A stretch of 64,000 nucleotides of DNA from positions 32,390 to 96,389 of the forward strand of contig JAUWQI010000001.1 in NCBI GenBank assembly GCA_030611085.1, given 5' to 3'. Origin of the DNA: Dehalococcoidia bacterium (GTDB taxonomy: Bacteria > Chloroflexota > Dehalococcoidia > GIF9 > AB-539-J10). A program made the translations under genes and the position numbers. The notes below the pieces were generated by a model. The model searched no databases. It was not told the origin of the DNA and worked only from the letters and a program-made list of their open reading frames with translations. Positions 1 to 64,000 of the stretch are shown one piece after another; position 1 is the first letter of the stretch, and the number at the start of each line of letters is the position of its first letter.

Positions 1-48
1 CACTACGGTTATATGTTGCAGGGTCGGGGCTTGTCCCCGACCAAGGTA
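1..48. repeat. family-4 element, left inverted repeat flanking truB (contains GGTCGGGGCTTGTCCCCGACC hairpin)
   Basis: reverse-complement of 1257-1305 with 2 mismatches and 1 indel; third copy in frame in mnmA at 50768-50812. Confidence 0.75.
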
Positions 49-420
49 TGAAGCGAGGCTGGCGAAGTCAGCCGAATCAATCTCAAGGTGGAATGGTATA
101 GATTGCTTCGCTTGCAATGGCAGAGAAAATTGTGCAATGCCTTATGCGGTTAGCTATAAGTATAACTGTAAGCTGATAGCTCCCAGCATTTTTGCTTCTT
201 TAATCGATGTCAAAACAGCGATTCATTAACTTACTATGATAAACTGTGCGAATAGCGGTATGGTGTTTGCATCAAGCTAAGGAATATTAGAAAGGATTTT
301 AGAAATGAACATGAAGTTGTTGATTGGTTTATTAGCTTTAGGCGTGATAGTGCTAGCTGTGGGCTTAGTGTTATTGTTTGCAGGGTAGCCTAATCTTTTC
401 CTCGCTTTTTCGCTATAATT

Positions 421-1068
421 ATGGGGATGGATGGCATTTTGTTTGTGGACAAGCCCAAAGGGCTTACTTCATTCCGAGTGGTAGAGCTGATAAAAAAGAA
501 GTTTAAGGTGAAGGCTGGCCATACGGGGACGCTGGACCCTTTAGCTACAGGTTTGCTGATTGTTCTCACTGGCAAGCGTACCAAGGAAGCCTCTTCATTT
601 CTTCACATGGATAAATCTTACGAGGTTGAAGCTACTTTAGGAATGGAAACTGATACTTTTGATTCTGAAGGTGAGGTTTTATGGCGAAATGATAGTGCGG
701 TAACTAGAGAGGAGTTAGAGAGGGTATTAAAGGAATTTCACGGAGATATTTGGCAAACGCCTCCTTCTTTTTCTGCCAAGAAGGTAGGAGGGCACAAAGC
801 TTATGAACTGGCCAGAAAAGGCGTGACTGTGGATATGCCGCCTAAAAAAGTAAGCATTTACTCCTTGGAACTCAAAGAATTTCAGTTTCCTCATTTTGCT
901 TTGACTTGCGATGTGTCCTCTGGCTTCTATGTTAGGAGTCTGGTTCATGATATCGGGGAGAAGTTGGGAGTGGGTGCCATGGTAGAAGGGGTCCGCCGCA
1001 CAAGAGTCGGTCATTACCATGTGGAGCAGGCTAAGAATTTAGAGGAAATTCTGGACTACAAAGTCTAA
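421..1068 (+). CDS. truB: tRNA pseudouridine(55) synthase TruB (short form, catalytic domain only)
   Basis: N-terminal FVDKPKGLTSF...GHTGTLDPLATGLL motif typical of TruB; 215 aa so a PUA domain appears absent. Confidence 0.85.
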   Translation: MGMDGILFVDKPKGLTSFRVVELIKKKFKVKAGHTGTLDPLATGLLIVLTGKRTKEASSFLHMDKSYEVEATLGMETDTFDSEGEVLWRNDSAVTREELERVLKEFHGDIWQTPPSFSAKKVGGHKAYELARKGVTVDMPPKKVSIYSLELKEFQFPHFALTCDVSSGFYVRSLVHDIGEKLGVGAMVEGVRRTRVGHYHVEQAKNLEEILDYKV

Positions 1069-1122
1069 ACTTTTTATCCCCCGTTTTCGTTATCGTATTT
1101 AGAAGAAGCAAGCTTAGAAATG

Positions 1123-1236
1123 TAGTTGCCCAATTTATTTTGTGCCTGTGGCACAAATCGAAATTTGAATTTGCCCTTCGGGCAAAGCTAAGCCTGATGA
1201 ATCAGGCAACTACTACTTTGCCTGATTCATCAGGCA
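1123..1236. repeat. family-2 nested-hairpin element (GTAGTTGCC...GGCAACTAC), extended variant
   Basis: outer 9-bp stem enclosing CCCAAT..ATTGGG and CCTGAT..ATCAGG hairpins; other copies 16526-16572 (opposite orientation), 37490-37511 (half), 62944-62995, 63044-63095. Confidence 0.8.
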
Positions 1237-1256
1237 ATTACAAAGAACGAAGGTGA

Positions 1257-1305
1257 AACTGGTCGGGGACAAGCCTCGACCCTGCAACATATAAATCGTA
1301 GTGGC
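1257..1305. repeat. family-4 element, right inverted repeat flanking truB
   Basis: see 1-48. Confidence 0.75.
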
Positions 1306-1399
1306 GGGGTTTATCCCCGCCATGAGACTCAGAAATGCCTAAAATTGAAGGAAAAATCAAAATTAAACAACCTCTCACAACAACAAGGAGGTTAATTGT

Positions 1400-3226
1400 A
1401 TGGTAAAGATACTGGTCAGAATTTTGTTGCTGACTATTTGCCTAAGCCTGAGCATCATGTCTTTGACGCCGGTAGCCCTGGCTGATAGAGGGATGGTGCC
1501 CATAAGCGATGTCTCAGTTTACGGTCCGGGGCAAAAAGCAATCATTGCCTGGGATGGCGAAGAGGAGATATTGATTCTATCCACCGATGTCAGGGCTAGC
1601 AGTGATAGTCAGGTTCTGGAACTCTTACCCTTACCTTCCAAGCCTGAAATAGAAAAAGGCGATTTCGCTTCCTTTGAACAGGTCGATAAGCTGATTAAAG
1701 AGCATTTTCCCACTCACTTGTGGGATCGATCTAAAGAGGGTGTAGTGGGCCCTCCCGGTGAGGGAGTGGAGATAGTTTTTCATGAAAAGATTGGAGCTCA
1801 TGACATCACCGTAGTCAAAGCTGCTGATTCCAGTGAGCTCGTTCAATGGGCAGAGAAGTTTCTAAAGGATACTGGCATTGAATACCAGGTTTCCTCGCCC
1901 AAGCTTGAATCACTAGTTGGTGATTATATAACCCAAGACATAAATTTCTTCGTTTTTGACCTCATCGAGGTAAGCTCGGAACCCAAGAGCATAGAGCCAA
2001 TCGTGTATCGGTTCGACACTGACTTTCTCTATTATCCCCTTAAGATTTCCACTTTGGCCGAAGGCTGGACGGACATAAACTTGTTTTTACTGACGCCGCA
2101 GCCGTTAAAGCTACATTGGTTACCTGAGGGAAGCGAACTACCACAAGGCATGGAGATAGGTAAGTTCTATGATAAGAATGGGCCTGAGTTTATTCAGTTT
2201 AAGGTGAGCGAGGATGAGCTAATCTCCATTGATGAGAGTCTCGCCAGCCTGATTGGGGGGAATGCCTGGCTTACCGCTATAAGCTATCATGGTGATTTAG
2301 CCGGTTTGACCAAGGATTTGAAGCTATACAAGGTTTCACCGACTCCAGAACTTATTTTCGACTGTTACCAGGGCAAATGTACCTCAGAGCAGAAGTCACA
2401 GGCTGTCATAGGGAATTTCGGCAATACCATCGTCGCTTATGGACTAGCCATTACGCCTACCCCCTGCTATGAACTTGAGGCAAGGTTGCAGACGCCTCCG
2501 CTGACTCATAGTGGCACACCGTACCTAATTGTTGACATCACAGCGCAGGAGAAGCCAGGCTACTGCATCGAATGTCTGGGAGAGGTGCCCTTTAGGGCTA
2601 AAATAGACAACCTGCCTCCAGACAGAAGTTATGATGTCACTATTCGATATCGAGGCAAAATTATCGCTCAGGAAAGTGTCCTTTTACCCCTTTTAAACAT
2701 AGGTCAATACTTTGAACTTCCACCCTATGCCACCCTCTATGTCCGCAGACCTGAAGAAGAATTTAGGCTTTATCTCGAAATTGGCGAACTCACTAGAGAG
2801 CTAGATTCAGGTACAGTTGTTAAAGCCGAGCTCAAGGGAAGTGATATGAAGGTCCATACAGCCTACCTCCGATTTAATGAAATTAATGGGGAGGTAATGA
2901 TTGAGGTCAACGATGTCCCCATGGTAGTCAAAATATCTCCAGGGCGCATGTTAAAAATCGAGCGTTCTTATCTCTTCTTGGAGGCACGTTGCCCGTTGCT
3001 GGTGCAGGTGATGCCAGATGAAGCGGCGGGTAATTTCAAGGCGGAGCCAGAATACCTGGAGCTCAGGGATGTCGATAGCAAGGTAGTATACGAATATAAA
3101 GGCATAAGCTACAAAAAACTCTTAAGATTAGTGCCCATAGAAATAAAGATAGAAGCGCAGGTAGACGCCGCCACCGGTGAAATAATCAAGCAGCAGAAGC
3201 CCTGGTGGGTGGGTTTTTGCTGGTGA
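1400..3226 (+). CDS. secreted hypothetical protein (N-terminal signal peptide)
   Basis: 608-aa ORF, hydrophobic leader ending ALA; RBS AAGGAGG upstream; no family recognised. Confidence 0.55.
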   Translation: MVKILVRILLLTICLSLSIMSLTPVALADRGMVPISDVSVYGPGQKAIIAWDGEEEILILSTDVRASSDSQVLELLPLPSKPEIEKGDFASFEQVDKLIKEHFPTHLWDRSKEGVVGPPGEGVEIVFHEKIGAHDITVVKAADSSELVQWAEKFLKDTGIEYQVSSPKLESLVGDYITQDINFFVFDLIEVSSEPKSIEPIVYRFDTDFLYYPLKISTLAEGWTDINLFLLTPQPLKLHWLPEGSELPQGMEIGKFYDKNGPEFIQFKVSEDELISIDESLASLIGGNAWLTAISYHGDLAGLTKDLKLYKVSPTPELIFDCYQGKCTSEQKSQAVIGNFGNTIVAYGLAITPTPCYELEARLQTPPLTHSGTPYLIVDITAQEKPGYCIECLGEVPFRAKIDNLPPDRSYDVTIRYRGKIIAQESVLLPLLNIGQYFELPPYATLYVRRPEEEFRLYLEIGELTRELDSGTVVKAELKGSDMKVHTAYLRFNEINGEVMIEVNDVPMVVKISPGRMLKIERSYLFLEARCPLLVQVMPDEAAGNFKAEPEYLELRDVDSKVVYEYKGISYKKLLRLVPIEIKIEAQVDAATGEIIKQQKPWWVGFCW

Positions 3227-3409
3227 AGAGTATGGGTAACTCAAAAAATTCCTGGTGGAGAGGTAAACATTTTTGCGATTATTTCGTTTTTAATATTGGA
3301 TGGTGTTTAACTGTCACCCTGAACGGAGTGAAGAGTCTCTAGATTCTTCGGTCGCTTCGCTCCCTCAGAACGACAAAGAAAATTATGCCCTATATTAGTA
3401 GAACGAATT

Positions 3410-3691
3410 ATGAAGATTCTGCGGATGTTGAAAACCTTGATAACTGCCAAAGGCATGCTGGTGCTTCTCTTGGGTAGAGAGGTTACTATGCCCGATGGCG
3501 CTAGCTTAGGGGTAGTCATTGGTATCAAAAAAGAACTATCGCAGGATAAAATATGGATGATGGTTGATAAGCAAGGTCAGGAGATGATGATTCCAATTGA
3601 GCAAATTGCCAGTGTGACCAATAAAGTGGTTCTCTTCGGCGATTCTTCATTGGCTAACTCAGCGATGAACGGAGGCCAATGTGTTTTCTAA
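3410..3691 (+). CDS. small PRC-barrel-like protein (start uncertain)
   Basis: 93-aa ORF with G-x-V-x-D / mixed beta pattern; weak. Confidence 0.35.
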   Translation: MKILRMLKTLITAKGMLVLLLGREVTMPDGASLGVVIGIKKELSQDKIWMMVDKQGQEMMIPIEQIASVTNKVVLFGDSSLANSAMNGGQCVF

Positions 3692-3724
3692 CCGAGGAAA
3701 GATTGTGTTAATAGAGGAGTCAAG

Positions 3725-6142
3725 ATGAAAATTGAGAGAGCTTTGATTTCTGTACTTTTAGTGGCTACCGTTCTGATTACCGGCTGTGGAACTGCTCAGC
3801 CACCCATATCCTCCGAGTTTACTATACCTTCGGTAGCTGGGAATGAGGTATCAAACCCCAAACTTGTTATGGGGAGCTGCTATAAGCCTGGAGATGTTTC
3901 TATGTCTCCTAACGCTCCTTCCTATCTATTGCCTCTGGATTTAGGTGAAATAACAAACTTGGGGAAGGTAGAATCGGAGTTTGGACTGAATGAAAGCCAA
4001 AAGCAGCTTCTGGAGAAAAATGGTTTTGTCGTTATTCCCTGGCATGGTGATGACATTGTCCAGCCTTATAAGACGCTTAAGGAGCAAGAAATTCCCATCT
4101 TTGTTACCTCGGATACTTTACTTCACTTATATCATATCCAGTTCAATGAAATCTTAAAACGCCTTGAGGAGGAAGAGTTTTTTGATGAGCTAATCGATAC
4201 GAGCTTGGCGATGATGGAAAGGGCAGAGCAGGATTACGAATCCTTCGCCGATGCTGACCTGAAGGAGGCTGCGAGAAGAAATGTGGCTTATTTCACCGTG
4301 GCTCTGAAGCTCCTGCAGACGCCGACCGGGGGATATGATGAAGCAAAGGTTAAACAGGAAATCGAGAAATGGAATAAAGAGCATCCCTGGGACAAGAAGG
4401 AGTTCAAGCCATTAAAGAAAGTTGATTTTGCTATCCCTAAGTATGTGGCGGATGAAGTTGACAAAGAAATTGAAAACATCGAAGCACACAAAGGCTTCAA
4501 GCCCAGTGCCATATTTAATTCGGAGAAAGATTGTGCCTGTGGATATCCCTGCTGCTATTGCGAGGACTACTCCCAGTATGTTCCCAGGGGGCATTACACC
4601 AGGAGCGAGGTGCTTAAAAGGTATTTCAAAGCGGCGATGTGGTATGGCAGGATGGCTTTCCTGCTCAAGGGTGGGGAGGGAGATGAATGTATGCAGCCAG
4701 AAGGGCCTTTGGTTAGTGAGAAAGATGCCAAAATAGCTACCATTCAAGCCGCGCTTATTTCAGCAGAACTGTCCCTTGTGTCATTGCGAGCGGAGCGAAG
4801 CAATCCCACCACGGTTTGGGAAATATGGAACAGAATTTACTCCGTCACTTCATTCTTTGTGGGCACCGCCGATGACCTGACACCCTACGAATACCTGGAT
4901 GCTATAGAGAAGGTTTTTGGCACCAGCTTTGATGTCAGTCAGCTTGCTAACGAGGAAGAACTGCTCAAGCTTAAAGCTGAGCTAGCTCAAATGAGGAATC
5001 CTGAAATCTATGGCGGCTCTGGCATTTGCGTTATCGCTCCCCCGGTAACTAAAGAAAAGCTCTACGAGTGCCTGGCTAAGACAAAGGGGATGAGATTCAT
5101 GGGGCAGAGGTTTATCCCCGACTCATATATGTTTCAGAATCTGATCTTTCCCACTGTGGGTAATTATGTGGGCAAGGATGAGCCATTTACCATGAAGATG
5201 ACTATACTCGGTCCTCAGAGATGCTTCCCCCGAGGATTAGATGTCATGGGAGTTTTGGGCTCTGAGCGGGCTTATGAGATATTGAAGGCCGAAGGCGATA
5301 CCGAATACCAGGGGAAAGACACCAGTTATGATAAGCAGCTAGGCGAGCTTAGAAAGGAATTTGGTGCTTTTACTGAGGAAGACTGGAATCATAATCTTTA
5401 TTGGAGTTGGCTTTATGCCTTGAAGCCGCTGCTTGAGAATTTCAACCAAGGTTATCCCGCCTTTATGCAAACCGAGGCATGGCAGGATAAGGAACTGCAA
5501 ACTGCCTTAGCATCCTGGACTGAGCTTCGGCATGACACCATTCTATATGCCAAGCAAAGCTATACTCCAGCGGCAACAGCGATGCCACCTCAGCCAAAAC
5601 CTGTGGTGGGCTATGTCGAACCCATTCCTGAGTTTTATTCCCGCATGCTGGCACTCACCACAATGACAAAAAATGGGCTAGCCCAGCTCGATGCCTTAAG
5701 CGACAAGGAGAAGTCGAGACTGGAGAGATTGGAAGGCATTCTGGAGAGGTTAATCCAAATCTCCAAAGATGAGTTAGAAGGCAAAGAACTAAGCAAAGAG
5801 GATTATGGATTCATCAGGAATTTTGGTGGGCAGCTCAATTCTATAGTCGCTGGTGTTGAGGCTAAAGGCAAGGAAACCACCCTTGTTGCTGATGTTCATA
5901 CTGATACTAACTCACCAATGGAAGTCTTGGAAGAAGGGGTGGGTTATGTTGACCTTGCCTTAGTGGCTTATAAAGTTCCCGATGGCAGGATTATCCTTGG
6001 CGCTGGCCCCACGCTTAGCTACTATGAGTTCAAACAGCTTATGGAGCAAGGAAGATTGACTGATGAGCAGTGGAAGGAGATGCTAGAGCAAGGGCAACAG
6101 CCTCCAAGGCCAGATTGGATAGATAGCTTCTATGCTGGCTAG
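3725..6142 (+). CDS. lipoprotein, DUF3160-like large extracytoplasmic protein
   Basis: lipobox LITGCG; Cys cluster CACGYPCCYCEDY; 805 aa; contains in-frame family-1 repeat at 4780-4806. Confidence 0.55.
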   Translation: MKIERALISVLLVATVLITGCGTAQPPISSEFTIPSVAGNEVSNPKLVMGSCYKPGDVSMSPNAPSYLLPLDLGEITNLGKVESEFGLNESQKQLLEKNGFVVIPWHGDDIVQPYKTLKEQEIPIFVTSDTLLHLYHIQFNEILKRLEEEEFFDELIDTSLAMMERAEQDYESFADADLKEAARRNVAYFTVALKLLQTPTGGYDEAKVKQEIEKWNKEHPWDKKEFKPLKKVDFAIPKYVADEVDKEIENIEAHKGFKPSAIFNSEKDCACGYPCCYCEDYSQYVPRGHYTRSEVLKRYFKAAMWYGRMAFLLKGGEGDECMQPEGPLVSEKDAKIATIQAALISAELSLVSLRAERSNPTTVWEIWNRIYSVTSFFVGTADDLTPYEYLDAIEKVFGTSFDVSQLANEEELLKLKAELAQMRNPEIYGGSGICVIAPPVTKEKLYECLAKTKGMRFMGQRFIPDSYMFQNLIFPTVGNYVGKDEPFTMKMTILGPQRCFPRGLDVMGVLGSERAYEILKAEGDTEYQGKDTSYDKQLGELRKEFGAFTEEDWNHNLYWSWLYALKPLLENFNQGYPAFMQTEAWQDKELQTALASWTELRHDTILYAKQSYTPAATAMPPQPKPVVGYVEPIPEFYSRMLALTTMTKNGLAQLDALSDKEKSRLERLEGILERLIQISKDELEGKELSKEDYGFIRNFGGQLNSIVAGVEAKGKETTLVADVHTDTNSPMEVLEEGVGYVDLALVAYKVPDGRIILGAGPTLSYYEFKQLMEQGRLTDEQWKEMLEQGQQPPRPDWIDSFYAG

Positions 6143-6200
6143 CGGGTGTTTAAGCAATGTAGTGCGAGGCTTTAGCCTCGTGCACGACCCTAAGGTCGCA

Positions 6201-7100
6201 CTACGAAATCAACTCGGCAATTGTGTCGCTGCCACTATCTAGAGGGTAATATTTGAGCACTGCGCCATGTTTTGGGTCTGGTCCTACTTCCAACATAGTC
6301 TTGTCTACAGCCTGCGCTATAGTTAATTTGTCAGAAGCACATAGGTGGTGGAGCAGTCTCATAGAGGCATGGTCAACATATTCCAAATCCACTGTAGCAT
6401 CCCAGGCAAGATAAACCGAGGCTCCTTTACCAACAAACGATTGGGCTAAATCATCAAGTCGAAGGCAAGAGCAACCAGTTATGATTATGACTGCGTTATC
6501 GAACTGCTCCTGCATACTGTTGGAGATGAATTTTGGGGTAATACCGAAGAAAAGTGAGCCGTTCCCTTCCCATACTTCCACTATCAGAAGTTCTTCATTT
6601 ATCTGTTCTCTAAAATGCCCCGCTTTACTATATGGCTCGTTGGTGAATAAGGCGGTTGTATGCATTAGTGGTTCATCCTCAGCTCTCATGAGCCCAGAAT
6701 GAGTTCGGAAGATGATTAACTTATATCCATAGCGCGGCAAATTCTGATAAAGGTCCACTGTGACATCGCCGCCTTGATAAACATCCACACCGAAGCCATA
6801 ATCTTCGAGCTCCTGAGTTACCTTAGCGGTGAAATCCTCGTTGAGGTAATTGGTATAAAGCTGGTCGACTATAGCTGCCCTTAGGTTTTGCTGACTAACC
6901 GGGTTGGCAGAGTGGGAAGTAAGCAAAAAAATGGCAGCAAAGGCAGCAATAAATAAAACCACAGTAACCCATAACCAAGGGAAACCTCTCTTTGGGAACT
7001 TTCCTTTAAGTTGTTTCCCATTCATGGGCTTGGCCAATGTAAATCTTGTGGCGTAGATTATGAAGAGATTTCTTAAGAGTCCCCGCCAAGCAAATTTCAC
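6201..7100 (-). CDS. membrane-anchored hypothetical protein (alternative start at 7033)
   Basis: single N-terminal TM helix then ~240-aa soluble domain; function unknown. Confidence 0.5.
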   Translation of the reverse strand: MKFAWRGLLRNLFIIYATRFTLAKPMNGKQLKGKFPKRGFPWLWVTVVLFIAAFAAIFLLTSHSANPVSQQNLRAAIVDQLYTNYLNEDFTAKVTQELEDYGFGVDVYQGGDVTVDLYQNLPRYGYKLIIFRTHSGLMRAEDEPLMHTTALFTNEPYSKAGHFREQINEELLIVEVWEGNGSLFFGITPKFISNSMQEQFDNAVIIITGCSCLRLDDLAQSFVGKGASVYLAWDATVDLEYVDHASMRLLHHLCASDKLTIAQAVDKTMLEVGPDPKHGAVLKYYPLDSGSDTIAELIS

Positions 7101-7477
7101 AAGCTAAATCCCCGCAATTGTAGCAAGTCTAACGCACTAATACTACTTAGATTAGCAACCTCACCCTGAAACAAGGAGGGCAGGTCTTATTAACGGCTTG
7201 CCCCCCTTTCTTACTAAGGCTCGATTTAGCCCTGCACCCTGCGGCGTCTCATAAATATGATAACTCCAGCTATACTAGCTACAAGCAAAGCAATCCAGGG
7301 TACTCGAATAGCAACTTTTTTCACGGGATAAGCCCCCTCTTTATTTCCTTACAAACATGCCCCATATTTATACCTCAATGCTAGATTATGCTACCTTAAA
7401 TAAAATAAGCAATAAGATTAAGAGACCATGGAGTATAATATCAGTCAGAAATAACACTGGGAGTTTACAAAGAGGCA

Positions 7478-9166
7478 ATGGAAGAATCTAGGCTGATAAT
7501 CGACCTGGCGATAGCTTTTGGGGCTGCTTTGGGCGGCGGTCTAATTGCCAGATTGCTAAGGCAGCCTGCGATTCTGGGTTATCTTGTAGCAGGCATTGTC
7601 ATTGGTCCATATGTACTAGGCTTGGTTCAGAGCACCGATAACATTCAGCTTCTAGCTAGCATTGGTGTGGTGCTGCTTCTTTTCACCTTGGGGATAGAGT
7701 TCTCTTTCCACGAACTAAAACGGATAAGGAATGTAGCTATCTTTGGTGGCATTGCCCAGTTGGTAGTAACAACTGCCCTGGGGATGTTTATCGCTATGTT
7801 CTTATTGGGGCAGAGCCTTCATGAGGCGATAGTCTTTGGTTTTCTGATTGCCTTAAGCAGCACTATGGTGGTAATCGGGATGCTGTTTGACAGAGGTGAG
7901 ACAAATTCAGTGCATGGGCGTGTGATGATAGGCATACTGTTATTACAGGATATTGCTGCCGCCTTTGCTATGTTTATCCTGCCAGCGTTAGGAGCAGGCA
8001 ACGGGAGTTTACTACCCACGCTGGGTGTAGCTTTTCTCAAAGCTGGAGTGTTCATTGCATTGGTGTTAGTTACTGGCATCTGGTTGATACCCCGAATATT
8101 GCGACGTGTAGCCCTGCGCCAGTCTAGAGAGTTATTCGTCATCTCCATCGCAGCATTGTGCTTGGGAAGCGCATTTGCTGCTTACTACTTTGGCTTATCT
8201 GCAGCCTTAGGTGCTTTTGCTGTTGGTCTCATGGTCAGTGAGTCTGACTTCGCGCACCAAGCGCTTGGCGATATAGTGCCGCTGCGTGATTTGTTTGCGG
8301 CGCTTTTCTTTGTATCAGTTGGCATGCTCATAGATTTGCCTTTTCTGGCAGCTAACATTATTCCCCTACTAACGCTGGTTGCGGCTATTATTTTAGGTAA
8401 GTTTGCCATCTGCTCCGGCGTTACTCGTGTATTCGGCTATCGGGGTAAAACAGTGCCGCTGGTGGGTGCTGGCATGACACAAGTTGGAGAATTCAGTTTT
8501 GTGCTGGCAGAGTTGTGCCTGGGAGCCAGCGTAATCACCGGATATACCTATTCAATGATACTTGGGAGTGCTCTTATCACCATAGTGCTCACGCCACCTA
8601 TTTTTGCCTTGACCACTAAGCTCTGTGTCAGACGAAGGGAAGCTGTACAAGTCACCAGTGGGGGTAAGGAACAACCTGATATAGAAGCTCCGTCCTCATC
8701 AAACCATGTAATCATTTGTGGGCATGGTCGTGTTGGTAGCAATGTGGCTCGGATTCTGGGGCAGTTGGCCATTCCATATGTGGTTACCGACCTCGACCCC
8801 AAAACTATCTCTGAACTTCGGGAGAGGGAAATTCCCTGCGTTTACGGCGATGCTGGCAACCAGAAGGTGCTCTACGAGGCGGGGATTGAGAATGCTACAT
8901 CTCTAATTCTTGCTATTCCTGACCCGGTGGCGGTAAGGCTTGCTCTTGACCATGCTCGGAGAATCAATCCAAAGCTAGATATAATTGCTCGTGCCCATAG
9001 TGATTCCGAGCTTGAGTTTTTACAAAGTAGGGATGTTTCCGAGGTAGTTCGACCCGAAACGGAGGCTGGCATAGAAATCGTGCGGCATATCTTGTGTCGC
9101 TTGGGCGTGTCTGAGGCTACTGTAGAGGAAATTATGTCTAATCAGAGAAGAATATGCCCCATGTAA
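7478..9166 (+). CDS. CPA2-family cation/proton antiporter with C-terminal TrkA-N (RCK) domain, KefB/KefC-like
   Basis: multi-TM N-terminal Na_H exchanger region plus IICGHGRVG Rossmann motif of TrkA-N. Confidence 0.85.
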   Translation: MEESRLIIDLAIAFGAALGGGLIARLLRQPAILGYLVAGIVIGPYVLGLVQSTDNIQLLASIGVVLLLFTLGIEFSFHELKRIRNVAIFGGIAQLVVTTALGMFIAMFLLGQSLHEAIVFGFLIALSSTMVVIGMLFDRGETNSVHGRVMIGILLLQDIAAAFAMFILPALGAGNGSLLPTLGVAFLKAGVFIALVLVTGIWLIPRILRRVALRQSRELFVISIAALCLGSAFAAYYFGLSAALGAFAVGLMVSESDFAHQALGDIVPLRDLFAALFFVSVGMLIDLPFLAANIIPLLTLVAAIILGKFAICSGVTRVFGYRGKTVPLVGAGMTQVGEFSFVLAELCLGASVITGYTYSMILGSALITIVLTPPIFALTTKLCVRRREAVQVTSGGKEQPDIEAPSSSNHVIICGHGRVGSNVARILGQLAIPYVVTDLDPKTISELREREIPCVYGDAGNQKVLYEAGIENATSLILAIPDPVAVRLALDHARRINPKLDIIARAHSDSELEFLQSRDVSEVVRPETEAGIEIVRHILCRLGVSEATVEEIMSNQRRICPM

Positions 9167-9169
9167 GTT

Positions 9170-9613
9170 TTAATATCCTTGAAACAGTCTCTTAACTTTA
9201 TCCATGAAGGATTTGGAGCCTGCTTTCTTAAGGAAGCTTCCCCATTCCGCTTCGGCGGCAGCTTTCCGCTTCAGGTCTTTCCTCGTCTGCTGCATTAACT
9301 CAAGAACTCGTTTTTCCTCGCCGGCATCGAGCCAGAAGCCATGTCCTTCAGGACAAAAATCAAGCTCTAAATCATAGTAGGCGCGATAATCAAAAGCTGT
9401 CATTGGTTTGTTGCACCTGGGGCATAGAAGTTCACTGGTTCGAGGACTATAGACCATCGTTCCTTTGAGTTCATCGGCATTGAAGACAGTGTCTTCAAGT
9501 TGGTCAAGCTCAGGATAGTCCAACCACATGCCCTGGCAATTGGGACATCTGTCAACTTCAATTCCTTTGTATTGCTCTATTTTTAATTCAATGTTGCATC
9601 GTGGGCAATTCAT
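9170..9613 (-). CDS. tandem zinc-ribbon (zf-TFIIB-like) domain protein
   Basis: two repeats of CPxC...GxWLD pattern (CPRCN...CPNCQGMWLD; CPRCN...CPEGHGFWLD). Confidence 0.6.
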   Translation of the reverse strand: MNCPRCNIELKIEQYKGIEVDRCPNCQGMWLDYPELDQLEDTVFNADELKGTMVYSPRTSELLCPRCNKPMTAFDYRAYYDLELDFCPEGHGFWLDAGEEKRVLELMQQTRKDLKRKAAAEAEWGSFLKKAGSKSFMDKVKRLFQGY

Positions 9614-9823
9614 ATTTCTGTTCTCTCCTCCTGCTTTTAAAGTTATTTAACAATCCACTTGTCATTCTGAGGGAGTGAAGCAACCGAAGAATCTCCGCTC
9701 AGGGTAAACTCCGCGAAGAATCTGGAGCCCCTGCGCTAGTACTCAGGGTGACAATTAAACACTCTGCTTGTTTGATTATACAAGATTATTGTATTATAGA
9801 GCAAAGCTTGCTTGAGGTGATTA

Positions 9824-10369
9824 ATGAAAACATTTAATAAGAAGGGCGACGAGGGTAAGACCAGTCTCCTTTATGGTGCCCGAGTGGCTAAAAATGATTT
9901 AAGATGTGAGGCTTACGGCACTATCGATGAGGCAGTTTCAATGTTAGGGTTAGCTAAAAGCTTTTGCCAACCCCAGATTAAAGACATTGTGTCGGATTTG
10001 CAGCGAGATTTATTTGTAGTAGGGACGGAGTTAGCAACGCAGAACGAACACTATTCAAAACTAGTGACAAAAGGCAGAGTGCTTAAACCCGAGATGGTGC
10101 AAAGACTGGAGGATTTAATAGATTATTTTGAGGCTAAGATTAACATGCCTCACGAGTTTATTATTCCCGGTGCCTGTGTGAGCTCGGCAGCATTGGATAT
10201 AGCCCGAACAATTGTGAGGCGTGCGGAAAGGAGAGCAGTCGATTTGGAACAGTCGGGGCAGTTAATGAATGAGGAAATATTAAAGTATCTTAATCGCCTG
10301 GCTGACTTAATTTTCACCCTGGCACGCTACGAGGAAAAGGTCGGAGATGGAAGTAATCCCAGCCATTGA
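9824..10369 (+). CDS. PduO-type ATP:cob(I)alamin adenosyltransferase
   Basis: N-terminal KKGDEGKTSLLYGARV...EAYGTIDE motif characteristic of PduO-type ATR. Confidence 0.8.
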   Translation: MKTFNKKGDEGKTSLLYGARVAKNDLRCEAYGTIDEAVSMLGLAKSFCQPQIKDIVSDLQRDLFVVGTELATQNEHYSKLVTKGRVLKPEMVQRLEDLIDYFEAKINMPHEFIIPGACVSSAALDIARTIVRRAERRAVDLEQSGQLMNEEILKYLNRLADLIFTLARYEEKVGDGSNPSH

Positions 10370-11060
10370 TCTCAGAGATGGCAACTGCGTCCGCCTATAT
10401 CAAGGCGATTATGACCAGCAAACCGTCTTTGGTGAAGACCCAGCAGCAGTAGCTTTGAGGTGGCATTCTCAAGGAGCAAAGTGGCTCCATATTGTTGATT
10501 TAGATGGTGCAGCTATGGGTGAGCCAAGGAATATGGTAGCGGTTGAGGAAATAATAAAGGAGAGTGGGTTGCTGGTGGAGTTGGGTGGTGGCATCAGGAA
10601 AGAAGCTGTCGCCGAGGAATTGTTACACAAAGGGATAAGCCGAATCATTCTAGGCACATCGGCTGTGGAGAATCCAAGACTGCTGAAAAAGCTATGTCGG
10701 CGATTTGGTGAAGCCATTGTAGTGGGCCTCGATGCCCGAGATGGCAAAATCGCTGTCCATGGCTGGCGGAAAGATACAGCTATCGAGGTTCTAGAGCTAA
10801 GTCGGGAGATGGTAGAACTTGGAGTGAGGCGTTTTATCTATACGGATATAAAAAAGGATGGTACCCTCACCGAGCCCAATTTTGATGTAGTGCGGGAGCT
10901 TGTCTCCCACCTAAATGTTCCTATTATTGCGGCTGGAGGCATTTCCAGGGTGGAGCATTTGAGGAGGCTTAAAGAGCTTGGCGTTGAGGGAGCTATTATA
11001 GGCAAGGCTCTTTATACCGGGGATGTTGATTTAAAGGAAGCCATAGCTATCGGAGGTTAG
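10347..11060 (+). CDS. hisA: ProFAR isomerase HisA
   Basis: VIPAIDLRDGNCVRL...HIVDLDGA motifs; overlaps the upstream gene by 23 nt. Confidence 0.9.
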   Translation: MEVIPAIDLRDGNCVRLYQGDYDQQTVFGEDPAAVALRWHSQGAKWLHIVDLDGAAMGEPRNMVAVEEIIKESGLLVELGGGIRKEAVAEELLHKGISRIILGTSAVENPRLLKKLCRRFGEAIVVGLDARDGKIAVHGWRKDTAIEVLELSREMVELGVRRFIYTDIKKDGTLTEPNFDVVRELVSHLNVPIIAAGGISRVEHLRRLKELGVEGAIIGKALYTGDVDLKEAIAIGG

Positions 11061-11066
11061 ACAAGG

Positions 11067-11405
11067 ATGTTAAAGCTTGACGATAAAGGTTTGATTCCAG
11101 CTATTATACAGAATGCCAGGAATGGTGAAGTGCTTATGCTTGGCTATATGAATAAGGAGTCACTGAAGCGTACAATAACCAGCGGGGATGTCTGGTTTTA
11201 TAGCCGCAGTCGGCAGGAATTGTGGCACAAGGGAGAAACTTCGGGTAATTTTCTCAAATTGAAATCCCTTATCAAGGACTGTGATAGCGATACGCTCTTA
11301 GTCCAAGCTGAGCCTACAGGTCCAGTATGCCACACTGGCAATCGAACTTGCTTCTTACAGGACGACACGAATTACAGATTCTTGGAGGAACAGGACTTAG
11401 GCTAG
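11067..11405 (+). CDS. hisI: phosphoribosyl-AMP cyclohydrolase HisI
   Basis: GLIPAIIQ...[16 protein letters not shown]...CHTG motif. Confidence 0.9.
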
Positions 11406-12296
11406 CTGCTCCTCTGCTTCCTCAGAGTTTTCAGTCTCGATAACCTCATTTAACGCTGATATAGCAGCCTCCAGTTGGCTATCGTCAGGCTCTCTGGTAG
11501 TCATAGCTTGCAACATTAGCCCCGGTGCCAGGAGAATTTGGATTATGGCATTTTTAGCATGGCTTGCTCCAAATTTCATGATTTCATAGCTTAAGGCAGC
11601 AATTACCGGAATAAGGACTATACGAGATGTGATGCTTAACCATAGTGTGGGGCGACCAAACAAAGCAAAGACGAAGATAGCGATGATTAAAACAATAAAG
11701 ATAAAACCTGTGCCACAACGAGTGTGGGCAGTAGAATAATTCTTAATTGCGTCTACTTCCAAGGGGCTACCAGCTTCATAGGCATTAACCGTTTTGTGCT
11801 CCGCTCCATGGTAGGCAAAAACCCTTTTAATATCGGGAATTAACCCTATTAGCTTGAGGTAAACAATGAATATGCCAATACGAATAAAGCCTTCAACCAG
11901 GTTACTTACTAAGGCAGAGCCAATGTAGGGATCGATGAGATAACGAGTGACAAGGAGGGGAGCAATAAAGAAAAGGGCAACACCGAAGGCGAGACTAGCG
12001 GCCACAATTCCCCATAGAAGTCCTGTGGGTATTTTCTCTTCTTCTTCCTCTGCTGAAGCTACCTGAGCGGAGTGAAGTAGGGCTTGAGTGCCCAAAACCA
12101 GGGCTTCGATGAGAACGATAAACCCTCTGACTAAAGGTGTCTCCCTAAGGCGACCCTTATAAATGCCGGGTAATGGCTTTTTTGTGGTGTTTAATTTCCC
12201 ATCGGGGCCGCGTACAGAAATGGCTAGATTATCCCTGCCCCGCATCATCACTCCCTCGATGACTGCCTGCCCACCATAATAAAAAGGTTTTGCCAT
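11397..12296 (-). CDS. DUF1385 / YqhQ-family membrane protein
   Basis: [14 protein letters not shown]-terminus and HGAEHK motif typical of DUF1385. Confidence 0.7.
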
Positions 12297-12440
12297 TAGT
12301 ATCTCAATCCCTCTAAAATTTGCAATTCCACCTCAGCTATGAAAATCTCGTCAGCATTATAATAGAAATGGCTAAAAGAAAGGAAACTAACTCTTTAAGA
12401 TAGTAACCACAAACGAACTTTTAGTTTCCAGAAAGCGAGC

Positions 12441-12767
12441 TTAGGAGTAGTAGATGTTTGATGTCGCGTACTTAGCTCCAAGAATTCCTTTTATTTCCTG
12501 CTGTTCCTTCAAATCTGTTATTGCTTCTAACTTTGAGATGAGGTTATCCTCTCCTTTGACCTTCCAATCCACTATGTACCCTTGTATAAAAAGGCTGCTT
12601 ACTTCGTGAACACAGCTCCCATCACAGAAGGTAATACCTCCCCCTGCTTCTGACCAAATGCAGAGAACCTTCTTGCCTTTGTAATCTAAAGTCTCCTCCT
12701 TTATATGGTATGCTCTCCCCTCAGGTCCTATATCTTCACCTTCCGGCAAATGAATGTATTCCATCAT
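12441..12767 (-). CDS. hypothetical protein
   Basis: 108-aa ORF, translationally coupled to rpmE; no family assigned. Confidence 0.4.
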
Positions 12768-12967
12768 TTTATCTGGTATCGCTTCTTAAAGCGTTCCACT
12801 CTTCCCAAGGTGTCCACTATCCTCTGTTCTCCAGTATAGAAAGGATGGCATTTGCTGCACACCTCGACTCTGAGCTCTGGCCTGGTCGAACCAGTGGTAA
12901 AGGTATTACCACAAAGGCAAGTCACTTTGGCATTCTCATAATACTTGGGATGGATTTTGTCTTTCAT
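12764..12967 (-). CDS. rpmE: 50S ribosomal protein L31
   Basis: MKDKIHPKY...CxC...[10 protein letters not shown] zinc-ribbon L31 signature. Confidence 0.9.
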
Positions 12968-13215
12968 TTATAAACGCTCACCTTCTTTTTATATTTGGTC
13001 GCTGGCTCATATTTAACACAGCCATCTATTAAGGCAAAGAGGGTATAGTCTCTACCCAGGCCGACATTGCTTCCGGGGAATATGCGAGTCCCACGCTGCC
13101 GAACTAGAATAGTTCCAGCATGAACTTGTTCTCCTCCGTATCTTTTCACTCCCAGTCGCTTCGACTGGCTATCACGCCCACATCTTGTGCTGCCGCCACC
13201 TTTTTTATGTGCCAT
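12964..13215 (-). CDS. rpmA: 50S ribosomal protein L27
   Basis: [16 protein letters not shown]...[10 protein letters not shown] canonical L27. Confidence 0.95.
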
Positions 13216-13217
13216 GT

Positions 13218-13538
13218 TTACCCTCCCGGCTTAACAATCTCATTTATTGATAGTCTAGTATAAATCTGACGATGCCCTGTTTTCTTACGATAGCGAACTT
13301 TGGACTTATATTTAAACACTATAATTTTGTCTCCTTTGATTTCCCCCAGAGAGGTAGCGAGAACCTTAGCATCTTTGATAATTGGGTTGCCTATAAGCGT
13401 ATTTTCATCATCACCGATAAATAGTACCTTATCCATCTCAACCGTGTCGCCTTCAGGTATATTTAAGCGTTCAACCTCTATCGTCTGCTTTGGAGCAACC
13501 TTATACTGTTTGCCACCTGTCTCAATAATAGCGTAAAT
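13218..13538 (-). CDS. rplU: 50S ribosomal protein L21 (probable ATT start)
   Basis: ORF track shows only the C-terminal 72 aa. Upstream in frame the conserved [18 protein letters not shown]-terminus is encoded with no ATG/GTG/TTG start. An ATT codon sits 4-5 nt after a GGAGGTG RBS and is preceded by an in-frame TGA. Confidence 0.75.
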
Positions 13539-13738
13539 TTTTCACCTCCATCCTCTCACTTGTCATTGCGAGCAAAGCGAAGCAATCTCAAGATCCTTCA
13601 CTATCACTCAGGGCGAATACCCGCCAGAGATTGAATCTTATCAGTTCAAATTGCTGGGTGTCAAACTGCTTGGGTCTCTCTGTTGATGTTCTACAATCTT
13701 GTCACCCCTTAACAGCAACATTGACTCAGCACATCGAG

Positions 13739-14662
13739 TTACGCTCCTGAGGTGGCTCCGAACTCTACCCTTACCCCCTGTGGCACAGCATAGCCAATAA
13801 ACTTGTAAGCCAGTTTGGCTAATAGAAAAGCGCAAGCCACTGGACCCTCTCGGGGGCAGAATTCCATTAAATCAAAGCCAACTATGTGTTTATGAAGGGC
13901 TACCGACTTTATTATAGTTAAGACCTGCTGCCATTGCATACCACCTGGTTCAGGAGTGCCCACTGCGGGCATAATGGAAGGGTCTAAAACATCGACATCT
14001 ATAGTGACATAAACATCCTGGCTGAGCGAGTCCAGCATTTTCTCTGTGGAAATTGTAGTTGATAGCAAATCAGACATGTAGAAAGGAGTCATCTTATTCT
14101 GGCTCAAGAATTGTTTTTCTTCTCGACTGAGGCTGCGAATTCCCACTTGAACAATAGGACAAAGTTCGAAGATACGGTGCATAACGCAGGCTTGGCCATA
14201 TTTGGTGCCTAAATACTTATCTCGAAGGTCAGTGTGAGCATCCAGTTGTAACACGGAAAGTCTGGGGAATGCCTCTTTAAAGGCTCGAGCTGTGCCTAGA
14301 GAGAGAGAATGTTCTCCGCCTAGCATCACCACAAATTTCCCCTTTTGTATTAAACCCTTAGTTAAGTTGTAGACCCTTTCTATCATATCTTTGGGGCCAC
14401 TTAACACTGGCTCTACCTGAGGCAGGGTATGGATACCAACTTTATATATCTCACGGTCTAATTCTAAATCGTAGAGCTCTAGATATTGGGAGGCGTCGAT
14501 GATAGCCTGAGGGCCATCCCGAGTTCCGCTCCGCCATTCGACAGTGCTATCGTAGGGAACAGGCAGAATTACAGTCCTGGCTTGTTGCAAATCTGAATAG
14601 GGTGGTGATAATCCAGCGAAGGTACGCTGTAGGAATGCCTCTTCATTCCCCATGATAAACAA
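13739..14662 (-). CDS. speB: agmatinase / ureohydrolase family
   Basis: arginase-fold motifs GGEHS, DAHTD, VTIDVDVLDP. Confidence 0.85.
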   Translation of the reverse strand: MFIMGNEEAFLQRTFAGLSPPYSDLQQARTVILPVPYDSTVEWRSGTRDGPQAIIDASQYLELYDLELDREIYKVGIHTLPQVEPVLSGPKDMIERVYNLTKGLIQKGKFVVMLGGEHSLSLGTARAFKEAFPRLSVLQLDAHTDLRDKYLGTKYGQACVMHRIFELCPIVQVGIRSLSREEKQFLSQNKMTPFYMSDLLSTTISTEKMLDSLSQDVYVTIDVDVLDPSIMPAVGTPEPGGMQWQQVLTIIKSVALHKHIVGFDLMEFCPREGPVACAFLLAKLAYKFIGYAVPQGVRVEFGATSGA

Positions 14663-15041
14663 AGTTCACGACATTGCTAGTTGCAAGTTCTGTTTGCGGA
14701 CAGTCTCTATCAATCAGGCAGGTTCTTGATTTAATTAGTCGGAATGCGACTTGAAAATCCTTAATCGCTTTCTCGGCATCGAAATCCTTGCATGAGAAAA
14801 CATCTATATTGACATAATTCTGCTCAACAAAAGTATGGATGCTGATATGACTCTCAGCAATAAAAACAAATCCCGATATGCCCCAATCCTCTAGTTTTGG
14901 TTCTCCATATCTAAGCACGTAGGGTGGTGAAATTCTGGTCATACCAATTCTGGCGGGATAGCTTTCCAGCCAGTTTCGAAGATAATTCTCATCCTGGAGA
15001 AGTTCTTGATTATCAGAATAGCCATCTATAATTAGGTGCAT
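14643..15041 (-). CDS. speH: pyruvoyl-dependent S-adenosylmethionine decarboxylase proenzyme (class 1) homolog
   Basis: ESHISIHT self-cleavage motif; 132 aa; overlaps speB start. Confidence 0.8.
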   Translation of the reverse strand: MHLIIDGYSDNQELLQDENYLRNWLESYPARIGMTRISPPYVLRYGEPKLEDWGISGFVFIAESHISIHTFVEQNYVNIDVFSCKDFDAEKAIKDFQVAFRLIKSRTCLIDRDCPQTELATSNVVNFVYHGE

Positions 15042-15138
15042 TGGACCTCCTTCAAATCTGGCGTGCTCCCCGTAGCGCGGAGGCTTGTCCTCCGCTAGAG
15101 TTAACCCAAGACATCACCTCTCTAAAAGCTAATAGCTC

Positions 15139-16434
15139 TCAGCATTTGATTGCAGGGCGAGCTAAATATTTTCCCACTATCGCCATGGCACAATATTTGC
15201 CACACATGCTGCAAGTATTTCCAGAGCTAGGAATCTTGTTATGGACTTGTCGTGAGAGCTCTGGGTCTAAGGACAATTTAGCTTGAGTCTCCCAATCAAG
15301 GGTCTTGCGGGCTCGGGCTATTTTTTCATCTTGCTCCCGAGCACCTTTTACTCCCTTAATAATATCACCAGCGTGAGCAGCTATGCGGGAGGCAATTACT
15401 CCTTGTTTTACATCCTCAACATCGGGAAGGGAGAGGTGCTCTGTGGGGGTAACATAGCACAAGAAATCTGCACCTGCAGCAGCAGCGATGGCTCCCCCGA
15501 TGGCACCAGTAATATGGTCATAGCCGGCACCTATATCGGTCACTAGAGGACCTAAGACATAAAAAGGTGCTCCATGGCAGAGGCTCTTTTCTAGTTGGAC
15601 ATTAGTAGCCACTTGGTCCAGCGGCAAATGCCCAGGTCCTTCTATTATGGACTGAACGCCAGCTTCTCGGGTACGTTTCACTAACTCTCCAAGGATGATT
15701 AGTTCTTCGACTTGAGCTCTATCAGTGGCATCGGCGATGCATCCTGGGCGTAAGCCATCACCCAAACTCAAGGCGAAATCATATTTGTGGGCTAAGTCCA
15801 ACAAACGGTCATAATATTGGTATAAAGGATTTTCCTTCTCATTATGCAGCATCCAGCCAATGAGAAAGGCACCTCCTCGGGAGACTATATCGGTTATTCT
15901 CCCTTGGTTTCTAAGTCTTGCCACCGATGCCTGAGTTACTCCGCAGTGAACGGTCATGAAATCAACGCCGTCCCTGGCTTGTTCTTCGATTACATCGAAA
16001 ATCTCGTCCACGGTCATGCTCACGATAGCCCCGTGTTTTGCAATGGCTTCGATGCCAGCTTGATAAACAGGCACAGTCCCTACAGGCACGGTGCTAGCAT
16101 TAATGATAGCTCTTCTGATAGCTGGAATATCGTTGCCAGTGCTCAAATCCATGACTGTATCGCTACCAAATGCAATAGCAGCTTGTAATTTTCTAAGTTC
16201 TGTATCTACATCAAAAGAATCTGGGGATGTGCCTATATTAGCATTGACCTTTGTCTTTAGTCCCTTGCCTATGCCACAAGGGGCTAGATTTGCATGGTTG
16301 GCATTGGCTGGAATTATGATTTTACCCTCGCTCAAACCTTGTAGGATAAAATCAATTTCTACCCCCTCCTTTTCAGCCACATGCTTCACCTGGGGTGAAA
16401 CAATTCCCTTTCGAACTAGCTCTAATTGAGTCAT
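15139..16434 (-). CDS. thiC: phosphomethylpyrimidine synthase ThiC
   Basis: full-length ThiC including the C-terminal CSMCG[KP]xxC Fe-S motif. Confidence 0.95.
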
Positions 16435-16710
16435 TTCCCTACATCTTTCTCATTATAGAGGCTGTTTAATTTTGTTTTTCCGTTTGATTTTGGGTATTTT
16501 GGGGAGTCTTCACCCCCAAATTTTTGTAGTTGCCTGATTTATCAGGCTTAGCCCAATAAATTGGGCAACTACATTTTTTAAACAGCCTCATTATAAGGTA
16601 ACCCTAATTTGAATTATGAAAATATTTTGTATAAGCTTAGAAGGTAAAGTTAGCATAAAATTACTCCCAGATGCAAATTTGAGGGATGGAGATTGTTTAG
16701 CAACCCATTT

Positions 16711-16850
16711 GTCATTCTGAGCCCTACGGGCGAAGAATCTCTCTTAGACTCTTCGCGGAGCCTGTCCTGGTGAGCCGAAGCTCTGAATGCAATGAAGAGG
16801 AGATTCTTCAGTCGCTTCTCTCCCTCAGAATGACAAGAAGCGAAGGGCGC
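16711..16850. repeat. family-1 palindromic element, full-length copy (TIRs GTCATTCTGAG...CTCAGAATGAC, inner GAAGAATCTC...GAGATTCTTC)
   Basis: ~140-bp MITE-like foldback in the thiC / gamma-CA spacer. Other intergenic copies: 3312-3376, 9660-9753, 13561-13615, 25272-25445, 26703-26877, 33247-33362, 36040-36122, 50200-50252, 62248-62304. Confidence 0.85.
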
Positions 16851-16917
16851 AGAGTAACATTTATCACTTATTAATAAACACTCTCGGGATGCAATCTAGT
16901 TATCAACTGGAGGTAGA

Positions 16918-17439
16918 ATGATTAGAAGTTTCAGTGGCATGACACCAAAAATAGCGGAGTCGGCTTTCGTTAGCGAAGCTGCCTATGTTGTTGGCGATGT
17001 GGAGATTGATGGGAATTCCAGCGTGTGGCCTGGAGCAGTAATCAGGGGTGATTTTGGCAAGATAAAAATTGGCAAGAATACCGCTGTGGAGGATAACTGC
17101 GTTATCCATTCAGGGTCACCTTCGGGAATCGTGAATGTTGTGATTGGAGATAATGTAGTTATCGGTCACGGTGCCGTTAGCAATTGCCGCAAGATTGGGA
17201 ACAATAGTCTTATAGGCATGAACTCCACTATTCTCCATGATGCTGAAATTGGTGACTTTTGCGTGATTGCTGCTGGATGCTTGGTGCGGCAAGGAATAAA
17301 AATCCCCAATGGTAAGTTAGTTGCTGGCGTTCCTGGCAGAATTAAAGGAGAGGCTTCGGCAGAACAGTTATGGTGGACACAAAACAACCCAGTACTTTAT
17401 CCCAAGCTAGCTAAGCAATACAAAGAACAGGGGCTCTAG
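16918..17439 (+). CDS. gamma-carbonic-anhydrase-family hexapeptide-repeat protein
   Basis: left-handed beta-helix repeats; VWPGAVIRGD and HG motifs. Confidence 0.8.
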   Translation: MIRSFSGMTPKIAESAFVSEAAYVVGDVEIDGNSSVWPGAVIRGDFGKIKIGKNTAVEDNCVIHSGSPSGIVNVVIGDNVVIGHGAVSNCRKIGNNSLIGMNSTILHDAEIGDFCVIAAGCLVRQGIKIPNGKLVAGVPGRIKGEASAEQLWWTQNNPVLYPKLAKQYKEQGL

Positions 17440-17467
17440 CTGATATTGGACTTTCATCGTAACAGTC

Positions 17468-18139
17468 TCAATCCTCTTTTGCACCTTTCCCTAATACTGT
17501 TCCCCCCACTTGCCTCATCCACCGGCTGAGCACTAGTGGAAAGAACATGCTAGTAGTAGCCTGATAATTTCTGTACTCCTCACCGAAGACCAGGGTAAGA
17601 AGCTTCTCTTCCGATTTTGCCTGAAGGTAGAATAGGGGCACTGAAGAAAGGAAAATCAATATAAAGAGGAAGTCTTTGAAGAATAGGAAAAGCCCGAGGT
17701 AGGCTATCATCTTTGATGCGTATTGAGGATGCCTGATATGGCGGTATGCACCTGCCTTGACGACTCTGTGCCCTTGTTTTAAGCGGGCGCACCGTGGCTC
17801 GTTAAATTCGCCGAAGGACACAATTGCCCACCAGGATAAAAACATCCCTGCGACCAACAGCACGATGCCCATCAACTGGAGGGAAAAATCGAAGGAGCAA
17901 GAGAAGGGTAGGAACATATCAGGATACCCCAGCATAAGAAAAAGGAGTGCAAATCCCAGCGAGATGAGGATGAATACTCGGTCGAACACCACAGTAACCA
18001 GAGCCAATGTTCGGGAGGGCGCAGGCATTTGGAGGTCGGATTTTCGCATTCTGCTAAGTCTCATATACTTTATCCAGATGACAAGAAATGTCACTATCCC
18101 CAGCACTACGAGAGCCTTCATCAAAAAGATGTCTAACAT
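17468..18139 (-). CDS. isoprenylcysteine carboxyl methyltransferase (ICMT/PEMT) family membrane protein
   Basis: multi-TM protein with RHPQY motif. Confidence 0.65.
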   Translation of the reverse strand: MLDIFLMKALVVLGIVTFLVIWIKYMRLSRMRKSDLQMPAPSRTLALVTVVFDRVFILISLGFALLFLMLGYPDMFLPFSCSFDFSLQLMGIVLLVAGMFLSWWAIVSFGEFNEPRCARLKQGHRVVKAGAYRHIRHPQYASKMIAYLGLFLFFKDFLFILIFLSSVPLFYLQAKSEEKLLTLVFGEEYRNYQATTSMFFPLVLSRWMRQVGGTVLGKGAKED

Positions 18140-18591
18140 TTGGTCATCATACCTTTCTGCAACATAGCTTTGAGTTTGGCTATGTTTCGCCTCGTGTCCT
18201 TCTTGGCATGATTTTCTAGCCCCAATTTACCAGCGAACCGACCCAGCAGCGAGCCCGGCACTGTATAATCTGCAATATAGGTTGCCTTTGTGCCACTGCC
18301 TTGAGCTTCTAACTCGAAGGTCAGCATCATTCTCCCCCCAAAGCCTGTCATCTCCCAGACGATTCTATGTGGGCGCTCATATTTGACTACCTTGCGACAG
18401 AATTCGACAGTTCTGCCACCTATTTTGGAGACCTGTGTCCAGCTTGCCCCCACTGCTAGAGGTCTTTCCAGCCGGCCCTTATTATCAACAAAGTTGCTAT
18501 TCCACGCCGACATATTATCCGGCTCGGCAATATAATCAAAGACATATTCCACCGGCGCCTGAGTGTAAAAGCTTATCTTCGTACGAGCCAT
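18133..18591 (-). CDS. SRPBCC-superfamily protein
   Basis: 152 aa; weak pattern match to polyketide cyclase/START-like fold. Confidence 0.5.
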   Translation of the reverse strand: MARTKISFYTQAPVEYVFDYIAEPDNMSAWNSNFVDNKGRLERPLAVGASWTQVSKIGGRTVEFCRKVVKYERPHRIVWEMTGFGGRMMLTFELEAQGSGTKATYIADYTVPGSLLGRFAGKLGLENHAKKDTRRNIAKLKAMLQKGMMTKC

Positions 18592-18592
18592 T

Positions 18593-18832
18593 TCATTCCT
18601 TTCTCTTTCGGTCTCTATATTTTGTTAAGCAGTCGTGGCTGCAGAAGGTAAGCCCATCTTCCACAAACCTTAGCCACCCGGTAGCCCTCTTGCCACATAT
18701 GGCGCAGTAACTTGACCTTCCCGCCTCTCGGTCTTCATACTCCCGAACACAAGCTTGGCTACAGAACTTAAGCTCCCCTTTGCTCCAGGTTATCCTGCCC
18801 AGTTTTTTCCCACAAAGAGCACACTTTGCCAT
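18593..18832 (-). CDS. Cys-rich zinc-ribbon small protein
   Basis: CxxC...CxxxC twice in 79 aa. Confidence 0.45.
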   Translation of the reverse strand: MAKCALCGKKLGRITWSKGELKFCSQACVREYEDREAGRSSYCAICGKRATGWLRFVEDGLTFCSHDCLTKYRDRKRKE

Positions 18833-18851
18833 TTTAGCCTCCCGAACTTTA

Positions 18852-19568
18852 CTAAAGTAAGCGTCTTCCTCTGGTTTTGCCTTTTATTCTGATGCCCAGA
18901 ACATCACTTAGAAGATGCTGAGCATGCCAATAAGTGTCATTAACAACTTGTTTGCCCAGGGGTAAAACCCCCAAAGGGTCAACAGCTTTTTCATCGAAAT
19001 CAAGCCCGAATTTTCTAGCAAGCTCCCTTAGCTCAAATAATATGTCCTCGATACTAAGAGTAGAGAAAGCTTCATCTTGCACATTTTCCTGAGATGTATC
19101 GGGGGCAGACTGGTGATACTCTCGTCTTTTCGCCTTTTCTTTTAACACCTTGAAGGCTCCATATACCCTCATGAGCTTCCCCAGGTTATCTCCACTGAGA
19201 TCCACGACATTACGATATTTGTTTACTAATTTTGTGGATGCCTTATCAATATCTTGCTCAGAAGCATCCTTACTCACCTCTAACATCTCATATAGGATGC
19301 TCTCAAAGTTAGAATCAAGGGAAGTCTCATCTTCGCCATGTGCTTGAGTAAATGCATCCAGCCCAAGGCGGTCATATTCTCGCTTTTTCCCCTCATCTTT
19401 CAACACAGAGTAAGCCTGATATACTTCCTCAAACTTCCCCTCGTTGCCCCTTCGTGGGTTTATTTGCGGATGATATTGGAGTGCTAATTTTATGAATGCC
19501 TTTTCCATCTTTGCTTTATTAGCATTCCTATCCACCTCTAATATCTGGTAATAATCCTGCTTGTGCAT
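18852..19568 (-). CDS. J-domain protein
   Basis: DYYQILEV...YHPQ (HPD-like position) J-domain at N-terminus, second degenerate J-like segment. Confidence 0.65.
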   Translation of the reverse strand: MHKQDYYQILEVDRNANKAKMEKAFIKLALQYHPQINPRRGNEGKFEEVYQAYSVLKDEGKKREYDRLGLDAFTQAHGEDETSLDSNFESILYEMLEVSKDASEQDIDKASTKLVNKYRNVVDLSGDNLGKLMRVYGAFKVLKEKAKRREYHQSAPDTSQENVQDEAFSTLSIEDILFELRELARKFGLDFDEKAVDPLGVLPLGKQVVNDTYWHAQHLLSDVLGIRIKGKTRGRRLL

Positions 19569-19601
19569 ATAGTTTGCCCTCCCCAAATTTTTCAACCGAG
19601 T

Positions 19602-21176
19602 TTAAATTTTCAAAATGATAATTACCAATAGAGCTGTAATTACTACTACGGCGATAGCCCATGCTGCGTGGTTATTATTATTGCTCTTCACATTAAATTC
19701 CATCTCACCGCGTTCGATTTTGTTCATTATTGCTGTTGCCTGCCTCGGCAAATCCTTGATGAAATCAACAGCCTCGGCAGCGGAGTCCGCTAAATCGAGC
19801 AGAAAGTCCTTGGGCTCGGTTAAGCCCAATACATCTGCTTTGTTTCTCAATCTCTTGCGCCCGAGTCGCTTAAGATGGGGGTCGAACATATCGTATACAT
19901 TAAAGCCAGGATATAGCTGGTTTGCCAGTATCTCCACATAGAGGTAGGTTTTAAACACCAACACCATGTGCCTTGGCAGCCTGACTCCATATCCAAAAAC
20001 GGTCTTAGTGAGGTCATCCATAATATGGCCCACTCCCCTTTGCCCCAGGGGCATCTTGCCGTCTACAAAGTGGCGATCGATAAATGTGCCCATCTCCAAT
20101 TCTAGCTTCTCAACATCTACCTCATCTCTTTCTCCGGTATGCATCCTCATAAGCTCCTTCGTCAGCCTAATCGGGTCGTTGGAGTCGAAAGCCAGTATCA
20201 AGTCTCCCAGCATGTCCAACTGCTTATCTTCTATGCGCTCTATCATGCCGAAGTCCAGGACTGCAATGACATTGTCTTCCAGCACATATAAATTCCCCGG
20301 GTGGGGGTCAGCCTGCAGAAAGCCATCCTCGTGTATCATTTTCAGATAAGCCCTGGTCACATTCAGGGCTATTTCATATTTATCCAACCCTGCTCTGTCC
20401 ATAGCCTTAAAGTCATTTATCCTGATGCCCTCTATGAGTTCCTCGACTAGCACCCTCTTGGAGGTGTAATCCCAGTATACCTTGGGTATATACACTGTAT
20501 CATCATTCTTGAAGTTTTTGGCTATTTTGTCGGCATTGCGTCCCTCCAGAATATAATCTATCTCCCTCCTCAGTGAAGTGCCAAAGGCATCAACTATATC
20601 TGGCAGATGACTGCTTCTAATTCTAGGGAATAACTTATCAATAAGGAGGGCGAGGAAATCCAGGAGCGACAAGTCGACTTCAATTATGCTCTCTATATCA
20701 GGACGCTGAATCTTCACTGCCACCTTTTTCCGCCTGCTTCTTCCCTGCCTCAGCACCGCCTTATGCACCTGCCCCAGGGATGCGGCTGCAAGTGGCTCCT
20801 TATCAAATGAGACAAACAATTCCTCTACGGGGGCTGCCAACTCTTCCTCGATGATGTCCTCCACATCCTTATAGCTGAAGGGAGGTACTTGCTCCTGTAG
20901 CTTCTCCATCTCTTTCTTCAGCGCTTCAGGACACTCGGCCCTGGTGCTCAGAATTTGACCAAATTTGATAAAAGTGGGTCCCAGTTCCTCTATTAAACGC
21001 CGAACTAGCGCTCCAATGCCACCGCGGCTGCCCACCCGATTTCGGCGTTTGCCCCATATCTTGCTGAGTAAGACGCGAAATAGAAACTTTATCATTATGC
21101 CAATTATCCCGAGGAATCGGCGCAGCGTTACAAACCTTCGATATGTGTTGCTGAGTTCCCAAAGTGCTTTGTTCAT
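19602..21176 (-). CDS. ABC1/UbiB-family atypical kinase
   Basis: GPTFIKFGQILSTR...ASLGQVHKA motifs, C-terminal TM helix. Confidence 0.85.
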   Translation of the reverse strand: MNKALWELSNTYRRFVTLRRFLGIIGIMIKFLFRVLLSKIWGKRRNRVGSRGGIGALVRRLIEELGPTFIKFGQILSTRAECPEALKKEMEKLQEQVPPFSYKDVEDIIEEELAAPVEELFVSFDKEPLAAASLGQVHKAVLRQGRSRRKKVAVKIQRPDIESIIEVDLSLLDFLALLIDKLFPRIRSSHLPDIVDAFGTSLRREIDYILEGRNADKIAKNFKNDDTVYIPKVYWDYTSKRVLVEELIEGIRINDFKAMDRAGLDKYEIALNVTRAYLKMIHEDGFLQADPHPGNLYVLEDNVIAVLDFGMIERIEDKQLDMLGDLILAFDSNDPIRLTKELMRMHTGERDEVDVEKLELEMGTFIDRHFVDGKMPLGQRGVGHIMDDLTKTVFGYGVRLPRHMVLVFKTYLYVEILANQLYPGFNVYDMFDPHLKRLGRKRLRNKADVLGLTEPKDFLLDLADSAAEAVDFIKDLPRQATAIMNKIERGEMEFNVKSNNNNHAAWAIAVVVITALLVIIILKI

Positions 21177-21197
21177 CGCCTTTTCATCTCGTCTGCT

Positions 21198-21238
21198 CTT
21201 AAATTAAAAGTTGCCCCCAACACAAAAGCAGGGGGCAA
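21198..21238 (-). terminator. rho-independent terminator ending the minus-strand small-gene array
   Basis: GTTGCCCCC-loop-GGGGGCAAC stem followed by TTTTAATTT on the minus strand. Confidence 0.7.
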
Positions 21239-21372
21239 CTTCCAAGAGCTTGCTATATTTGGCACCATCGCCAACCGCAACCATAAGCCGTTTACACCAA
21301 GAAACCGCTCTTCATTGTTTTCACAGGCACCTGGTGCAATACCCGGCTTCCATTAGCTACTTTCTTTAGACT

Positions 21373-21768
21373 TTACTTGATTTTGGCAATTAACTCTTCG
21401 GCCTCATCTAAGACCTTCCTAGCCCTTGCAATAGCCTCCTCTGTTCCTTCTACAGATTTGGCCTTGATTTTGGCGCCAGCATCGGTTAGCTCTTGCTCTA
21501 TCGATGCCACTGCCTTTCTAGCTTTGCTTAGGTGCTCCTTAGCCGGGACCCTTGTCTCTTCAGGCTCCTTTTCTGCTTTCGTCTCTGCTTCTGCTAGCGC
21601 CTCTTTTACTCTAGCCATAGATCTCATAGCTTCATCTAGTGCCTTATCGCTTGCTTCTATAGTCCCCTTTTTGAGCAGGCCCACTATTTCGCCAGCCCCG
21701 ACTCTGGTTTCCTCTAGCCCCTTCCTTATCCTCGTTATCGCTTCTCCTAGTTCTTTACCAATCTCCAT
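21373..21768 (-). CDS. Ala/Glu/Lys-rich amphipathic-helix protein (LEA/phasin-like composition)
   Basis: 131 aa, low complexity helical, followed by strong rho-independent terminator. Confidence 0.5.
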   Translation of the reverse strand: MEIGKELGEAITRIRKGLEETRVGAGEIVGLLKKGTIEASDKALDEAMRSMARVKEALAEAETKAEKEPEETRVPAKEHLSKARKAVASIEQELTDAGAKIKAKSVEGTEEAIARARKVLDEAEELIAKIK

Positions 21769-21867
21769 TTCTCCTCCTTTAACGTTTGCTCTTACATTAG
21801 AAAACGCCAGGGCAATAAACTTGCCCGCTAAAAATTTCTCGCCACTGAGTTTTGCTTATTGGTTACA

Positions 21868-22053
21868 TCATTTTGCTACACTCTTATGAGTTACCTCGCG
21901 CTCTAAGGCAAAAAGAGCAAGCCTCATGATGTCGACTTCAACACCACACTGCGGACAGTCTTCGGTCATCGAACCTCTTATCGGGGTTTCATCGGTATCA
22001 ACCTCAGTAGTAATCGCCCCCCCACAATATGGGCACTCTATCTCAAGCTTCAC
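21868..22053 (-). CDS. small Zn-ribbon protein
   Basis: CPYCGG...CPQCG in 61 aa. Confidence 0.45.
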   Translation of the reverse strand: MKLEIECPYCGGAITTEVDTDETPIRGSMTEDCPQCGVEVDIMRLALFALEREVTHKSVAK

Positions 22054-22064
22054 AATATGCCTCC

Positions 22065-22319
22065 TTATGATTTGGCTATTAGCTTCCCATCGCAGTATAT
22101 GTCTATTTTTAGACCTGAGAGCCCTCGACCAAATTTCACTCTCATCTCATGCTTTTCTTGCTCGCCTAGGGTGAATCTCTGCGTCTCACTAAACGAAGTA
22201 ACTGCCCACTTATCTATGATGTCATCTCCGTCAACCGTTACCTTCCTCCTGCCCAGCAAGCCTTGCTCTGCCTCAACCTCATGCCTTTCTGTATCCCCTA
22301 CTGTAGTTCTAAGTTTCAT
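22065..22319 (-). CDS. hypothetical small protein
   Basis: 84-aa ORF in minus-strand array, 12 nt after previous gene. Confidence 0.4.
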   Translation of the reverse strand: MKLRTTVGDTERHEVEAEQGLLGRRKVTVDGDDIIDKWAVTSFSETQRFTLGEQEKHEMRVKFGRGLSGLKIDIYCDGKLIAKS

Positions 22320-22344
22320 CTCACCCTCCTTTCTTATACTTTAT

Positions 22345-22797
22345 TTACCCCAGTTTCCATACTGCCTTGAAGGTCATATCCACCATATCTTCTGGAATGG
22401 CGACATGTGCTATCCCTTCGAAGTCAAGGGTAGTGTTTCCATGTTCCATCTGATTTATTATCATCTTGGCGAGGTCACCACTCAGGGGAGTTTTGACCTC
22501 CGACTTAGCATACTCCGCTGTATGCGATGGGATATAAACCTCCTCATCAACATATCCTTCGCCGACTTTCGCGTTGCCCTCTCGGAAATATATCCTGTAT
22601 TTAGCTCGCTGCACCATCACAGGAAACTCGTTGGGGTTGAAGATGTGGAACACTATTTCCAGGGTCAGCAGTCGCTCCCGAAGACCGAGACTAGCAAATT
22701 TAGCCCCACGCCCACGAATAGCAAACCTTAATTGTTTAACCTCGTCCTTATCCTCTTTGTCTCTCACTCTTTCCAGCATCTCCACACTAGACTTCAC
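22345..22797 (-). CDS. LEA_2 / WHy (water-stress and hypersensitive response) domain protein
   Basis: NPN motif followed by alternating beta pattern typical of LEA14-like domains. Confidence 0.5.
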   Translation of the reverse strand: MKSSVEMLERVRDKEDKDEVKQLRFAIRGRGAKFASLGLRERLLTLEIVFHIFNPNEFPVMVQRAKYRIYFREGNAKVGEGYVDEEVYIPSHTAEYAKSEVKTPLSGDLAKMIINQMEHGNTTLDFEGIAHVAIPEDMVDMTFKAVWKLG

Positions 22798-22844
22798 CCT
22801 TTCAGGTCAAATTTAGCCATTAGTCAGACAGCGATAAGAATATT

Positions 22845-23054
22845 TTAGATGTTTAGTAGGAATGGAGATGAATCCCCTTCTAGAGCTTCGAAATTTATCT
22901 CTATATTGCCGATTAGCCGAGGGGTCTGCCCCACAAATTCGAGCTCTATGTCATCTATGTCTATAACGAAATTTCTCTCCCACAATCTGGCTCTAGCTTC
23001 GCCCTCTTCTCCAGAGGTGAGAGCTAATCCTACTTTTTCCTCTGACATTGCCAT
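22845..23054 (-). CDS. small motif-family protein P4 (start at MAMSEEK)
   Basis: contains VIDIDDIELEFVGQTPRLIGNIEINF variant of shared motif; RBS GAGTGAGGTG. Confidence 0.45.
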   Translation of the reverse strand: MAMSEEKVGLALTSGEEGEARARLWERNFVIDIDDIELEFVGQTPRLIGNIEINFEALEGDSSPFLLNI

Positions 23055-23058
23055 CACC

Positions 23059-23241
23059 TCACTCTCTCTCAATTTTTCTCATTGGCTCCATATGGAACTT
23101 AATCTTTCCCATCAAGTCAAGCGACTTCCCAAAAAATTTACGACCCACTTCCTCCATATCCAGCTCCTCAGTCGTTCCCTCATCAACAGCCCTGTTTAAG
23201 TAGTCAAATACCGACTGCCGACCTCTCTGCCCCCTTTTCAT
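23059..23241 (-). CDS. small motif-family protein P3 (start at MKRGQ)
   Basis: LDMEEVGRKFFGKSLDLMGKIKF motif; RBS GGGAGGT; overlaps next gene by 4 nt. Confidence 0.5.
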   Translation of the reverse strand: MKRGQRGRQSVFDYLNRAVDEGTTEELDMEEVGRKFFGKSLDLMGKIKFHMEPMRKIERE

Positions 23242-23261
23242 TGCTTTACCTCCCGCGCCAT

Positions 23262-23290
23262 AGCAGGCTGAGTCCCGGGGCACAGCCTGC
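23262..23290 (-). terminator. intercistronic hairpin (GCAGGCTG...CAGCCTGC) between P1 and P3 genes
   Basis: 8-bp GC-rich stem, no clear T-tract; attenuator or processing site. Confidence 0.35.
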
Positions 23291-23326
23291 TATGGATTTA
23301 ATTTTCAAGGCATGCCGCCTTAGTGT

Positions 23327-23503
23327 TTACTTGGGTTTCTTTAAGGTTCCCAGGCTGATGTTTACCTTCCCCAACAACTTGAGGGAGCGTCCAAAGAGCT
23401 TGCCGCCAACATCTTCCATATCAATGTTGAGGTCGGTTTCCTTATCGGTAATCTTGTCTACCAGGTCAAGGACTGGTCCCTGTTCTTTGTCTACTTCTGC
23501 CAT
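23327..23503 (-). CDS. small motif-family protein P1 (58 aa, below ORF-track cutoff)
   Basis: my own translation: MAEVDKEQGPVLDLVDKITDKETDLNIDMEDVGGKLFGRSLKLLGKVNISLGTLKKPK; RBS AGGAGGG 7 nt upstream. Confidence 0.55.
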   Translation of the reverse strand: MAEVDKEQGPVLDLVDKITDKETDLNIDMEDVGGKLFGRSLKLLGKVNISLGTLKKPK

Positions 23504-23604
23504 TGTTCTTACCCTCCTTATAAATTTTCTATAATTTGCAAGCTATGCCCCCGGGACGCGGCTTACTATAGGGGTTAATCTTCAATGTAACTTTCTCTCA
23601 GTAT

Positions 23605-24024
23605 TTACTTGGACTTCTTCAAGGTTCCCAGGTCAATGTTTACCTTCCCCAGCAATCTTAAGGAACGCCCAAAGAGTTTGCCACCGACATCTTCAATATT
23701 GATGTTCAGGCTGGTCTCCTTATCGGTAATCTTGTCTATCAGGTCGAGCACTGGTCCTTGCTCTTTTTCTACTTCTGCCATTGTTATTACCTCCTCTGGT
23801 ATTTTTTCTATTTCCACTGCTTCTTCTACCGCTGGTACTTCCTCTATCAGCTTCTTCGCTGCTGCTATAAATGTGCCGCCTCTATCTCCGACTATCCCTT
23901 CGAGCTCCTCAGGGCTGGCTACTGCTACAGCCTCGACCGTCATATACCCGGCTGCAGCCAGTTTTTTTGCCGTTGTCGGACCGACCCCGGCAACCTTCTG
24001 TAGTTCCTCTTCAGTGTCAATCAT
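23605..24024 (-). CDS. helix-hairpin-helix domain fused to a P1 paralog
   Basis: N-terminal VAGVGPTTAKKLAAAGY...PEELEGIVG HhH; C-terminal 58 aa ~85% identical to P1. The fossil RBS of the duplicated gene (GGAGGT) is translated as EEV. Confidence 0.6.
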   Translation of the reverse strand: MIDTEEELQKVAGVGPTTAKKLAAAGYMTVEAVAVASPEELEGIVGDRGGTFIAAAKKLIEEVPAVEEAVEIEKIPEEVITMAEVEKEQGPVLDLIDKITDKETSLNINIEDVGGKLFGRSLRLLGKVNIDLGTLKKSK

Positions 24025-24398
24025 CTTAGCATTACCTCCTTTCTAAATATATTTTAGAGAATTAAACCTCGTGCCTTCTGAAGCCATTCCACAGGCTTTT
24101 TGAAGACACTAGCCACTTAATTGACTAGAGCACTGATTGTGCTGAGACATTCTCCTCTAATAGTTCAGAGGAGAATACATCCGAAATGCTGAAAACCCTG
24201 CCTTTGGTATTAAGAGACCTGGGGATACCGACTTACAGACCTTCAGCATTTGCTTAGAGCTGGCTAATGGTGCCAGCGAAAAGAGCAATACCTGTTCTAT
24301 AGGCATTGCTGATAATGAGTGATAAGGATTGTTCTTCACTTCCTTAATCACTGTGCTAAAAATTGCTTTCATCTTCACCCTTTTCTCTCTTCCCTTTC

Positions 24399-24590
24399 TC
24401 ACCTCTGCCTTTTCCTCTTTTTCTTCCCCCATCCTACCTTTAATCCATCTGCGCCAAACTTGCCATCTAAGCGGATAATTGTTCTATCAGTAAAAGGAAA
24501 CTTAATTTCCATATTATCGAAGTCTATAGACAAATTACATTCTCTATCTTCAATCTTTTTCTTTAGGTCGTCTAAAAATCCTTCACCCAT
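24399..24590 (-). CDS. small motif-family protein P5
   Basis: LSIDFDNMEIKFPFTDRTIIRLDGKF variant of motif, basic C-tail; RBS GGAGG. Confidence 0.4.
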   Translation of the reverse strand: MGEGFLDDLKKKIEDRECNLSIDFDNMEIKFPFTDRTIIRLDGKFGADGLKVGWGKKKRKRQR

Positions 24591-24678
24591 GTTTAGTCTT
24601 CCTCCCCAATGGACTTTAAATTATATGGCGCATCCAACATCATATACGCGTTTTACTTGTGGGGTTTTCACCCCCACC

Positions 24679-25134
24679 TTACCTCTCTCCCTTCAAAGGA
24701 GAGGAATTCAAGCCTCGCAATGACATCGATTTAATCCTTTTATCATTTCTATGTGGCAGCTCAGTCTCCCCATAGCGGCATAGCGAGGCCCTAATCTGAG
24801 CTGCTAGCTCGTCATAATTTGTGGGTAACTGCATGTAATAATCCCAGTCCGTAGGGACTTCCGAGTTTGGGGAATAAACTTCCCCCTCCGATTTAGTACC
24901 CAAAAGGATGAGAGGAAGATTAAATAAACGGTGTATTTGCCAACAGAGAGTGAAGCCATCTAGCCCGGGAGGGCTATCCCTGACAACAACTGCGTCAGGG
25001 GTAGCCTTATCCACTATTTTAAACCCCGCTAATTCGGATGAGGCTACCATCACCTCAAAGCCAGACCCGGTAAGAGCTGAAGCTATCTTCTTTGCCGAGG
25101 CAAGGTCGCTGTCGATAACAAGAACACTATTCAT
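24679..25134 (-). CDS. stand-alone response-regulator receiver domain protein
   Basis: VLVIDSD...VVVRDSPPGLDGF...LLGTK CheY-like receiver. C-terminal tail partly encoded by a family-1 repeat fragment. Confidence 0.65.
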   Translation of the reverse strand: MNSVLVIDSDLASAKKIASALTGSGFEVMVASSELAGFKIVDKATPDAVVVRDSPPGLDGFTLCWQIHRLFNLPLILLGTKSEGEVYSPNSEVPTDWDYYMQLPTNYDELAAQIRASLCRYGETELPHRNDKRIKSMSLRGLNSSPLKGER

Positions 25135-25271
25135 TTCACCCCTTTAGGACTTTGCTACAAACATAAGCTCTTTCAGCTAATATCTTAATGAGAGCTTGCT
25201 ACCCTTATTTAAGAATATACTAAATAATATTTTAGTTTGCCTTCGCGAGGGTGCTAATGTTCGGTCGCTCT

Positions 25272-25445
25272 CATGTCACCCTGAGCCCTTCGCTTCATGT
25301 CATTCTGAAGAAGCGGAGCGACTGAAGAATCTCCTCTTCAGTTCCTTCCTATCGTCAGGACTTAGAGCTTCGGCTTACCAAGACAGGCTTCGCGAAGGAT
25401 CTAAAAAGGACAAAGAGATTCTTCGCTCCACTCAGAATGACAGAG
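25272..25445. repeat. family-1 palindromic element (composite copy)
   Basis: GTCACCCTGAG / GTCATTCTGAAG ... CTCAGAATGACAG inverted termini in the RR / integrase divergent spacer. Confidence 0.8.
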
Positions 25446-25683
25446 AAAGGTGAATGGTTGCCTGTGCCCCCGAGTGGTTCAAAGCAGGCTTGCTTTCGCT
25501 AGCACGAAGGTGCCTACCACGCGGGGGCGCTTTATGCCCCCCGCCTTTTCAGCCAAGTCAAAGCAAAACTATGCTTTGGTACTCATACCAATAAGCTATT
25601 GACAAAAATATTATTTAGCTGCCTGTTGCTCCGATAGGGCTCCGAGGATAGGCGAGTAAAATTGCGTCTAAGGAGGAAAAATC

Positions 25684-26670
25684 ATGCAACAGGAGCTAAA
25701 TAGATTTCTTCACTATCTTGAGGTTGAGAAGGGATATTCCCAAGGCACTATCGAGGCATATCGGCTTGATATAGGAAAAGGGCTATTCCCATTCCTGCAT
25801 GAGATTGAGATTGCCACGCCTTCGGCTCGCAATGACAGGGTAGAAGAGGTCACGAAGGATGACATCCGAGCATATTTGGACTATCTAGCTGTTGAAAGGG
25901 CTAACTCCGGTGTTACCAGAGCACGCAAGCTAGCAGCAATAAAGTCATTCTTCAATTACTTGGTGGAAAATGAAGGGCTTGAAGCAAACCCGGCAGCTTC
26001 GGTAAAGAGTCCCAAGATACCTGAAAAGGAGCCGGTGTATCTGAGTGAGGAAGAGTGCCTTCGTTTTTTACAGATAATAGCCCAAAAAGCCAGACCACAG
26101 GTTAGAGAGCGGGATATGGCAATAGCTATGCTCTTGCTTCATACTGGGCTAAGGGTATCGGAGCTAACAAATCTGAAATTTTCTAATGTTGATCTTGAGA
26201 GAAGTCAGATAAAAATAACCAGGAAAGGGAGTAAAGAACAATATCTTCACCTGAATGGTGAAGCAGTAAGCGTATTGGTAAATTACCTTCATAGCTATCC
26301 ATATGACAGGAGATTGCCACGCTTCGCTCGCAATGACAGGGGGGAGATGGCTCGCAATGACGGAGGACTTTTGCCACAGGCTCAAAACGGCAGGTTTTTT
26401 GTAGGAACCAAAGGTCAAAATCTGAACCGCACTTATGTTTATAGTGTGGTGCGAAGATACTTAGAACTGGCGGGTATCAATAAAGATAAGCAGGGACCTC
26501 ACCTCTTGAGACATACCTTCTGCACCAGGCTACATCAGAAGGGAGTCTCACCCTTCGTGATAAAGGAACTCGCTGGTCACAAAAGCCTTAATACAACCAT
26601 GAGATATATCAAAATAGAAAATAAGGAGCAGTCTGAAGCCCTTGATAGACTGGAGTTTGGTATTCTTTAA
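25684..26670 (+). CDS. tyrosine site-specific recombinase (XerC/XerD/phage-integrase family)
   Basis: N-terminal SAM-like domain; catalytic R...HxxR...Y (LLRHTFCT...TTMRY) motifs; carries two in-frame family-1 repeat insertions. Confidence 0.85.
   Translation: MQQELNRFLHYLEVEKGYSQGTIEAYRLDIGKGLFPFLHEIEIATPSARNDRVEEVTKDDIRAYLDYLAVERANSGVTRARKLAAIKSFFNYLVENEGLEANPAASVKSPKIPEKEPVYLSEEECLRFLQIIAQKARPQVRERDMAIAMLLLHTGLRVSELTNLKFSNVDLERSQIKITRKGSKEQYLHLNGEAVSVLVNYLHSYPYDRRLPRFARNDRGEMARNDGGLLPQAQNGRFFVGTKGQNLNRTYVYSVVRRYLELAGINKDKQGPHLLRHTFCTRLHQKGVSPFVIKELAGHKSLNTTMRYIKIENKEQSEALDRLEFGIL
26306..26365. repeat. family-1 element fragments in frame in integrase (second of two; the other at 25812-25838)
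   Basis: tandem CTCGCAATGACAGG / CTCGCAATGACGG inside ORF encoding ARNDRGEMARNDGG. Confidence 0.8.
26585..26653 (+). repeat. direct repeat DR-L (3' end of integrase gene)
   Basis: 69 bp, 68/69 identical to 27639-27707. Confidence 0.9.
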
Positions 26671-26984
26671 GAAATCTTAGCTAGTTAGACAATTTCGGTA
26701 AGGTCGCTTCGCTTAGGGCTTTTCACCCTCGCAATGACAAAGGGGGAAGGCTCACAATGACACTTTTGAGGGCTGAGGGAGTCCTCTCCCTCAGCATGAA
26801 GGAACAGATTCCTTCATGCCTCAGATTGCCATGCCTTCGGCACGCAACTGCACTCAGGGCTTCGGCTCAGGGTGACATAGAGAACATTTTTTCTATTTTA
26901 CCACTAAATATGCTCAAAAAGAATATTCGAATGAGTTAAACTAGAGGACATTTCTAAAGGGTCTTGGCACCTCTACTAATAGAC

Positions 26985-27013
26985 TTGACAATTATGGTGG
27001 ACAGCTGTATCAT
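26985..27013 (+). promoter_or_regulatory. sigma70-like promoter for mazEF (TTGACA-17 nt-TATCAT)
   Basis: perfect -35 and good -10 about 30 nt upstream of the mazE RBS (TGGAGGT). Confidence 0.5.
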
Positions 27014-27043
27014 CATTGTAGATACATATATGGAGGTACTCCA

Positions 27044-27286
27044 ATGCAAAGACGCATCCAAAAGTGGGGAAACAGCCTGGCGCTGCGTATCCCGAAGCCA
27101 TTTGCCCAAGAAATAGGTCTCGACCGTAATGTGCCGGTTAATGTGTCGCTGGAAGACGGGAGACTCATTGTGGTACCTGTCGCTGTGACCTCCATGACTC
27201 TCGAACGGCTATTGGAGCAGATCACAGAGGACAATATCCATCGCGAAGCTGATACAGGTCTGGCAATCGGTGAGGAGGTATGGTAA
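27044..27286 (+). CDS. mazE: MazE/AbrB-type antitoxin
   Basis: MQRRIQKWGNSLALRIPK SpoVT/AbrB swapped-hairpin N-terminus. Confidence 0.8.
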   Translation: MQRRIQKWGNSLALRIPKPFAQEIGLDRNVPVNVSLEDGRLIVVPVAVTSMTLERLLEQITEDNIHREADTGLAIGEEVW

Positions 27287-27651
27287 AAGGTAAAGTATAT
27301 GTTCCCAACCGCGGTGATGCCATCTGGATCACTTTGAATCCTCAGGCTGGCTACGAACAATCCGGGCGTCGGCCAGCAGTTGTCCTCTCACCAAGGATAT
27401 ACAATGGCAAGGTAGGGCTTGCTATTCTGTGCCCCATCACGAATCAAATCAAAGGTTATCCTTTTGAGATTCTCATCCCTTCTGCTCTAGCCGTCAGTGG
27501 AGCGATCCTGTCTGACCAGGTGAAGAGCCTGGATTGGCGAGCGCGGGAAGCTGAATGGATTTGCAGACTACCGGACAACACTATTGCGGAGACATTTCAG
27601 AAACTGAGCACACTATTGTTTCAGGGAGCGAATGCCTTAATACAACCATGA
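27280..27651 (+). CDS. mazF: MazF/PemK-family endoribonuclease toxin
   Basis: VPNRGDAIWITLNPQAGYEQSGRRPAVVLSP PemK signature; 3' end runs into a direct repeat. Confidence 0.85.
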   Translation: MVKGKVYVPNRGDAIWITLNPQAGYEQSGRRPAVVLSPRIYNGKVGLAILCPITNQIKGYPFEILIPSALAVSGAILSDQVKSLDWRAREAEWICRLPDNTIAETFQKLSTLLFQGANALIQP

Positions 27652-27707
27652 GATATATCAAAATAGAAAATAGGGAGCAGTCTGAAGCCCTTGATAGACT
27701 GGGTTTG
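27639..27707 (+). repeat. direct repeat DR-R (copy of integrase 3' end downstream of mazF)
   Basis: 69 bp; mazF reading frame runs into it. Confidence 0.9.
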
Positions 27708-27747
27708 CTGCGGTGAACTTGTGCTGTTAAGATAATGCGGCGGTATT

Positions 27748-29475
27748 TTACATTCTCTCGGGGGCTGTCATGCCCATGAGGTGAAGAACCCTGGCTAAAA
27801 CAATCTGAGTTGCTCTGACCAACTTAAGCCGAGCTTTAGTCAGCTCTTCATCCTGGGAAATGACTCTGCATTGCTTATAAAAGCTGTGGAAAACGGTAGC
27901 TAAATCTTGAGCATAGTAGGGTAGATGATGAGGCTCAAGGGTAGTTGCTACCTCTTCTATTATTTCGGGGAGAAGTATTAAGCGGCGAATTAAAGTTAAC
28001 TCTGGCTCAGTTGAGAGCAGAGAAACATCGCCTTGGGCATAATCTATCCTCTGCTGCTTGGCTAACCTGAGAATACTGGCAATCCGAGCATAAGCATATT
28101 GAACATAATACACGGGATTATCCACTGATTGCTTCTTAGCTAGCTCTATATCGAAGTCCATCTGGCTGTCAGCAGAGCGAGAAAGGAAGAATAAGCGGCA
28201 AACATCTGGTCCTACTTCATCAATCAACTCCCGCAGGGTAACGATGTCACCGCTACGTTTAGATACTTTGACCATTTCCTTCCCACGCCGCAGAGTAACT
28301 AACTGACAGATTATTACCTTGAGATGTTCAGGGGCTACTCCTAGAGCTTTGAGCATCGCTTTCATCCGGGGAACATGTCCCTGGTGGTCAGCCCCCCAAA
28401 TATCAATTACAGTGCTGAATCTTCGCTCCAGAAATTTGTTGTAGTGATAGGCAATGTCAGAGGCAAAATAAGTAGGAGAGCCATCACTACGCAGCAGAAC
28501 ATTATCTTTATCCTCGCCTAAGGCAGTCGATTCAAACCAGGTGGCGTTTTCCTTCTTAGCTACATAGCCTCCGTCTTGTAGCAATGCCATGGCTTTATGG
28601 TACTGAGATCCTTCCCCTTCACTTTGTTCAGGGTCAGGACGATAAAGGCTTTTTTCACTAAACCAAACATCAAAGTCAACATTTAATAGCTTAAGGTCTT
28701 CCTTAATTCCCTGTATTATCCGGGCAAGTCCAATTTTAGCTAATTCTGAAATTGCTTCGCCTTCGGCTCGCAATGGCGATTCACCCTCACCCAACCCTCT
28801 CCCTTCAAGGGAGAGGGAAAATTTATCACCTTGCTCCTGAACAATTTCCTTCGCCAGGTCAATCATGTAATCACCAAGATAGCTGTTCGGGAGCATGGCA
28901 ACCTCTTTGCCTAAGCACTGTTGATAGCGTGCATAGAGGGAGCGGCCGAAGCTGTCTATCTGGTTGCCCATATCATTTACATAATATTCCTTTTCTACTG
29001 AGTAACCAGCAGCGCTGAGTACGTTTGCTAAGGTGCTACCTAAGACAGCACCACGTCCATGGCCTACATGGAGAGGACCGGTGGGGTTGACACTAACAAA
29101 CTCAAGTTGAACACGACTGCCTTTGCCTGATAGGCTAGCGCCATATGATTCACCAGTTTCCAGAATCGATGTCACTTGCCCACATAGCCAGTCATCCCGC
29201 AAGTTGAAGTTGATAAAACCTGGCGAAGCAATCATAACCTTATCGAATTCGGAAGGAGGCGATACATGCTCGTATATTCTTTCAGCTATAGCCATAGGTG
29301 ACATCCTCATACCACGAGCTAGTTTCAGGGGGAGGCCTGAGGCAAAATCTCCGTGCTCTGGGTTCTGGGGATGTTCCACGGTTATTTCAGGCAAAGTTGT
29401 GGTAACAAGCTCACCCTGTTGTTGCGCTTCAAGCACTGCTTCTCGGAGACAAGCAGCTAATTTTTCCTTAAGCAT
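27748..29475 (-). CDS. argS: arginine--tRNA ligase
   Basis: full-length ArgS with HVGH-like PLHVGHGRGAVLG motif and DALR anticodon-binding end. In-frame family-1 repeat at 28755-28820. Confidence 0.95.
   Translation of the reverse strand: MLKEKLAACLREAVLEAQQQGELVTTTLPEITVEHPQNPEHGDFASGLPLKLARGMRMSPMAIAERIYEHVSPPSEFDKVMIASPGFINFNLRDDWLCGQVTSILETGESYGASLSGKGSRVQLEFVSVNPTGPLHVGHGRGAVLGSTLANVLSAAGYSVEKEYYVNDMGNQIDSFGRSLYARYQQCLGKEVAMLPNSYLGDYMIDLAKEIVQEQGDKFSLSLEGRGLGEGESPLRAEGEAISELAKIGLARIIQGIKEDLKLLNVDFDVWFSEKSLYRPDPEQSEGEGSQYHKAMALLQDGGYVAKKENATWFESTALGEDKDNVLLRSDGSPTYFASDIAYHYNKFLERRFSTVIDIWGADHQGHVPRMKAMLKALGVAPEHLKVIICQLVTLRRGKEMVKVSKRSGDIVTLRELIDEVGPDVCRLFFLSRSADSQMDFDIELAKKQSVDNPVYYVQYAYARIASILRLAKQQRIDYAQGDVSLLSTEPELTLIRRLILLPEIIEEVATTLEPHHLPYYAQDLATVFHSFYKQCRVISQDEELTKARLKLVRATQIVLARVLHLMGMTAPERM
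28755..28820. repeat. family-1 element fragment inserted in frame in argS
   Basis: GCTCGCAATGGCGATTCACCCTCACC plus CTCTCCCTTCAAGGGAGAGG hairpin inside a continuous ORF. Confidence 0.8.
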
Positions 29476-29553
29476 AAACGATAAACCCTAATATCTAATA
29501 TCTAATTTCGAAATCCTAAACAAATCCGAATATCTAAATTCAAATACTAAAAC

Positions 29554-29784
29554 TCATTTTGCTTTCTCTGCTATCGAGCCAAAGATTTTCATAAGTTCAG
29601 TTGCTTCCCCGATCAGCGACTCGCTGCTCTTCTCTTGGTCTTTGGTTTCTTCTTTGGCAAACTTTAAAGTCCGTTCTTCCAAATCATATTGTTTTGGATT
29701 TTGGTCATTAGTGCTTCGATATTGTTTAGTATTTAGAATTTCGTGCTTAGAATTTGCCGTATTTTGCTTTTTTATTTCAATCAT
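29554..29784 (-). CDS. hypothetical small protein inside an AT-rich foldback element (possibly spurious)
   Basis: 76-aa ORF with GGAG RBS but embedded between inverted family-3 repeat arms. Confidence 0.25.
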   Translation of the reverse strand: MIEIKKQNTANSKHEILNTKQYRSTNDQNPKQYDLEERTLKFAKEETKDQEKSSESLIGEATELMKIFGSIAEKAK

Positions 29785-29787
29785 TGT

Positions 29788-32379
29788 TTAGCTCCATTCG
29801 ACTTCCTTAGGCCATACTTGGCTTAGTTGCTGACCTAGAAGTTGATGTTCCGCTGTTTTGAAATCAGGGTCGCTTTGGAAAATACTTATTGCCTCTTGCC
29901 GAGCCAATTCTAAGAGATGCAAGTTAGACAGCTTAGCTACTTTAAGGTCGGGCAAGCCACTTTGCTGAGTGCCAAAAAACTCCCCCGGGCCTCTTAGCTC
30001 TAAGTCTTTCTCCGCTAGAGCGAAGCCATCGTGGATTTTCTCCATTAGCTTTAGCCGCTCCTTTACCTCGGGCGAAAATTTCCCAGGAATAAGTATACAA
30101 TAACCTTGCTCTTTGCCTCGGCCTACTCTTCCCCTGAATTGATGAAGCTGAGATAAGCCAAAATGGTCAGCACCTTCTATCACCATAACTGTAGCTTTAG
30201 GCACATCAATACCGACCTCTATTACTGATGTTGACACCAGGATATCAATTTCCCCAGCACGGAAGTGGCGCATCACCTTCTCTTTGTCCTCAGCGTGCAT
30301 TTGGCCATGAAGCAATCCCAGCCTTAAATCTGGGAAAATCTCTTTAGATAGGCGTTCGTATTCTGTTGTAGCCGCTTTTGCCTCAGGCAATTCCGATTCT
30401 TCGACTAGTGGACAAATAATGAAGGCTTGTCCTCCATTGCTAACCTGGCGGTGGAGGAAACCATAAACCTTTCCTGTATATCGTGGCTCAATACACTTCG
30501 TTTTTACCACCCGTCGTCCTGGAGGTAACTCATCAATAACTGAGAGGTCGAGGTCTCCATAAAGTGTCAGCGCCATAGTTCGAGGAATAGGTGTAGCTGT
30601 CATAACCAACACATGAGGATTGAACCCCTTTTGCCGGAGCTTCTGGCGTTGCAACACGCCAAAGCGATGTTGCTCGTCTATCACTGTCAAGCCCAGCTTG
30701 TTAAATTCTACCCCTTTTTGAATGAGGGCATGAGTGCCAATAACAATATCAATTTCACCTTGCGTGATCTTACGGTGTAAATTCTCCTTTTCACCTTCCC
30801 TAAGGCTGCCGATGAGAAGAGCGATAGTAAGCGGTCGTGGGAGAAATTCTGAAAAGGATGCAAGCGAGGAATCTCGCTCCTCGCAATGACAGGTTTGGGT
30901 GCTGGCTTTAGCTAGATATTCGCTGATACTAGCGAAATGCTGTTCGGCTAATACTTCAGTGGGGGCCATCAGTGCTCCTTGATAGCCATTGGCAACAGCT
31001 ATTAGTAGAGCCAAAACGGCGATTACGGTTTTACCACTACCTACCTCGCCTTGAAGAAGGCGTGACATAGCTTTTGGGCGTTTGAGGTCGATTGAGATCT
31101 CCTCCAGCACTCGCTCCTGAGCCCGAGTTAGGGTGAAAGGAAAGCAGTGTAAAAATTTGCTAATAAGCTCCGGGTCTATATTAAAGGCATTGCCCGGCTG
31201 ACTTTCTTGCCAGTCGCGCTTTCTTCTCAAGACACCTAGTTGGAGAAGGAATAACTCGTCAAAGGCTAACCTCTCCCGTGCTTCCTCTGCTATCAATTGG
31301 CTATCAGGGTAATGAGCTTGCTTGATTGCTTCAGGGAGGTCTGGCAGGCGGCAGTGATTTTTTATATTTTGGGGCAAGAAATCACTCACTTGCCATAGCC
31401 AGCCGTCAATAGCTTCCTTCGTCCATCCCCTCACTCGCCTGGGATACAAGCCTCGAGTGAGAGGATAAACGGGAACCAATCGGCCGGTGTGAATTAACTC
31501 TTTATCTTCAAGTAATTCCCATTCCGGAGATTCAAAAACCTTCTGCCCTTTGAATAAACTTACTGTGCCACTAATTACCACTTTAGCATTGGTAGGGAAT
31601 TTCTTAGCTAGATAAGGTTGGTTAAACCAAACTACTCTGATGTTTCCTGTCTCATCACCCACAATTGCCTCTGTGCCTCGCCGATTGCCAAAAGTGGCCA
31701 CTCTGGCTTGCCATACTGTGGCTACAATAGTTTGTTCCGCATCTTCCCTAAGTGCGGCGATGAACTTCCTTTGGCTATAGTCAACATAGCGTCTGGGGAA
31801 AAAATAAAGCAAGTCACGCACTACCCTCACATTAAGTTTGGCAAATTTAGCAGATGCCTTAGGCGTTATACCTTTGATGATAGTTATGGGTGAATCTAGT
31901 CTTTCATTTTTCTTTTGGGGCTGTGACTTAGCTACTGCTGTTACGCTGATCTGAAGCCCTGAGTCCTGGTCCTGACGATAGGAAGGATCTGAAGGAACTG
32001 AAGGGGCAAGCGAAGGGTCTCTAGATTCTTCGCTACGCTCAGAATGACAGGAAGCGAAGGGCTCAGAATGATAGATAGGAGTCCTTTCCTTTTCCAGCTT
32101 ATCTAGCCAGTCGAAAATGCTTGTCACCCATCTGTGGCGCTCATTTATACTGTGGGAACTGTAGTTGTAGCTAGCCAATCCTAATTCATCAAAGTCGGCT
32201 AAAAGTTGTGAGGTCAACTCCTTCGTTTTCACTTCGTTCAGACTCAGGACAAGGCTTTGCCTGATTCGCTCCGCCTGCTTGTGAAGATATTTATCTAGCC
32301 CGCCGATAACTGCTTTATCGGCATAACCTTTCTTGCATTCCAATTCAAGAACATTTCGTAGCGAGTCGATGTTTAGCAT
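29788..32379 (-). CDS. recG: ATP-dependent DNA helicase RecG (expanded, 863 aa)
   Basis: wedge domain, Walker A GSGKT, DEQHRFG, helicase C motifs; two in-frame family-1 repeat insertions. Confidence 0.9.
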   Translation of the reverse strand: MLNIDSLRNVLELECKKGYADKAVIGGLDKYLHKQAERIRQSLVLSLNEVKTKELTSQLLADFDELGLASYNYSSHSINERHRWVTSIFDWLDKLEKERTPIYHSEPFASCHSERSEESRDPSLAPSVPSDPSYRQDQDSGLQISVTAVAKSQPQKKNERLDSPITIIKGITPKASAKFAKLNVRVVRDLLYFFPRRYVDYSQRKFIAALREDAEQTIVATVWQARVATFGNRRGTEAIVGDETGNIRVVWFNQPYLAKKFPTNAKVVISGTVSLFKGQKVFESPEWELLEDKELIHTGRLVPVYPLTRGLYPRRVRGWTKEAIDGWLWQVSDFLPQNIKNHCRLPDLPEAIKQAHYPDSQLIAEEARERLAFDELFLLQLGVLRRKRDWQESQPGNAFNIDPELISKFLHCFPFTLTRAQERVLEEISIDLKRPKAMSRLLQGEVGSGKTVIAVLALLIAVANGYQGALMAPTEVLAEQHFASISEYLAKASTQTCHCEERDSSLASFSEFLPRPLTIALLIGSLREGEKENLHRKITQGEIDIVIGTHALIQKGVEFNKLGLTVIDEQHRFGVLQRQKLRQKGFNPHVLVMTATPIPRTMALTLYGDLDLSVIDELPPGRRVVKTKCIEPRYTGKVYGFLHRQVSNGGQAFIICPLVEESELPEAKAATTEYERLSKEIFPDLRLGLLHGQMHAEDKEKVMRHFRAGEIDILVSTSVIEVGIDVPKATVMVIEGADHFGLSQLHQFRGRVGRGKEQGYCILIPGKFSPEVKERLKLMEKIHDGFALAEKDLELRGPGEFFGTQQSGLPDLKVAKLSNLHLLELARQEAISIFQSDPDFKTAEHQLLGQQLSQVWPKEVEWS
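30863..30895. repeat. family-1 element fragment in frame in recG
   Basis: CTCGCAATGACAGG core inside ORF. Confidence 0.8.
32009..32075. repeat. family-1 element in frame in recG (second site)
   Basis: GATTCTTCGCTACGCTCAGAATGACAGGAAGCGAAGGGCTCAGAATGA inside ORF. Confidence 0.85.
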
Positions 32380-33212
32380 TCTCCTTCAAGGATGGAAACA
32401 GCCAGGACATGAGGACCGACATGTGTTCCTACTACGGGGCTTATCTTGGAACGATAGAACCTCTCTGGAGGGACTAGGTCCTTAAGGCGCTGGGCTAATA
32501 TCTCTAATTCACCAGGGGTAGTGGCATCTTCAATAGCTAAAGCTTCGATATGATGGAAACCTTTGGCAAAATTCACGAGGAAATCCATGGCTTGAGCCCG
32601 GTTGCGAGGTCGAGCAACTGGGAAGGTTGTGCCATCCTTTATTGACAAAACAGGGTTTACCTTTAATAAACTGCCTAAGAATGCTTGCGCCTTGCCAATA
32701 CGTCCACCTCTCCTTAAATATTCCAATGTATCGAAGGACATCCGCACATGGGTTCTAGGTATCGCTTCCCTCACCCATTGAGCAATCTGGTTTAAATTAG
32801 CTCCCTCCTGAGCCATCTTAGCTGCTGTTGTAACTAAAAGCAGTTGTCCACCTATTGCCAATTGACAGTCAATAACCTCGATATGGCATTTGTTTTTAAC
32901 CATAGCCTTGCCTTGAAGGGCGCTCCCATAAGTGCCGCTGTACATTTCAGAGAGCGTTATGGTTAAGATTTCATTTGTTTCTTTAGCTAGTTTAGTAAAA
33001 AGCTTGGTAAAAAACTCAGGAGTGACAGTTGAAGTAGTAGGAATAACCTTGCTCTTCACTAGCTTATGATAGAATTCCACAGTAGCCAGGTCAACATTAT
33101 CGCGGTAAACTTTGTCGCCAAACTGAACATATAAGGGCACCACCATAATCCCATACTCCTGAGCTAGCTCAGGAGTAATATCAGAACAACTATCAGTTAC
33201 AATCTTAACCAT
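32373..33212 (-). CDS. DegV-family fatty-acid-binding protein
   Basis: MVKIVTDSCSD N-terminus typical of DegV. Confidence 0.85.
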   Translation of the reverse strand: MVKIVTDSCSDITPELAQEYGIMVVPLYVQFGDKVYRDNVDLATVEFYHKLVKSKVIPTTSTVTPEFFTKLFTKLAKETNEILTITLSEMYSGTYGSALQGKAMVKNKCHIEVIDCQLAIGGQLLLVTTAAKMAQEGANLNQIAQWVREAIPRTHVRMSFDTLEYLRRGGRIGKAQAFLGSLLKVNPVLSIKDGTTFPVARPRNRAQAMDFLVNFAKGFHHIEALAIEDATTPGELEILAQRLKDLVPPERFYRSKISPVVGTHVGPHVLAVSILEGEC

Positions 33213-33372
33213 TAAACAGTTCTCCCTTTTTCATCCTGTTTACCCTTTGTCATTCTGAGTCATTCGCTCCGCCTGTCATTCTGAGAGAGCAGAGCGACCG
33301 AAGAATCTCCTCTTCAATTCCTTCAGAGCTTCGGCTCACCAGGATGAACTTGACGAAGAATTTTTAAGTCCA

Positions 33373-35004
33373 TTATTCCAGCGAGATTATATAATTATAA
33401 TATGGTTGCCCTCCGCGAACTATTTCAACCTGTATAGAATATTTATCCTGAATTTCCCAAGCTATGCTTTCAGCTTCGCTAGCTTGAGTCTCAGCACCGT
33501 AGTAGATAGTCATCACATCGGCATCTTCAATATCTGCCTTTAGTAGAGCTTCAAAAATAACCTCTTTTATATTACTGCCACTGGCTATCAAATTCTCATC
33601 ATTCAGGATGGCAATGAATTGCCCCTTTTTTATCTTCATGCCATTGAGCTGTGTCTTGCGTACTGCTTTAGTAACTTCTATAGTTTTTATTGCGGTTATC
33701 GCCTCTTCCATAACTTGAGCATTTTTCTCTAGGTTTGCCTCGTAGCTGAAGGCAAGAAATGCTGCTATGCCTTGCGGGACGGTTCTGGTAGGAACTACCT
33801 TCACCTTCTTTGAAGTTAAAGATTCAACCTGAGAAGCTGTGAGGATGATATTTTTGTTATTAGGCAATAGAATAACATTATCTGAAGGTGCTGATTCCAC
33901 AGCTTGAACTAGCTGACGAACACTAGGGTTCATTGTTTGACCACCAGGGACAGTGATCGCAGTACCTAAGCTATTAAATACTTCCAAAAAGCCATCTCCA
34001 GAGGCGACCGTTACCATAGCGATATCAGCTGTGGGCAATCTTTCTTTTTGCATTTTAATAAATTCGACATATTGGTCATCCATATTATTGATACTTATCT
34101 GATGCAAAGTGCCTAGATGTGTAGCATAATTGATGATCTCGCCGGGCTCAAAGCTATGAATGTGAACTCGGACTAAAGATTCATCACCAGAAATGATTAA
34201 AGATTGTCCTTTCTTTCCCAAATCTTTTTTGAGCTTTTTCAAATCAAGACTTTGCCCTTTCAGTACAAAATTGGTGCAATACCCGTAAGGTACTTCAACC
34301 TCAGTGGCCGTGGGAGCCATCTTCGGGGTCAGTGCCACATCGGCAGCAACTAGCCTCGGTTGCCGATACTGCATCTTATCCTTTTCCCCTTTAAGGTGAT
34401 GAAGAGCGCCATCCAGCAGAACATAAATGCCCTGCCCCCCAGCATCCACTACACCTGCCTCCTTCAATACTGGTAACAGGCTAGGTGTTCGAGCCACTGA
34501 ATCTTTGGCTGCCTCCACTGCAGCTTCTAGCACTGAGAGCAAGTTTTCAGAATTAACTTTAGCTGTCTTATCAGCGGCTTCGGCAGCATCTTTAAGCACG
34601 GTCAACATAGTACCTTCTACAGGGTGGATAATTCCCTCGTAGGCAGTTTGTGATGCTTCAGCTAATGCTGTGGCGAAATCTTTAGCATCAAAGGAACTCT
34701 TGCCCTCCAGCCCCTTAGCCAAGCCGCGCCAGAATTGAGATAGGATTACTCCCGAATTACCTCGCGCTCCCATTAAGGCGCCGTAAGCCAGCGATTTGGT
34801 CATTGAGGAGGCGTCGCTATCTGAATTTCTAGTTGCTTCTTCTAGAGCAGAGCGCATAGTAAGCAACATATTGGTTCCTGTATCACCATCGGGAATAGGA
34901 AAAACATTTATAGCATTGATATCGGGGGCACTTTTTTCCAGCCAGGTAGTGCCTGAAGCAAATATCTCTTTTAAGAGTTGACCATCAGGTAGATTAGCCT
35001 TCAT
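33373..35004 (-). CDS. yloV: DAK2-domain fusion protein YloV
   Basis: DGDTGTNM Dak2 phosphatase-domain motif plus C-terminal DegV-like domain. Confidence 0.85.
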   Translation of the reverse strand: MKANLPDGQLLKEIFASGTTWLEKSAPDINAINVFPIPDGDTGTNMLLTMRSALEEATRNSDSDASSMTKSLAYGALMGARGNSGVILSQFWRGLAKGLEGKSSFDAKDFATALAEASQTAYEGIIHPVEGTMLTVLKDAAEAADKTAKVNSENLLSVLEAAVEAAKDSVARTPSLLPVLKEAGVVDAGGQGIYVLLDGALHHLKGEKDKMQYRQPRLVAADVALTPKMAPTATEVEVPYGYCTNFVLKGQSLDLKKLKKDLGKKGQSLIISGDESLVRVHIHSFEPGEIINYATHLGTLHQISINNMDDQYVEFIKMQKERLPTADIAMVTVASGDGFLEVFNSLGTAITVPGGQTMNPSVRQLVQAVESAPSDNVILLPNNKNIILTASQVESLTSKKVKVVPTRTVPQGIAAFLAFSYEANLEKNAQVMEEAITAIKTIEVTKAVRKTQLNGMKIKKGQFIAILNDENLIASGSNIKEVIFEALLKADIEDADVMTIYYGAETQASEAESIAWEIQDKYSIQVEIVRGGQPYYNYIISLE

Positions 35005-35098
35005 CTTTTCTCCCTTTGCTTCGATTGCTTATTGTGATATTATTGGCCTATATAATACCTTGCGGTGTGTTTTTAGTAAAAGGGGGTAGGAATTTCCT

Positions 35099-35281
35099 AT
35101 GAAGTGTGAGATTTGTGGTAAAAAGCCTCAGTTTGGGCATAGTGTGAGCCACTCCAAGAGACATACCAATCGGCGGTGGTTGCCTAATATTCATCGGACT
35201 ACAATTATTGTGGATGGGAGAAAGATAAAAGTCAATATGTGCACCAGATGCCTTCGCACTCAATATAAAGCAACTCGCTAG
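35099..35281 (+). CDS. rpmB: 50S ribosomal protein L28
   Basis: CxxC...CxxC, FGHSVSHSKRHT motif. Confidence 0.9.
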   Translation: MKCEICGKKPQFGHSVSHSKRHTNRRWLPNIHRTTIIVDGRKIKVNMCTRCLRTQYKATR

Positions 35282-35319
35282 CTTTTTGTGAGCCCCGTTC
35301 ACAAATCAAATCAAAGTTT

Positions 35320-36003
35320 CTAATAAGCTCCCTTTCTGTCTTTGACAGCTTCCCTAATCTTTTGCATCGCCTGATTTATTCCTTCCTTAGCTTTAAATAC
35401 GCTGTTTCCCACTGCCAGGATATTAGCTCCCGCTTCAGCTATGCCAGGTGCATTATCAATAGTAATGCCCCCATCAACTTCAATTTCGGTGACCAGGTTT
35501 TTATCATCGAGCATCCTGCGCAAGCGACTTATTTTCTCCAATGATTCTGGAATAAAAGCTTGCCCACCGAAGCCAGGGTTGACGCTCATGATGAGAATTA
35601 AATCAACATGGGGGATAATTTCTTCTATCGAGCTCAGCGGGGTGGCTGGATTTAAAGCTATCCCGGCTCTTACCCCTAGGTCCTTTATCAGTTGGATTGT
35701 TCGGTGAAGGTGAGGGCAAGCTTCGACATGGACAGTGATAATATTAGCGCCGGCACTGGCAAACTCAGAAATGTAGCGCTCAGGCTGCTCTATCATCAGG
35801 TGGACATCTAAAGGTAAGTGTGTCCAGGGGCGCATGGAAGCCACTACAGGAACTCCAATAGTGATATTGGGCACGAAATGTCCATCCATAACATCTATGT
35901 GAATATAATCAGCCCCTGACTTGGTAACTGCAGCAACCTGCTCACCAAGCCGAGCAAAATCAGCAGAAAGTATTGATGGTGCTAGCTTTATTTGGCTTTC
36001 CAT
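35320..36003 (-). CDS. rpe: ribulose-phosphate 3-epimerase
   Basis: PSILSADF...HIDVMDGHFVPN motifs. Confidence 0.9.
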   Translation of the reverse strand: MESQIKLAPSILSADFARLGEQVAAVTKSGADYIHIDVMDGHFVPNITIGVPVVASMRPWTHLPLDVHLMIEQPERYISEFASAGANIITVHVEACPHLHRTIQLIKDLGVRAGIALNPATPLSSIEEIIPHVDLILIMSVNPGFGGQAFIPESLEKISRLRRMLDDKNLVTEIEVDGGITIDNAPGIAEAGANILAVGNSVFKAKEGINQAMQKIREAVKDRKGAY

Positions 36004-36093
36004 ATTTTCACTTCATGGAGTATGATTCTTTATTTCACTTCCCCTTCACTTTGTTCAGGGCTTTGGTTCACTCATTCGGAATGACAGGATTTG

Positions 36094-37473
36094 TCATTCC
36101 GAGCGTAGCAAAGAATCTCCCTTGCTTTTTTGCAGTGCTGCTTCTACTTGCTGCGGGGAAGTGCCACCGATGACATCCCGAGCAGCTATGGATGATTCGA
36201 AGGATATACCATATACATCTTCACTGAAGAGAGGTGAGAAATTTTTGTACTCCCTCAGGCTAAGCTCGTGGAAGCTTTTGCCCTCCTTAATAGCATATTC
36301 ACTAAGTTTAGCTACAATGCCATGCGCCTCCCTGAATGGCAAGCCTTTCTTCACTAAATAGTCGGCTATATCGGTAGCCAAAATGTAATCCTTTTTAATA
36401 ACATCACGAATACGCTTAGCATTGACCTTGATTGTTTTTATCATCTCAGCAAATATTTCTAAACTGGAATGTAATGTATCCACGGTGTCGAAAAGCCCTT
36501 CTTTATCCTCCTGCATATCCCGATTATAAGTTAAGGGCAGGCTTTTCATGGTGGTTAGGATAGCCATGAGATTACCGTATACTCGTCCGGTTTTGCCTCG
36601 AGCTAGCTCTGCTACATCGGGATTTTTCTTCTGCGGCATGATGCTGCTGCCCGTAGTGTAGGCTTCACCAAGCTCTATAAAGCCAAACTCGATAGATGAC
36701 CACAGGATAATCTCTTCAGCTAATCGTGAAAGGTGCATCATAGTTAAGGCAGCGGCAGCTTCATATTCTATTATGAAATCCCTATCGGAAACAGCATCAA
36801 GACTATTTGCGCTTACTTTAGTGAAACCCAATTCTTGGGCAACGAATTCACGGTCTACAGGATAAGGAACGCCAGCTAAAGCACCGCTGCCTAGAGGCAA
36901 AACATCAGTGCAGTTGAGACAATTATAGAACCTCTTTTTATCTCGCTGGAGCATCTCAAAATAGGCGAGTAAGTGATGTGCCACAAGAACTGGCTGAGCC
37001 TGCTGCAAATGAGTATAGCCGGGCATGATGACTTCTTTATTGGTTTCAGCTAAGTTTACAAGCGAGCATTGCAAAGCTTCTAACGCATCGATGGTTTTCA
37101 AGATTTCCTCTTTAACAAAGAGGCGCAAATCCAAGGCTATTTGGTCATTCCTGGAACGAGCAGTATGCAGCTTGCCAGCCACATTGCCTATCTTTTCAAA
37201 CAACCTAGCTTCGATATTCATGTGTATATCTTCAAGCTCAGACTTAAACTGAAATTTCCCCTGCTCAATTTCCTCACAAATAGAATTAAGCCCAGCAATT
37301 ATAGCTTCAGCCTCGCTGTTCGTTATTATTCCTTGTTTTGCCAGCATTTTGGCATGAGCGATGCTTCCCTCGACGTCCTGGCGATATAATCGCTGATCAA
37401 AGGGGATAGAAGCAACATAATCTTGTGCCATTCTATTAGCCTCTTTCTGAAAGCGATTACGCAAGTAACTCAT
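36094..37473 (-). CDS. argH: argininosuccinate lyase
   Basis: fumarate-lyase GSSIMPQKKNPD signature. Confidence 0.9.
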   Translation of the reverse strand: MSYLRNRFQKEANRMAQDYVASIPFDQRLYRQDVEGSIAHAKMLAKQGIITNSEAEAIIAGLNSICEEIEQGKFQFKSELEDIHMNIEARLFEKIGNVAGKLHTARSRNDQIALDLRLFVKEEILKTIDALEALQCSLVNLAETNKEVIMPGYTHLQQAQPVLVAHHLLAYFEMLQRDKKRFYNCLNCTDVLPLGSGALAGVPYPVDREFVAQELGFTKVSANSLDAVSDRDFIIEYEAAAALTMMHLSRLAEEIILWSSIEFGFIELGEAYTTGSSIMPQKKNPDVAELARGKTGRVYGNLMAILTTMKSLPLTYNRDMQEDKEGLFDTVDTLHSSLEIFAEMIKTIKVNAKRIRDVIKKDYILATDIADYLVKKGLPFREAHGIVAKLSEYAIKEGKSFHELSLREYKNFSPLFSEDVYGISFESSIAARDVIGGTSPQQVEAALQKSKGDSLLRSE

Positions 37474-37617
37474 CTAAATCTGTCTCAAAGCCTGATAAAT
37501 CAGGCAACTACACTAAATATTAAGGTGAAATCTTGATACTTTCCCCTCCTATTTGTCAACCAGTTTCCACCAAACAAGTTCAAGCAGGTTACTACAGCAG
37601 CTGCACGCACGAGGAAT

Positions 37618-38304
37618 TCATGAATATATGCTACTTAGCTCCTCCATAATTCTCCTCTCGTCTTCAAGTTTCTCTATTTGCTCCAGTGTCAGGCGAGCTT
37701 CATACGTAGAGAGCCTTTGATGCAATAGCATTTCCATCTTATCAGTGGCATTTGCTTCTTTATGACTAAACACTATAGTTTCGGGAGTTTCTTTGATTTC
37801 TTTGGCTGGACCGACTTTAGTGGCAATCCATGGATATGGCGATTGTCTAAAAAGCCCCGTGGTTAACAAGTCTCCGAATCCTATTATCAGATTGTCGATG
37901 GGCGCCATAAATGGAAAGAGGAACTGCGTAATTTCGCCTTTCTGGCTTGTCACAGCATGCAATAGGGTGCCTCCTCCAGCATACAAGAAGCATAATATGA
38001 ACAGAAGGCAGAGCAACGATAAGATGATGAGGAGCAGCCTCCCCAAAAAGCTAGCACCAACCGCACTAAAGGTGAAGCTCAAGATAAGACCAACTATAGA
38101 CCAGCCAAAGGCCAATGCTAAGTAACCCGTGCCTCTGTACTCAGTTAGCTCTAGTTGGCTTAGTTTGGTACCTCTTACTTGTGATTCAGCGGCGTTATGT
38201 TTGCCTGCAACAAACAATAAAGCAGCACCTATCAATGACAAGCCAGCGAGAATAGCAAAAAAAGAAGGGGAAAGTAAACTACCTAGTCTTACTAAGATTT
38301 CCAT
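37618..38304 (-). CDS. hypothetical integral membrane protein
   Basis: four predicted TM helices, no family recognised. Confidence 0.5.
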   Translation of the reverse strand: MEILVRLGSLLSPSFFAILAGLSLIGAALLFVAGKHNAAESQVRGTKLSQLELTEYRGTGYLALAFGWSIVGLILSFTFSAVGASFLGRLLLIILSLLCLLFILCFLYAGGGTLLHAVTSQKGEITQFLFPFMAPIDNLIIGFGDLLTTGLFRQSPYPWIATKVGPAKEIKETPETIVFSHKEANATDKMEMLLHQRLSTYEARLTLEQIEKLEDERRIMEELSSIYS

Positions 38305-38479
38305 GACTATCTCTTTGAACTAATTCCGACGGACATTTAAAGATAGCATAACAAATTCCACCTTATAATGTCATTCTAAGACTCCGCACACTTATTTTCT
38401 GAACCGACACCAGTCTAACAGGCATAATTATTCTGGAGAGGAAGTTTGCGAGAACTTGTGCGGGGTACAGATGGTTCTT

Positions 38480-39613
38480 TTACCACTGAACGAACATAGG
38501 CATAACCACATGAACATAATTATCCACGCCTATGGGACGGATGACACCGGGACTTGATGGGGTGGTAACCTCCAAAGCAACTTGAGATTGGTGTAGGACA
38601 TTTAAGACATCAGAAAGATATTTTACATTGAAGGCGATTTTAGCTTCTTCTCCGTCAACGAGAGCGTCAATTTCGCTAACATTGCCTCCTACTTCCTCAG
38701 CCTGAGCAGTAACGGTTACTTTTCCTGGAGTCATTTCGGCACCCGGGGTGATGGCTAAGCGGATGATGCCGCTAGCATCGCGGGCAAATATGGAAGACAT
38801 TTTGGTCACTCGCATGAATTCGCTAACATCTACTACGGCTCTTGTAGTGTAGCTTTGAGGTATGACTTGAGAATAGTTGGGAAAGGAGCCTTGGATAAGC
38901 TGTGAGACTATCTCAGCATTTTTGAGGTGGAAGAGGACTTGACTTTTCTGCTGGTTTATGGTGATTTCCATTGGCCCTTCTTGCTCACTGAGAAGGCGAT
39001 TTAGTTCATTGAGGGTTCTTGCTGGGATAATCACCATGGTTTTCTCACTGATTGGTGAGGCAAGACTCATTTTGTGGACAGCTAGCCTGAAGCCATCGGC
39101 GGCTGCCAGGTTAAGCTGTTCACCTTCAAACTCGGTGTTAACACCAGTTAATACCGGGCGGGATTCTTCAGTGGCGGCAGCAAAGGCTACTTGTGCAATT
39201 CCTTCTCTAAGAGCATCTGCCTCAATGCTGGTGGTCATGCCATCGCTTATCTTAGGGATAGGTGGGAAATCGTCGGCATCAATGCCATTAATATGAGCTT
39301 GGAAGCGACCACTTTTGAGCTCCAGAGTGTGACTGTTGGGTGGCAGGGTGGCCTCAATTATTAAATCACTAGGTAAGGAGTTAACAAAGTCGGTAAGCAA
39401 GCGAGCTGGGATGGTTATAGCTCCATCCTGCTCTACCTTAGCGCCAACCCAGCATGTAATGGCCATTTCCAGATTGGTAGCTGCTAGTTTGAGGCGCGAT
39501 TGCTCAGTAGCTAGAAGGATATTTTGGGTGATAGGCAAGGTGGATCTGGTAGCTACAGCTCTACCAACTATGCCTAGCCCTCTGCTCAGATTTTCTTGAA
39601 GACACGATAACTT
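38480..39613 (-). CDS. dnaN: DNA polymerase III beta sliding clamp (start at MKLSCL)
   Basis: three-domain beta-clamp length and N-terminal MKL...Q..L pattern; not adjacent to dnaA/recF here. Confidence 0.8.
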   Translation of the reverse strand, partial: KLSCLQENLSRGLGIVGRAVATRSTLPITQNILLATEQSRLKLAATNLEMAITCWVGAKVEQDGAITIPARLLTDFVNSLPSDLIIEATLPPNSHTLELKSGRFQAHINGIDADDFPPIPKISDGMTTSIEADALREGIAQVAFAAATEESRPVLTGVNTEFEGEQLNLAAADGFRLAVHKMSLASPISEKTMVIIPARTLNELNRLLSEQEGPMEITINQQKSQVLFHLKNAEIVSQLIQGSFPNYSQVIPQSYTTRAVVDVSEFMRVTKMSSIFARDASGIIRLAITPGAEMTPGKVTVTAQAEEVGGNVSEIDALVDGEEAKIAFNVKYLSDVLNVLHQSQVALEVTTPSSPGVIRPIGVDNYVHVVMPMFVQW

Positions 39614-39719
39614 CATAATACCTCCCACAACTTATATGCGGTAGAATACTACCAGAGATTGTTTATTTTGTCATCCGCATCCTTCGATAAGCTCAGGATA
39701 AGCTCTTATTCCTCTTCCA

Positions 39720-40613
39720 TCAAGGGAGAGCAGTCTGTTCGCTCCCAAGCTCTAGACTGATATCTAAAGCCCTGGCTGAATGAGTAAGGGCACCAATGGA
39801 GATGAAGTTAACCCCAGTTTCAGCTACAAGCCGAACCTTATCTAAAGTAATACCACCGGAGGCTTCGATTAAAGCACGACCGTGAATCATCTTAACCGCC
39901 TGGCACATATCGTCAAGACTCATATTGTCCAGCATAATGATATCTGCCTTAGCCTCACTAGCCTCCAGGGCTTCTTGGGGAGTCTTGACCTCCACCTCGA
40001 TCTTTAACCGCCGTGAAGTGTTTTGCCGAGCTCTTGCTACAATATCCTTGATGTTTAATCCCCGGCTATGAAGCAATGCTAAATGATTATCCTTGATGAG
40101 AATACCATCGCCCAAATTCATACGGTGGTTTTCGCCGCCGCCGACTCTGACAGCATATTTCTCCAATAGTCTTAACCCCGGGGTGGTCTTTCTGGTATCC
40201 ATAATGCGCACCCGCAACCCTTTAGTAGCCTCCACATAGCGATTTGCCTCTGAGGCAATGCCGCTCAAGTGCTGAAGGAAATTCAGAGCCACCCTCTCTG
40301 CTCTGAGAATGCTGGTTGCATTGCCTTCTATTTTAGCTGCTATGTCTCCGGGCTTAACTTTAGAACCGTCTTCAAGAAGAATATCCACTTTTAACTCCGA
40401 ATCAACTCGATGAAAAACTCGCTTAGCTACTTCAATGCCAGCCAGAATGCCCTTTTCTTTTATGATAACAAAGCCTGTTCCCTGTTGGGCACTCGATATC
40501 AAAGCGTCGGTAGTAACATCACCGGAGCTTAGGTCTTCAGCTAAAGCGAGGGCAACAATCTTTTCAATTTGCACAAGGCTAAAGCCACACATTACATTCT
40601 TAGCTTTTAACAT
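39720..40613 (-). CDS. nadC: nicotinate-nucleotide (quinolinate) phosphoribosyltransferase
   Basis: LALAEDL...DVTT N-terminus and QPRTase C-terminal barrel; ORF-track start is GTG, ATG a few codons downstream used. Confidence 0.85.
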   Translation of the reverse strand: MLKAKNVMCGFSLVQIEKIVALALAEDLSSGDVTTDALISSAQQGTGFVIIKEKGILAGIEVAKRVFHRVDSELKVDILLEDGSKVKPGDIAAKIEGNATSILRAERVALNFLQHLSGIASEANRYVEATKGLRVRIMDTRKTTPGLRLLEKYAVRVGGGENHRMNLGDGILIKDNHLALLHSRGLNIKDIVARARQNTSRRLKIEVEVKTPQEALEASEAKADIIMLDNMSLDDMCQAVKMIHGRALIEASGGITLDKVRLVAETGVNFISIGALTHSARALDISLELGSEQTALP

Positions 40614-40626
40614 TTTCACCTTCACC

Positions 40627-42202
40627 TTAATTCTCTCCCGTCAAGGGAGAAGAGAGGAAAGTTATATGCCTTTGCCAGGCAGACGAGGTCTGAGGGAAAT
40701 CACTACGGAAGTGAGCACCGCGGCTCTCCTCTCGAAGCAAAGCAGCCTCGGTTACCAGCCTGGCACATAACACCAAATTATTTAGTTCGTAGGATTGGCG
40801 GTCAATAGGTTGAGACAAAGAGCGTTGCCAGGTAGCCAAAATGCCTGCAGCATTAGCTAGGCTTTCACCAGAACGAATAATGCCCACTTTGTCCCACATA
40901 AGAGACTGCAGACTAGGCAAATTAAGCGGTGGCACATTCTTTAGTCCTGAGTCTCTAGTCTTGAGTCTTGAGTCTTGAGTCTTGACTTCTTGACTCTTGA
41001 CTCTCGACTCCTGACTCCTTATGACAAGGAGCGGTAGTCCTTTCCGCCACTCGCTTACCAAAAACAACTGATTCAAGCAGTGAATTTGATGCCAGCCTGT
41101 TAGCTCCGTGCACGCCGGTGCAGGCAGTCTCGCCAGCAGCAAATAGACCGGAGATGTTTGTTTCACCCCAAGTATTCACTTTTACTCCTCCCATAAGATA
41201 ATGAGCTGCCGGGGCTACCGGGATGAGCCCTCTGGTAATATCCAAACCATGAGCCAAACAAAAGCGGTAAATATGGGGGAAACGAGTGGTGATTAGCCGA
41301 GGTGGTAAATGGGTGACATCCAGAAATACTCTATCACTTCCTGTCTTTCTCATTTCGTAGACAGTGCTGCGGGCTACTATATCCCTTGCCGCTAGCTCGG
41401 CTTCAGCAACGTAGTTTGGCATAAAGCGGTAGCCTTCCACATTTCTAAGTATGCCACCCTCTCCCCTTACCGCCTCGGAGATGAGGAAGGGAGCCACTCC
41501 GGGCAGGCGAAGAACAGTGGGGTGGAATTGGAAAAATTCCATATCGCTGATTCCAGCCCCAGCCTTAAAAGCTAGAGCTACGCCATCGCCAGTAACCACA
41601 TCAGAATTGGTACTATATTTAAACAGGCGCCCAACCCCCCCAGTAGCTAAAATGAGAAATTGGCAGCTATATTCCTCCACTAAGCCAGTTCGGCAATCAA
41701 GTGACTTCACGCCTTTTACCTTGTTGCCCTCTACCAAAATCTCGCTAGCCAAACAATCCTCTAAAATCTTGATTGAGCTTGACCTCACTTGCTGGCTTAG
41801 GGAAAGCTCAATATGCTCGCCTGTGGCATCTCCACCAGCATGGATGATGCGCGGGGTACTATGAGCTGCTTCTCTAGTCAAAGTAATTTCACCATTTAAG
41901 GTATCGAAAGGGACTCCAAATCTGATTAAGTCAGCAATGCACTCAGCGCCCTCTTCAGTCAAAATACGCACCGCTTCAGCATCGCATAAGCCATCACCGG
42001 CAGCCATAGTATCTTTGAAGTGAAGCTCAGGAGAGTCATCCTTGCTCATAGCAACAGCAATACCACCTTGAGCATACTTAGTATTGCAGTCATCAATGTT
42101 GCCTTTAGTCAAGATAAGAACGCTGCCTTGCTTTATAGCAAGCAAGGCGATGTAAAGGCCAGCAATGCCGCTGCCCACTATAATGTAGTCGTAGTGATTC
42201 AT
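40627..42202 (-). pseudogene. nadB: L-aspartate oxidase NadB interrupted by a +1 frameshift within a heptanucleotide tandem repeat (or sequencing error)
   Basis: N-terminal 415-aa ORF (FAD GSGIAGL, RHAGG) and C-terminal 125-aa NadB segment lie in different frames overlapping across 40944-41021. Confidence 0.7.
40944..41021. repeat. heptanucleotide tandem repeat (GTCTTGA and variants, ~10 units, one 8-nt unit) inside nadB
   Basis: directly visible; coincides with the nadB frame switch. Confidence 0.9.
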
Positions 42203-42366
42203 CTTTTTCTCACCCTCACCCTAAACTTAAATCCTAAATTCTAATTTCTAAACTCTAAACAAATTCAAAATTCCAAATCCAAAGGCTCAAAATAGTTTAG
42301 AATTTTGAATTTTGGTCATTTGCATTTGTTTCGGATTTAGTGCTTAGTATTTCGTATTTCCTCCCA
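42203..42366. repeat. family-3 AT-rich foldback element (TCTAAATCCTAA / TTAGGATTTAG motifs) in nadA-nadB spacer
   Basis: long imperfect palindrome; related copies 29480-29560, 29691-29775, 52026-52102. Confidence 0.75.
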
Positions 42367-43293
42367 TCAGGTTATGTCCAGCATCTTATCAATAGCTTGC
42401 TTAGCTCTTATTCCTATTTCCTCGGGGACAGTGACCACATTGCTCCTTGTTTGCATAGTCTCTATAACTGTTTCCAGCGTTGTTTTTTTCATATCGGGGC
42501 AGATAAAGCCATCTGAGATGAGGTGGAACTCCTTGTCTGAATTTTGCTCCCTCAAGGAATGTAGTATTCCTTCCTCGGTGCCAATGAGAAAAACTTTATG
42601 GTTGCTTTGCTTAGCATAGCGAAGCATCTGTGAAGTGCTGAGAGCGGCATCAGCTAAGTCTATAACCTCGGGGCGACATTCAGGATGAACTAAGACCTTA
42701 GCTTGGGGATACCTTTGCTTAGCCAATTTGACTTCCTCCGCAGTAAGTTTGGCATGGGTATTGCAGAAGCCAGGATAAAGAATCATTTTCTTACTGGTCT
42801 TGGTGGAAACATAGTGCCCTAGATTTTGGTCGGGAACAAAAAGAATTTCCTCACTAGGCACTGCATCCACTACTTCAACTCCGTTAGCTGAAGTACAGCA
42901 AAAATCGCTTTCTGCCTTAACCGCTGCTGTAGTATTGACATAAGCCACCACGGCAGCTTCAGGATATTTCTCTTTCCATTGCCTTAACCTCTCAACATCA
43001 ATCATATCGGCCAAAGGACAGCCAGCATCAGCGTGAGACAAAAGCACGGTGGAGGATGGGTTAAGGATAGCTGCCGTCTCAGCCATAAAACGAACTCCAC
43101 AGAAGACAATTGTCTCCGCTTTATTTCCAGCACACTTCCGCGCTAGCTCCAGAGAATCACCGGTGAGGTCGGCTATATTTTGAACCTCAGGCCGCTGATA
43201 ATTATGAGCTACAATAATAGCATTAAGCTCCTTTTTTAGCTCCAAAACCTTCTGCTGGAGCTCTTCCAGTCCAAACATTGCTTCAGTAGCCAC
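42367..43293 (-). CDS. nadA: quinolinate synthase
   Basis: IVAHNYQ..., three-Cys NadA architecture. Confidence 0.9.
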   Translation of the reverse strand: MATEAMFGLEELQQKVLELKKELNAIIVAHNYQRPEVQNIADLTGDSLELARKCAGNKAETIVFCGVRFMAETAAILNPSSTVLLSHADAGCPLADMIDVERLRQWKEKYPEAAVVAYVNTTAAVKAESDFCCTSANGVEVVDAVPSEEILFVPDQNLGHYVSTKTSKKMILYPGFCNTHAKLTAEEVKLAKQRYPQAKVLVHPECRPEVIDLADAALSTSQMLRYAKQSNHKVFLIGTEEGILHSLREQNSDKEFHLISDGFICPDMKKTTLETVIETMQTRSNVVTVPEEIGIRAKQAIDKMLDIT

Positions 43294-43295
43294 TT

Positions 43296-44588
43296 TTAGT
43301 TTTCATCTCCTTTGCTTACATCATGATATCTTTCGAGTTTCCAAATCCAGCAAGCTACGAATCTTCTTAGAGCTCTTGCTGCCCTATCGGGTGAAGGGAA
43401 AACGTGTATACCCTGGTTAATAATATATTTTCTTATCTCGGCAATGGCACTCCGCTCATTACTAATCATCCTCACCAAATTCACGGGTAAGATGGGTGCT
43501 TTTGGGAGGATAGATGCGTCTACAGGGTTTCTAACCCAATCCCAAGCTTCTGGAATTTCCTCCTTAAGTTTCTCTCTTACTACAGGAGATAGGTCTGGCA
43601 GTTGGAGGCCTTCTTCCTCCCACACATCAGCTGCAATCACGCTTTTCCCTCCTCCACCTCCAGCAATAATCGCCTTTTTCCCTGTGATAGGCGGCAAGAA
43701 AGAGAAAACTACAACTTGGTCTACTAACTCCTGAAAGTTATGGACTGTAGTAGCACCGTACTGTTTTGATATCGCTGTCCAAATCTTCATAGAGCCTGTC
43801 AGTGATGCCGTGTGAGAGAACGCTAACTTCGACCCAACTCTTTCCCTTCCTCCCTTGAGTATTATAACTGGTTTCCTCATTGTGGCATATGATAAAGCCT
43901 GAATAAACTCCCGCCCATCTTTAGCCCCTTCGATGTAGGCAGCAATCAATTTTGTTTCAGGGTCCTGAGCAAAGTAATATAATAGCTCAGTTTCATTCAT
44001 ATCCAAAGCATTGCTATAGCTTATCACCTTGCTGAAGTGGACTCCTCGTAAAGCAGCATACCGAACAAATTCTCCCGCTCCTCCACCGCTCTGAAAAAAT
44101 CCTCTGACGAATCCACCTTCCTTTGGCAAATCAAGGTTAAAGGAGAGTCCAATTTGGGGATAGTAAATACCCATACAATTTGGCCCCAGAATTCTCATAC
44201 TGTAACTTTTAGCTTTTTCTAAGATTTCGCGTTCGAGCTTTGTTTTTTTGTCTCTTCCTGTCGCTCTCATCCTCCCTGTGAAAAGATAGATAAGCTTAAC
44301 ATTTTTAGTTTTGCAATCTTTGAGGAGAGCTAAAACTCCTTCAGCGGGTATGCAGCAAATAACATAATCTACCTTTGGCTCAGGAATGTCTCTAAGGCTT
44401 GGGTAGGCCCTAAGGTCGAGAGCCTCATTCGCCCTTGGGTTTATGGGATATATCCTGCTCGTAAAGTTATAGTCTATAAGGTAGCGGGTAAAGTCGTATC
44501 CGCCCGAGGTGGGGGTCGAAGATGCTCCCTCAATAGCAACAGAATTTGGGTGGAAAAGTACATCAAGATTGGTGAAATCCTCAAACAC
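43296..44588 (-). CDS. CoA-binding domain protein (NDP-forming acyl-CoA synthetase alpha-like)
   Basis: succinyl-CoA-synthetase-like CoA-binding and ligase-CoA domains; translationally coupled to nadA. Confidence 0.55.
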   Translation of the reverse strand: MFEDFTNLDVLFHPNSVAIEGASSTPTSGGYDFTRYLIDYNFTSRIYPINPRANEALDLRAYPSLRDIPEPKVDYVICCIPAEGVLALLKDCKTKNVKLIYLFTGRMRATGRDKKTKLEREILEKAKSYSMRILGPNCMGIYYPQIGLSFNLDLPKEGGFVRGFFQSGGGAGEFVRYAALRGVHFSKVISYSNALDMNETELLYYFAQDPETKLIAAYIEGAKDGREFIQALSYATMRKPVIILKGGRERVGSKLAFSHTASLTGSMKIWTAISKQYGATTVHNFQELVDQVVVFSFLPPITGKKAIIAGGGGGKSVIAADVWEEEGLQLPDLSPVVREKLKEEIPEAWDWVRNPVDASILPKAPILPVNLVRMISNERSAIAEIRKYIINQGIHVFPSPDRAARALRRFVACWIWKLERYHDVSKGDEN

Positions 44589-44653
44589 GGCTCTTAATCC
44601 AGTTCTTTAGTTTGTTTGGGATTGCTTATCTATCTAGATTTCAAACTAACATA

Positions 44654-44947
44654 TTACTTCTCTGTTAATTGTTTATCGCCTTGCTTGCCGAGTATGCTAC
44701 TTCTGGCTATCCTCATTGTTGCCCCAGATTCTATTTTCAAAATCACAGAATCCGCACTAACACTTTCAATTTGTCCGTAGATTCCACTGCTGGTAATTAC
44801 TTTGTCTCCCTTTCTTAATTCCTTCATCATCTCTTGTTGTGTCTTCTGTTGCTTTTGCCGCGGTCTGATCATGAGAAAGTAAATCATTGCAAAAAACAAT
44901 ACCAGAATGAGAATTGGGTAAATTGAGCTTAAGCCTTCACCGTCCAT
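44654..44947 (-). CDS. yajC: preprotein translocase subunit YajC
   Basis: single TM then MIRPQ(R)KQQK motif. Confidence 0.8.
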   Translation of the reverse strand: MDGEGLSSIYPILILVLFFAMIYFLMIRPRQKQQKTQQEMMKELRKGDKVITSSGIYGQIESVSADSVILKIESGATMRIARSSILGKQGDKQLTEK

Positions 44948-44961
44948 GTTCCCTCCTTATT

Positions 44962-46311
44962 TCAAAGTATAATTTTGCCTTGCAGCGCCCAAGGGCTGCT
45001 TTTGTCAACTTTAACTTTCAACAATTGACCAAGATAGCCAGCATCGTCTTCAAAGAAGACCAGCTTATTACTCCTAGTGCGTCCATACCACTTATCTTTC
45101 TTCTCACCTTCCACCAGTACCTGCACTATCTTTCCCTGAAGCTGTGAGTTTATTTCAGAAGCTATGCTTGCTTGGAGGTCTTCAATTTTATTGAGCCTTT
45201 TCCTCTTAATCTCTGGAGGAACATTATCTTTGTATTTCTGCGAGGCGATAGTGCCAGGACGAGGCGAGTAAGCTGCCACATGAACAACATCAAACCTTAA
45301 TTCTTGGAGTAACGAAAAGGTATGTTCAAATTGCTCCTCCGTTTCTCCAGGGAAGCCAACGATAACATCGGTGCTTAAAGATACTTCAGGGATATGGCAC
45401 CGAACAGTATGGATAAGTTCACGATATTGTTCCACGGTGTATCCCCGTCTCATGGCTCTCAGTATATCATCATCGCCTGCCTGAATGGCTAACTCCAGGT
45501 GTTCACAAACCTTATTCAGGGAAGCTACAGCCCCAATGAGCTTCGGGCTCATGTCTTTAGGATGGTTTGTCAGGAAGCGAATTCTGACCAAGTTATCGAT
45601 GCCATTTAGTCTAGCTAGTAAGTCAGCCAAGTTGGGTTTCCCAGGCAAATCATGTCCGTAAGAGTCAACATTTTGTCCCAGCAAAGTTATCTCTTTTACA
45701 CCACGCTTCACCATTTCTTCAACCTCGCAGACTATTTCCTCTACAGGGTGACTTACCTCCTTACCCCGCCGATAAGGAACAATACAGTAAGAGCAGAAAT
45801 TATCACAGCCTTGAATAATGGGAACAAAGGCACATGGTAAGGAAGTCCCCAAAGTGTCATTGTGAGCCCTGCGCTCCTTGTTATTCTGAGGGAGCGAAGC
45901 GACTGAAGAAGCTCGCTCAGGGCAGGCTCCGCAAAGCAATCCTTGCTCAGCAACAAAAATACCTTGCCCTTTAGCCCAATCAATTAACTCGGAATAAGCC
46001 CCGGGCTTAAAGAAAAAATCAACCTGGGGAAATTGACTCTTTAACCCCTCAATATCGGAATCGACAAAGCAGCCAGTAACCAATATAGAGAGATTTGGGC
46101 GTTTCCTTTTCAAGCCCTGTAGTCCATTTAGGGTGCCTAGAACTTTATCTTCGGCGCTTTGCCTCACTACGCAGGTGTTGAGCACTATTAGATTGGCTTC
46201 TTGAAAAGAAGCTGTAGCCTGATAGCCAGCAGAATCCAGATAACCAGCTATATGCTGTGATTCCGCCTTATTCATCTGGCAGCCTATAGTCCAAATAGAA
46301 TAACGTGACAT
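44962..46311 (-). CDS. miaB: tRNA methylthiotransferase MiaB-family radical SAM enzyme
   Basis: MTTase N domain; radical SAM Cys cluster CSYC (CDNFCSYC, the CxxxCxxC motif) and TRAM domain; in-frame family-1 insertion at 45855-45950. Confidence 0.85.
   Translation of the reverse strand: MSRYSIWTIGCQMNKAESQHIAGYLDSAGYQATASFQEANLIVLNTCVVRQSAEDKVLGTLNGLQGLKRKRPNLSILVTGCFVDSDIEGLKSQFPQVDFFFKPGAYSELIDWAKGQGIFVAEQGLLCGACPERASSVASLPQNNKERRAHNDTLGTSLPCAFVPIIQGCDNFCSYCIVPYRRGKEVSHPVEEIVCEVEEMVKRGVKEITLLGQNVDSYGHDLPGKPNLADLLARLNGIDNLVRIRFLTNHPKDMSPKLIGAVASLNKVCEHLELAIQAGDDDILRAMRRGYTVEQYRELIHTVRCHIPEVSLSTDVIVGFPGETEEQFEHTFSLLQELRFDVVHVAAYSPRPGTIASQKYKDNVPPEIKRKRLNKIEDLQASIASEINSQLQGKIVQVLVEGEKKDKWYGRTRSNKLVFFEDDAGYLGQLLKVKVDKSSPWALQGKIIL
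45855..45950. repeat. family-1 element in frame in miaB
   Basis: GTCATTGTGAGCC...GTTATTCTGAGGGAGCGAAGCGACTGAAGAAGCTCGCTCAGGG inside ORF. Confidence 0.85.
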
Positions 46312-46380
46312 AGGGTAACCTCACCTCTTTTAGTTTCTATTAATTATAGTTAAAATATATAATTTAGGGAAGCGAAGAGC

Positions 46381-47112
46381 ATGGAAGTTAAGAGCCAAGA
46401 GGGTCATAGGGGGAGGTTACGAGAGAAATTCAACCAATCGGGACTTTCAGCGTTCCTCGACTATGAAATTGTGGAACTGCTGTTAGCCCTAGGGACAGCT
46501 CGTAGGGATTGTAAACCACAAGCAAAGGAAGCAATAGAGAGGTTCAAAACCTTAAGAGGGGTTTTACAGGCTTCTCCCGAGGAACTGCAGGAAATCGAGG
46601 GGATTAGTCCTTATAATACTTTTGTAATCAAGCTCGTGCAGGAGATATCCAGAGAATTCCTCAAGGAGCAGATTCTTAATAAACCCTATTATAAATCTTC
46701 CAAAGAGGTCTTTGCCTATCTAGATCACTCTATGCGAGGTCTTAAAAAAGAGACCTTCAAAGTTATGTTCCTAAATGCCCAAAATCAAATTATCAAGGTG
46801 GAGGACCTCTTTGAAGGAACATTAAATGCCAGCGCTGTCTATCCCCGGGAAGTTATTGAAAAGGCTATCAAGCATAGTGCCGTTGCCCTAATTTTCGCCC
46901 ACAACCACCCTTCAGGGAACCCCGAGCCTAGCGACAATGATAAACAAATAACCAGGGAGTTAGTCTTCGCTGCTAACATTATGCAAATGAAAGTCTTAGA
47001 CCATATCATCATAGGAGGTAACAGCTATTTTAGTTTTGCCGATGAAGGGCTAATTGAGGAATATAACCTGAGCTTCTTAAGCCTTAGTATTAGTAGGGGA
47101 AGAAACGTTTAA
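46381..47112 (+). CDS. radC: RadC-family JAB-domain protein
   Basis: HNHPSG JAMM motif, N-terminal HhH. Confidence 0.85.
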   Translation: MEVKSQEGHRGRLREKFNQSGLSAFLDYEIVELLLALGTARRDCKPQAKEAIERFKTLRGVLQASPEELQEIEGISPYNTFVIKLVQEISREFLKEQILNKPYYKSSKEVFAYLDHSMRGLKKETFKVMFLNAQNQIIKVEDLFEGTLNASAVYPREVIEKAIKHSAVALIFAHNHPSGNPEPSDNDKQITRELVFAANIMQMKVLDHIIIGGNSYFSFADEGLIEEYNLSFLSLSISRGRNV

Positions 47113-47266
47113 ACCATACTTTGGGATAGCATGCAAAGTTATTATGGACTTCTTCTTCAAAAAGGACTGAGGGCTACGGGTACCCCTAGTGTGTGCTGGA
47201 TATGGGCAGATAGTTTTGATTTTTCCTTCTATTTGCTTTATACTTTTTAGTTAGCACCGAGGGAAC

Positions 47267-48151
47267 ATGCTAGAAAAGGGCAATTGGAAAGTTAAAACTG
47301 GGTTGGCTCAGATGCTGAAGGGAGGGGTAATTATGGATGTAGTCACCCCGGAGCAAGCCAAAATTGCTGAGGATGCTGGTGCTTGTGCCGTCATGGCGTT
47401 GGAGCGGGTGCCCGCGGATATTCGTGCCTCTGGTGGAGTAGCTCGCATGGCTGACCCCAGCATAATTTCAGCTATAATGGAGACAGTAAGCATACCAGTA
47501 ATGGCAAAATGTCGCATTGGGCACTTCGTTGAAGCTCGGGTGTTGGAGGCATTGGGCGTTGATTTCATTGATGAATCTGAGGTACTCACTCCCGCCGATG
47601 AGAGCCATCATGTTTGGAAACACGATTTCAAGGTTCCTTTTGTCTGTGGCTGCCGTGACTTAGGCGAGGCGTTGCGTCGCATTGCTGAAGGAGCAGCTAT
47701 GATTCGAACTAAAGGAGAGGCGGGGACAGGCAATATTGTTGAGGCTGTGCGGCATATGCGGGCAGTTCAGGATGGAATTCGCAGGCTTCAAGCTTTGCCT
47801 GAGGAGGAGTTGGTAGCTGAGGCAAAGGCCATGGGTGCCTCTCTGGAGTTAGTGATGGAAGTACACAATACGGGAAAGCTACCAGTGGTAAATTTTGCTG
47901 CTGGCGGCATAGCTACGCCCACCGATGCCGCTTTAATGATGCAATTGGGGGCTGAAGGTGTATTCGTTGGCTCGGGGATTTTCAAATCCAGTGACCCTGC
48001 GCCCAGGGCACAAGCTATCGTTAAAGCCACCACCCACTATCAAGACCCAGCTATTATCGCCGAGGTATCCAAGGGCTTAGGAATTGCCATGCCTAGCCTA
48101 GATATAAAACAAATCCCAACTGAGGAATTGTTAGCCACTAGAGGGTGGTAG
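47267..48151 (+). CDS. pdxS: pyridoxal 5'-phosphate synthase lyase subunit PdxS
   Basis: near-invariant PdxS sequence (GGVIMDV..., AAGGIATP). Confidence 0.95.
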
Positions 48152-48187
48152 GGTGGAAATAAGCATCTTAGTAGCCCTACAATAAGG

Positions 48188-49555
48188 ATGCGAAAGGTAA
48201 TTACTGACGATTTAAACGCGTTACTTGATATTTTGCCCTCACATATCCGAGAGCCACTTTACCAACAGTCTGACCGCAGTGAATTATTAGAGGTAATCTT
48301 AGATTTAGGGCGTCTTCCCGGAGCTCGCTTCCCCCATCGCGAGCTAGTCCTCAACTCTGGAGAGGTAAGCCAAGCTGATATTGATTATGTGGTATCCCGT
48401 GTTGGCGACTTCACTGGTGATAACCGTGCTGGGATTGAACGCACCCTCCATCGTATTTCAGCCATACGCAGCAGAAACGGATATATAATTGGTTTAACCT
48501 GCCGTGTAGGCAGGGCTGTATTCGGCACTGTAAGGATGATTCAAGACCTCATTGAATCCGGCAAGAATGTTTTGCTTTTGGGGCGACCGGGAGTAGGCAA
48601 AACAACTATGCTACGGGAAGTGGCCCGAGTGCTAGCTGATGACTGCAAAAGACGTGTTATTGTCATTGATACCTCCAATGAAATTGCTGGTGATGGCGAT
48701 ATTCCCCATCCTGCCATTGGTCATGCACGGCGAATGCAGGTAGCTACTCCAGCTAGACAGCATGCGGTAATGATTGAAGCGGTAGAAAATCACACGCCTG
48801 AGGTCATTATCATTGATGAAATAGGCACCGAACTGGAAGCCCAAGCAGCTCGGACTATCGCTGAGCGTGGGGTGCAACTGGTAGGTACAGCACATGGGAA
48901 TACATTAGATAACCTGATAATGAACCCTACCCTAGCTGACCTTATCGGTGGTATCCAAACAGTTACCTTAGGTGATGAAGAGGCAAGGCGACGCCACACA
49001 CAAAAATCCATTCTGGAGCGGAAGGCACCGCCTACCTTTGATGTGATTGTGGAAATCATGGATTATTACAAAGTAGCTATCCACCCTGATGTGATTGATG
49101 CTGTAGATGCTACTTTGCACGGGCGACCCACTCAAACGGAAATCCGATGGATGGATGAAAATGGTGAGGTGAAAAAGGAAGAGATGATGCTACCCTCTAT
49201 GGTAGAAAACAATCAGAAGCTTATCCCCAGTGAAGCTAAAGAACCGGGAAAGCCATTACGGTTTTACCTCTTCGGTACTAATCGCTCTCGGTTGGAGCAA
49301 GTTGCCAGAGAAAAACAGAAAAACTTAAAAATCATAGCCGATCTTAAACAAGCTGACCTTTTCCTTACTACACGAAGTTATTACCGCCGTAAGCCACAAA
49401 AAATAAGGGATGCTGAAGCACTGGGTATACCAATCTATGCCCTTAAGAGCAATGACGCCGCTCAAATGCGGCAATGTCTGGACACTATTTATTCTGTTGA
49501 CACTTCTGCTTATACTCACCATCTACAACATTTCCTAGCCGAGCATCATGGTTGA
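48188..49555 (+). CDS. P-loop ATPase with C-terminal R3H-like domain (Ycf45/SpoIIIAA-like)
   Basis: Walker A LLLGRPGVGKTT, Walker B IIIDEIG, length 455 aa. Confidence 0.6.
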   Translation: MRKVITDDLNALLDILPSHIREPLYQQSDRSELLEVILDLGRLPGARFPHRELVLNSGEVSQADIDYVVSRVGDFTGDNRAGIERTLHRISAIRSRNGYIIGLTCRVGRAVFGTVRMIQDLIESGKNVLLLGRPGVGKTTMLREVARVLADDCKRRVIVIDTSNEIAGDGDIPHPAIGHARRMQVATPARQHAVMIEAVENHTPEVIIIDEIGTELEAQAARTIAERGVQLVGTAHGNTLDNLIMNPTLADLIGGIQTVTLGDEEARRRHTQKSILERKAPPTFDVIVEIMDYYKVAIHPDVIDAVDATLHGRPTQTEIRWMDENGEVKKEEMMLPSMVENNQKLIPSEAKEPGKPLRFYLFGTNRSRLEQVAREKQKNLKIIADLKQADLFLTTRSYYRRKPQKIRDAEALGIPIYALKSNDAAQMRQCLDTIYSVDTSAYTHHLQHFLAEHHG

Positions 49556-50187
49556 GGCGAATTTTGAGCTTATTTATTACATTTGAAGGTGGTGAAGGCT
49601 GCGGCAAGAGCACACAAGCCAAGGCTCTATATAGGAAGTTATGTCAGCAGGGTATCCCTGTGGTATTAACTCATGAGCCTGGTGGCACTACTCTAGGTAA
49701 CGAGATAAGGAAATTGCTTAAGAGAAAACAAGAGAGCTCCATTTCACCTCAAGCTGAACTGCTCCTCTTCGCCGCTTCTCGTGTCCAGTTGGTAGCCGAG
49801 GTAATTTGCCCCGCTTTGGAAGAAGGTAAAGTAGTCATCTGTGATCGTTTCGCTCACTCTACCCTTGTTTATCAAGGCTATGGGCGAGGGCTTGATTTAA
49901 CTACTGTAGAGATGGTTAACAATCTAGCCGTGCAGAATCTCAATCCAGATACCGTTATTTTCCTAGACATATCCCCTGAGCAAGGGTTAGCACGAAAGCG
50001 AGCTCCGAAAGACCGCTTTGAGTTAGAGGATTTATCGTTCCACCGCCGAGTAAGAGAAGGGTATCTTAAAGCAGCGGTGGCTGACCCCAACCGCTGGCTG
50101 GTGATAGATGCTACACTACCGAAAAGGGAAATCGCCAAAATTGTCTGGGGGGAAATAAGCCAGCTGTTATCTAACTTGGCATTGTAA
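49552..50187 (+). CDS. tmk: thymidylate kinase
   Basis: FITFEGGEGCGKST P-loop and LID region. Confidence 0.9.
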   Translation: MRRILSLFITFEGGEGCGKSTQAKALYRKLCQQGIPVVLTHEPGGTTLGNEIRKLLKRKQESSISPQAELLLFAASRVQLVAEVICPALEEGKVVICDRFAHSTLVYQGYGRGLDLTTVEMVNNLAVQNLNPDTVIFLDISPEQGLARKRAPKDRFELEDLSFHRRVREGYLKAAVADPNRWLVIDATLPKREIAKIVWGEISQLLSNLAL

Positions 50188-50257
50188 ACTTTTTCCCTGT
50201 TGTCATTGTGCGACCTTCGCTTATTGTCATTCTGAGCGAAGCGAAGAATCTGAAGAT

Positions 50258-51391
50258 ATGACTAAAAAGCGAGTAGCTGTAGCACTAAGTGGCGGTGTGG
50301 ATTCCTCCGTGGCAGCTTTACTGCTTAAAGAGGCTGGATATGAAGTTATGGGTCTGCATGCCCGTTTGTGGGAATCTCCAAGTTCAGAGCAACAGAGACA
50401 GCAAGCTGAAAGTATCTGCCGTATTTTAAACATCCCCTTTCACATGATAGAGTTACAAAAGGAATTTAACCTCCAAGTAGTTGATTACTTTTGCCAGGAG
50501 TACCAACAGGGGCGGACTCCTAATCCTTGCGTTGCCTGTAATCAGCATGTAAAGTTTGGCCTACTCCTCGATAAAGCCCTTTCCCTGGGTGCTGACTGTT
50601 TAGCCACGGGGCATTATGCCCAAATTGAGCATTCTGTCAATGGCTATCACTTGCTTAAAGGGGCAGATGCGAGCAAGGACCAATCTTACTTTCTTTATAC
50701 CTTAAATCAGGAGAAACTCAGATATGTTCTTTTCCCTTTAGGTGGATATACCAAAGTTGAGGTTAAGCAGATAGCAGTAGGGTCGGGGCTTGTCCCCGAC
50801 CGCGGGTTGCCTGTGACAGCTAAGCCTAGCCAGGATATCTGCTTCATCTCTCAGAAGAATTACCATGCTTTTATCAGCCAACGTTTTACCAACATGCCAG
50901 GAGATATCATAGATACTCAAGGGAAAATACTAGGTCGCCATCAAGGAATAGCCTATTACACTATTGGGCAAAGACATGGTTTAGGATTGTCGTCAGGTAA
51001 GCCTCTTTATGTCATAAAGATAGAGCCAGGGCTTAACAGAATTGTGCTTGGCGAAGAAAAGGAACTTTACAGTCAGAAAATTACCGCTCGAAAGTTGAGA
51101 TGGGTACCAGGTGAACTACCTTCTGAGCCTATCGCTATTACAGCTAGGATACGCTATAAATCGAGAGAGGCGGAAGCTATACTATACCCACCCTGTTATT
51201 GCGAGCAAGGCGAAGCAATCTCTGATATTTGCTTTTCTCAGCCGCAGCGAGCAAGCACTCCAGGACAAGCCATCGTGTTTTATAAAGGTGATGAAGTGCT
51301 GGGTGGCGGCACCATAGAAAATAAAAGATTAAAATGCAAAAGGCAAAAATGCAGGGCAAAGGTAAAAACATTTTTAAGTTTTGACTTTTAA
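50258..51391 (+). CDS. mnmA: tRNA-specific 2-thiouridylase MnmA
   Basis: PP-loop ALSGGVDSS plus catalytic Cys; carries in-frame family-4 (50768-50812) and family-1 (51193-51222) repeat insertions. Confidence 0.9.
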   Translation: MTKKRVAVALSGGVDSSVAALLLKEAGYEVMGLHARLWESPSSEQQRQQAESICRILNIPFHMIELQKEFNLQVVDYFCQEYQQGRTPNPCVACNQHVKFGLLLDKALSLGADCLATGHYAQIEHSVNGYHLLKGADASKDQSYFLYTLNQEKLRYVLFPLGGYTKVEVKQIAVGSGLVPDRGLPVTAKPSQDICFISQKNYHAFISQRFTNMPGDIIDTQGKILGRHQGIAYYTIGQRHGLGLSSGKPLYVIKIEPGLNRIVLGEEKELYSQKITARKLRWVPGELPSEPIAITARIRYKSREAEAILYPPCYCEQGEAISDICFSQPQRASTPGQAIVFYKGDEVLGGGTIENKRLKCKRQKCRAKVKTFLSFDF

Positions 51392-52040
51392 CTTTCGCAG
51401 GAATATGTCGCAGCCACCAAGCCTTGACGAGGAAAACAAGCTTAAGTCCCAGGGTTATGAGCTTATTGCTGGCATTGATGAGGTCGGACGAGGTGCTCTT
51501 GCCGGCCCCGTAGTTGCCGCTGCTATTATTCTGCCTCAGTTCACTTCTCTGCCCTGGTTTAAGCTGGTTCGGGATAGTAAGGAGTTAAGCCCTAAGAAGC
51601 GTGAATCCCTTTTCGGTTTGATTAGCAGTGATGCCTTAGCTGTGGGCATTGGCAGTGTTTCGCCACAAGCGATTGATTCTATAAATATCTTCGAGGCAAC
51701 TAGACTAGCAATGATGCAGGCTGTAGAAAAGCTGCCTCAGCAGCCGAGTTTTCTCCTCATTGATAGGCTAACCTTGCCGCGATGCCCTATCCCTCAAATG
51801 GGGATAACTAAAGGTGATAAACTATGCCTCTCTATTGCCTGTGCTTCTATTATAGCCAAGGTCACCAGAGACCATCTCATGGAGGAGATTGATGGAACTT
51901 ACCCTGGTTATGGCTTTGCCAAGCATAAAGGTTATGGAACAAGAGAACATATTTCCCGTTTACAACAACTAGGTTCCTCACCAGTTCACCGCTTATCTTT
52001 TGCTCCCATTAAGAAAAAAGCACTAAATACTAATATCTAA
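51381..52040 (+). CDS. rnhB: ribonuclease HII
   Basis: GIDEVGRGALAGPVV motif. Confidence 0.9.
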   Translation: MTFNFRRNMSQPPSLDEENKLKSQGYELIAGIDEVGRGALAGPVVAAAIILPQFTSLPWFKLVRDSKELSPKKRESLFGLISSDALAVGIGSVSPQAIDSINIFEATRLAMMQAVEKLPQQPSFLLIDRLTLPRCPIPQMGITKGDKLCLSIACASIIAKVTRDHLMEEIDGTYPGYGFAKHKGYGTREHISRLQQLGSSPVHRLSFAPIKKKALNTNI

Positions 52041-52108
52041 ATCCTAAGAAATTAGGAATTTGGATTTGTTTAGAGTTTAGGAATTCGAATTTAGGATTTA
52101 CTTAGAGG

Positions 52109-52480
52109 ATGAATCGCCAAGAAGTCGGTAAATTGGGAGAGAAATTAGCCCAGAAATTTCTTAAAAAGAGGGGCTATCATATTCTTGAGACGAATTTTCG
52201 CTGCCGCGAAGGGGAAATTGATATCGTTGCTCGACAAAAAGATTACCTTGTCTTTATAGAAGTTCGCACTAAAAGCAATCTAGCCTTTGGCACTCCAGAG
52301 GAATCAATAACTGGAGCTAAAAAGGGGAGATTGGTTGCTTCAGCCTTCGCTTACATTAGCATTCACCAAAATCTGCCCTCTTTATGGCGTATAGATGTTG
52401 TAGCCATAGAAGTTGATGATAAGGGTAAGACCAAACGCATTGAACTTATTGAGAACGCTATTGAGCAGCCGCGTTATTAA
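52109..52480 (+). CDS. yraN: YraN-family (UPF0102) endonuclease
   Basis: GE..A..FL...GY.IL..N...R.GEID PD-(D/E)xK-like YraN pattern. Confidence 0.8.
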   Translation: MNRQEVGKLGEKLAQKFLKKRGYHILETNFRCREGEIDIVARQKDYLVFIEVRTKSNLAFGTPEESITGAKKGRLVASAFAYISIHQNLPSLWRIDVVAIEVDDKGKTKRIELIENAIEQPRY

Positions 52481-52572
52481 AAGTAAAATACGCTGTGCTG
52501 AGAAAGAACTGAAATTCTAATTGGATATTATGAGGATAATAGTGTAAATTAAATTAACGATAAAAGGGAGGA

Positions 52573-54510
52573 GTGAATATGAACCAATTGGGAAACCTGT
52601 TTAAGCCTATCAAGATAGGGAAGGTAGAGCTTAAGAATAGAATTGTAATGCTAGCGCTAACTACAGGATATAGTGAATCCGATAATACTATTGGCGACCG
52701 CTTTATTAACTTTTATACTGAAAGAGCCAAAGGTGGTGCTGGGCTTATTATTGTGCCCTTCACTCCCGTTGATATTGCGTCTCCTGCGCAACCCGGCTTA
52801 TACCATGATCACTTTCTCCACGGTGCACGCAAGTTAGTCGATGCGGTTCACGCTCAGGGGGCAAGAATAGCTGTTCAGTTGATCACCCAGTATCACTGGG
52901 TAACCAGTGAAGGTAGCTCGGCTGAGGTGATAGGCCCTTCACCAGTATTCAATCAGATAATGCGCTGCACTCCAAAAGCTCTCACTATCGAGGAAATTCA
53001 CCGCCTTGTTGAGGAATATGGGAAAGCAGCTTTGAGGGCACGAGAAGCTGGGTTCGATGCTATAGAGATAGCTATAGTAGGAGGATATCTGTTAAACCGC
53101 TTTTTGTCTCCGTATAGCAACAAGCGCCAGGATAAGTATGGTGGGAGTTTGGAAAACAGGATGCGTCTTCCTTTAGAAATCATTGAAACTATAAAGCAAA
53201 CCACAGGCGAAGATTATCCCATTATTTGTCGTCTCAATGTAGAAGAGTTTATGGAAGATGGACATACTATTAGAGATTCTAAGAAGGTGGCTCCTGTGCT
53301 TGAAGCATCTGGCATTGAAGCAATAAATCTTTATGTAGGCTGGCATGAATGCTCGGTGCCTACCGTACAGATGTCAGTGCCTAGAGGGGCTTTCGTTTAT
53401 TGTGCGGAGGAGATTAAAGAGGTGGTCGACATTCCTGTAATTGTTGCCAATCGTATTAATGATCCAATCCTAGCAGAGAATATCCTATCTCAAGGGAAAG
53501 CTGATCTCATAGGTATGGCTCGAGCATTGCTTGCTGACCCTGAATTTCCCAACAAAGCAAGAGAGGGAAGGATTGACGAAATTGTTCCTTGCATTGCCTG
53601 TTCGCATTGCCTTGCCGAGCTTTTGAAGACATATAAAGATTGGAAGAATCCAGTTTCTGCATTTTGTGCTGTAAATCCTAGAGCAGGAAAAGAAGCGGAA
53701 TATGCCATAAAACCCACTCCAATTTCTAAAAAAGTATTTGTTATTGGTGGTGGCCCTGGAGGTATGGAGGCAGCAATAATAGCGGCGTCAAGAGGTCATC
53801 AGGTTACTCTTTATGAAAAGGGAGATAAATTAGGAGGGCAACTTTTGATAGCTTCCTTACCCCCGTATAAGGACGAAATAAACTCTTTGGTTCGGAGCTT
53901 AATTGTGCGAACACACAAGGCTGATGTGGAAGTTAAATTGAATACTGAGGTTAACCTTGAAACTATAGAGCAAGAGAAGCCAGATGTTGTGGTTCTAGCT
54001 ACAGGAGCTACGCCGATCATACCAGATATGCTGGGAGTTCAAGGGGATAATGTAGTTACAGCAGTGGAGGTGCTAAACAAGCAAAAGGAAGTTGGCAAAA
54101 ATGTAGTTGTTATCGGCGGTGGAATGGTTGGTTGTGAAGCAGCGGAGTTTTTAGCTCAGCAAGAAAAGAAAGTAACCATTGTAGAGATGCTAGGTCGTAT
54201 AGGAAGTGATATAGTAACGACTAACAGGCCCTTCTTTCTGGCAAGGCTGAGGAAAGCCGGCGTAAGAATGGATACCAATGTTAAAGTGGAAGAAATAACT
54301 AACAATGGTGTAAGGATAAGTCGGAATGGAGTTCCTGACTTCCTTGAAGGGGACACCGCAGTGCTTGCTGTAGGTTTCAAGGCAAATAGGGAACTTGCTG
54401 AGAAGTTAAAGGAGAAGGTTGCAGCATTATACTTAGTTGGAGATTGTGCTGAACCTCGCATGATAAAAGAAGCCATAAAGGAAGGGTTTTGTGTGGGCAT
54501 GGAAATTTAG
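52573..54510 (+). CDS. Old-Yellow-Enzyme-family NADH:flavin oxidoreductase fused to FAD/NAD(P)-binding domain (2,4-dienoyl-CoA-reductase-like)
   Basis: TIM-barrel OYE N-terminus, 4-Cys cluster, C-terminal GGGPGG Rossmann. Confidence 0.8.
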   Translation: MNMNQLGNLFKPIKIGKVELKNRIVMLALTTGYSESDNTIGDRFINFYTERAKGGAGLIIVPFTPVDIASPAQPGLYHDHFLHGARKLVDAVHAQGARIAVQLITQYHWVTSEGSSAEVIGPSPVFNQIMRCTPKALTIEEIHRLVEEYGKAALRAREAGFDAIEIAIVGGYLLNRFLSPYSNKRQDKYGGSLENRMRLPLEIIETIKQTTGEDYPIICRLNVEEFMEDGHTIRDSKKVAPVLEASGIEAINLYVGWHECSVPTVQMSVPRGAFVYCAEEIKEVVDIPVIVANRINDPILAENILSQGKADLIGMARALLADPEFPNKAREGRIDEIVPCIACSHCLAELLKTYKDWKNPVSAFCAVNPRAGKEAEYAIKPTPISKKVFVIGGGPGGMEAAIIAASRGHQVTLYEKGDKLGGQLLIASLPPYKDEINSLVRSLIVRTHKADVEVKLNTEVNLETIEQEKPDVVVLATGATPIIPDMLGVQGDNVVTAVEVLNKQKEVGKNVVVIGGGMVGCEAAEFLAQQEKKVTIVEMLGRIGSDIVTTNRPFFLARLRKAGVRMDTNVKVEEITNNGVRISRNGVPDFLEGDTAVLAVGFKANRELAEKLKEKVAALYLVGDCAEPRMIKEAIKEGFCVGMEI

Positions 54511-54665
54511 CGGGAAACACTAAAACAGCCTGGAAGTCAGCAGTTTAATAGTCAGGACCTGGGACTAATGACCAGGGACTGGAGGCTTGGGGGAAGTGTT
54601 TCGTGTGATCTCTAAATCTATTGTCAAGCACATAATTCAGTGCTACCCTTTGAGATGGTATTACT

Positions 54666-56030
54666 ATGGGTAATAGGCAGCACTTATTTGGAACTAGTGG
54701 AGTCAGGGGCGTAGTTGGCCAAGATCTATCAGTGGATCTTTGCTGCCAAGTTGCCCTAGCAGTGGGTACTACCTTGCCTCAATCTTCCACAGTTTGTATC
54801 GCCACTGATACTAGAACGAGCAAAGAAGTAGTTAAAGGAGCAGTTATCTCGGGCTTGCTTTCCTGTGGTATAAATATAGTTGATTTAGGCATTTTGCCTA
54901 CCCCAGCGCTGGCACTTTTAACTCGCGAGTTGGGATTTGATACAGGGGTAATGATTACTGCCTCCCACAATCCCCCTGAGTTCAACGGAATCAAGCTTTT
55001 CACCGGGAATTCGCTGGGATATAGCCAGGCTCGGGAGGCCGAGATAGAGAAAGTTTATTTTGCCAAGAAATTCAGGCGAGGAGAGGTAGGAACTTTAGAG
55101 CAGGCGTATGATTTGAAACAAAAATATTTTTCCTTTATTAAGGATAAGTTTCCTCTGCCAAGATTCAATCGTCAGTTAAAAGTAGTTGTCGACCCTGGCA
55201 ATGGCGCTGCCTCTGGATTTGCCAGTGATATCTTTGCCCAAATGGGTCTCAGTGTAATCCCTATAAATGATGAGCCGGATGGCCTCTTCCCGGGAAGAAA
55301 TCCCGAACCTAGAGAAGATACGCTTCAGTCAACTGTAGAATTCCTAAAGCAACAGAAAGCTGACTTAGCTGTCTGTTTTGATGGCGATGCTGACCGCGTC
55401 GTTTTCTGCGATAAGGAAGGCTTCTTGGGTTTCAATGAGCCGATTGCCTTTATCTCCAGACTTGTGGCTAAGAAAACAGGAAAGAAAAGGATCGCCACTA
55501 CAGTGGAGACGGGGAAACTTCTTGACTTGGCAGTAAATGACCTCGGCGTAGAAGTAATCAGAGGCAAGGTAGGTGATGTCAACGTGGCTTACTTAGCTCA
55601 GGAGATTGATGCTGCCCTGGGGGTAGAGGGGGTAGGCGTTTATATCCTTCCCCAGGTGGGCTATTACCCGGATAGCATTTTCGCTTCACTTACTCTGTTA
55701 AGCCAGTTAAGCGATATCGGTGAAGTTAGACAATACTTCCAAGACATGCCCAAATTATTCTTTGAAAAAAGCAAGGTTCCTTGCCCCAACAAACTCAAGA
55801 GTCCAGTTATGGCTCGAGTAAAAGAAAGGGCTCGTCTTTTTACTCCCAATGAGATAAATATCCTTGATGGCTTAAGGCTTGAGTTTGATGATTCCTGGAT
55901 GCTCATAAGAGCTAGTGGCACTGAGCCTGCCGTCCGAATCATTGCTGAGTCAACATCGGAGCGACAGACCGATGAGCTTATAAGCAAGGGAGCGGAACTT
56001 GTTCAAAACCTTGTGGAGGCCCAAAAGTGA
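54666..56030 (+). CDS. phosphohexose mutase (phosphoglucosamine/phosphomannomutase, archaeal-type GlmM-like)
   Basis: GTSGVRG and TASHNPPEFNGIK active-site motifs. Confidence 0.8.
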   Translation: MGNRQHLFGTSGVRGVVGQDLSVDLCCQVALAVGTTLPQSSTVCIATDTRTSKEVVKGAVISGLLSCGINIVDLGILPTPALALLTRELGFDTGVMITASHNPPEFNGIKLFTGNSLGYSQAREAEIEKVYFAKKFRRGEVGTLEQAYDLKQKYFSFIKDKFPLPRFNRQLKVVVDPGNGAASGFASDIFAQMGLSVIPINDEPDGLFPGRNPEPREDTLQSTVEFLKQQKADLAVCFDGDADRVVFCDKEGFLGFNEPIAFISRLVAKKTGKKRIATTVETGKLLDLAVNDLGVEVIRGKVGDVNVAYLAQEIDAALGVEGVGVYILPQVGYYPDSIFASLTLLSQLSDIGEVRQYFQDMPKLFFEKSKVPCPNKLKSPVMARVKERARLFTPNEINILDGLRLEFDDSWMLIRASGTEPAVRIIAESTSERQTDELISKGAELVQNLVEAQK

Positions 56031-57346
56031 AAGCTATTTTTCTCTGTGGAGGTAGTGGTAAGAGAATGTTTCCCATCACTGAGGATAAATTCCTCCTCGA
56101 TTTTCTAGGAAAGTCTTTGCTCCAGCGCCAGATAGAAATAGCCCAGGAAGCTGGACTGAAGCACTTTGTCATCATCGGAAATCCAAGCAATATGGAGAAA
56201 GTAGAGCGAATAGCTAAGAGCATTTTTGGTGCCAGGTTTGAGTTTGCTCTCCAGGAAAAGCCATTGGGTATCGCTGATGCCTTGAGGAGTGCCTCGCCTT
56301 TTCTTCAAGGGCAGGTTTTAGTAGTAAATCCCAATGATGTCTTCTCCGTCTCAGCATACACTAAAATCATCGCAGAGGCTAAAAAAGCCCCTGCTTCATC
56401 CTACGTGCTGGGCTACCAGGTCGAGGAATATTTTCCTGGAGGCTATCTTGAGGTGAATTCTCAAGGTGAACTGCAGCATATTGTAGAAAAGCCTAAGCCT
56501 GGCGAGGAGCCCAGCAACTTAGTGAATATCCTGACACATCTTCATAATGACCCTAAAAAACTCCTGCAATATATTGGAAGCGTTCAAACTATCAGGGATG
56601 ATGTTTATGAATGTGCTCTGGATAATATGGTGAAGGAAGGATACAAGGTCAAGGTGATTCCCTATAGTAATTTTTGGGCACCGATAAAATATCCCTGGCA
56701 TATCTTCAAAGTGGTGGAATATTTCCTGGATAGTGCTGAGCCTTATATATCTCCTACAGCGCATATTTCTGAGAAAGCAACTATTGAGGGGAAAGTTATC
56801 TTAGGGGACAATGTTAAGGTGTTGGAGAACGCCGTGATTCGGGGCCCAGTGTATATTGGGGCGAACTCTATAATTGGCAATAATGCCCTAGTGCGGGATT
56901 ATAGCCATATTGGTGCTAACTCGGTTGTAGGCTACTCCACAGAGATAAAACATTCTTACATTGGCGATAATTGCTGGTTTCACTCTAATTATATTGGCGA
57001 CTCTGTAATAGATGGTGATTGCTCCTTCGGCAGTGGTGCTATAACAGCTAATTTTCGTCTGGATGAAGAAAATGTCTGTGTAGAAGTCAGTAGTAGCAAA
57101 GTAGATACTGGGCGTGATAAACTTGGCGCCATTGTGGGTGAAGGTTGCCGCATTGGAATAAATGCCAGTCTCATGCCTGGAGTTCGAGTTGGCTCTAACT
57201 CCTTTGTGGGGCCCCAGGTATGTTTGCGCCGAGATCTGGAGGCAAATAAAATGGCTCTGCTTGAACCTCAATATCAAATATGGAACAATGAAACAAGGCT
57301 AGCCCAAGGCAAAAGACAAGAACTATTGCAGAGGTTATCGGATTAA
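56027..57346 (+). CDS. bifunctional sugar-1-phosphate nucleotidyltransferase / hexapeptide acyltransferase (archaeal-type GlmU-like)
   Basis: N-terminal LCGGSGKRM NTP-transferase motif, C-terminal left-handed beta-helix; sits between glmM-like and glmS. Confidence 0.65.
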   Translation: MKAIFLCGGSGKRMFPITEDKFLLDFLGKSLLQRQIEIAQEAGLKHFVIIGNPSNMEKVERIAKSIFGARFEFALQEKPLGIADALRSASPFLQGQVLVVNPNDVFSVSAYTKIIAEAKKAPASSYVLGYQVEEYFPGGYLEVNSQGELQHIVEKPKPGEEPSNLVNILTHLHNDPKKLLQYIGSVQTIRDDVYECALDNMVKEGYKVKVIPYSNFWAPIKYPWHIFKVVEYFLDSAEPYISPTAHISEKATIEGKVILGDNVKVLENAVIRGPVYIGANSIIGNNALVRDYSHIGANSVVGYSTEIKHSYIGDNCWFHSNYIGDSVIDGDCSFGSGAITANFRLDEENVCVEVSSSKVDTGRDKLGAIVGEGCRIGINASLMPGVRVGSNSFVGPQVCLRRDLEANKMALLEPQYQIWNNETRLAQGKRQELLQRLSD

Positions 57347-57347
57347 G

Positions 57348-59123
57348 ATGTGCGGTATTATTGGCTATTGTGGCAACAAACCAGCAGCCCCGGTTGTCCT
57401 TGAGGGGCTGAAATGCCTGGAATATCGTGGCTATGATTCGGTAGGTGTAGCTATCCTATGCGATGCGCAATTGCTAATAAGAAAGGATGCTGGCAAAATT
57501 GAAGAAGTCAGTGAAAAGCATGGCTTGGATTCACTCCCCGGCAATATCGCCATCGGACATACTCGCTGGGCAACTCATGGCAGTGTTACCCAAGCTAATG
57601 CTCACCCCCACTCGGACTGCAGCGGTAGAATAGCTGTAGTCCACAATGGCATTATTGAGAACTATCAAGAGCTTCGCCAGGAACTTATTAGCCAGGGACA
57701 CCGCTTTAGCTCGGAAACAGATAGTGAGGTCATCCCGCATCTTCTCGAAGATGAACTTAAAAGTGGATGCTCCTTAGAAGAGGCTGTCTTAGCTATAGCT
57801 CCGAAACTTGAGGGTTCTTATGCCTTCCTGGTTCTCTCCCGTGATGACTCAGGCAAGATTGTGGGCACAAGGAAAAATAATCCCCTGGTTATTGGTGCTG
57901 ATGGCCATGCCTATTATGTTAGTAGTGATGCCCTGGCTTTCTCCCAATATACCAATCAGGTAATAACTTTGAGGGATACCGAGGTGGTGATATTAACATC
58001 GGACAAAATTGAATTTCTCGATGCTGCGGGAAATAGGTTGACCAAGCAATCCGAAGAGCTCGACAGTAGTTGGGCAGGTAATCATAAAGATGGCTACCCA
58101 TTTTTTATGCTCAAGGAGATAATGGAACAACCCCAGGTGCTGAGCAAAACAGCTTATCAAGATGAGAGAAAATTCACCGATATCGCCTTGGATATCTTGA
58201 GAGCCAGGCAAGTAATCATAACCGCTTGTGGCACCTCCCGCTATGCCTCTCTGGTAGGCAGATATCTTTTTTCCAAAGTGGGCAAGAAGTTTTGTGATGT
58301 GGTCATGGCCTCTGAGTTCGGTTACTTCGCTGATTCTGTGGATAAAAACACCTTGGTTATAGCCGTGTCCCAGAGTGGCGAGACCGCTGATGTAATTGAA
58401 GGAGTAAAGGCGGCTAGAGATGCTGGCGCTGAAATTGTCTCTATTGTCAACCGACCTAACTCTATACTGGCTGACCTGAGTCACCAAGTTATTCCCCTCA
58501 ATTGCGGTCCCGAGATAGGGGTAGCGGCTACCAAGACTTTCCTATCTCAACTAGCCGTGTTTTATCTATTATCTTTCTCTATGGTCAACTCTTTTGATAA
58601 GGCTTGCATTCAACTCAGCGACATGAGCAGCAAGATAACTGAAGCCTTAAATTGCAACAACGATGGGCTCATTAAGCTCAGCCAAGAGCTGAAGGATAAA
58701 AATAACTTCTATTACATCGCCCGAGGAATTAACTTTGCCATTGCCTCTGAAGGTGCCTTGAAGCTTAAAGAGATTTCCTATATCCATGCTGAAGGAATGC
58801 CCGCTGGGGAGCTCAAGCATGGCACTTTAGCTCTCATAGAACAAGATACACCAGTGGTGGTGATTTGTCCTGCTGATTATGCCTATAGTGAAACTCTAAG
58901 CAATGCCATAGAGGCGAAGTCTCGTGGAGCTTATATCATCGCTGTTTCTGACAAAGAAAGCGACATCTATGACTTCTGGATCAAAATTCCCGAAGTTGAT
59001 GAGCTTTTGTACCCCATGGTCGCTGTAGTTCCTTTGCAGCTCCTGGCTTATTACATGGCGGTCAGTCGTGGGTACGACCCTGACAAGCCCCGCAATTTAG
59101 CCAAGTCAGTTACCGTAAAGTAA
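57348..59123 (+). CDS. glmS: glutamine--fructose-6-phosphate aminotransferase
   Basis: MCGIIGY Ntn Cys, two SIS domains, C-terminal ...KSVTVK. Confidence 0.95.
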   Translation: MCGIIGYCGNKPAAPVVLEGLKCLEYRGYDSVGVAILCDAQLLIRKDAGKIEEVSEKHGLDSLPGNIAIGHTRWATHGSVTQANAHPHSDCSGRIAVVHNGIIENYQELRQELISQGHRFSSETDSEVIPHLLEDELKSGCSLEEAVLAIAPKLEGSYAFLVLSRDDSGKIVGTRKNNPLVIGADGHAYYVSSDALAFSQYTNQVITLRDTEVVILTSDKIEFLDAAGNRLTKQSEELDSSWAGNHKDGYPFFMLKEIMEQPQVLSKTAYQDERKFTDIALDILRARQVIITACGTSRYASLVGRYLFSKVGKKFCDVVMASEFGYFADSVDKNTLVIAVSQSGETADVIEGVKAARDAGAEIVSIVNRPNSILADLSHQVIPLNCGPEIGVAATKTFLSQLAVFYLLSFSMVNSFDKACIQLSDMSSKITEALNCNNDGLIKLSQELKDKNNFYYIARGINFAIASEGALKLKEISYIHAEGMPAGELKHGTLALIEQDTPVVVICPADYAYSETLSNAIEAKSRGAYIIAVSDKESDIYDFWIKIPEVDELLYPMVAVVPLQLLAYYMAVSRGYDPDKPRNLAKSVTVK

Positions 59124-59152
59124 TCCAGGCATCAAAAAGCCTTGTTATTAAA

Positions 59153-60400
59153 ATGCTTTCAAATCTTTTGGGACTCGTTACTCGATATAAGGGAAGGAAA
59201 TTTCTCAAGCTCAACGAAGAAATCGATGAATCGAAGGTTGTAGGGTTTGGTTCGGGTGGCGAGGAAATTGCGCTTTACATCCACATCCCATTTTGCAGAA
59301 GCCTCTGCCCCTATTGTTGCTTTAACAGATACCTGTTTAATGAGAATAAAGCGAGGAAATACTTTAACAATCTCAAAAGAGAGCTTGACCTTTACATTCG
59401 GCGAGGGTTCAAATTCTCAACATTTTATTTTGGCGGCGGAACCCCAACTGTGTTAATGGATGAGTTACTGGCATTCATAGATTACCTCAAGAAAAACTTC
59501 GAGGTGAGGCAAATTTCTGTGGAAACTACAGCTCGTGAAGTAACTGAGGAAAATGTGAAGCTCCTAAAGGACGCTGGAGTCAATAGGCTGTCCATCGGGG
59601 TGCAGAGCTTCCATGACAGCATATTAAAGGCAATGGGAAGGTCATTTTGTGGTGGCGAGGAGATAAAGGAGAAGGTTCTAGTTGCTAAGGGTAAATTCGA
59701 TACCCTTAACCTCGACTTTATATTTAATTTTCCTTCCCAGACTGTGGAGCAATTTGAAGTCGACTTGGAGATTTTCACAAGCCTGGGTGTAGAGCAAGCT
59801 ACCTTTTATCCCTTGATGCCTTCCCCACATAAGAGGAATGCTCTGGAACGGAGATTCAACAAGGTGGACACATCGCGAGAAGAGAGATTTTACCAAGTTA
59901 TTGTGAAGGAGCTTGCCACTAATGGCTACAACCCTTCCACTGTCTGGTGTTTTTCCCGAGGCGAAAGGATGATAGATGAGTATGTAGTTGACTTCGATGA
60001 CTATATTGGCATAGGATGCGGGTCGGTAAGTCTCTTCAGAGGAAACTTCTATGCTAATTCATTTTCCCTGGACAGGTACGAGGAATTTCTAGCCCAGGGT
60101 AAGCTCCCCATAATTCGGTGGAGAGGGCTATCTGAGCATGAATTGCTTTATTATTATCTCTTGTCAAAGCTATTTGGGATGAGAATAGACACGGGGAAGT
60201 TCCATCACAAGTTTAATGCCGACATATATAAAAAGTTGAGGAAGGAGCTATTATTCCTCAAGTTTTTTGGCTTGATTCAGGAAGAGGATGGGGGAATAGC
60301 TTTAACACAAAAGGGGATGTACCCGGTGAATGTGATGACGAGGGAATTTTTCTCCTCTTTGAATGGTTTAAGGGAATACTGCATCGAGAATCAGATTTAG
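59153..60400 (+). CDS. radical SAM protein, HemN/HemW-like
   Basis: CxxxCxYC (CRSLCPYC) radical SAM motif, HemN_C-like tail. Confidence 0.75.
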   Translation: MLSNLLGLVTRYKGRKFLKLNEEIDESKVVGFGSGGEEIALYIHIPFCRSLCPYCCFNRYLFNENKARKYFNNLKRELDLYIRRGFKFSTFYFGGGTPTVLMDELLAFIDYLKKNFEVRQISVETTAREVTEENVKLLKDAGVNRLSIGVQSFHDSILKAMGRSFCGGEEIKEKVLVAKGKFDTLNLDFIFNFPSQTVEQFEVDLEIFTSLGVEQATFYPLMPSPHKRNALERRFNKVDTSREERFYQVIVKELATNGYNPSTVWCFSRGERMIDEYVVDFDDYIGIGCGSVSLFRGNFYANSFSLDRYEEFLAQGKLPIIRWRGLSEHELLYYYLLSKLFGMRIDTGKFHHKFNADIYKKLRKELLFLKFFGLIQEEDGGIALTQKGMYPVNVMTREFFSSLNGLREYCIENQI

Positions 60401-60403
60401 ATT

Positions 60404-61315
60404 CTAACCTATAAACCCTGCCAGAATATAGCCTACACCTAAGAGCAATTGAGTTAGAAGCACTGCCAAGACATTATTGCTCATAGCTGGCACTAGCTCA
60501 TTTATCTCTTCTCGATGCTTTAGCGTACCCCGAATAGCCTTTATGGCAAAGGGGAGCGTTAGCAAAGCTATTAAGGAAAAGACTGGCATTAGTCCCAACA
60601 CTACAGCGCCAACTATCCAGAGATAGGCTACCACAGTCAGAACTGAATAAGTCACACTGGCTCTTGCCTTGCCCATAACAATGGGCAAGGTTTTTCTGCC
60701 GCCTTTCTTATCGGCTTCGGTATCGGGAAATTCATTCAATAGGAGCAGATTATGCACCAGAATGCCAGAGGGTATAGACGCTATAATTGCAGGGAGAGTG
60801 TAAGTAGCGGTCTGAACGAAGTAGAATCCAAGAACGGGTAAAGCCCCCATCCCCACTCCGGGAGCCCACTCAGTCCATCCCAGCCTGGTTAAGAAGGGTG
60901 TATAAAGAAGAATACATATTGCGCCTACCAGAAGTAGAGGCAGCAGAAGCCAGCCTCTGGTAATAACAAAATAAACTCCTATTGGTATAGCCAATAGGAA
61001 GGAAATCAGCCCGAACCAGAAGACCTGCGTTGGCTTAAGCCGAGCTGGAGGGAGGATGCCACTGCCCCCGCTAAAGGGAGTTCTTTTAACCTCCATATCT
61101 ATCCCGCTTTTATAGTCAAAGTAATCATTAAGCACATTTACGCTGATGTGGCACAAAAGTAACCCAATGAAAGCCAATAAAGCGTAGCCAAGGTAAAATT
61201 CACCATCATAAGTTCTTGCTTCTTTCCAGGCTATTGAGGTACCCAGGAATGCCAGCACAACAGAAAGAAGCAAGAACTGGGGTCTGGTCTCTAAGAACCA
61301 TGTTTTTAGCTTCAT
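60404..61315 (-). CDS. UbiA-family prenyltransferase (MenA-like); ORF track extends to 61423
   Basis: multi-TM with NDxxDxxxD-like NDYFDYKSGID motif. Confidence 0.7.
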   Translation of the reverse strand: MKLKTWFLETRPQFLLLSVVLAFLGTSIAWKEARTYDGEFYLGYALLAFIGLLLCHISVNVLNDYFDYKSGIDMEVKRTPFSGGSGILPPARLKPTQVFWFGLISFLLAIPIGVYFVITRGWLLLPLLLVGAICILLYTPFLTRLGWTEWAPGVGMGALPVLGFYFVQTATYTLPAIIASIPSGILVHNLLLLNEFPDTEADKKGGRKTLPIVMGKARASVTYSVLTVVAYLWIVGAVVLGLMPVFSLIALLTLPFAIKAIRGTLKHREEINELVPAMSNNVLAVLLTQLLLGVGYILAGFIG

Positions 61316-61353
61316 CGGGTCTCTCCTTTTTCCTGTTTTTTCTGCCTTTAGGC

Positions 61354-62172
61354 TCAGTTTTCCCCACAAACGAGACAATTCATCACTTGCCCATTGTCTT
61401 CTGTGTGATCTTTGCTCCGGCAATAATTGGGTGTTGCGCTCTTGATTGCGACATAAGTTGTGGCCATTCCGAGAGTGAGGGGATAAGCTATAACATTCCC
61501 CAACCCTACCCTTTCCATAACCTGTTTCAATGCGGAGGGACTGTAAAATTCTACGATTGACTTTGGAAGATAAGCATAGGCTTCCTTATTCCTTGATATA
61601 ACCTGCCCGAGAAAGGGTAGAATATGGAAAATGTAGAAATAATAAATCCGCCTGAATATCTTGTGCTGAGGTCGGCTGAACTCAAGGCAAAGCATCTTCC
61701 CTCCTATCTTTAGCACCCTGGTCATTTCTCGAAGTGTTTGTTCCACCTCGGACACATTCCTCAAGGCAAAGCCAATGCTAACGCAGTCAAAGGTATCGTC
61801 GGGAAAAGGAAGAGCTTCCGCTTTAGCGCAAATAAGCTCCATATTGTGGCACCGCCTTTTCGCTAGCTTGCCTTGAGCTCTGCGCAGCATCTCTTTAGAA
61901 AAATCAACCCCGATAACTTTACCCTCTCTACCAATTTTGCTAGCTAATTCCAAGACCAGAGCACCGGTTCCGGTAGCTACATCGAGAACCTGCCCTCCAG
62001 CCCCAGGTTCAACTTTGGAAACGGCAAATCTCCTCCAATATTTATCCCTATTAAAGCTGAGCAAACTATTAAGGAAATCATAATTATTGGCTATGGAAGA
62101 GAATATCTTGTGAATATATGTTTCCTTGCTTGCTACCCAACTCCTGTTGTTTACTGCTTTATGAGTGAACAT
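61354..62172 (-). CDS. ubiE: demethylmenaquinone / ubiquinone C-methyltransferase UbiE/MenG
   Basis: VLDVATGTG SAM motif and UbiE-family N-terminus. Confidence 0.85.
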   Translation of the reverse strand: MFTHKAVNNRSWVASKETYIHKIFSSIANNYDFLNSLLSFNRDKYWRRFAVSKVEPGAGGQVLDVATGTGALVLELASKIGREGKVIGVDFSKEMLRRAQGKLAKRRCHNMELICAKAEALPFPDDTFDCVSIGFALRNVSEVEQTLREMTRVLKIGGKMLCLEFSRPQHKIFRRIYYFYIFHILPFLGQVISRNKEAYAYLPKSIVEFYSPSALKQVMERVGLGNVIAYPLTLGMATTYVAIKSATPNYCRSKDHTEDNGQVMNCLVCGEN

Positions 62173-62350
62173 GGCAAGTAAGCAAAATTATACCCATAAT
62201 GTATGGCTGTCAAGTTTCCTTGAGGAAAAGGTTGTTTAGCAACTCGACTGTCATTCTGAGCAAAGCGAAGAATCTCCAGACCCTTCGCTATCGCTCAGGG
62301 TGACAAAGTAAGCGACCTTATTGAAAAGCTAGAGAGCTTTAGCTTATAAT

Positions 62351-62926
62351 GTGCCAATGCGAAGTTATAGCTCCGTTAATTTAAATGCCCTTTGGTTCTT
62401 AATAGCAGCGAATGTTTTAATCTTTATAGTTACCCTGATAAGACCAGAAGCAATCTATTTTCTTGGCTTAACACCCGCGATTCTCTTACACCAACCCTGG
62501 ACTATGATAACTAACCTCTTTGTCCACGCGGGCTTTGGCCACATCATATGCAATATGATAAGCCTGTATTTTCTGGGAAGCTTCGTGCTCAGACTAATCG
62601 GGGAAGGAAGGTTTCTATTAACATATTTCCTTGGAGGAATAGTGGGGAATATACTTTTTATATTTCTTGCTCCCTCCCTTTCAACGGGTATAGGAGCTTC
62701 AGGAGCTATTTTCGCCCTTGGTGGAGCCCTGGCAATGATAGCTCCAAAGTTGCGAGTTCTTCTATTCCCTATTCCCATCCCAGTTCCACTTTGGGTAGCA
62801 ATTATAATCTTCTTTATAATTTCCTTCTTCCCGGGTGTAGCATGGCAAGCTCATCTTGGAGGTTTGGGTTTAGGTCTCCTGGCTGGCTACTTCTTTAGGA
62901 GAAAAAGGCGACCCTATTATTTTTAG
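62351..62926 (+). CDS. rhomboid-family intramembrane serine protease
   Basis: GASGAIFAL (Ser) and AHLGG (His) in TM helices; 3' end lies inside a tandemly duplicated family-2 repeat. Confidence 0.8.
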   Translation: MPMRSYSSVNLNALWFLIAANVLIFIVTLIRPEAIYFLGLTPAILLHQPWTMITNLFVHAGFGHIICNMISLYFLGSFVLRLIGEGRFLLTYFLGGIVGNILFIFLAPSLSTGIGASGAIFALGGALAMIAPKLRVLLFPIPIPVPLWVAIIIFFIISFFPGVAWQAHLGGLGLGLLAGYFFRRKRRPYYF

Positions 62927-63100
62927 ATGAGGCATGTAGAGACGTAGTTGCCCAATTTATTGGGCGATACTGCCTGATAAATCAGGCAACTACTACAAAG
63001 AACGGGGTGAAGCTTATTATTTTTAGATGGGGTGTGTAGAGGCGTAGTTGCCCAATCTACTGGGCGATACTGCCTGATAAATCAGGCAACTACTACAGAA
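62907..63100. repeat. tandem duplication (2 x ~97 bp) of a family-2 element plus the last codons of the rhomboid gene
   Basis: units 62907-63003 and 63004-63100 about 90% identical. Confidence 0.8.
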
Positions 63101-63146
63101 ATTTGGATGAGGAATCAGAATTAAACAGCCGTTAAATCTCTGCAAG

Positions 63147-63926
63147 ATGGAAGTTAAAGATATTTGTTTACAAAGCGACGGACTTGAGATTGCTGGAGAG
63201 CTTTATATTCCCTCAAAGAATAGACCTTATCCTGCTTTATGCATCTGTCATGGCATTCCTGCCGTTCCTTACAATCCTGATGACAAGGGTTATGCCTCAC
63301 TAGCGCAAAGATTTTGTGCTGCTGGCTTTCTCACCTTGATATTCAACTTCCGTGGTACAGGGAAAAGCCAGGGAAATCTAGATTTGTTAGGCTGGAGCCA
63401 AGATTTGCAAGCTGCACTCGATTTCCTCTATAGCTTTGAAGGGATAGACAAAACACACCTTTGCCTTCTTGGCTCTAGTGGCGGAGCAGCAGTCAGTGTT
63501 TACGCCGCAGCCCATGACTCCAGAGTAACGGCGCTGGCAACTTGTGCCTGCCCCGCCGATTTTGGTTTTCTGGGAAGTAAAGAACAGGCTGTCTCTAACA
63601 TACAACACTTCCGAGACATTGGAGTTATCAGAGACAGGGATTTCCCGCCTTCAGTTGAAGAGTGGCTAAAGGGGTTTGAAACCATTTCTCCAATTCGCTG
63701 GATAGAAAAAGTTTCCCCTCGTCCACTGCTCTTGGTTCATGGAGACGCTGACGAAGTCGTGCCTCTGGAGCATGCACATATGCTTTACCAAAAAGCCCAA
63801 GAGCCTAAAGAGCTGGCTATAATCCCCGGTGCCTCGCACAGGCTACGATTGGAAGAAGCAGCGATGACTACTGTGTTAGATTGGCTAAAGGCTAGAGTTT
63901 CAACACCAATGAATATACGGACTTGA
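63147..63926 (+). CDS. alpha/beta-hydrolase (dienelactone-hydrolase / prolyl-oligopeptidase-like)
   Basis: nucleophile-elbow motif GSSGG (the GxSxG, in LLGSSGGAAV) and HGDADEVVP. Confidence 0.7.
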   Translation: MEVKDICLQSDGLEIAGELYIPSKNRPYPALCICHGIPAVPYNPDDKGYASLAQRFCAAGFLTLIFNFRGTGKSQGNLDLLGWSQDLQAALDFLYSFEGIDKTHLCLLGSSGGAAVSVYAAAHDSRVTALATCACPADFGFLGSKEQAVSNIQHFRDIGVIRDRDFPPSVEEWLKGFETISPIRWIEKVSPRPLLLVHGDADEVVPLEHAHMLYQKAQEPKELAIIPGASHRLRLEEAAMTTVLDWLKARVSTPMNIRT

Positions 63927-64000
63927 CAATTTTAGCCCGGACTTTCTATAATTCAATAAATTCAAGTTTGCCTCGCATCTTTAAGATTAGCCCACAAGAT

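Follow-up and report, generated by a model that had tools for sequence, protein, structure and literature searches.

How does the same short hairpin come to fill the spacers of a bacterial genome and also to lie in frame inside its genes? The question is raised by a window of 64,000 nt (the whole stretch analyzed, about 52 genes) from the MAG of an uncultured Dehalococcoidia bacterium, in which hairpin repeats of 25-40 bases fill the intergenic spacers and occur in frame in genes. We consider it likely that they make up one family of small hairpin elements of the REP type, with the anatomy, spread and genic survival proposed below. The genic repeat phenomenon is real and of unusual density, yet of a type already known.

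A family of tagged hairpins

The motif GTCATTCTGAG with at most one mismatch occurs 17 times in the window against 1.25 expected, a count reached by 0 of 100 shuffles, and 15 units match perfectly to a structural descriptor (GTCA + 4 nt + GA ... reverse complement + T + C), compared to 0.2 in Markov shuffles. The unit consensus is YGTC-A-YYSY-GA-[variable inner hairpin]-GA(A)/GTG-RSRR-T-CTC. The 5' tag YGTC is unpaired (TGTC in about 84%, CGTC in about 10%) and is followed by a 5-bp outer stem opening with A-T and T-A, a conserved purine-rich internal loop where GA faces GA, GAA or GTG, an inner hairpin that varies freely, from a GCGAAGC mini-hairpin up to 7-bp stems, and a 3' tail, CTC. The outer stem covaries, with the head/tail combinations TTCT/AGAAT (44 of 46 cases), TTGC/GCAAT (83 of 88) and CCCT/AGGGT (6 of 7). 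Across the aligned units, paired cells amount to 93.3% versus 80.8% in shuffles (observed value reached by 0 of 500), and the inner hairpin shows both-sided (compensatory) changes at 5 of 7 pairs, with slid controls at 24-57%.

Units are arranged as singletons, double heads 24 nt apart, inverted dimers and mosaics. The original prediction of at least ten occupied spacers agrees with the 10 in which self-BLAST and repeat search of the window recovered the family (strand given where assigned):

3303..3379: inverted dimer, intergenic (repeat search)
9654..9762: composite with outward TGTCAYYCTGAG heads, intergenic (repeat search, descriptor)
13548..13619, plus strand: unit and tail module, intergenic (repeat search, 13548-13616; descriptor)
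16690..16862: mosaic of 173 nt, intergenic (repeat search)
25273..25443: mosaic of 171 nt, intergenic, upstream of xer (repeat search)
26690..26880: cluster of degenerate units, intergenic, downstream of xer
33247..33360, plus strand: double-headed unit and modules, intergenic (repeat search, 33248-33344; descriptor)
36038-36118: family copy in intergenic spacer (self-BLAST, repeat search)
50201..50256, plus strand: double-headed unit immediately upstream of the mnmA start codon (descriptor)
62229..62306: inverted dimer, intergenic (the best foldback, see below)

A weak head is seen at 38370 besides these spacers. The spacer copies had been described as foldbacks; with standard DNA parameters this holds for some composites, best for 62247-62307 (z -5.3), but most composites have z between 0 and -1.7, and most units have no predicted stability above shuffles. 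The unit is also found in phage contigs (GC 34-67%), where units are located between structural genes; in one of them, L085, several genes in a row are each followed by a unit, in a single orientation throughout. A second, GTAG-tagged family is present in the window at 1115-1244, 16521-16590, 37488-37514 and 62937-63111.

Copies inside genes

Element sequence is found in at least 8 of the about 52 window genes, as additional loops and linkers. It lies within intact ORFs of argS, recG, miaB, mnmA, xer and the DUF3160 gene, and constitutes the 3' ends of the response regulator and argH genes; Pfam supports the identities of the host genes. Every intragenic segment that had been predicted in a continuous ORF does carry the element:

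4779..4808, plus strand: single TGTC-ATTGC unit, sense, DUF3160 gene; perfect descriptor match; peptide VSLRAERSNP
24667..24727, minus strand: head TGTCATTGCGAGG and CCTCTCC..GGAGAGG hairpin, response regulator 3' end
25806..25841, minus strand: perfect unit, antisense in xer (tyrosine recombinase); peptide IEIATPSARNDR
26306..26365, minus strand: double-headed unit, antisense in xer; peptide RLPRFARNDRGEMARNDGG
28605..28641, minus strand: argS insert 2, nested unit CGTCCTGA[CCCTGAACAAAGTGAAGGG]GAAGGATCTC; peptide RPDPEQSEG; not in the original prediction
28745..28822, minus strand: argS insert 1, CCCTCTCCCTTGAAGGGAGAGGG hairpin and CGCC/CGTC-ATTGC unit; peptide SLSLEGRGLGEGESPLRAEGEAI
30863..30895, minus strand: partial unit (head TGTCATTGCGAGG and own hairpin), RecG helicase-domain loop; peptide CHCEERDSSLA
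31969..32075, minus strand: composite (double head, unit and tail module), sense, RecG N-terminal region; peptide IYHSEPFASCHSERSEESRDPS
36092..36121, plus strand: unit over the last codons and stop of argH (TGA of TGACA); descriptor; an addition to those predicted
45852..45950, plus strand: composite of about 96 nt, antisense in miaB, UPF0004/radical-SAM interdomain linker
50779..50801, plus strand: other hairpin family (GGGTCGGGGCTTGTCCCCGACC) within mnmA; 100% identical to 20-42; a second mnmA insert, likewise additional
51190..51222, plus strand: unit, sense, mnmA C-terminal barrel; descriptor with 1 mismatch; peptide PCYCEQGEAIS

The sites were compared with ortholog sets of 80 ArgS, 73 RecG, 119 MiaB, 119 Xer, 80 MnmA and 77 DUF3160 sequences. 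ArgS measures 552 aa in most relatives and 575 in the window. Among the 80 orthologs, insert 1 is common only to L001, L002, L003 and L016, relatives that retain the CGTC tag; it is a gap in the alignment to PDB 3fnr and folds with z -3.55 under standard DNA parameters. Insert 2 is missing in 78 of 80, with the outer unit alone in L002 and outer plus inner unit in the window, and a 23-mer of it is 100% identical to intergenic 36038-36060. For RecG, with two predicted copies, inflation to 863 aa had been claimed, and the ortholog median is indeed 820 aa. This stands for the N-terminal composite, which most of the 73 orthologs lack, but not for 30863-30895, which equals the native loop of close orthologs in length and is therefore a replacement and not a net insertion. 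The helicase-domain loop with the partial unit is lineage-specific and missing in T. maritima RecG (1gm5).

Xer has a modal length of 296 aa among orthologs and 328 in the window; only 4 of 120 Xer sequences have the unit at 25806-25841, and the site at 26306-26365 carries an insert of 17-46 aa in 12 of 120. The MiaB linker site holds inserts of 3-57 aa in about 30 of 119 homologs and none in the closest relatives, P0002 and P0008. In MnmA, each insert gives +5 aa compared to homologs (80 for the unit at 51190-51222, where P0285, 78% identical, carries a nested insert of larger size). The DUF3160 site reads as native ELPNV-KxxDx-TCW in about 55 of 77 relatives and holds the unit in about 20, net +5 aa; precise loss is seen here, as L176 differs from L173 by the absence of exactly 27 nt of the unit, with AAT microhomology at the junction. 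The element in the response regulator tail had been correctly predicted, except that the gene lies on the minus strand (24679-25134); the element supplies its last 13 codons (MSLRGLNSSPLKGER) and the stop. The argH gene occupies 36094-37473 (minus strand).

Presence of the genic segments is thus patchy, most close orthologs lacking them for six of the seven predicted host genes (all but the response regulator), which is the opposite of conserved native sequence for argS, recG (N-terminal), miaB, mnmA, xer (both sites) and DUF3160. If the segments were native peptide modules, or modules selected for function, rather than insertions, it could explain why inserts are common to several species and in frame (ArgS in 5 genomes, DUF3160 in about 20 metagenome contigs). 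However, the genic copies are identical or near-identical to intergenic copies in the window, and frame comparison of the host genes bears out that identical element DNA is read in differing frames and orientations from gene to gene. In addition, decayed copies of the unit drift freely, and the segments occupy low-confidence, unstructured model parts. Native modules are therefore very improbable and already largely refuted.

Permissive surface sites had been anticipated, and the predicted structures agree, as inserts are located in low-confidence loops or linkers of the models. The MiaB insert is the sole segment with pLDDT <50 (residues 122-156; model mean 80.5). In Xer, whose model is poor (mean pLDDT 65), the unit at 25806-25841 corresponds to loop residues 48-53 and the insert at 26306-26365 to another loop, both with pLDDT <50.

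Chimeric joining or collapse of repeats during assembly deserves mention since the source is a MAG and short repeats can mislead assemblers. However, the same filled alleles recur at identical codon positions in independent assemblies and samples (ArgS, DUF3160), three contigs of 50-200 kb encode the exact MiaB protein, and the host ORFs remain intact, which makes an artefact scarcely credible.

Survival in genes and mode of spread

Element-containing indels between related loci outside genes have net lengths modulo 3 of 8/9/8, i.e., no multiple-of-three bias. Therefore, the in-frame copies are survivors of selection, as had been claimed. The 13% of the sequence that lies outside ORFs of at least 150 aa holds 90 of 118 units (76%), and these two observations together indicate purifying selection against genic copies. 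Four of the six reading frames through the unit are stop-free. Units also nest, as seen from a 50-nt unit within the loop of a hairpin, with TCGCTA at its flanks, and from graded insert sizes in MiaB and Xer.

We propose that units multiply in and among genomes of this lineage and are removed again through short-repeat-mediated deletion, most copies building up in spacers. A genic copy would persist only if it alters the length by a net multiple of three, if it is read in one of the open frames, and where the site tolerates added residues. Surviving copies are presumably translated into short Ser/Glu/Arg/Cys-rich loops, linkers or C-terminal tails. A resident copy may seed further nested copies, and the same protein sites would thus turn into hot spots. 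Spread is probably due to a trans-acting enzyme recognizing the single-stranded hairpin and tag, or to hairpin-stimulated template switching. No mobilizing enzyme was found, the unit-flanked ORFs being housekeeping genes, and a low-power search of 2.35 Mb gave no match to a RAYT-like gene.

The elements had been called MITE-like. A classical MITE is a deletion derivative of an IS, moved by a DDE transposase via its TIRs and flanked by a TSD of fixed length. The composites do have terminal inverted repeats TGTCAYYCTGAG ... CTCAGRRTGACA, and some filled/empty pairs are flanked by direct repeats of 5-7 nt, one by about 17 nt. However, composites in the window have no consistent duplication at their flanks, junction repeats differ in length (3 to 17 nt), what moves is often one unit of 25-37 nt or a half unit of 24 nt, and no transposase gene bounded by these ends came up in 2.35 Mb. 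We regard this origin as improbable; the repeat hairpin element stands, but as a REP-like one, i.e., a small tagged hairpin with no consistent TSD and no IS parent.

At the junctions there are half-unit indels and short direct repeats of variable length (3, 5-7 and about 17 nt), which fit slippage no less than transposition. Nor are the events simple clean insertions, as is evident from the copy in the recG helicase loop and from the net gain of 5 aa in DUF3160 and MnmA. Host replication and repair (hairpin-stimulated template switching, short-repeat slipped mispairing, gene conversion among copies) could suffice without a dedicated transposase, with phages carrying units between hosts. This is in line with the microhomologies (AAT in the DUF3160 indel, TCGCTA, AGTGG), the 24-nt half-unit indels that give rise to double heads, the DUF3160 and MnmA changes smaller than a unit, the units between phage structural genes, and CGTC REPs reported without transposase (PMC3733652). 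Still, near-identical units at many unlinked sites, in genomes of 34-67% GC, are hard to obtain without a sequence-specific activity, and a conserved unpaired tag and internal loop beside freely covarying stems resemble a protein recognition site. We consider this a serious possibility, albeit not the probable one.

The units might instead act chiefly as RNA (terminators, stabilizers or processing sites), genic copies being regulatory or removed before translation. A function as RNA is assumed for REPs elsewhere (PMC3733652), proteins or RNases could plausibly act at hairpins with G.A-rich internal loops, and the series in L085 would suit such a role. Against this, orientation relative to transcription is unbiased at Dehalococcoidia loci (34 vs 28), convergent or unidirectional spacers are not preferred, and an Rfam match is absent. 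To our knowledge, there is also no splicing mechanism for 25-100-nt elements. Overall, an RNA-level role as the main explanation seems quite improbable.

Comparison with known repeat systems

REP/REPIN-RAYT systems with GTAG-tagged REPs (Nunvar 2010, PMC2817692; Bertels and Rainey 2011, PMC3116915) share the tagged hairpins, inverted doublets folding into longer hairpins and presumed single-strand recognition. The tag in the window units is YGTC, and no RAYT gene was found for them (2.35 Mb, low-power query). Intragenic enterobacterial ERIC/RU (Delihas 2007, PMC2759123) and Coxiella QMITEs (PMC5896051) are likewise small non-autonomous repeats that add peptides within ORFs, but they are longer (about 100-170 bp), of TIR type and rarely inside genes.

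The behavior had been likened to Rickettsia palindromic elements. According to the summary of RPE-1 to RPE-10 (Ogata et al., 2000, 2002) in PMC10969869, these are also selfish palindromic repeats, inserted in frame into unrelated housekeeping genes where protein fold and function allow it, while RPE-1 is about 100-150 bp long with a conserved encoded peptide. The window elements have no sequence similarity to RPEs, and their unit occurs in several reading frames and in either orientation. Unlike Rickettsia, which live as obligate intracellular bacteria and have decaying genomes, the Dehalococcoidia here are free-living anaerobes.

The likeness holds at the level of the CGTC-tagged REP superfamily (Di Nocera, De Gregorio and Rocco 2013), which includes RPE-4 and RPE-6 as well as Neisseria dRS3 (PMC3733652). 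Its members are short palindromic units with an unpaired CGTC tag, often TGTC, a stem opening with A-T and T-A and a 3-nt unpaired tail; they occur as singletons, inverted dimers and clusters without associated transposase, and tRNA synthetase and DNA-repair genes are among their hosts (PMC3733652). Intragenic copies are documented in several phyla, with in-frame insertions beyond Rickettsia in Opitutus, Thauera, Sphingomonas, Coxiella and others, and the published peptides (VIPAKAGI, SFPRKRES, CHSRESGNP, DSRFRGND; PMC3733652) are similar in style to VILS.., SLRAERSN, CHSERSEES and RFARNDR of the window. That no such family was known for such organisms thus holds for Dehalococcoidia, for which the literature searched had no description and which are not among the reported host phyla, but not for the kind of element (PMC3733652). 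Published stems are continuous, of 8-9 bp with loops of 4-5 nt and a CCA tail (PMC3733652), whereas the window units have a 5-bp outer stem, a GA/GA(A) internal loop, a variable inner hairpin, a CTC tail and unit-in-unit nesting, and genic copies are denser (8 of about 52 genes). The element design matches the published CGTC/TGTC-tagged superfamily, and the repeats are thus a new family of a known kind.

YGTC-tagged hairpins in the window and in related genomes

The repeat search and self-BLAST recover one interrelated family from ten intergenic spacers and several ORFs of the window, which confirms the ten-spacer family of the original prediction. When a single mismatch is allowed, GTCATTCTGAG is found 17 times in the window against 1.25 expected, a number reached in 0 of 100 shuffles, and a strict structural descriptor finds 15 perfect units in 64 kb versus 0.2 in shuffles. 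For comparison, an ArgRS scan of one-genome-per-species GTDB contigs gave 80 syntenic loci, 73 of them also with recG; these ArgRS relatives are all from uncultured Dehalococcoidia/Chloroflexota and share 65-85% amino-acid identity. Strict units number 118 in 1.18 Mb of relatives, are 25-40 nt long and are arranged as singletons, double heads 24 nt apart, inverted dimers or mosaics of up to ~170 nt. No Rfam family and no tRNA were found when the window was scanned for them, and a protein-database search with a composite element peptide returned seven small unannotated ORFs and nothing else.

The unit follows the formula [Y]GTC - A YYSY - GA - [inner hairpin] - GA, GAA or GTG - RSRR T - CTC. 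The base preceding GTC is T in 124 of 147 units (84%) and C in 14 (~10%), and the argS copy carries CGTC in four relatives. The stem opens with A-T and T-A and runs for 5 bp, followed by a GA/GA(A) internal loop and a variable inner hairpin, and it is continuous only if G.A pairs are counted. The 3-nt tail reads CTC in 65% of units and less often CCC or CCA. For the outer 5-bp stem there are three versions that covary: TTCT is matched by AGAAT (44/46), TTGC by GCAAT (83/88) and CCCT by AGGGT (6/7), and the inner hairpin ranges from GCGAAGC up to 7-bp stems of unrelated sequence.

As MAFFT aligns the TTCT and TTGC classes one column out of register, the analysis relied on a structural descriptor compared with shuffles and on pair counting, in place of a covariance model. 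In a length-matched alignment of 20 units, selected on the outer stem and not on the inner helix, 93.3% of cells are paired, compared with 80.8% in shuffles (0/500) and 24-57% in slid controls; in the inner hairpin, both sides have changed in five of seven pairs. Significant foldback stability is limited to some composites: with standard DNA parameters, 62247-62307 has a z of -5.3 and other composites mostly lie between 0 and -1.7, in an energy model that gives tandem G.A pairs no credit.

The window also holds other repeats. A second family with a GTAG head (GTAGTTGCCTGATTTATCAGGC / GTAGTTGCCCAATTTATTGGGC) forms inverted dimers at 1115-1244, 16521-16590, 37488-37514 and 62937-63111; its design is that of classical GTAG-REPs, the 3' end of a rhomboid gene (62351-62926) is overlapped by one copy, and no accompanying RAYT was found. 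A third hairpin family, GGGTCGGGGCTTGTCCCCGACC, lies at 9-43, 1260-1322 and 50779-50801, where it forms a 35-nt, 97% identical inverted pair around truB (421-1068) and places an identical 23-mer in frame in mnmA. Hairpins of the type CCTCTCCCTT(C/G)AAGGGAGAGG occur at 24685-24704, 28797-28816, 39712-39731 and 40633-40652; the argS copy and the copy in the response-regulator tail are joined to YGTC units, and the two further copies stand one at each end of the gene 39720-40625. A direct repeat of 195 nt with 84% identity and 278-nt spacing (23319-23513 and 23597-23791) partly overlaps the ORF 23605-24024. Directly 5' of three units, at 9640-9660, 16690-16710 and 62229-62249, is a conserved segment of ~20 nt with the palindrome GTTGTTTAGCAAC, in each case in a divergent intergenic spacer; this segment could be an operator or could belong to a longer variant of the element.

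Copies inside protein-coding genes

The original prediction placed palindromic elements inside several genes, and at all of its coordinates the sequence is present within an uninterrupted ORF. Element-bearing genes make up 8 of ~52 genes in the window (~15%), a genic density probably above that in Rickettsia.

Host genes in the window, as identified by Pfam
27748-29475, minus strand, ArgRS
29788-32379, minus strand, RecG, 863 aa
44962-46311, minus strand, MiaB
50258-51391, plus strand, MnmA
25684-26670, plus strand, XerC/D-type recombinase
3725-6142, plus strand, DUF3160 protein
24679-25134, minus strand, receiver-domain protein (response regulator)

If the segments were native sequence of argS, recG, miaB and mnmA, orthologs should share them, and most orthologs are without them. 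ArgRS is 552 aa long in most of the 80 orthologs versus 575 aa in the window; a 21-aa segment (28745-28822) is common only to the window and four relatives (L001, L002, L003 and L016), where the CGTC tag is kept, and a second segment of 9 aa (28605-28641) is found in the window only, plus a shorter form in L002. RecG, in which SCHSERSEESRDPS spans an insert junction, has 863 aa compared with an ortholog median of 820 aa. Its N-terminal composite (31969-32075) is missing from most of the 73 orthologs, and the RecG proteins of other relatives have their own element-like inserts at other sites, e.g., CHCERS and SLRGAERRSNL. The copy in the helicase loop (30863-30895) lies in a lineage-specific loop absent in T. 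maritima RecG (1gm5) and is a replacement, since its length equals that of the native loop of close orthologs. The recG copies had both been taken as insertions, which therefore holds for the N-terminal composite but not for 30863-30895.

The MiaB linker between the UPF0004 and radical-SAM domains has inserts in ~30 of 119 homologs and none in the closest relatives. These inserts measure 3, 11, 17, 20, 24, 27, 28, 33, 53 or 57 aa and contain element peptides such as ..PERDSSVALLPQNDK.., and comparison with the closest relative shows that the whole linker is hypervariable. The recombinase has 328 aa in the window versus a modal length of 296 aa; an insert is present at its site 1 in 4 of 120 sequences and at its site 2 in 12 of 120 (17-46 aa), the site 2 inserts including a composite peptide also found in MiaB. 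MnmA has gained 5 aa at each of two sites: at the YGTC-unit site, the insert of a relative with 78% identity is larger and nested, while the other site holds a different hairpin, 100% identical to 20-42 of the window. In DUF3160, the native ELPNV-KxxDx-TCW is seen in ~55 of 77 relatives and the unit in ~20, in some of them in decayed form. The response-regulator tail is a run-on into a unit head and a second hairpin; no orthologs of this protein were found in the relatives' loci examined.

Assembly chimeras would be another source of such copies. However, the filled alleles are seen again in independent assemblies and three long contigs carry the exact MiaB protein, so assembly error is excluded for practical purposes. 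Sample ERZ4219663 (L239 and L081) contains MiaB with the insert (NODE_22, 17x coverage) beside a 77-81%-identical empty allele (NODE_77), and two related populations thus coexist in this sample.

At the 3' end of xer, a 72-nt, 97% identical duplicate (26582-26653 and 27631-27702) brackets 26671-27651. Between the duplicates are an element cluster and two ORFs, one AbrB/MazE-like (~27045-27280) and one for a MazF/PemK toxin (27280-27651); the arrangement looks like a toxin-antitoxin cassette inserted into the xer end with target duplication.

Of the 118 strict units in the 1.18 Mb of Dehalococcoidia DNA, 90 are intergenic, 9 lie at the edge of an ORF and 19 fall within ORFs of 150 aa or more; ORFs of this size make up 87% of that DNA. 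According to the consensus, two of the six reading frames through the unit contain a stop codon, and the frames used by genic copies are all open ones. Indels with element sequence between related loci, leaving out the DUF3160 site, have a net length mod 3 of 0, 1 or 2 in 8, 9 and 8 cases; the multiple-of-three rule is therefore due to selection on genes and is not a property of the element, in agreement with the selection that had been proposed. The expected position at permissive protein sites was also borne out. In the MiaB model (mean pLDDT 80.5, pTM 0.80), residues 122-156 are the sole stretch under 50 and correspond to the insert in the linker between the domains, and in the poor Xer model (mean pLDDT 65), both inserts are in stretches below 50 between secondary-structure elements. 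Alignments of ArgRS with 3fnr and of RecG with 1gm5 have gaps opposite the inserts.

Units also shape gene ends. The stop codon of ArgH is the TGA of a unit's TGACA, and units near gene starts can provide a start codon, as A+TGTCATTGCGA reads ATG TCA TTG CGA (MSLR). Four ArgRS orthologs (L008, L011, L027 and L056) start with MSLR(T/S)(K/R)R(S/G)NP or similar, and a window unit (50226-50260 region) ends 8 nt ahead of the mnmA ATG. For annotation, this means that units make spurious small ORFs and that gene ends are lengthened or shortened via starts (A+TGTCA) and stops (TGACA).

Growth, mobility and viral contigs

Nesting of units is directly visible. At argS site 2, L002 has the outer unit alone, and in the window the loop of that unit contains a second hairpin; at the locus L162, a 50-nt unit flanked by TCGCTA sits in the loop of a simple hairpin and is not in L173. 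Indel comparison shows that double heads arise by gain or loss of a 24-nt head-plus-spacer module. In relative L176, 91-93% identical to L173, a stretch of exactly 27 nt bounded by two AAT triplets is missing from the DUF3160 unit, and because the unit's CTC tail is still there, we regard this as a precise in-frame loss. At one intergenic site, eight genomes differ in whether they carry whole mosaics of 150-290 nt, with overlaps of 5-6 nt.

Unit orientation relative to transcription is unbiased (34 versus 28) and there is no preference for spacer type, which favours a selfish element at the DNA level rather than an RNA function tied to one strand. The tag and the internal loop are conserved next to stems that covary freely, which points to a putative protein recognition site, and the variable microhomologies point to participation of host replication or repair; we consider the protein recognition site slightly more likely. 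Among unit-flanked ORFs in 2.35 Mb, a search of limited power, no transposase was found, and the ORFs include TrpRS, an aminotransferase, ThiC, GNAT and phage structural genes. Two candidates from the window were rejected: the 35-nt inverted pair 9-43/1260-1294 as a transposase carrier, as the enclosed gene is truB, and xer as the mobilising enzyme, as this XerC/D-type gene is conserved, with 65-82% identity among the retrieved homologs, and is a target of insertion rather than its source.

The family is not confined to Dehalococcoidia, since a 27-nt degenerate unit matches 76 IMG/VR contigs (L083-L158) of 34-67% GC; a rough estimate from the information content of the pattern puts chance matches well below one. 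The viral units sit between portal, major-head (capsid) and adaptor genes, and phages could be carriers of units. In the viral contig L085 (3365-8820), several structural genes in a row each have one unit behind them, always in the same orientation, and in L128 (441-943), three copies have an exact spacing of 238 nt. A broader reading, which we consider rather unlikely, is that the YGTC/GA-loop hairpin is a cross-phylum, phage-carried element with self-targeted nested growth and a general generator of protein loops and linkers, whose tag and loop could mark the site of a CGTC-REP mobilising enzyme.

Implications and relation to known palindromic elements

In-frame selfish hairpins, predicted to be translated, reach beyond Rickettsia and host-restricted bacteria: ArgRS, RecG, MiaB, MnmA and Xer have been shaped by hairpins in a streamlined, free-living and environmentally important lineage. 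Density, nested hot spots, filled and empty allele series and presence on phages make this a useful system. Dozens of related genomes have, at the same codon positions, alleles that are filled, empty, nested or decayed; they constitute a natural experiment on the entry of new loops and linkers into proteins, in which the activity that moves CGTC-type REPs could also be sought.

The composites have terminal inverted repeats like an IS-derived MITE, but flanking repeats are absent or 3-17 nt long, which differs from the fixed-length target-site duplication of MITEs, and a search of 2.35 Mb gave no IS with matching ends that could be the parent. REP/REPIN-RAYT systems have a GTAG tag and a RAYT gene flanked by REPs, whereas the units here have a YGTC tag, and tblastn with an approximate E. 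coli RAYT query over 2.35 Mb, a comparison of low power, gave no RAYT-like ORF (best E=4.5). The literature searched contained no reports of Dehalococcoidia REPs or MITEs, and the exact motif appeared only in unrelated primers and plasmids.

The GTAG- and CGTC-tagged REP superfamilies were defined by Di Nocera et al. 2013 (PMC3733652). Members of the CGTC class are palindromic units of 20-40 bp with an 8-9-bp stem that begins with A-T pairs, a 4-5-nt loop and a 3-nt tail with the consensus CCA; they are without a transposase, TGTC and CCTC are allowed as tag variants, and TGTC is frequent (PMC3733652). Rickettsia RPE-4/-6 and Neisseria dRS3 belong to this class, and in-frame genic copies, some of them in tRNA synthetases and repair genes, are reported from Rickettsia, Sphingomonas, Erythrobacter, Rhodopseudomonas and Coxiella (PMC3733652). 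Rickettsia palindromic elements (RPEs), still treated as the extreme case of in-frame insertion in a 2024 review (PMC10969869), are likewise in frame in unrelated housekeeping genes at structurally permissive sites; the likeness is in design and behaviour only, as the published RPE-4/-6 peptides differ from those here. The Rickettsia-like behaviour originally proposed stands as to in-frame insertion in housekeeping genes, and the original interpretation is supported with the corrections made here. With the CGTC superfamily, our family shares the repeated short palindrome, the unpaired YGTC tag, the lack of a recognised adjacent transposase and the style of its genic peptides, but its stem architecture and tail are different, as are its host phylum and its density (8 of ~52 genes). 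Collectively, our results describe a new family of a phenomenon that is itself already published.

Follow-up and report, generated by a model that had tools for sequence, protein, structure and literature searches.

In Lsr2 and H-NS, oligomerisation and DNA binding are assigned to different domains, and truncated partners, among them Hha and H-NST, accompany these proteins. The gas-vesicle proteins GvpA, GvpJ, GvpM and GvpS are small (55-80 aa), with a beta-hairpin after the N-terminal helix, and the major shell protein is often present in multiple copies together with diverged minor paralogs encoded in the same cluster. Encapsulin and microcompartment cargo targeting peptides are conserved C-terminal elements on unrelated domains. 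PhaH, PhaF and PhaM combine a non-specific DNA-binding domain (a helix-hairpin-helix, HhH, in PhaH) with an assembly-binding domain, their genes are set among those of small structural proteins, and PhaH of Caulobacter provides a precedent for an HhH-mediated nucleoid tether (PMC13052382). These are among the closest described counterparts of an operon-like gene cluster of an uncultured sediment bacterium, located at positions 21373-25134 of a 64,000-nucleotide stretch of DNA (the window), in which a small module, here designated P, occurs alone (often as tandem copies in relatives), as diverged paralogs or as a C-terminal domain.

A gene for a divergent receiver followed by nine small genes was found on the minus strand exactly where the sequence-only reading had placed them, each ORF being preceded by a Shine-Dalgarno-like GGAGG. 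These encode the stand-alone atypical receiver RR151 (24679..25134), the 63-aa P-module paralog P5 (24399..24590), the 139-aa fusion HhH-P2 (23605..24024), the bare P module P1 of 58 aa (23327..23503), the P-module paralogs P3 (60 aa, 23059..23241) and P4 (67 aa, 22845..23048), a cytoplasmic LEA_2/WHy-fold protein of 146-150 aa (22345..22797), the beta-rich, 84-aa b84 (22065..22319), a 61-aa CPXCG-type zinc ribbon (21868..22053) and, as the last gene product, AE131, a helical, Ala/Glu/Lys-rich protein of 131 aa (21373..21768). The probable start codons of P3 and P4 are internal ATGs, as in the gene calls of an identical contig; in P3, whose longest ORF comprises 74 aa from position 23283, the ATG of the 60-aa form follows GGGAGG. 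A 91-aa ORF at 24157-24432 overlaps the end of P5 and is doubtful as a gene. In the gap between P1 and P3, the inverted repeat I1 (23258..23295, minus strand) is predicted to form a stable RNA hairpin (−33.5 kcal/mol, z=−2.6) without a U-tract, which may be a transcript-stabilising or attenuating element. The strong terminator proposed for the end of the array proved to be real: ∼135 nt downstream of the cluster, an intrinsic terminator (21206..21239, minus strand; −31.3 kcal/mol, z=−6.4) consists of a stem followed by UUUUAAUUU as the U-run. It stands between the cluster and the gene of an ABC1/UbiB-family atypical kinase (19602..21176, minus strand; PF03109, E=3e-80), which is a separate transcription unit.

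The P module comprises ∼55 residues with the consensus EKEQGPxLDLIDKITDKETxLxIxhEDVGGRLFGRSLRLxGKVxIDLGTLKK. The proposal of a five-member paralog family was assessed with an HMM built, in order to avoid circularity, from P1-type modules of other contigs only and run against the 1015 six-frame ORFs of the window. The five P ORFs ranked as the top five, with E-values of 3e-37 (HhH-P2), 3e-35 (P1), 4e-12 (P3), 0.004 (P4, in fourth place) and 0.013 (P5), and the best of the remaining ORFs reached only 1.4. Profile–profile comparison of P5-type with P1-type modules gave a probability of 94.5% (E=8e-8), whereas hhalign aligned P4-type with P1-type modules at 38.9% (E=3e-4) over 37 columns of the hairpin only. 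Based on the HMM ranking and these comparisons, the assignment of one shared module, an N-terminal helix plus a long hairpin, to P1, HhH-P2, P3 and P5 is solid, while P4, which is acidic and has no recognisable N-terminal helix, is a probable member; the claimed family thus stood for four proteins and less firmly for the fifth. A direct repeat of 195 nt, with 84% DNA identity and a dN/dS of ∼0.12, links P1 to the C-terminus of HhH-P2, and the range of 0.12–0.18 between paralogs indicates that the family is real and constrained. Across loci, P1-type modules are 70-80% identical, in contrast to only 49-63% for the ABC1 kinases of the same loci.

The module is predicted to fold as an amphipathic helix that leads into a long beta-hairpin. 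The AlphaFold model of P1, which is of low confidence (pLDDT 64.6, pTM 0.33), places the helix at residues 11-19 and the hairpin at 23-37/40-53; the hairpin of the predicted fold measures 15 residues, indels among P homologs map to its turn, and its first strand is acidic and its second basic. To judge from this fold, a lone hairpin of the P type is unlikely to be a stable monomer. Neither by sequence nor by fold did the module match any entry in Pfam, NCBIfam, PHROGs, PADLOC or the PDB, in agreement with the initial view that the motif belongs to no described family, and we regard it as an undescribed one. When 1.84 billion representative proteins were searched with a profile, only ∼25 clusters were found to contain the module, and these belong to one narrow lineage of bacteria (possibly Chloroflexota) and to a few archaeal MAGs. 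Wherever it is fused, the module forms the C-terminal part, behind an HhH (21 proteins), a receiver (∼10) or an acidic extension; in protein P0025 it lies behind another N-terminal domain whose only Pfam match is a weak one of the winged-helix type (RPA_C, E=0.009).

In HhH-P2, an HhH at about aa 3-51 (Pfam HHH_5, E=3.7e-10; RadA N-terminal-like in NCBIfam) is joined by an acidic linker to the P module at aa 82-139 (nt 23608-23781). Full-length homologs number 21, and the fusion, already recognised in the sequence-only reading, is present in other bacteria, in an archaeal MAG and on one unassigned contig (L098). The archaeal MAG contig L096 keeps a trio of P, HhH-P and a basic-tailed P5-like protein, and a similar trio of P-like proteins is found on L098, so that the pairing of P with a DNA-binding domain is old and extends beyond one lineage. 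Usp genes adjoin an archaeal mini-cluster. On several archaeal contigs a P gene stands alone, flanked by genes for a DEAD-box helicase and a YchF-type GTPase, so that P can do without the rest of the cluster. P1 occurs in up to three tandem copies in relatives, with two to three bare near-identical copies on L003 and L007. P5 ends in the strongly basic tail GWGKKKRKRQR (pI 9.5) and P3 has a basic N-terminus; orthologs of P3 are present on L003, L006 and L007, and those of P4 and P5 on these three and on L010. RR151 matches PF00072 with 31.2 bits (cut-off 30.2), confirming that a receiver, albeit an atypical one, heads the array, and it is related to the receivers of the RR-P fusions in relatives, sharing 33% identity with that of the fusion P0037. 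When aligned to CheY, RR151 keeps the phospho-acceptor Asp and has Gly in place of T87 and Leu in place of K109; as two conserved receiver residues are missing, normal phosphorylation may not be possible, and the window contains no cognate kinase.

Of the companion proteins, the one with the motif FNPNEFP scored 24.4 bits against PF03168, just below the cut-off of 25.4, yet its AlphaFold model (pLDDT 83.7) found Af_0446 (3but) and then the luminal LEA-2 domain of TMEM106B (8b7d) as best PDB matches in Foldseek, with LEA14 (1xo8) at rank 36, and PF03168 is found in the majority of its 36 homologs; its designation as a LEA_2/WHy protein with an NPN motif was thus upheld. Like plant LEA14, Af_0446 of A. 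fulgidus and TMEM106B, it has the NPN motif and a modelled beta-sandwich-plus-helix fold, but it differs from the family in its solubility, neither a signal peptide nor a membrane anchor being seen in its sequence, and in being embedded among P paralogs. The zinc ribbon, with two CxxC pairs, was confirmed by PF14255 (Cys_rich_CPXG, 28.8 bits, cut-off 25.2), and b84 is always paired with it, in both cluster layouts described below. A weak resemblance of b84 to FAIM1 is suggested by its top matches in the Pfam (E=0.0014, 18.8 bits, cut-off 22) and PDB sequence (3mx7, E=0.29) searches, both below significance, and by a shared H-x-h-E-x-E...G-K-R-x-V-x-V-D-G motif region of the FAIM1 N-terminal domain, although b84 has half the length of FAIM1. 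AE131 had no significant family match in Pfam or NCBIfam and was seen only in this genome (the window and identical contigs), and hence the 131-aa ‘LEA-like’ protein could not be upheld as a conserved part of the cluster.

On related contigs, the P paralogs, the LEA_2 protein, b84 and the CPXCG zinc ribbon recur in two gene orders, and the P1, P3, P4 and P5 types are each separately conserved and present together in both. The neighbourhood, whose conservation in other genomes the sequence-only reading had made a test of its view, is thus conserved on other contigs. Genes for a GAF histidine kinase and for a response regulator are usually found immediately upstream of the cluster in relatives, and the ABC1/UbiB kinase adjoins it, on either strand, in every related locus that is long enough. 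However, all bacterial examples belong to a single narrow lineage, in which the LEA_2 homologs are at least 59% identical, and synteny therefore carries limited weight; natural deletion variants, i.e. relatives without the P cluster, furthermore show that it is dispensable.

We tentatively propose, with a probability of roughly 0.35, that P is a self-associating module building a signal-regulated, DNA-tethered scaffold. The modules would self- and hetero-associate via strand-edge and charge-complementary contacts, and the paralogs would co-assemble into one oligomeric or polymeric structure, of which bare P1 would be the bulk subunit, its multiple copies suggesting the dosage typical for such a structural protein. 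Non-specific attachment of the assembly to nucleic acid would be provided by HhH-P2 together with the basic tails present on P5 and P3. Receiver-P fusions, of which only the stand-alone RR151 would remain here, would link it to a phosphorelay. The assembly would probably be produced on an intracellular signal, e.g. stress or dormancy, and together with the LEA_2 and FAIM-like proteins would be a structure on the nucleoid that protects or organises. This reading is supported by the constraint on the family, the copy number of bare P1, the consistently C-terminal position of the module, the recurring trio, the predicted fold with indels at its turn, the PhaH precedent, the survival of the gene set through rearrangement into two orders, and the kinase and response regulator upstream in relatives as well as the RR-P fusions. 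The proposal is weakened by the low-confidence P1 monomer model, by the lone archaeal P genes, the deletion variants and the narrow lineage, and, for the phosphorelay, by the two residues missing from RR151 and the lack of a kinase in the window. Evidence for a stress, desiccation or nucleoid role is circumstantial and consists of the LEA_2 fold, the weak FAIM1 likeness, the DNA-binding fusions, the basic tails and the archaeal Usp neighbours.

The main rival, which we consider unlikely, is a storage-inclusion or lipid-body coat in which P proteins would join the LEA_2 protein and amphipathic AE131 on the surface of a hydrophobic granule or droplet that HhH-P2 would tie to the nucleoid for partitioning, like PhaH, PhaF and PhaM on PHB granules. 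The cluster always lies beside the ABC1/UbiB kinase, an SRPBCC lipid-binding-fold protein and an ICMT/PEMT methyltransferase, and in cyanobacteria ABC1 kinases reside on lipid droplets (PMC12223511); lipid binding has been predicted for LEA-2 domains (bioRxiv 10.1101/2021.03.12.435176), TMEM106B is the second-best match of the LEA_2 model, PhaH is itself a phasin using an HhH domain, and the HhH-P and P-like genes of L098 are flanked by two phasin-like genes (PF05597, 26.3 bits, cut-off 28.8). However, the strong terminator parts the cluster from ABC1, which in layout B is on the opposite strand, and adjacency within one narrow lineage may reflect inherited synteny. The P proteins are hydrophilic (GRAVY −0.04 to −0.92) and without a phasin- or perilipin-like signature in Pfam or NCBIfam, AE131 is not conserved, and no polymer or neutral-lipid synthase was seen among the annotated stretches, which lie within the first 46 kb of the window. 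It is also rather improbable that the genes do not form one machine and that the P proteins are independent small nucleic-acid or protein binders, e.g. chaperone- or hydrophilin-like stress proteins, expanded by tandem duplication beside merely syntenic neighbours. Single P genes in unrelated archaeal contexts, evident recent duplication and gene conversion, and the weakness of synteny in so narrow a lineage would fit this, and the Usp, LEA_2, FAIM-like and DnaJ-domain neighbours would suit a generic stress theme, an anti-aggregation activity having been reported for FAIM (PMC8712662). Yet the core is conserved far beyond expectation for a loosely acting hydrophilin, and because four paralog types are kept together in both layouts and the trio recurs outside the bacterial lineage, on L096 and L098, complementary roles in one complex are favoured over redundancy.

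Two further readings are very improbable. The tyrosine recombinase and mazEF pair immediately upstream, together with the variable presence of the cluster among relatives, might suggest mobile-element cargo or an anti-phage defence island, and with the integrase and toxin–antitoxin pair beside it the locus had been considered consistent with accessory DNA. That interpretation was not supported: the recombinase is closest to XerC/XerD, the GC content of the cluster equals that of its flanks, which are housekeeping genes, relatives have the two-component system instead of an integrase at this position and conserve the downstream housekeeping synteny, and the chromosomal position is constant. PADLOC and PHROGs matches of the cluster proteins were only chance-level or generic-domain, and no relative was found among 2.9 million viral contigs. 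We would give as little credence to a divergent gas-vesicle-type shell with P proteins as remote GvpA/J/M homologs, even though the P helix (LDLIDKITDKE) locally resembles GvpA alpha1 (LAEVIDRILDKG) and the helix–hairpin order and multi-paralog pattern are similar. GvpA homology is largely refuted by sequence, fold and gene content, as hhalign gave 21.5% probability over an alignment limited to the 21-residue helix, neither Pfam Gas_vesicle nor 7r1c/8gbs was matched, the latter by sequence or fold, the P hairpin is charged instead of hydrophobic, the second helix is absent, and gvpN, gvpF/L, gvpK and gvpG-type genes are absent from all loci.

Compared with the described systems, the P cluster shares with gas vesicles the small helix–hairpin proteins and the multi-copy, multi-paralog gene set, and differs in its charged hairpin and in having no detectable homology, C-terminal helix or Gvp accessory genes. 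Similar to targeting peptides, the P module is a conserved C-terminal element on unrelated domains, but it has 55 aa, also occurs as a free multi-copy protein and is accompanied by no shell gene. HhH-P2 shares its two-part design with PhaH, PhaF and PhaM, although its HhH is N-terminal and that of PhaH C-terminal; the sole sequence link is a generic HhH (NF045508, E=0.023), neither Pfam nor NCBIfam identifies the P module as a phasin, and no PHA genes were seen. With Lsr2 and H-NS no similarity in sequence or fold was found, the P paralogs are more numerous, and no receiver-domain fusions are known from such families. The logic of the proposed scaffold would nevertheless resemble that of Lsr2 and H-NS, in that P would self-associate and be linked to a DNA-binding domain, and paralogs without such a domain could co-assemble with it and modulate the assembly.

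All plausible genes of window positions 21373–25134 lie on the minus strand, and a GGAGG-type ribosome-binding site can be read from the sequence ahead of every one of them. Followed along this strand, the cluster begins with the stand-alone receiver RR151 (24679–25134) and continues with the paralog P5 (24399–24590, 63 aa), the helix-hairpin-helix (HhH) fusion HhH-P2 (23605–24024, 139 aa), the bare copy P1 (23327–23503, 58 aa), P3 (23059 to 23241 or 23283, 60 or 74 aa), P4 (22845 to 23048 or 23072, 67 or 75 aa), a LEA_2-like protein (22345–22797, 150 aa), the beta-rich b84 (22065–22319, 84 aa), a zinc ribbon (21868–22053, 61 aa) and the Ala/Glu-rich helical protein AE131 (21373–21768, 131 aa). 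A terminator at 21206–21239, formed by a GC-rich hairpin and the U-run behind it (−31.3 kcal/mol, z = −6.4), ends the unit ahead of an ABC1/UbiB-family kinase gene (19602–21176, here ABC1), and another stable hairpin, which lacks a U-tract, is located between P1 and P3. Gene calls on an identical 150 kb ENA contig gave the same gene set. Both the minus-strand array of small ORFs and the strong terminator of the sequence-only reading were confirmed. An Rfam search of the whole window yielded no match, and a promoter consensus scan showed no enrichment relative to shuffled sequence. A further minus-strand ORF of 91 aa (24157–24432), read in a different frame, runs across the end of P5; it matched no family, and a terminator-like hairpin lies inside it (24284–24310). 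A short ORF of the related contig L010 resembles it only where the P5 tail is overlapped in another frame. The 91 aa ORF looks spurious and is probably non-coding or a remnant, because it occupies the site at which relatives carry a P gene with an acidic extension.

In order to assess the motif proposed to unite the five P proteins, an HMM was built exclusively from P1-type modules of other contigs and run against the full set of 1015 ORFs from six-frame translation of the window. The five best-scoring ORFs were HhH-P2 (E = 3e-37), P1 (3e-35), P3 (4e-12), P4 (0.004) and P5 (0.013), followed at rank six by an ORF with an E-value of 1.4, so that the shared motif is real. Profile–profile comparison by hhalign aligned the P5-type with the P1-type profile over 41 columns covering both helix and hairpin (94.5% probability, E = 8e-8), which confirms P5 as a family member at the level of sequence profiles, whereas the P4-type profile aligned over 37 columns of the hairpin only, with the N-terminal helix unaligned (38.9%, E = 3e-4). 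The claimed family of five paralogs is therefore supported for P1, HhH-P2, P3 and P5, with P4 as a probable member judged by its hairpin. P1 and the C-terminus of HhH-P2 form a 195 nt repeat with 84% DNA identity and a dN/dS of 0.12, and tandem P1 copies in the related locus L007 gave a dN/dS of 0.18; these values indicate that P1, the HhH-P2 C-terminus and the L007 copies are coding and under purifying selection. An AlphaFold model of P1, of low to modest confidence (pLDDT 64.6), predicts a helix at residues 11–19 and a long hairpin at 23–37/40–53, and indels among homologs coincide with the predicted hairpin turn. As read from the sequences, conserved acidic residues fall on the first hairpin strand and conserved basic residues on the second. 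All P proteins are hydrophilic, P5 and P3 being basic and P4 and HhH-P2 acidic.

HhH-P2 matched HHH_5 (PF14520) at aa 6–46 with 40.5 bits (cut-off 27; E = 3.7e-10), in agreement with the HhH module predicted for one P paralog, and this region is similar to the RadA N-terminal region. The zinc ribbon was likewise borne out, with 28.8 bits against Cys_rich_CPXG (PF14255; cut-off 25.2) and two CxxC pairs (CPYCG and CPQCG). RR151 scored 31.2 bits against PF00072 (cut-off 30.2) and possesses the phospho-acceptor Asp equivalent to CheY D57, the aligned Asp lying in VVVRDSPP, but it carries Gly at CheY T87 and Leu at CheY K109 in place of the conserved Thr/Ser and Lys and is, on this alignment, an atypical receiver; the receiver–P fusions of relatives (RR-P) retain the Lys but not the Thr. 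The LEA_2 protein reached 24.4 bits against PF03168 (cut-off 25.4), a family for which a precomputed match exists in most of its 36 close homologs. It carries an NPN motif (HIFNPNEFPV) whose residues N54, P55 and N56 do not vary among 29 homologs, and its AlphaFold model is confident (pLDDT 83.7), with Foldseek matches to 3but (Af_0446, E = 1.5e-8), to 8b7d (the TMEM106B luminal LEA-2 domain, E = 7.9e-7, TM 0.59) and, lower in the list, to 1xo8 (LEA14, E = 1.1e-3). Based on the invariant NPN, the confident model and the PDB matches, it was accepted as a protein of predicted LEA_2 fold despite its sub-cut-off Pfam score, upholding the earlier LEA_2/WHy call. The top Pfam match of b84 was FAIM1 (PF06905; 18.8 bits, below the cut-off of 22, E = 0.0014), and 3mx7 (FAIM1) came first in its PDB profile search (E = 0.29); we regard this sequence resemblance as a lead and not as family membership. 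AE131 had no significant family match and occurs nowhere but in the genome of the window, so that the Ala/Glu-rich protein noted earlier is present but is not conserved in the clusters of relatives.

No model in Pfam, NCBIfam, PHROGs or PADLOC matched the P module, and a PDB sequence-profile search with the module returned only spurious chance matches to coiled coils. As had been suspected of its motif, the module belongs to no family described in these databases; it is a new protein family without a name in current databases. A derivation of the module from the first hairpin of LEA_2 or b84 was considered and rejected (hhalign probability <1%). Among 5.8 billion proteins, a word-indexed search identified 49 relatives; when 1.84 billion representatives were searched exhaustively by profile, about 25 clusters proved to contain the module, and the remaining matches were confined to the HhH portion of the profile. 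No family member was found in the GTDB species representative genomes and no relative in viral contigs, while JGI metagenome contigs provided 29 loci from just a few samples. The LEA_2 partner is similarly restricted, with just 36 homologs, none below 59% identity. The nearest ABC1 kinases in GTDB are at most 41% identical, the best three being from Anaerolineae MAGs, and none of the 80 loci of this kinase scan contained a P gene. The host may belong to a Chloroflexota lineage for which no close relative has been sequenced. A more distant P clade includes proteins assigned by NCBI to archaeal MAGs.

In every fusion the P module is C-terminal, following an HhH domain (21 proteins), a receiver (∼10 proteins, each about 183 aa long) or an acidic extension. 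One relative, P0025, carries the module behind a further N-terminal domain, for which Pfam gave a weak hint of winged-helix type; as RPA_C (E = 0.009) was the sole match, a winged-helix identity is not claimed. Related bacterial contigs, which represent few and closely related populations, show two gene orders. Layout A, as in the window, reads [RR] P5 (acidic-P) HhH-P P1(xn) P3 P4 LEA_2 b84 Zn ABC1(+), and layout B reads HK RR RR-P acidic-P P1 P3 P4 b84 Zn P5 P P P5′ LEA_2 ABC1(−), where Zn is the zinc ribbon, HK a GAF histidine kinase and RR a response regulator. Both layouts hold P1, P3, P4, P5, LEA_2, b84 and Zn, and this set therefore survives rearrangement; the co-occurrence of P paralogs and LEA_2 that had been suggested as a check was thus found in both orders. 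The histidine kinase and response regulator stand immediately upstream of the cluster in relatives, a position occupied in the window by a XerC/D-like recombinase and mazEF, and a search of the window for a cognate kinase was negative. In L006 (2570–3625) and L007 (2507–3562), both of layout A, two proteins absent from the window lie between the two-component system and P5, one of 72 aa that is similar to the P0025 N-terminal domain and a TPR protein of 250 aa.

Natural deletion variants were also encountered, which lack the P paralogs and whose RR-P fusion breaks off within the P helix or just past it. L008 (9521–10438) and L009 retain this truncated fusion together with LEA_2, Zn and a shortened ABC1, whereas L127 (8411–8933) to L130 keep HK, RR and a receiver with the P helix only, followed in L127 and L130 by unrelated genes. 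Some archaeal contigs have a lone P gene of 61 aa at a conserved place, flanked on one side by a DEAD-box RNA helicase and on the other by a YchF/OLA1-type GTPase (L091, 10001–10186; L094, 9449–9634). This setting hints that the context of the ancestral module was related to RNA or the ribosome. The archaeal L096 has a mini-cluster of P (52 aa), HhH-P (157 aa) and a P5-like gene with a basic tail beside two Usp genes. On contig L098, HhH-P and two P-like genes are flanked by two phasin-like genes; these are paralogous (79–432 and 6135–6497; PF05597, just below cut-off) and, together with a transglutaminase-core gene, bracket the trio.

The proximity of an integrase and a toxin–antitoxin pair had been taken as a sign of accessory DNA, a view that our analysis corrects. 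GC content is uniform over the cluster and its flanks (0.42–0.48), the flanks contain housekeeping genes (truB, hisA/F-type, thiC, argS, recG, dnaN, nadABC and argH), the downstream synteny of ABC1, a DnaJ-domain protein, SRPBCC, ICMT/PEMT, ribF and tyrS is common to relatives, the supposed integrase is XerC/D-like and viral relatives were not found. The cluster does not look like mobile DNA. PADLOC returned only chance-level coiled-coil matches for AE131 and one match for LEA_2 (E = 0.016), so an anti-phage defence system was rejected as well, and PHROGs gave nothing relevant for the cluster proteins; a role as mobile cargo or defence island is accordingly most improbable. The recombinase (25684–26670, plus strand; 191 bits against an equivalog cut-off of 335) apparently contains two repeat-derived insertions, SARNDRVEE and FARNDRGEMARNDGG, and its function may therefore be compromised. 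The short dispersed repeat concerned, GTCATTCTGAG..GAGCGAAGAATCTC, has at least five copies in the window (25415–25441, 32022–32048, 36095–36117, 50226–50252 and 62250–62276) against none expected by chance. One copy falls in the 5′ portion of recG and another at the 3′ end of an argH-like ORF, and some peptides of ArgRS and the recombinase (LRAEGEAIS and FARNDR, for example) resemble in-frame insertions of the repeat. In the 247 aa DnaJ-domain protein (18852–19595, minus strand), whose place beside ABC1 is conserved in relatives, the J domain is N-terminal and another, weaker J-like stretch is present, but the zinc-finger and C-terminal domains of DnaJ are lacking.

The P module is strongly constrained and occurs in three forms, namely as free multi-copy proteins, as four conserved paralog types found together and as a C-terminal appendage. 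It is appended to HhH DNA-binding and receiver signalling domains, the HhH pairing being conserved in bacteria and archaea, and two paralogs have basic tails. The simplest inference from the free, paralogous and appended forms is that the module may serve as a unit of self- and hetero-association, in an assembly tied to nucleic acid and phosphorelay, a reading to which we assign a probability of roughly 35%. P1 would be the main constituent of such an assembly, with the fused and tailed paralogs linking it to nucleic acid and phosphorelay. The main rival, that a P assembly coats a hydrophobic inclusion, appears unlikely in our estimate: the ABC1, SRPBCC and ICMT neighbours are constant, ABC1 kinases are present on cyanobacterial lipid droplets (PMC12223511), a lipid-binding role is predicted for LEA-2 domains (bioRxiv 10.1101/2021.03.12.435176) and phasin-like genes occur in L098, but a terminator separates the cluster from ABC1, layout B has ABC1 on the opposite strand, the P proteins are hydrophilic and the lineage is narrow. 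Phasin models of Pfam and NCBIfam matched no window protein, the near-threshold PF05597 in the distant L098 being the sole case, and no PHA synthase was seen in the annotated parts of the window, all within its first 46 kb. That the P proteins are small stress proteins acting independently of one another is similarly doubtful.

A gas-vesicle-type reading draws on the helix, hairpin and multi-paralog pattern that the P module has in common with GvpA. Homology to GvpA was nevertheless rejected, as hhalign of the P profile with PDB-verified GvpA sequences gave 21.5% over the helix only; GvpA/J/M (PF00741) was not matched in Pfam, the PDB sequence search returned neither 8gbs nor 7r1c, the predicted P fold did not match the GvpA structure, and gvpN, gvpF/L, gvpG and gvpK were absent among the called genes of all loci. 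We therefore consider this reading highly improbable.

A bolder and rather unlikely reading is that the module is the subunit of a prokaryotic cytoplasmic polymer or compartment coat of unknown type in uncultured sediment bacteria and some archaea. Bare P subunits would then build a lattice, into which the paralogs with HhH, receiver or basic tail would plug DNA attachment and phosphorelay control, and a new modular element resembling a cytoskeleton or organelle would be at hand. If P self-assembles in conjunction with DNA-binding and receiver domains, this would represent a new structural principle by which slow-growing, unculturable subsurface microbes organize or protect their nucleoid or some cytoplasmic body, and the module could serve protein engineering as a compact assembly tag of 55 residues. 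The minimum gain is a new protein family and a conserved LEA_2, FAIM-like and zinc-ribbon partnership. Among known systems, PhaH, PhaF and PhaM tether cytoplasmic bodies to the nucleoid by a two-part logic, PhaH doing so via an HhH domain (PMC13052382), and the proposed P assembly would follow the same two-part tether logic.

Follow-up and report, generated by a model that had tools for sequence, protein, structure and literature searches.

A mazEF insert at the 3' end of a housekeeping xer gene in a Dehalococcoidia bacterium, consistent with C-terminal displacement

In a 64,000-nucleotide stretch of a Dehalococcoidia genome (the window), a toxin–antitoxin pair lies downstream of a tyrosine recombinase gene and is bracketed by two copies of the 3' end of that gene. 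This raises the question of how the pair arrived there, and whether the neighboring recombinase, or any dedicated integrase, brought it in. Based on comparisons with related loci, we propose, with a probability of roughly 0.55, a one-off displacement of the C-terminal (3') end of a housekeeping xer gene by general recombination, and not a new mobile cassette.

The repeat pair and the genes around it

The direct repeat that brackets mazEF is 69 nt long. Copy 1 (R, 26585–26653, plus strand) forms the 3' part of the xer ORF and holds the codons for (S)LNTTMRYIKIENKEQSEALDRL, including that of the catalytic Tyr, whereas copy 2 (R', 27634–27702, plus strand) is, as we argue below, a resident xer 3' fragment displaced downstream. 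Copy 1 stands in the context ...GGTCACAAAA-R-AGTTTGGTATTCTTTAAG and copy 2 in the context ...TTTCAGGGAGCGAAT-R'-GTTTGCTGCGGTGAAC. Alignment of the two copies gave 68/69 identical positions, with A at 26624 against G at 27673 as the single mismatch and exact blocks of 39 and 29 nt on its two sides, and the identity breaks off abruptly at both outer edges. Such a match is not expected by chance, as none was obtained in 100 shuffles. In agreement with these data, an earlier note on this DNA had the last 69 nt of xer recurring with one mismatch, but it placed the second copy at 27639–27707, 5 nt away from its true position.

We searched the 69-nt repeat for the symmetry of a recombinase core, that is, inverted binding arms around a 6–8-nt spacer, and did not find it; the inverted arms present are only 6 nt long, with spacers of 12 and 29 nt, in addition to an 8-nt AT palindrome. 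The lineage-specific part of the repeat had no exact matches in the JGI metagenomes and IMG/VR. The source lineage is itself absent from these collections and present only in ENA assemblies, which makes the search for attP or attB forms there uninformative.

The gene that carries copy 1 (25684–26670, plus strand) encodes a Xer-type tyrosine recombinase of 328 aa, with Pfam Phage_integrase and SAM-like N domains. Its best NCBIfam matches are XerC, XerD, and XerA, all below the equivalog cut-offs, and its best PDB match is XerD (1a0p, full-length alignment, 3e-36), with further alignments to XerA and XerH. Homologues of about 296 aa with 65–82% identity are found by the thousands throughout Dehalococcoidia, and the upstream RR–xer neighborhood is conserved in the related loci L005, L008, and L174. 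Judged from its sequence and synteny, the recombinase is a core, vertically inherited XerC/D/A-like gene and not the integrase of an element; only its present 3' tail appears to come from the insert. The ORF is interrupted by two MITE-type insertions, both on the plus strand and both visible as BLASTP gaps against protein P0040: one at approximately 25804–25843 (net +7 aa; repeat families D1/D2/D4) and one at 26296–26373 (net +25 aa), the latter also found as a blastn gap at 26295/26374 against L011 and L174. These are the two in-frame repeat insertions described previously, and the description of the catalytic residues as kept is likewise supported, in that the alignment shows retention of the conserved motifs that hold them, the residues not being singly mapped.

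Other recombination signals were sought around the gene. The recombinase scored 87 bits (cut-off, 265) and 55 bits (cut-off, 435) with integron-integrase models, and inverted-repeat scans revealed no attC-like hairpin, the cassette lying downstream of the recombinase in the same orientation. Among the lineages, we found no general dif-like motif 3' of xer, where a common spacer is restricted to a subset of the lineages with the T1 tail type (see below). No dif site was identified, and GC skew gave no terminus signal in the window, where it follows gene orientation only.

The mazEF unit comprises 657 bp (26978–27634, plus strand), its bounds being the ends of homology to the loci L091, L092, and L093. 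It contains a promoter-like site, TTGACA-17-TATCAT (26985–27013, plus strand), which matched 11 of 12 positions in a promoter scan, followed by mazE (27044–27286, plus strand; PF04014, E=7e-10; best NCBIfam match MazE) and mazF, whose intact ORF overlaps mazE by 7 nt and now reads 123 aa (27280–27651, plus strand; PF02452, E=4e-24; best NCBIfam match MazF, scoring 117 bits where the cut-off is 120). The pair is thus predicted to be a type II toxin–antitoxin system, MazEF. MazF homologues end in ...LLFQ* and have a native length of about 113–115 aa. Here, native mazF (27280–27624, plus strand) is followed by a former stop codon (27625–27627) changed from TGA to GGA and by 7 nt of native 3' flank, and the last eight residues (GAN+ALIQP) are a read-through past the lost stop into copy 2 (...FQ-GAN-ALIQP*), in line with the chimeric C-terminus reported for this protein before. 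Annotators should be aware that this C-terminus, as well as a 53-aa ORF over copy 2, is a by-product of the insertion event.

The joint between mazF and R', 7 nt past the native stop and with 1 nt of microhomology, looks illegitimate. Elsewhere, the mazEF unit occurs in three unrelated contexts without the repeat or any xer-like sequence (92.5% nucleotide identity to L091, 90% to L093, and 83% to L092), and the closest copies do not adjoin xer. Since the unit has sharp bounds, occurs without the repeat, and abuts copy 2, the arrival of mazEF and the left edge of copy 2 are most simply explained by one joint. We also looked for a locus of the L091 type (hicAB–mazEF) in the window's own organism by means of the neighboring AhpD/CMD gene; the contig found has a different context.

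The empty site and the make-up of the insert

An empty site was found in a relative (L005/L006), which shares the RR–xer–argS–recG synteny of the window and lacks mazEF; there, xer and argS are convergent and 23 nt apart. In the window, argS (27748–29475, minus strand) is also convergent with xer and represents the ancestral right flank. Copy 2 and the DNA downstream of it are collinear with the empty site of L005, with an alignment score of 275 as compared to 98 for copy 1. The segment after copy 2 (27703–27730, plus strand), which we call T2, appears as a relic of the original xer tail with a 1-nt deletion after 27702; when the deleted A is restored, it reads LEFAAVNLCC*, against LEFGVMNL* in L005. 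Because of this collinearity, we take copy 2 to be the old xer end, now frameshifted by the 1-nt deletion. The opposite assignment, in which copy 1 and its tail were native and the att model contradicted, had been considered because homologue C-termini all seemed to read ...LEFG-IL, and was dropped when the empty-site DNA of L005 identified copy 2, its tail, and argS as the ancestral block.

The insert into the last codons of xer amounts to 1,049 bp and carries mazEF. Copy 1 is followed by a surrogate xer tail, T1 (EFGIL*, stop at 26668–26670), and a 29-nt spacer (together 26654–26699, plus strand), which are 87% identical to the xer tail and the xer–thiC spacer of L011 and L025. This homology indicates that the insert carried genuine xer-end DNA. 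Next to the 29-nt spacer come an array of MITE-type "family-1" repeats (26700–26885, unstranded), recognized by repeat-family comparison, and an AT-rich unique spacer (26886–26977, unstranded) with no match in the fetched loci or in the rest of the window. All the components previously placed in the ~1 kb between the copies, namely a family-1 repeat, the promoter, mazE, and mazF, were found there. An Rfam scan of the insert and of the L011 spacer returned nothing above threshold, with weak sub-threshold matches from the MITE array. The thiC gene, which lies 3' of xer in L011 and L025, sits 9 kb upstream of it in the window and in inverted orientation, and both breakpoints are marked by MITEs.

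From their sequences, T1 (G-IL*) and T2 (G-A-I-N-L*) may represent allelic types of the tail. The two types are intermixed over the xer tree, with tails differing among close lineages, and collinearity ends after LEFG in five lineages; for these reasons we consider that tail replacement has happened repeatedly. A duplicated xer 3' end was found in none of about 75 other related xer loci, no surveyed xer locus of another lineage had both tails within 6–8 kb, and no relative showed a displaced-tail relic beside a full-length xer, the window holding a single one. The closest relative, L174 (90–96% nucleotide identity), has a single tail and other downstream genes. In other Dehalococcoidia contigs, there are orphan xer 3' fragments, which start at differing residues (231–269). 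A mosaic structure of xer, L005-like in its 5' part and L011-like in its 3' part, was examined as evidence of a crossover and discarded, since it largely reflects the outlying position of L005 in the 3' part, where L174, L175, and L012 are as close as L011.

Possible origins of the arrangement

The displacement that we favor would have started from the order RR–xer(…R–T2 tail)–argS, with hardly any space between xer and argS. Incoming DNA of about 1 kb, from a related or conspecific Dehalococcoidia, would have carried the end of another xer allele (T1 EFGIL* and spacer), MITEs, and mazEF. One of its ends would have been joined through xer homology, at a joint that is seamless and in frame, and the other by an illegitimate link of the mazF 3' flank to a point 69 nt upstream in xer, where the 1 nt of microhomology is seen. 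The product would be xer–R–T1 … mazEF–R'–T2 relic–argS, with 69 nt of resident sequence now present twice and Xer kept intact by the imported tail. The old tail would then have decayed by the 1-nt deletion and the loss of its stop, and mazF, deprived of its own stop, would have come to read 8 codons on. As for the enzymology, we infer general recombination or repair rather than a dedicated integrase, and two routes may be envisaged. One, put forward for Rhs tips, is the single crossover of a circular intermediate that carries a core fragment; in the other, homology-facilitated illegitimate recombination (HFIR), interchromatid bridging would duplicate DNA of the recipient. With no free room between xer and argS, an insertion would survive only if it restored the xer end, and such selection would create the "regenerating" look without a specialized att site.

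As expected for a recent exact duplication, or for recombination between identical core fragments, the identity of R and R' extends to both edges with one central mismatch. Gene conversion is an unlikely source of this identity, precisely because it reaches both edges of the 69-nt homology. Against displacement, a donor locus of the form xer(T1)–…–mazEF was sought and none was found, nor do the nearest mazEF copies adjoin xer. A foreign, L011-like donor (~90% identity in R) entering by crossover of a circle would leave about 7 differences between the copies, against the 1 that is seen; displacement would hence need a donor of the same species with another tail, or else a duplicative joint (interchromatid or staggered-break), both of which are hypothetical. 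Moreover, illegitimate joints typically come with duplications shorter than 69 nt, which speaks against displacement, and the composite nature of the insert, with its MITEs and unique spacer, suggests that more than one step may have been involved.

Among the alternatives, an old duplication built up in several steps fares best, although we regard it as unlikely. The ancestor would already have had the order xer–R–T1…R'–T2–argS as a result of a local rearrangement, for example, a MITE-mediated inversion around xer and thiC; gene conversion would have kept R and R' alike, mazEF and the MITEs would have been added later, and loci of the L005 type would derive from deletion between the copies. 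The relocated thiC with MITEs at its breakpoints and the scatter of the T1 and T2 tails across the xer tree are in agreement with this scenario, as is the fact that both junctions between repeat and tail are collinear with relatives (copy 1–T1–spacer with L011 and L025, at a uniform 87–90%, and copy 2–T2–argS with L005). It could also account for the several changes in the T2 relic (1-nt deletion, Gly to Ala, stop loss) next to a single one in the adjacent R'. However, gene conversion would not be expected to give identity up to the very edges of the homology, and mazEF abuts R' exactly, so that a later, separate insertion must have hit the old joint with precision. In addition, L174 has a single tail and different downstream genes, no other surveyed lineage has both tails nearby, and the scenario would require several independent losses.

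Slightly less probable still is the site-specific integration of a circular cassette that the earlier note had proposed. In its explicit form, a circular mazEF cassette with an attP identical to the xer 3' end would have integrated at an attB within xer by the action of Xer itself or of an integrase in trans, and would be integrase-less and still mobilizable. What holds of that proposal is a real insertion of about 1 kb at the xer 3' end, with the end regenerated, as the empty site in L005 and L006 and the collinearity of copy 2 attest. The topology is indeed the classical one for integration at a gene's 3' end, in that direct repeats frame the insert, the end is regenerated, and native flanking DNA follows copy 2. 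A tyrosine recombinase gene is also present at the locus, the 68/69 identity would fit a population in which the element cycles in and out, and orphan xer 3' fragments occur in other contigs. An att site recognized by the neighboring recombinase is not supported: xer is itself a core gene, the repeat is devoid of paired inverted binding arms around a 6–8-nt spacer, and the closest mazEF units carry no xer-like sequence. The joint between mazF and R' likewise looks illegitimate, the orphan fragments share no common starting site, and third-position variation is visible by eye among lineages in the region equivalent to R. Nor was there recurrence in the loci surveyed, either of the same element or att elsewhere or of other cargo at the target, with a duplicated end in 0 of the ~75 other xer loci; the absence of attP or attB forms from JGI and IMG/VR weighs little, given that the lineage is missing there. 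The suggestion that the module is still excisable is functionally doubtful, as recombination between the copies would now leave xer frameshifted and ending in ...DRLGLLR*.

A broader version, in which the xer 3' end is a recombination site where Xer or a partner captures and releases integrase-less cassettes carrying a copy of the gene end, appears very unlikely. If true, it would also account for the change of tails and downstream genes directly after LEFG in almost every Dehalococcoidia lineage examined, and a Xer acting on its own gene end would be a new mechanism of cassette capture; no finding here points to it.

Finally, the region is rich in MITE repeats and known from short-read metagenome assemblies, but an artefact, with two copies created by mis-joined strain variants or a collapsed repeat, is hardly credible, because three ENA samples (source read sets behind ERZ4220937, ERZ4220366, and ERZ4219663) agree on the structure although one of them differs by 3 SNPs in argS, the occupied form is found in 4/4 contigs from the source study, the exact repeat blocks are probably shorter than the typical final k-mers of common assembler settings, and both junctions are biologically coherent, with the frame regenerated and the collinearity with L005 preserved.

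Relation to known systems and significance

The arrangement has its closest parallel in the C-terminal displacement of rhs, CDI, and T6SS effector genes, in which the conserved 5' body of the gene remains in place, a new 3' tip arrives together with downstream cargo, and the old tip is shunted downstream with a core fragment identical to the attached core (here, R and R', with 68/69 identity). For Rhs tips, identical core fragments have been described, along with a model of circle formation and homologous recombination (Jackson et al, 2009; PMC2935791), and HFIR has been proposed for the displacement of T6SS effectors (Kirchberger et al, 2017; PMC5361080). The locus described here differs from those systems in that the gene is a housekeeping recombinase and not a polymorphic toxin, the tips are 5–9 codons long with no known functional difference, and the cargo is a type II toxin–antitoxin pair instead of an immunity gene. 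There is also just one displaced tip, with no array and no recurrence with relics in relatives. HFIR and transformation-induced duplications (references in PMC5361080; PMC3784515) share with our locus a homologous anchor and a microhomology joint, and interchromatid integration is known to duplicate DNA of the recipient if each end engages a different sister chromatid (PMC3784515). Those events, however, were shown in experiments on Acinetobacter, Pseudomonas, and Streptococcus capable of natural transformation, and the anchors were longer, whereas here the process is deduced from its product alone.

Elements that integrate at the 3' end of genes for tRNA, tmRNA, or proteins resemble the locus in that the repeats correspond to the 3' part of the gene, the end is regenerated, and the native flank follows the distal repeat. 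Such elements, however, come with an integrase gene and a defined att core, whereas our 1-kb insert has no recombination genes, the target gene being the sole source of a recombinase, and the search for an att-like core or for recurrence was negative. Integron cassettes and the pdif (XerC/D-site) modules of Acinetobacter plasmids are small, often carry toxin–antitoxin pairs, have no recombinase of their own, and are tied to a tyrosine recombinase or Xer. In integrons, the cassettes bear attC hairpins and enter at attI, upstream of an intI that points the other way, and pdif modules are delimited by 28-bp XerC/XerD sites. In the window, by contrast, the repeats are xer coding sequence and lack core symmetry, and the cassette sits downstream of the recombinase and shares its orientation.

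If displacement is the correct reading, the locus would provide a clean, datable case of an accessory toxin–antitoxin module wedged between two tightly convergent essential genes with neither of them killed. It would also add a housekeeping recombinase to the polymorphic toxin genes for which the anatomy of C-terminal displacement has been described so far, albeit through a single event. More generally, our comparison points to the 3' end of xer as a place where synteny breaks repeatedly in Dehalococcoidia, a group of interest for genome plasticity.

The duplicated xer 3′ end and the recombinase gene

The 64-kb window, taken from a Dehalococcoidia MAG, holds a 69-nt direct repeat. Its first copy (R, 26585–26653) is the 3′ part of a tyrosine recombinase ORF (xer) and codes for ...LNTTMRYIKIENKEQSEALDRL, including the catalytic tyrosine. 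The earlier note was right about the repeat itself and about its one mismatch (26624 A, 27673 G), which is central, but placed the second copy (R′) at 27639–27707, 5 nt too high; it lies at 27634–27702. Identity breaks off sharply at both ends. No such match was obtained in 100 dinucleotide shuffles, and no other direct repeat of the window outside the MITEs is both long and near-identical. Copy 1 is followed by the remaining 17 nt of the xer ORF and 29 nt of spacer, then by MITE-type repeats (26700–26885) and a unique AT-rich stretch (26886–26977). As had been claimed, the repeats also enclose a promoter-like site, TTGACA-17-TATCAT (26985–27013; 11/12 positions), mazE (27044–27286), and mazF (27280–27651). 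An assembly artefact is very unlikely, since the xer–mazEF–R′ structure is identical in contigs of three ENA samples, one of them with three argS SNPs, and the exact blocks inside the repeat measure only 39 and 29 nt.

The recombinase (25684–26670, 328 aa) aligns over its full length with E. coli XerD (1a0p), archaeal XerA, and XerH. Its best NCBIfam matches are XerC, XerD, and XerA, all under the equivalog cut-offs, and it is a Xer-type enzyme. Homologues number in the thousands (~296 aa, 65–82% identity), and the response regulator-like gene (RR) directly upstream is also found in three related contigs (L005, L008, and L174). Given this alignment, the number of homologues, and the conserved neighbor, xer is a core chromosomal gene, and no mobile element's integrase. 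Its two additional segments (+7 and +25 aa) are, as proposed, in-frame repeat insertions, here of MITEs (25804–25843 and 26296–26373; ATPSARNDR and RRLPRFARNDRGEMARNDGG; confirmed against a homologue), and the conserved motifs holding the catalytic residues are kept.

MITE-type repeats seemingly lie in frame in several housekeeping genes, whose ORFs are unbroken. These include argS (~28747–28816; EGRGLGEGESPLRAEGEAIS) and recG (ORF 29788–32379; HSEPFASCHSERSEESRDPSLAP and CHCEERDSSLASF), both read from ORF translation only. A second family of paired short hairpins (GCCTGATAAATCAGGC/GCCCAATTTATTGGGC) recurs between genes (62915–63110, 37490–37529, and 16551–16590), the region upstream of thiC being one such place. 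On the minus strand, positions 22800–24050 carry a tandem array of small paralogous ORFs with a repeated 195-nt unit (84% identity; 23319–23513 and 23597–23791), the largest ORF having an HHH-motif N-terminus.

The empty site and the makeup of the insert

Two independent contigs, L005 and L006, whose Xer is 81% identical to that of the window, show the order RR–xer(+)–argS(−)–recG–fakA, with 23 nt between the xer and argS stop codons and no mazEF. Copy 2 and all DNA downstream of it are collinear with this xer–argS junction (score 275 vs 98 for copy 1). One A is missing after 27702; when it is put back, copy 2 runs on as ...DRLEFAAVNLCC*, the tail type of L005 (EFGVMNL*) and of L007, L008, L012, and L175 (EFGAINL* and EFGTVNL*). 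Collinearity and tail type together indicate that copy 2 with its tail is the original xer 3′ end, now a frameshifted relic, and the 1049 bp leading from copy 1 to copy 2 are an insertion. The proposal that DNA entered the recombinase gene within its 3′ end and regenerated that end is thus borne out by an empty site. Copy 1 had been considered as the native end, homologues all ending LEFG-IL, until DNA comparison with the empty site overturned this.

The insert comprises three kinds of sequence: the tail after copy 1 (T1), MITEs with the unique spacer, and the mazEF unit. In L011 and L025, the xer tail and the spacer between xer and thiC show 87% identity to T1 (AGTTTGGTATTCTTTAA, coding EFGIL*) plus the following 29 nt. 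The insert therefore brought in genuine xer-end DNA of another allele, with its left joint within xer homology, which explains why the reading frame was seamlessly regenerated.

The mazEF unit is discrete (657 bp, 26978–27634) and shows 92.5, 90, and 83% identity to units in L091, L093, and L092, respectively, which lie in unrelated contexts without xer-like sequence. The homology starts slightly upstream of the −35 box and ends 7 nt beyond the native stop, and one G is common to both sides of the joint with copy 2. Native MazF ends in ...STLLFQ*; because the window has GGA (27625–27627) in place of the native stop (TGA in L091 and L093, TAA in L092), the frame stays open across GAN and closes with ALIQP*, which lies in copy 2, an 8-aa extension that accounts for the ...ANALIQP end noticed earlier. 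The nearest xer relative (L174, Ga0209121_10014927; 90–96% nt identity) and the nearest mazEF unit (L091, Ga0209121_10022697) both come from JGI metagenome 3300027742. They may represent one organism, with mazEF at another locus next to a hicAB-like pair, in which case the mazEF of the window may be a resident module that has changed its place, and not foreign DNA.

Possible origins: displacement, stepwise history, or site-specific integration

We consider a one-off, homology-anchored displacement of the 3′ end of the housekeeping xer, bringing in the mazEF module, to be the best explanation (probability roughly 55%). R and R′ match right to both edges. All other lineages differ from R, at 4/69 (L174) to ~10/69 positions, and R and R′ are followed by tails of different alleles. 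One would not expect gene conversion to homogenize a 69-nt homology to its very ends. This leaves two options for the origin of the copies. Both could derive from a single resident sequence via a duplicative joint, e.g., with sister chromatids bridged by a donor fragment or with staggered breaks being filled in. This would correspond to the homology-facilitated illegitimate recombination invoked for T6SS effector displacement (PMC5361080) in combination with the interchromatid integration shown to duplicate recipient DNA in pneumococcal transformation (PMC3784515). Alternatively, the incoming molecule could have borne a conspecific core fragment. This is exactly what Jackson et al (PMC2935791) proposed for rhs, where the core fragments of attached and displaced copies are identical but the tips differ: a circle made up of a core fragment, a tip, and the genes in between would enter through homologous recombination. 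As the mazEF unit directly abuts R′, its arrival and the origin of the left edge of R′ would most simply be one event.

An older, multi-step history of the locus is doubtful. The thiC block, directly 3′ of xer in L011 and L025, is inverted ~9 kb upstream of xer in the window, with MITEs at both edges (14100–16950 vs L011:8892–10550 and L025:530–2320), which leaves room for it. The MITEs adjoin the xer-side spacer remnant (26700) and the thiC-side promoter region (~16690–16850), a pattern that points to a rearrangement mediated by MITEs. A recent single displacement is nevertheless favored: mazEF abuts R′ exactly, the match between the copies extends from edge to edge, and L174, the closest relative, has a single tail.

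A site-specific cassette at the xer 3′ end, which the earlier note had pictured as a mazEF circle entering an attachment site within that end, is improbable, and the use of an att site recognized by the adjacent integrase is not supported. In the repeat, no pair of inverted arms flanks a 6–8-nt spacer; the arms present are just 6 nt long, with 12 and 29 nt between them. None of ~75 Dehalococcoidia xer loci (GTDB genomes and JGI metagenomes, 6–8 kb flanks) has a second xer 3′ end. Were R and R′ to recombine now, the predicted xer would end in ...DRLGLLR* and lack the nearly invariant EFG. No dif-like motif after xer was generally conserved across the lineages compared, and GC skew gave no terminus signal. 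The lineage-specific part of the repeat had no match in JGI metagenomes or IMG/VR, a weak test as the population occurs only in ENA assemblies. Orphan 3′-only xer fragments with varying starts (residues 231–269) do exist within contigs of other Dehalococcoidia (L043:8001–8264; L127:586–873 and L128:6001–6288; L137:217–441; L163:1025–1201). The L128 fragment lies beside a PGI fragment, itself truncated, and a gene for a HicB-like antitoxin; that of L043 lies beside an XRE-type HTH gene. N-terminal-only fragments were also seen (L123:2277–2771 and L124:514–1044).

The xer 3′ end as a synteny breakpoint

Synteny breaks at the xer 3′ end in almost all close Dehalococcoidia lineages, with the upstream RR–xer adjacency kept. 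Downstream lies argS in the window and L005, a FAD-oxidoreductase gene in L007, L008, L012, and L094, thiC in L011 and L025, methylase and MetRS genes in L174, and PaREP1 in L175. DNA collinearity ends directly after the LEFG codons (sites compared: window 26650–26670 and 27700–27750, L005:3250–3305, and the xer stops of L007, L008, L011, L174, and L175), and the tail types (EFGIL, EFGDL, EFGVMNL, EFGAINL, EFGTVNL, and others) are mixed across the xer tree. The xer/mazEF case is a fresh instance of an already known type of event; as such, the displacement of the xer 3′ end is tidy and instructive, and no great surprise.
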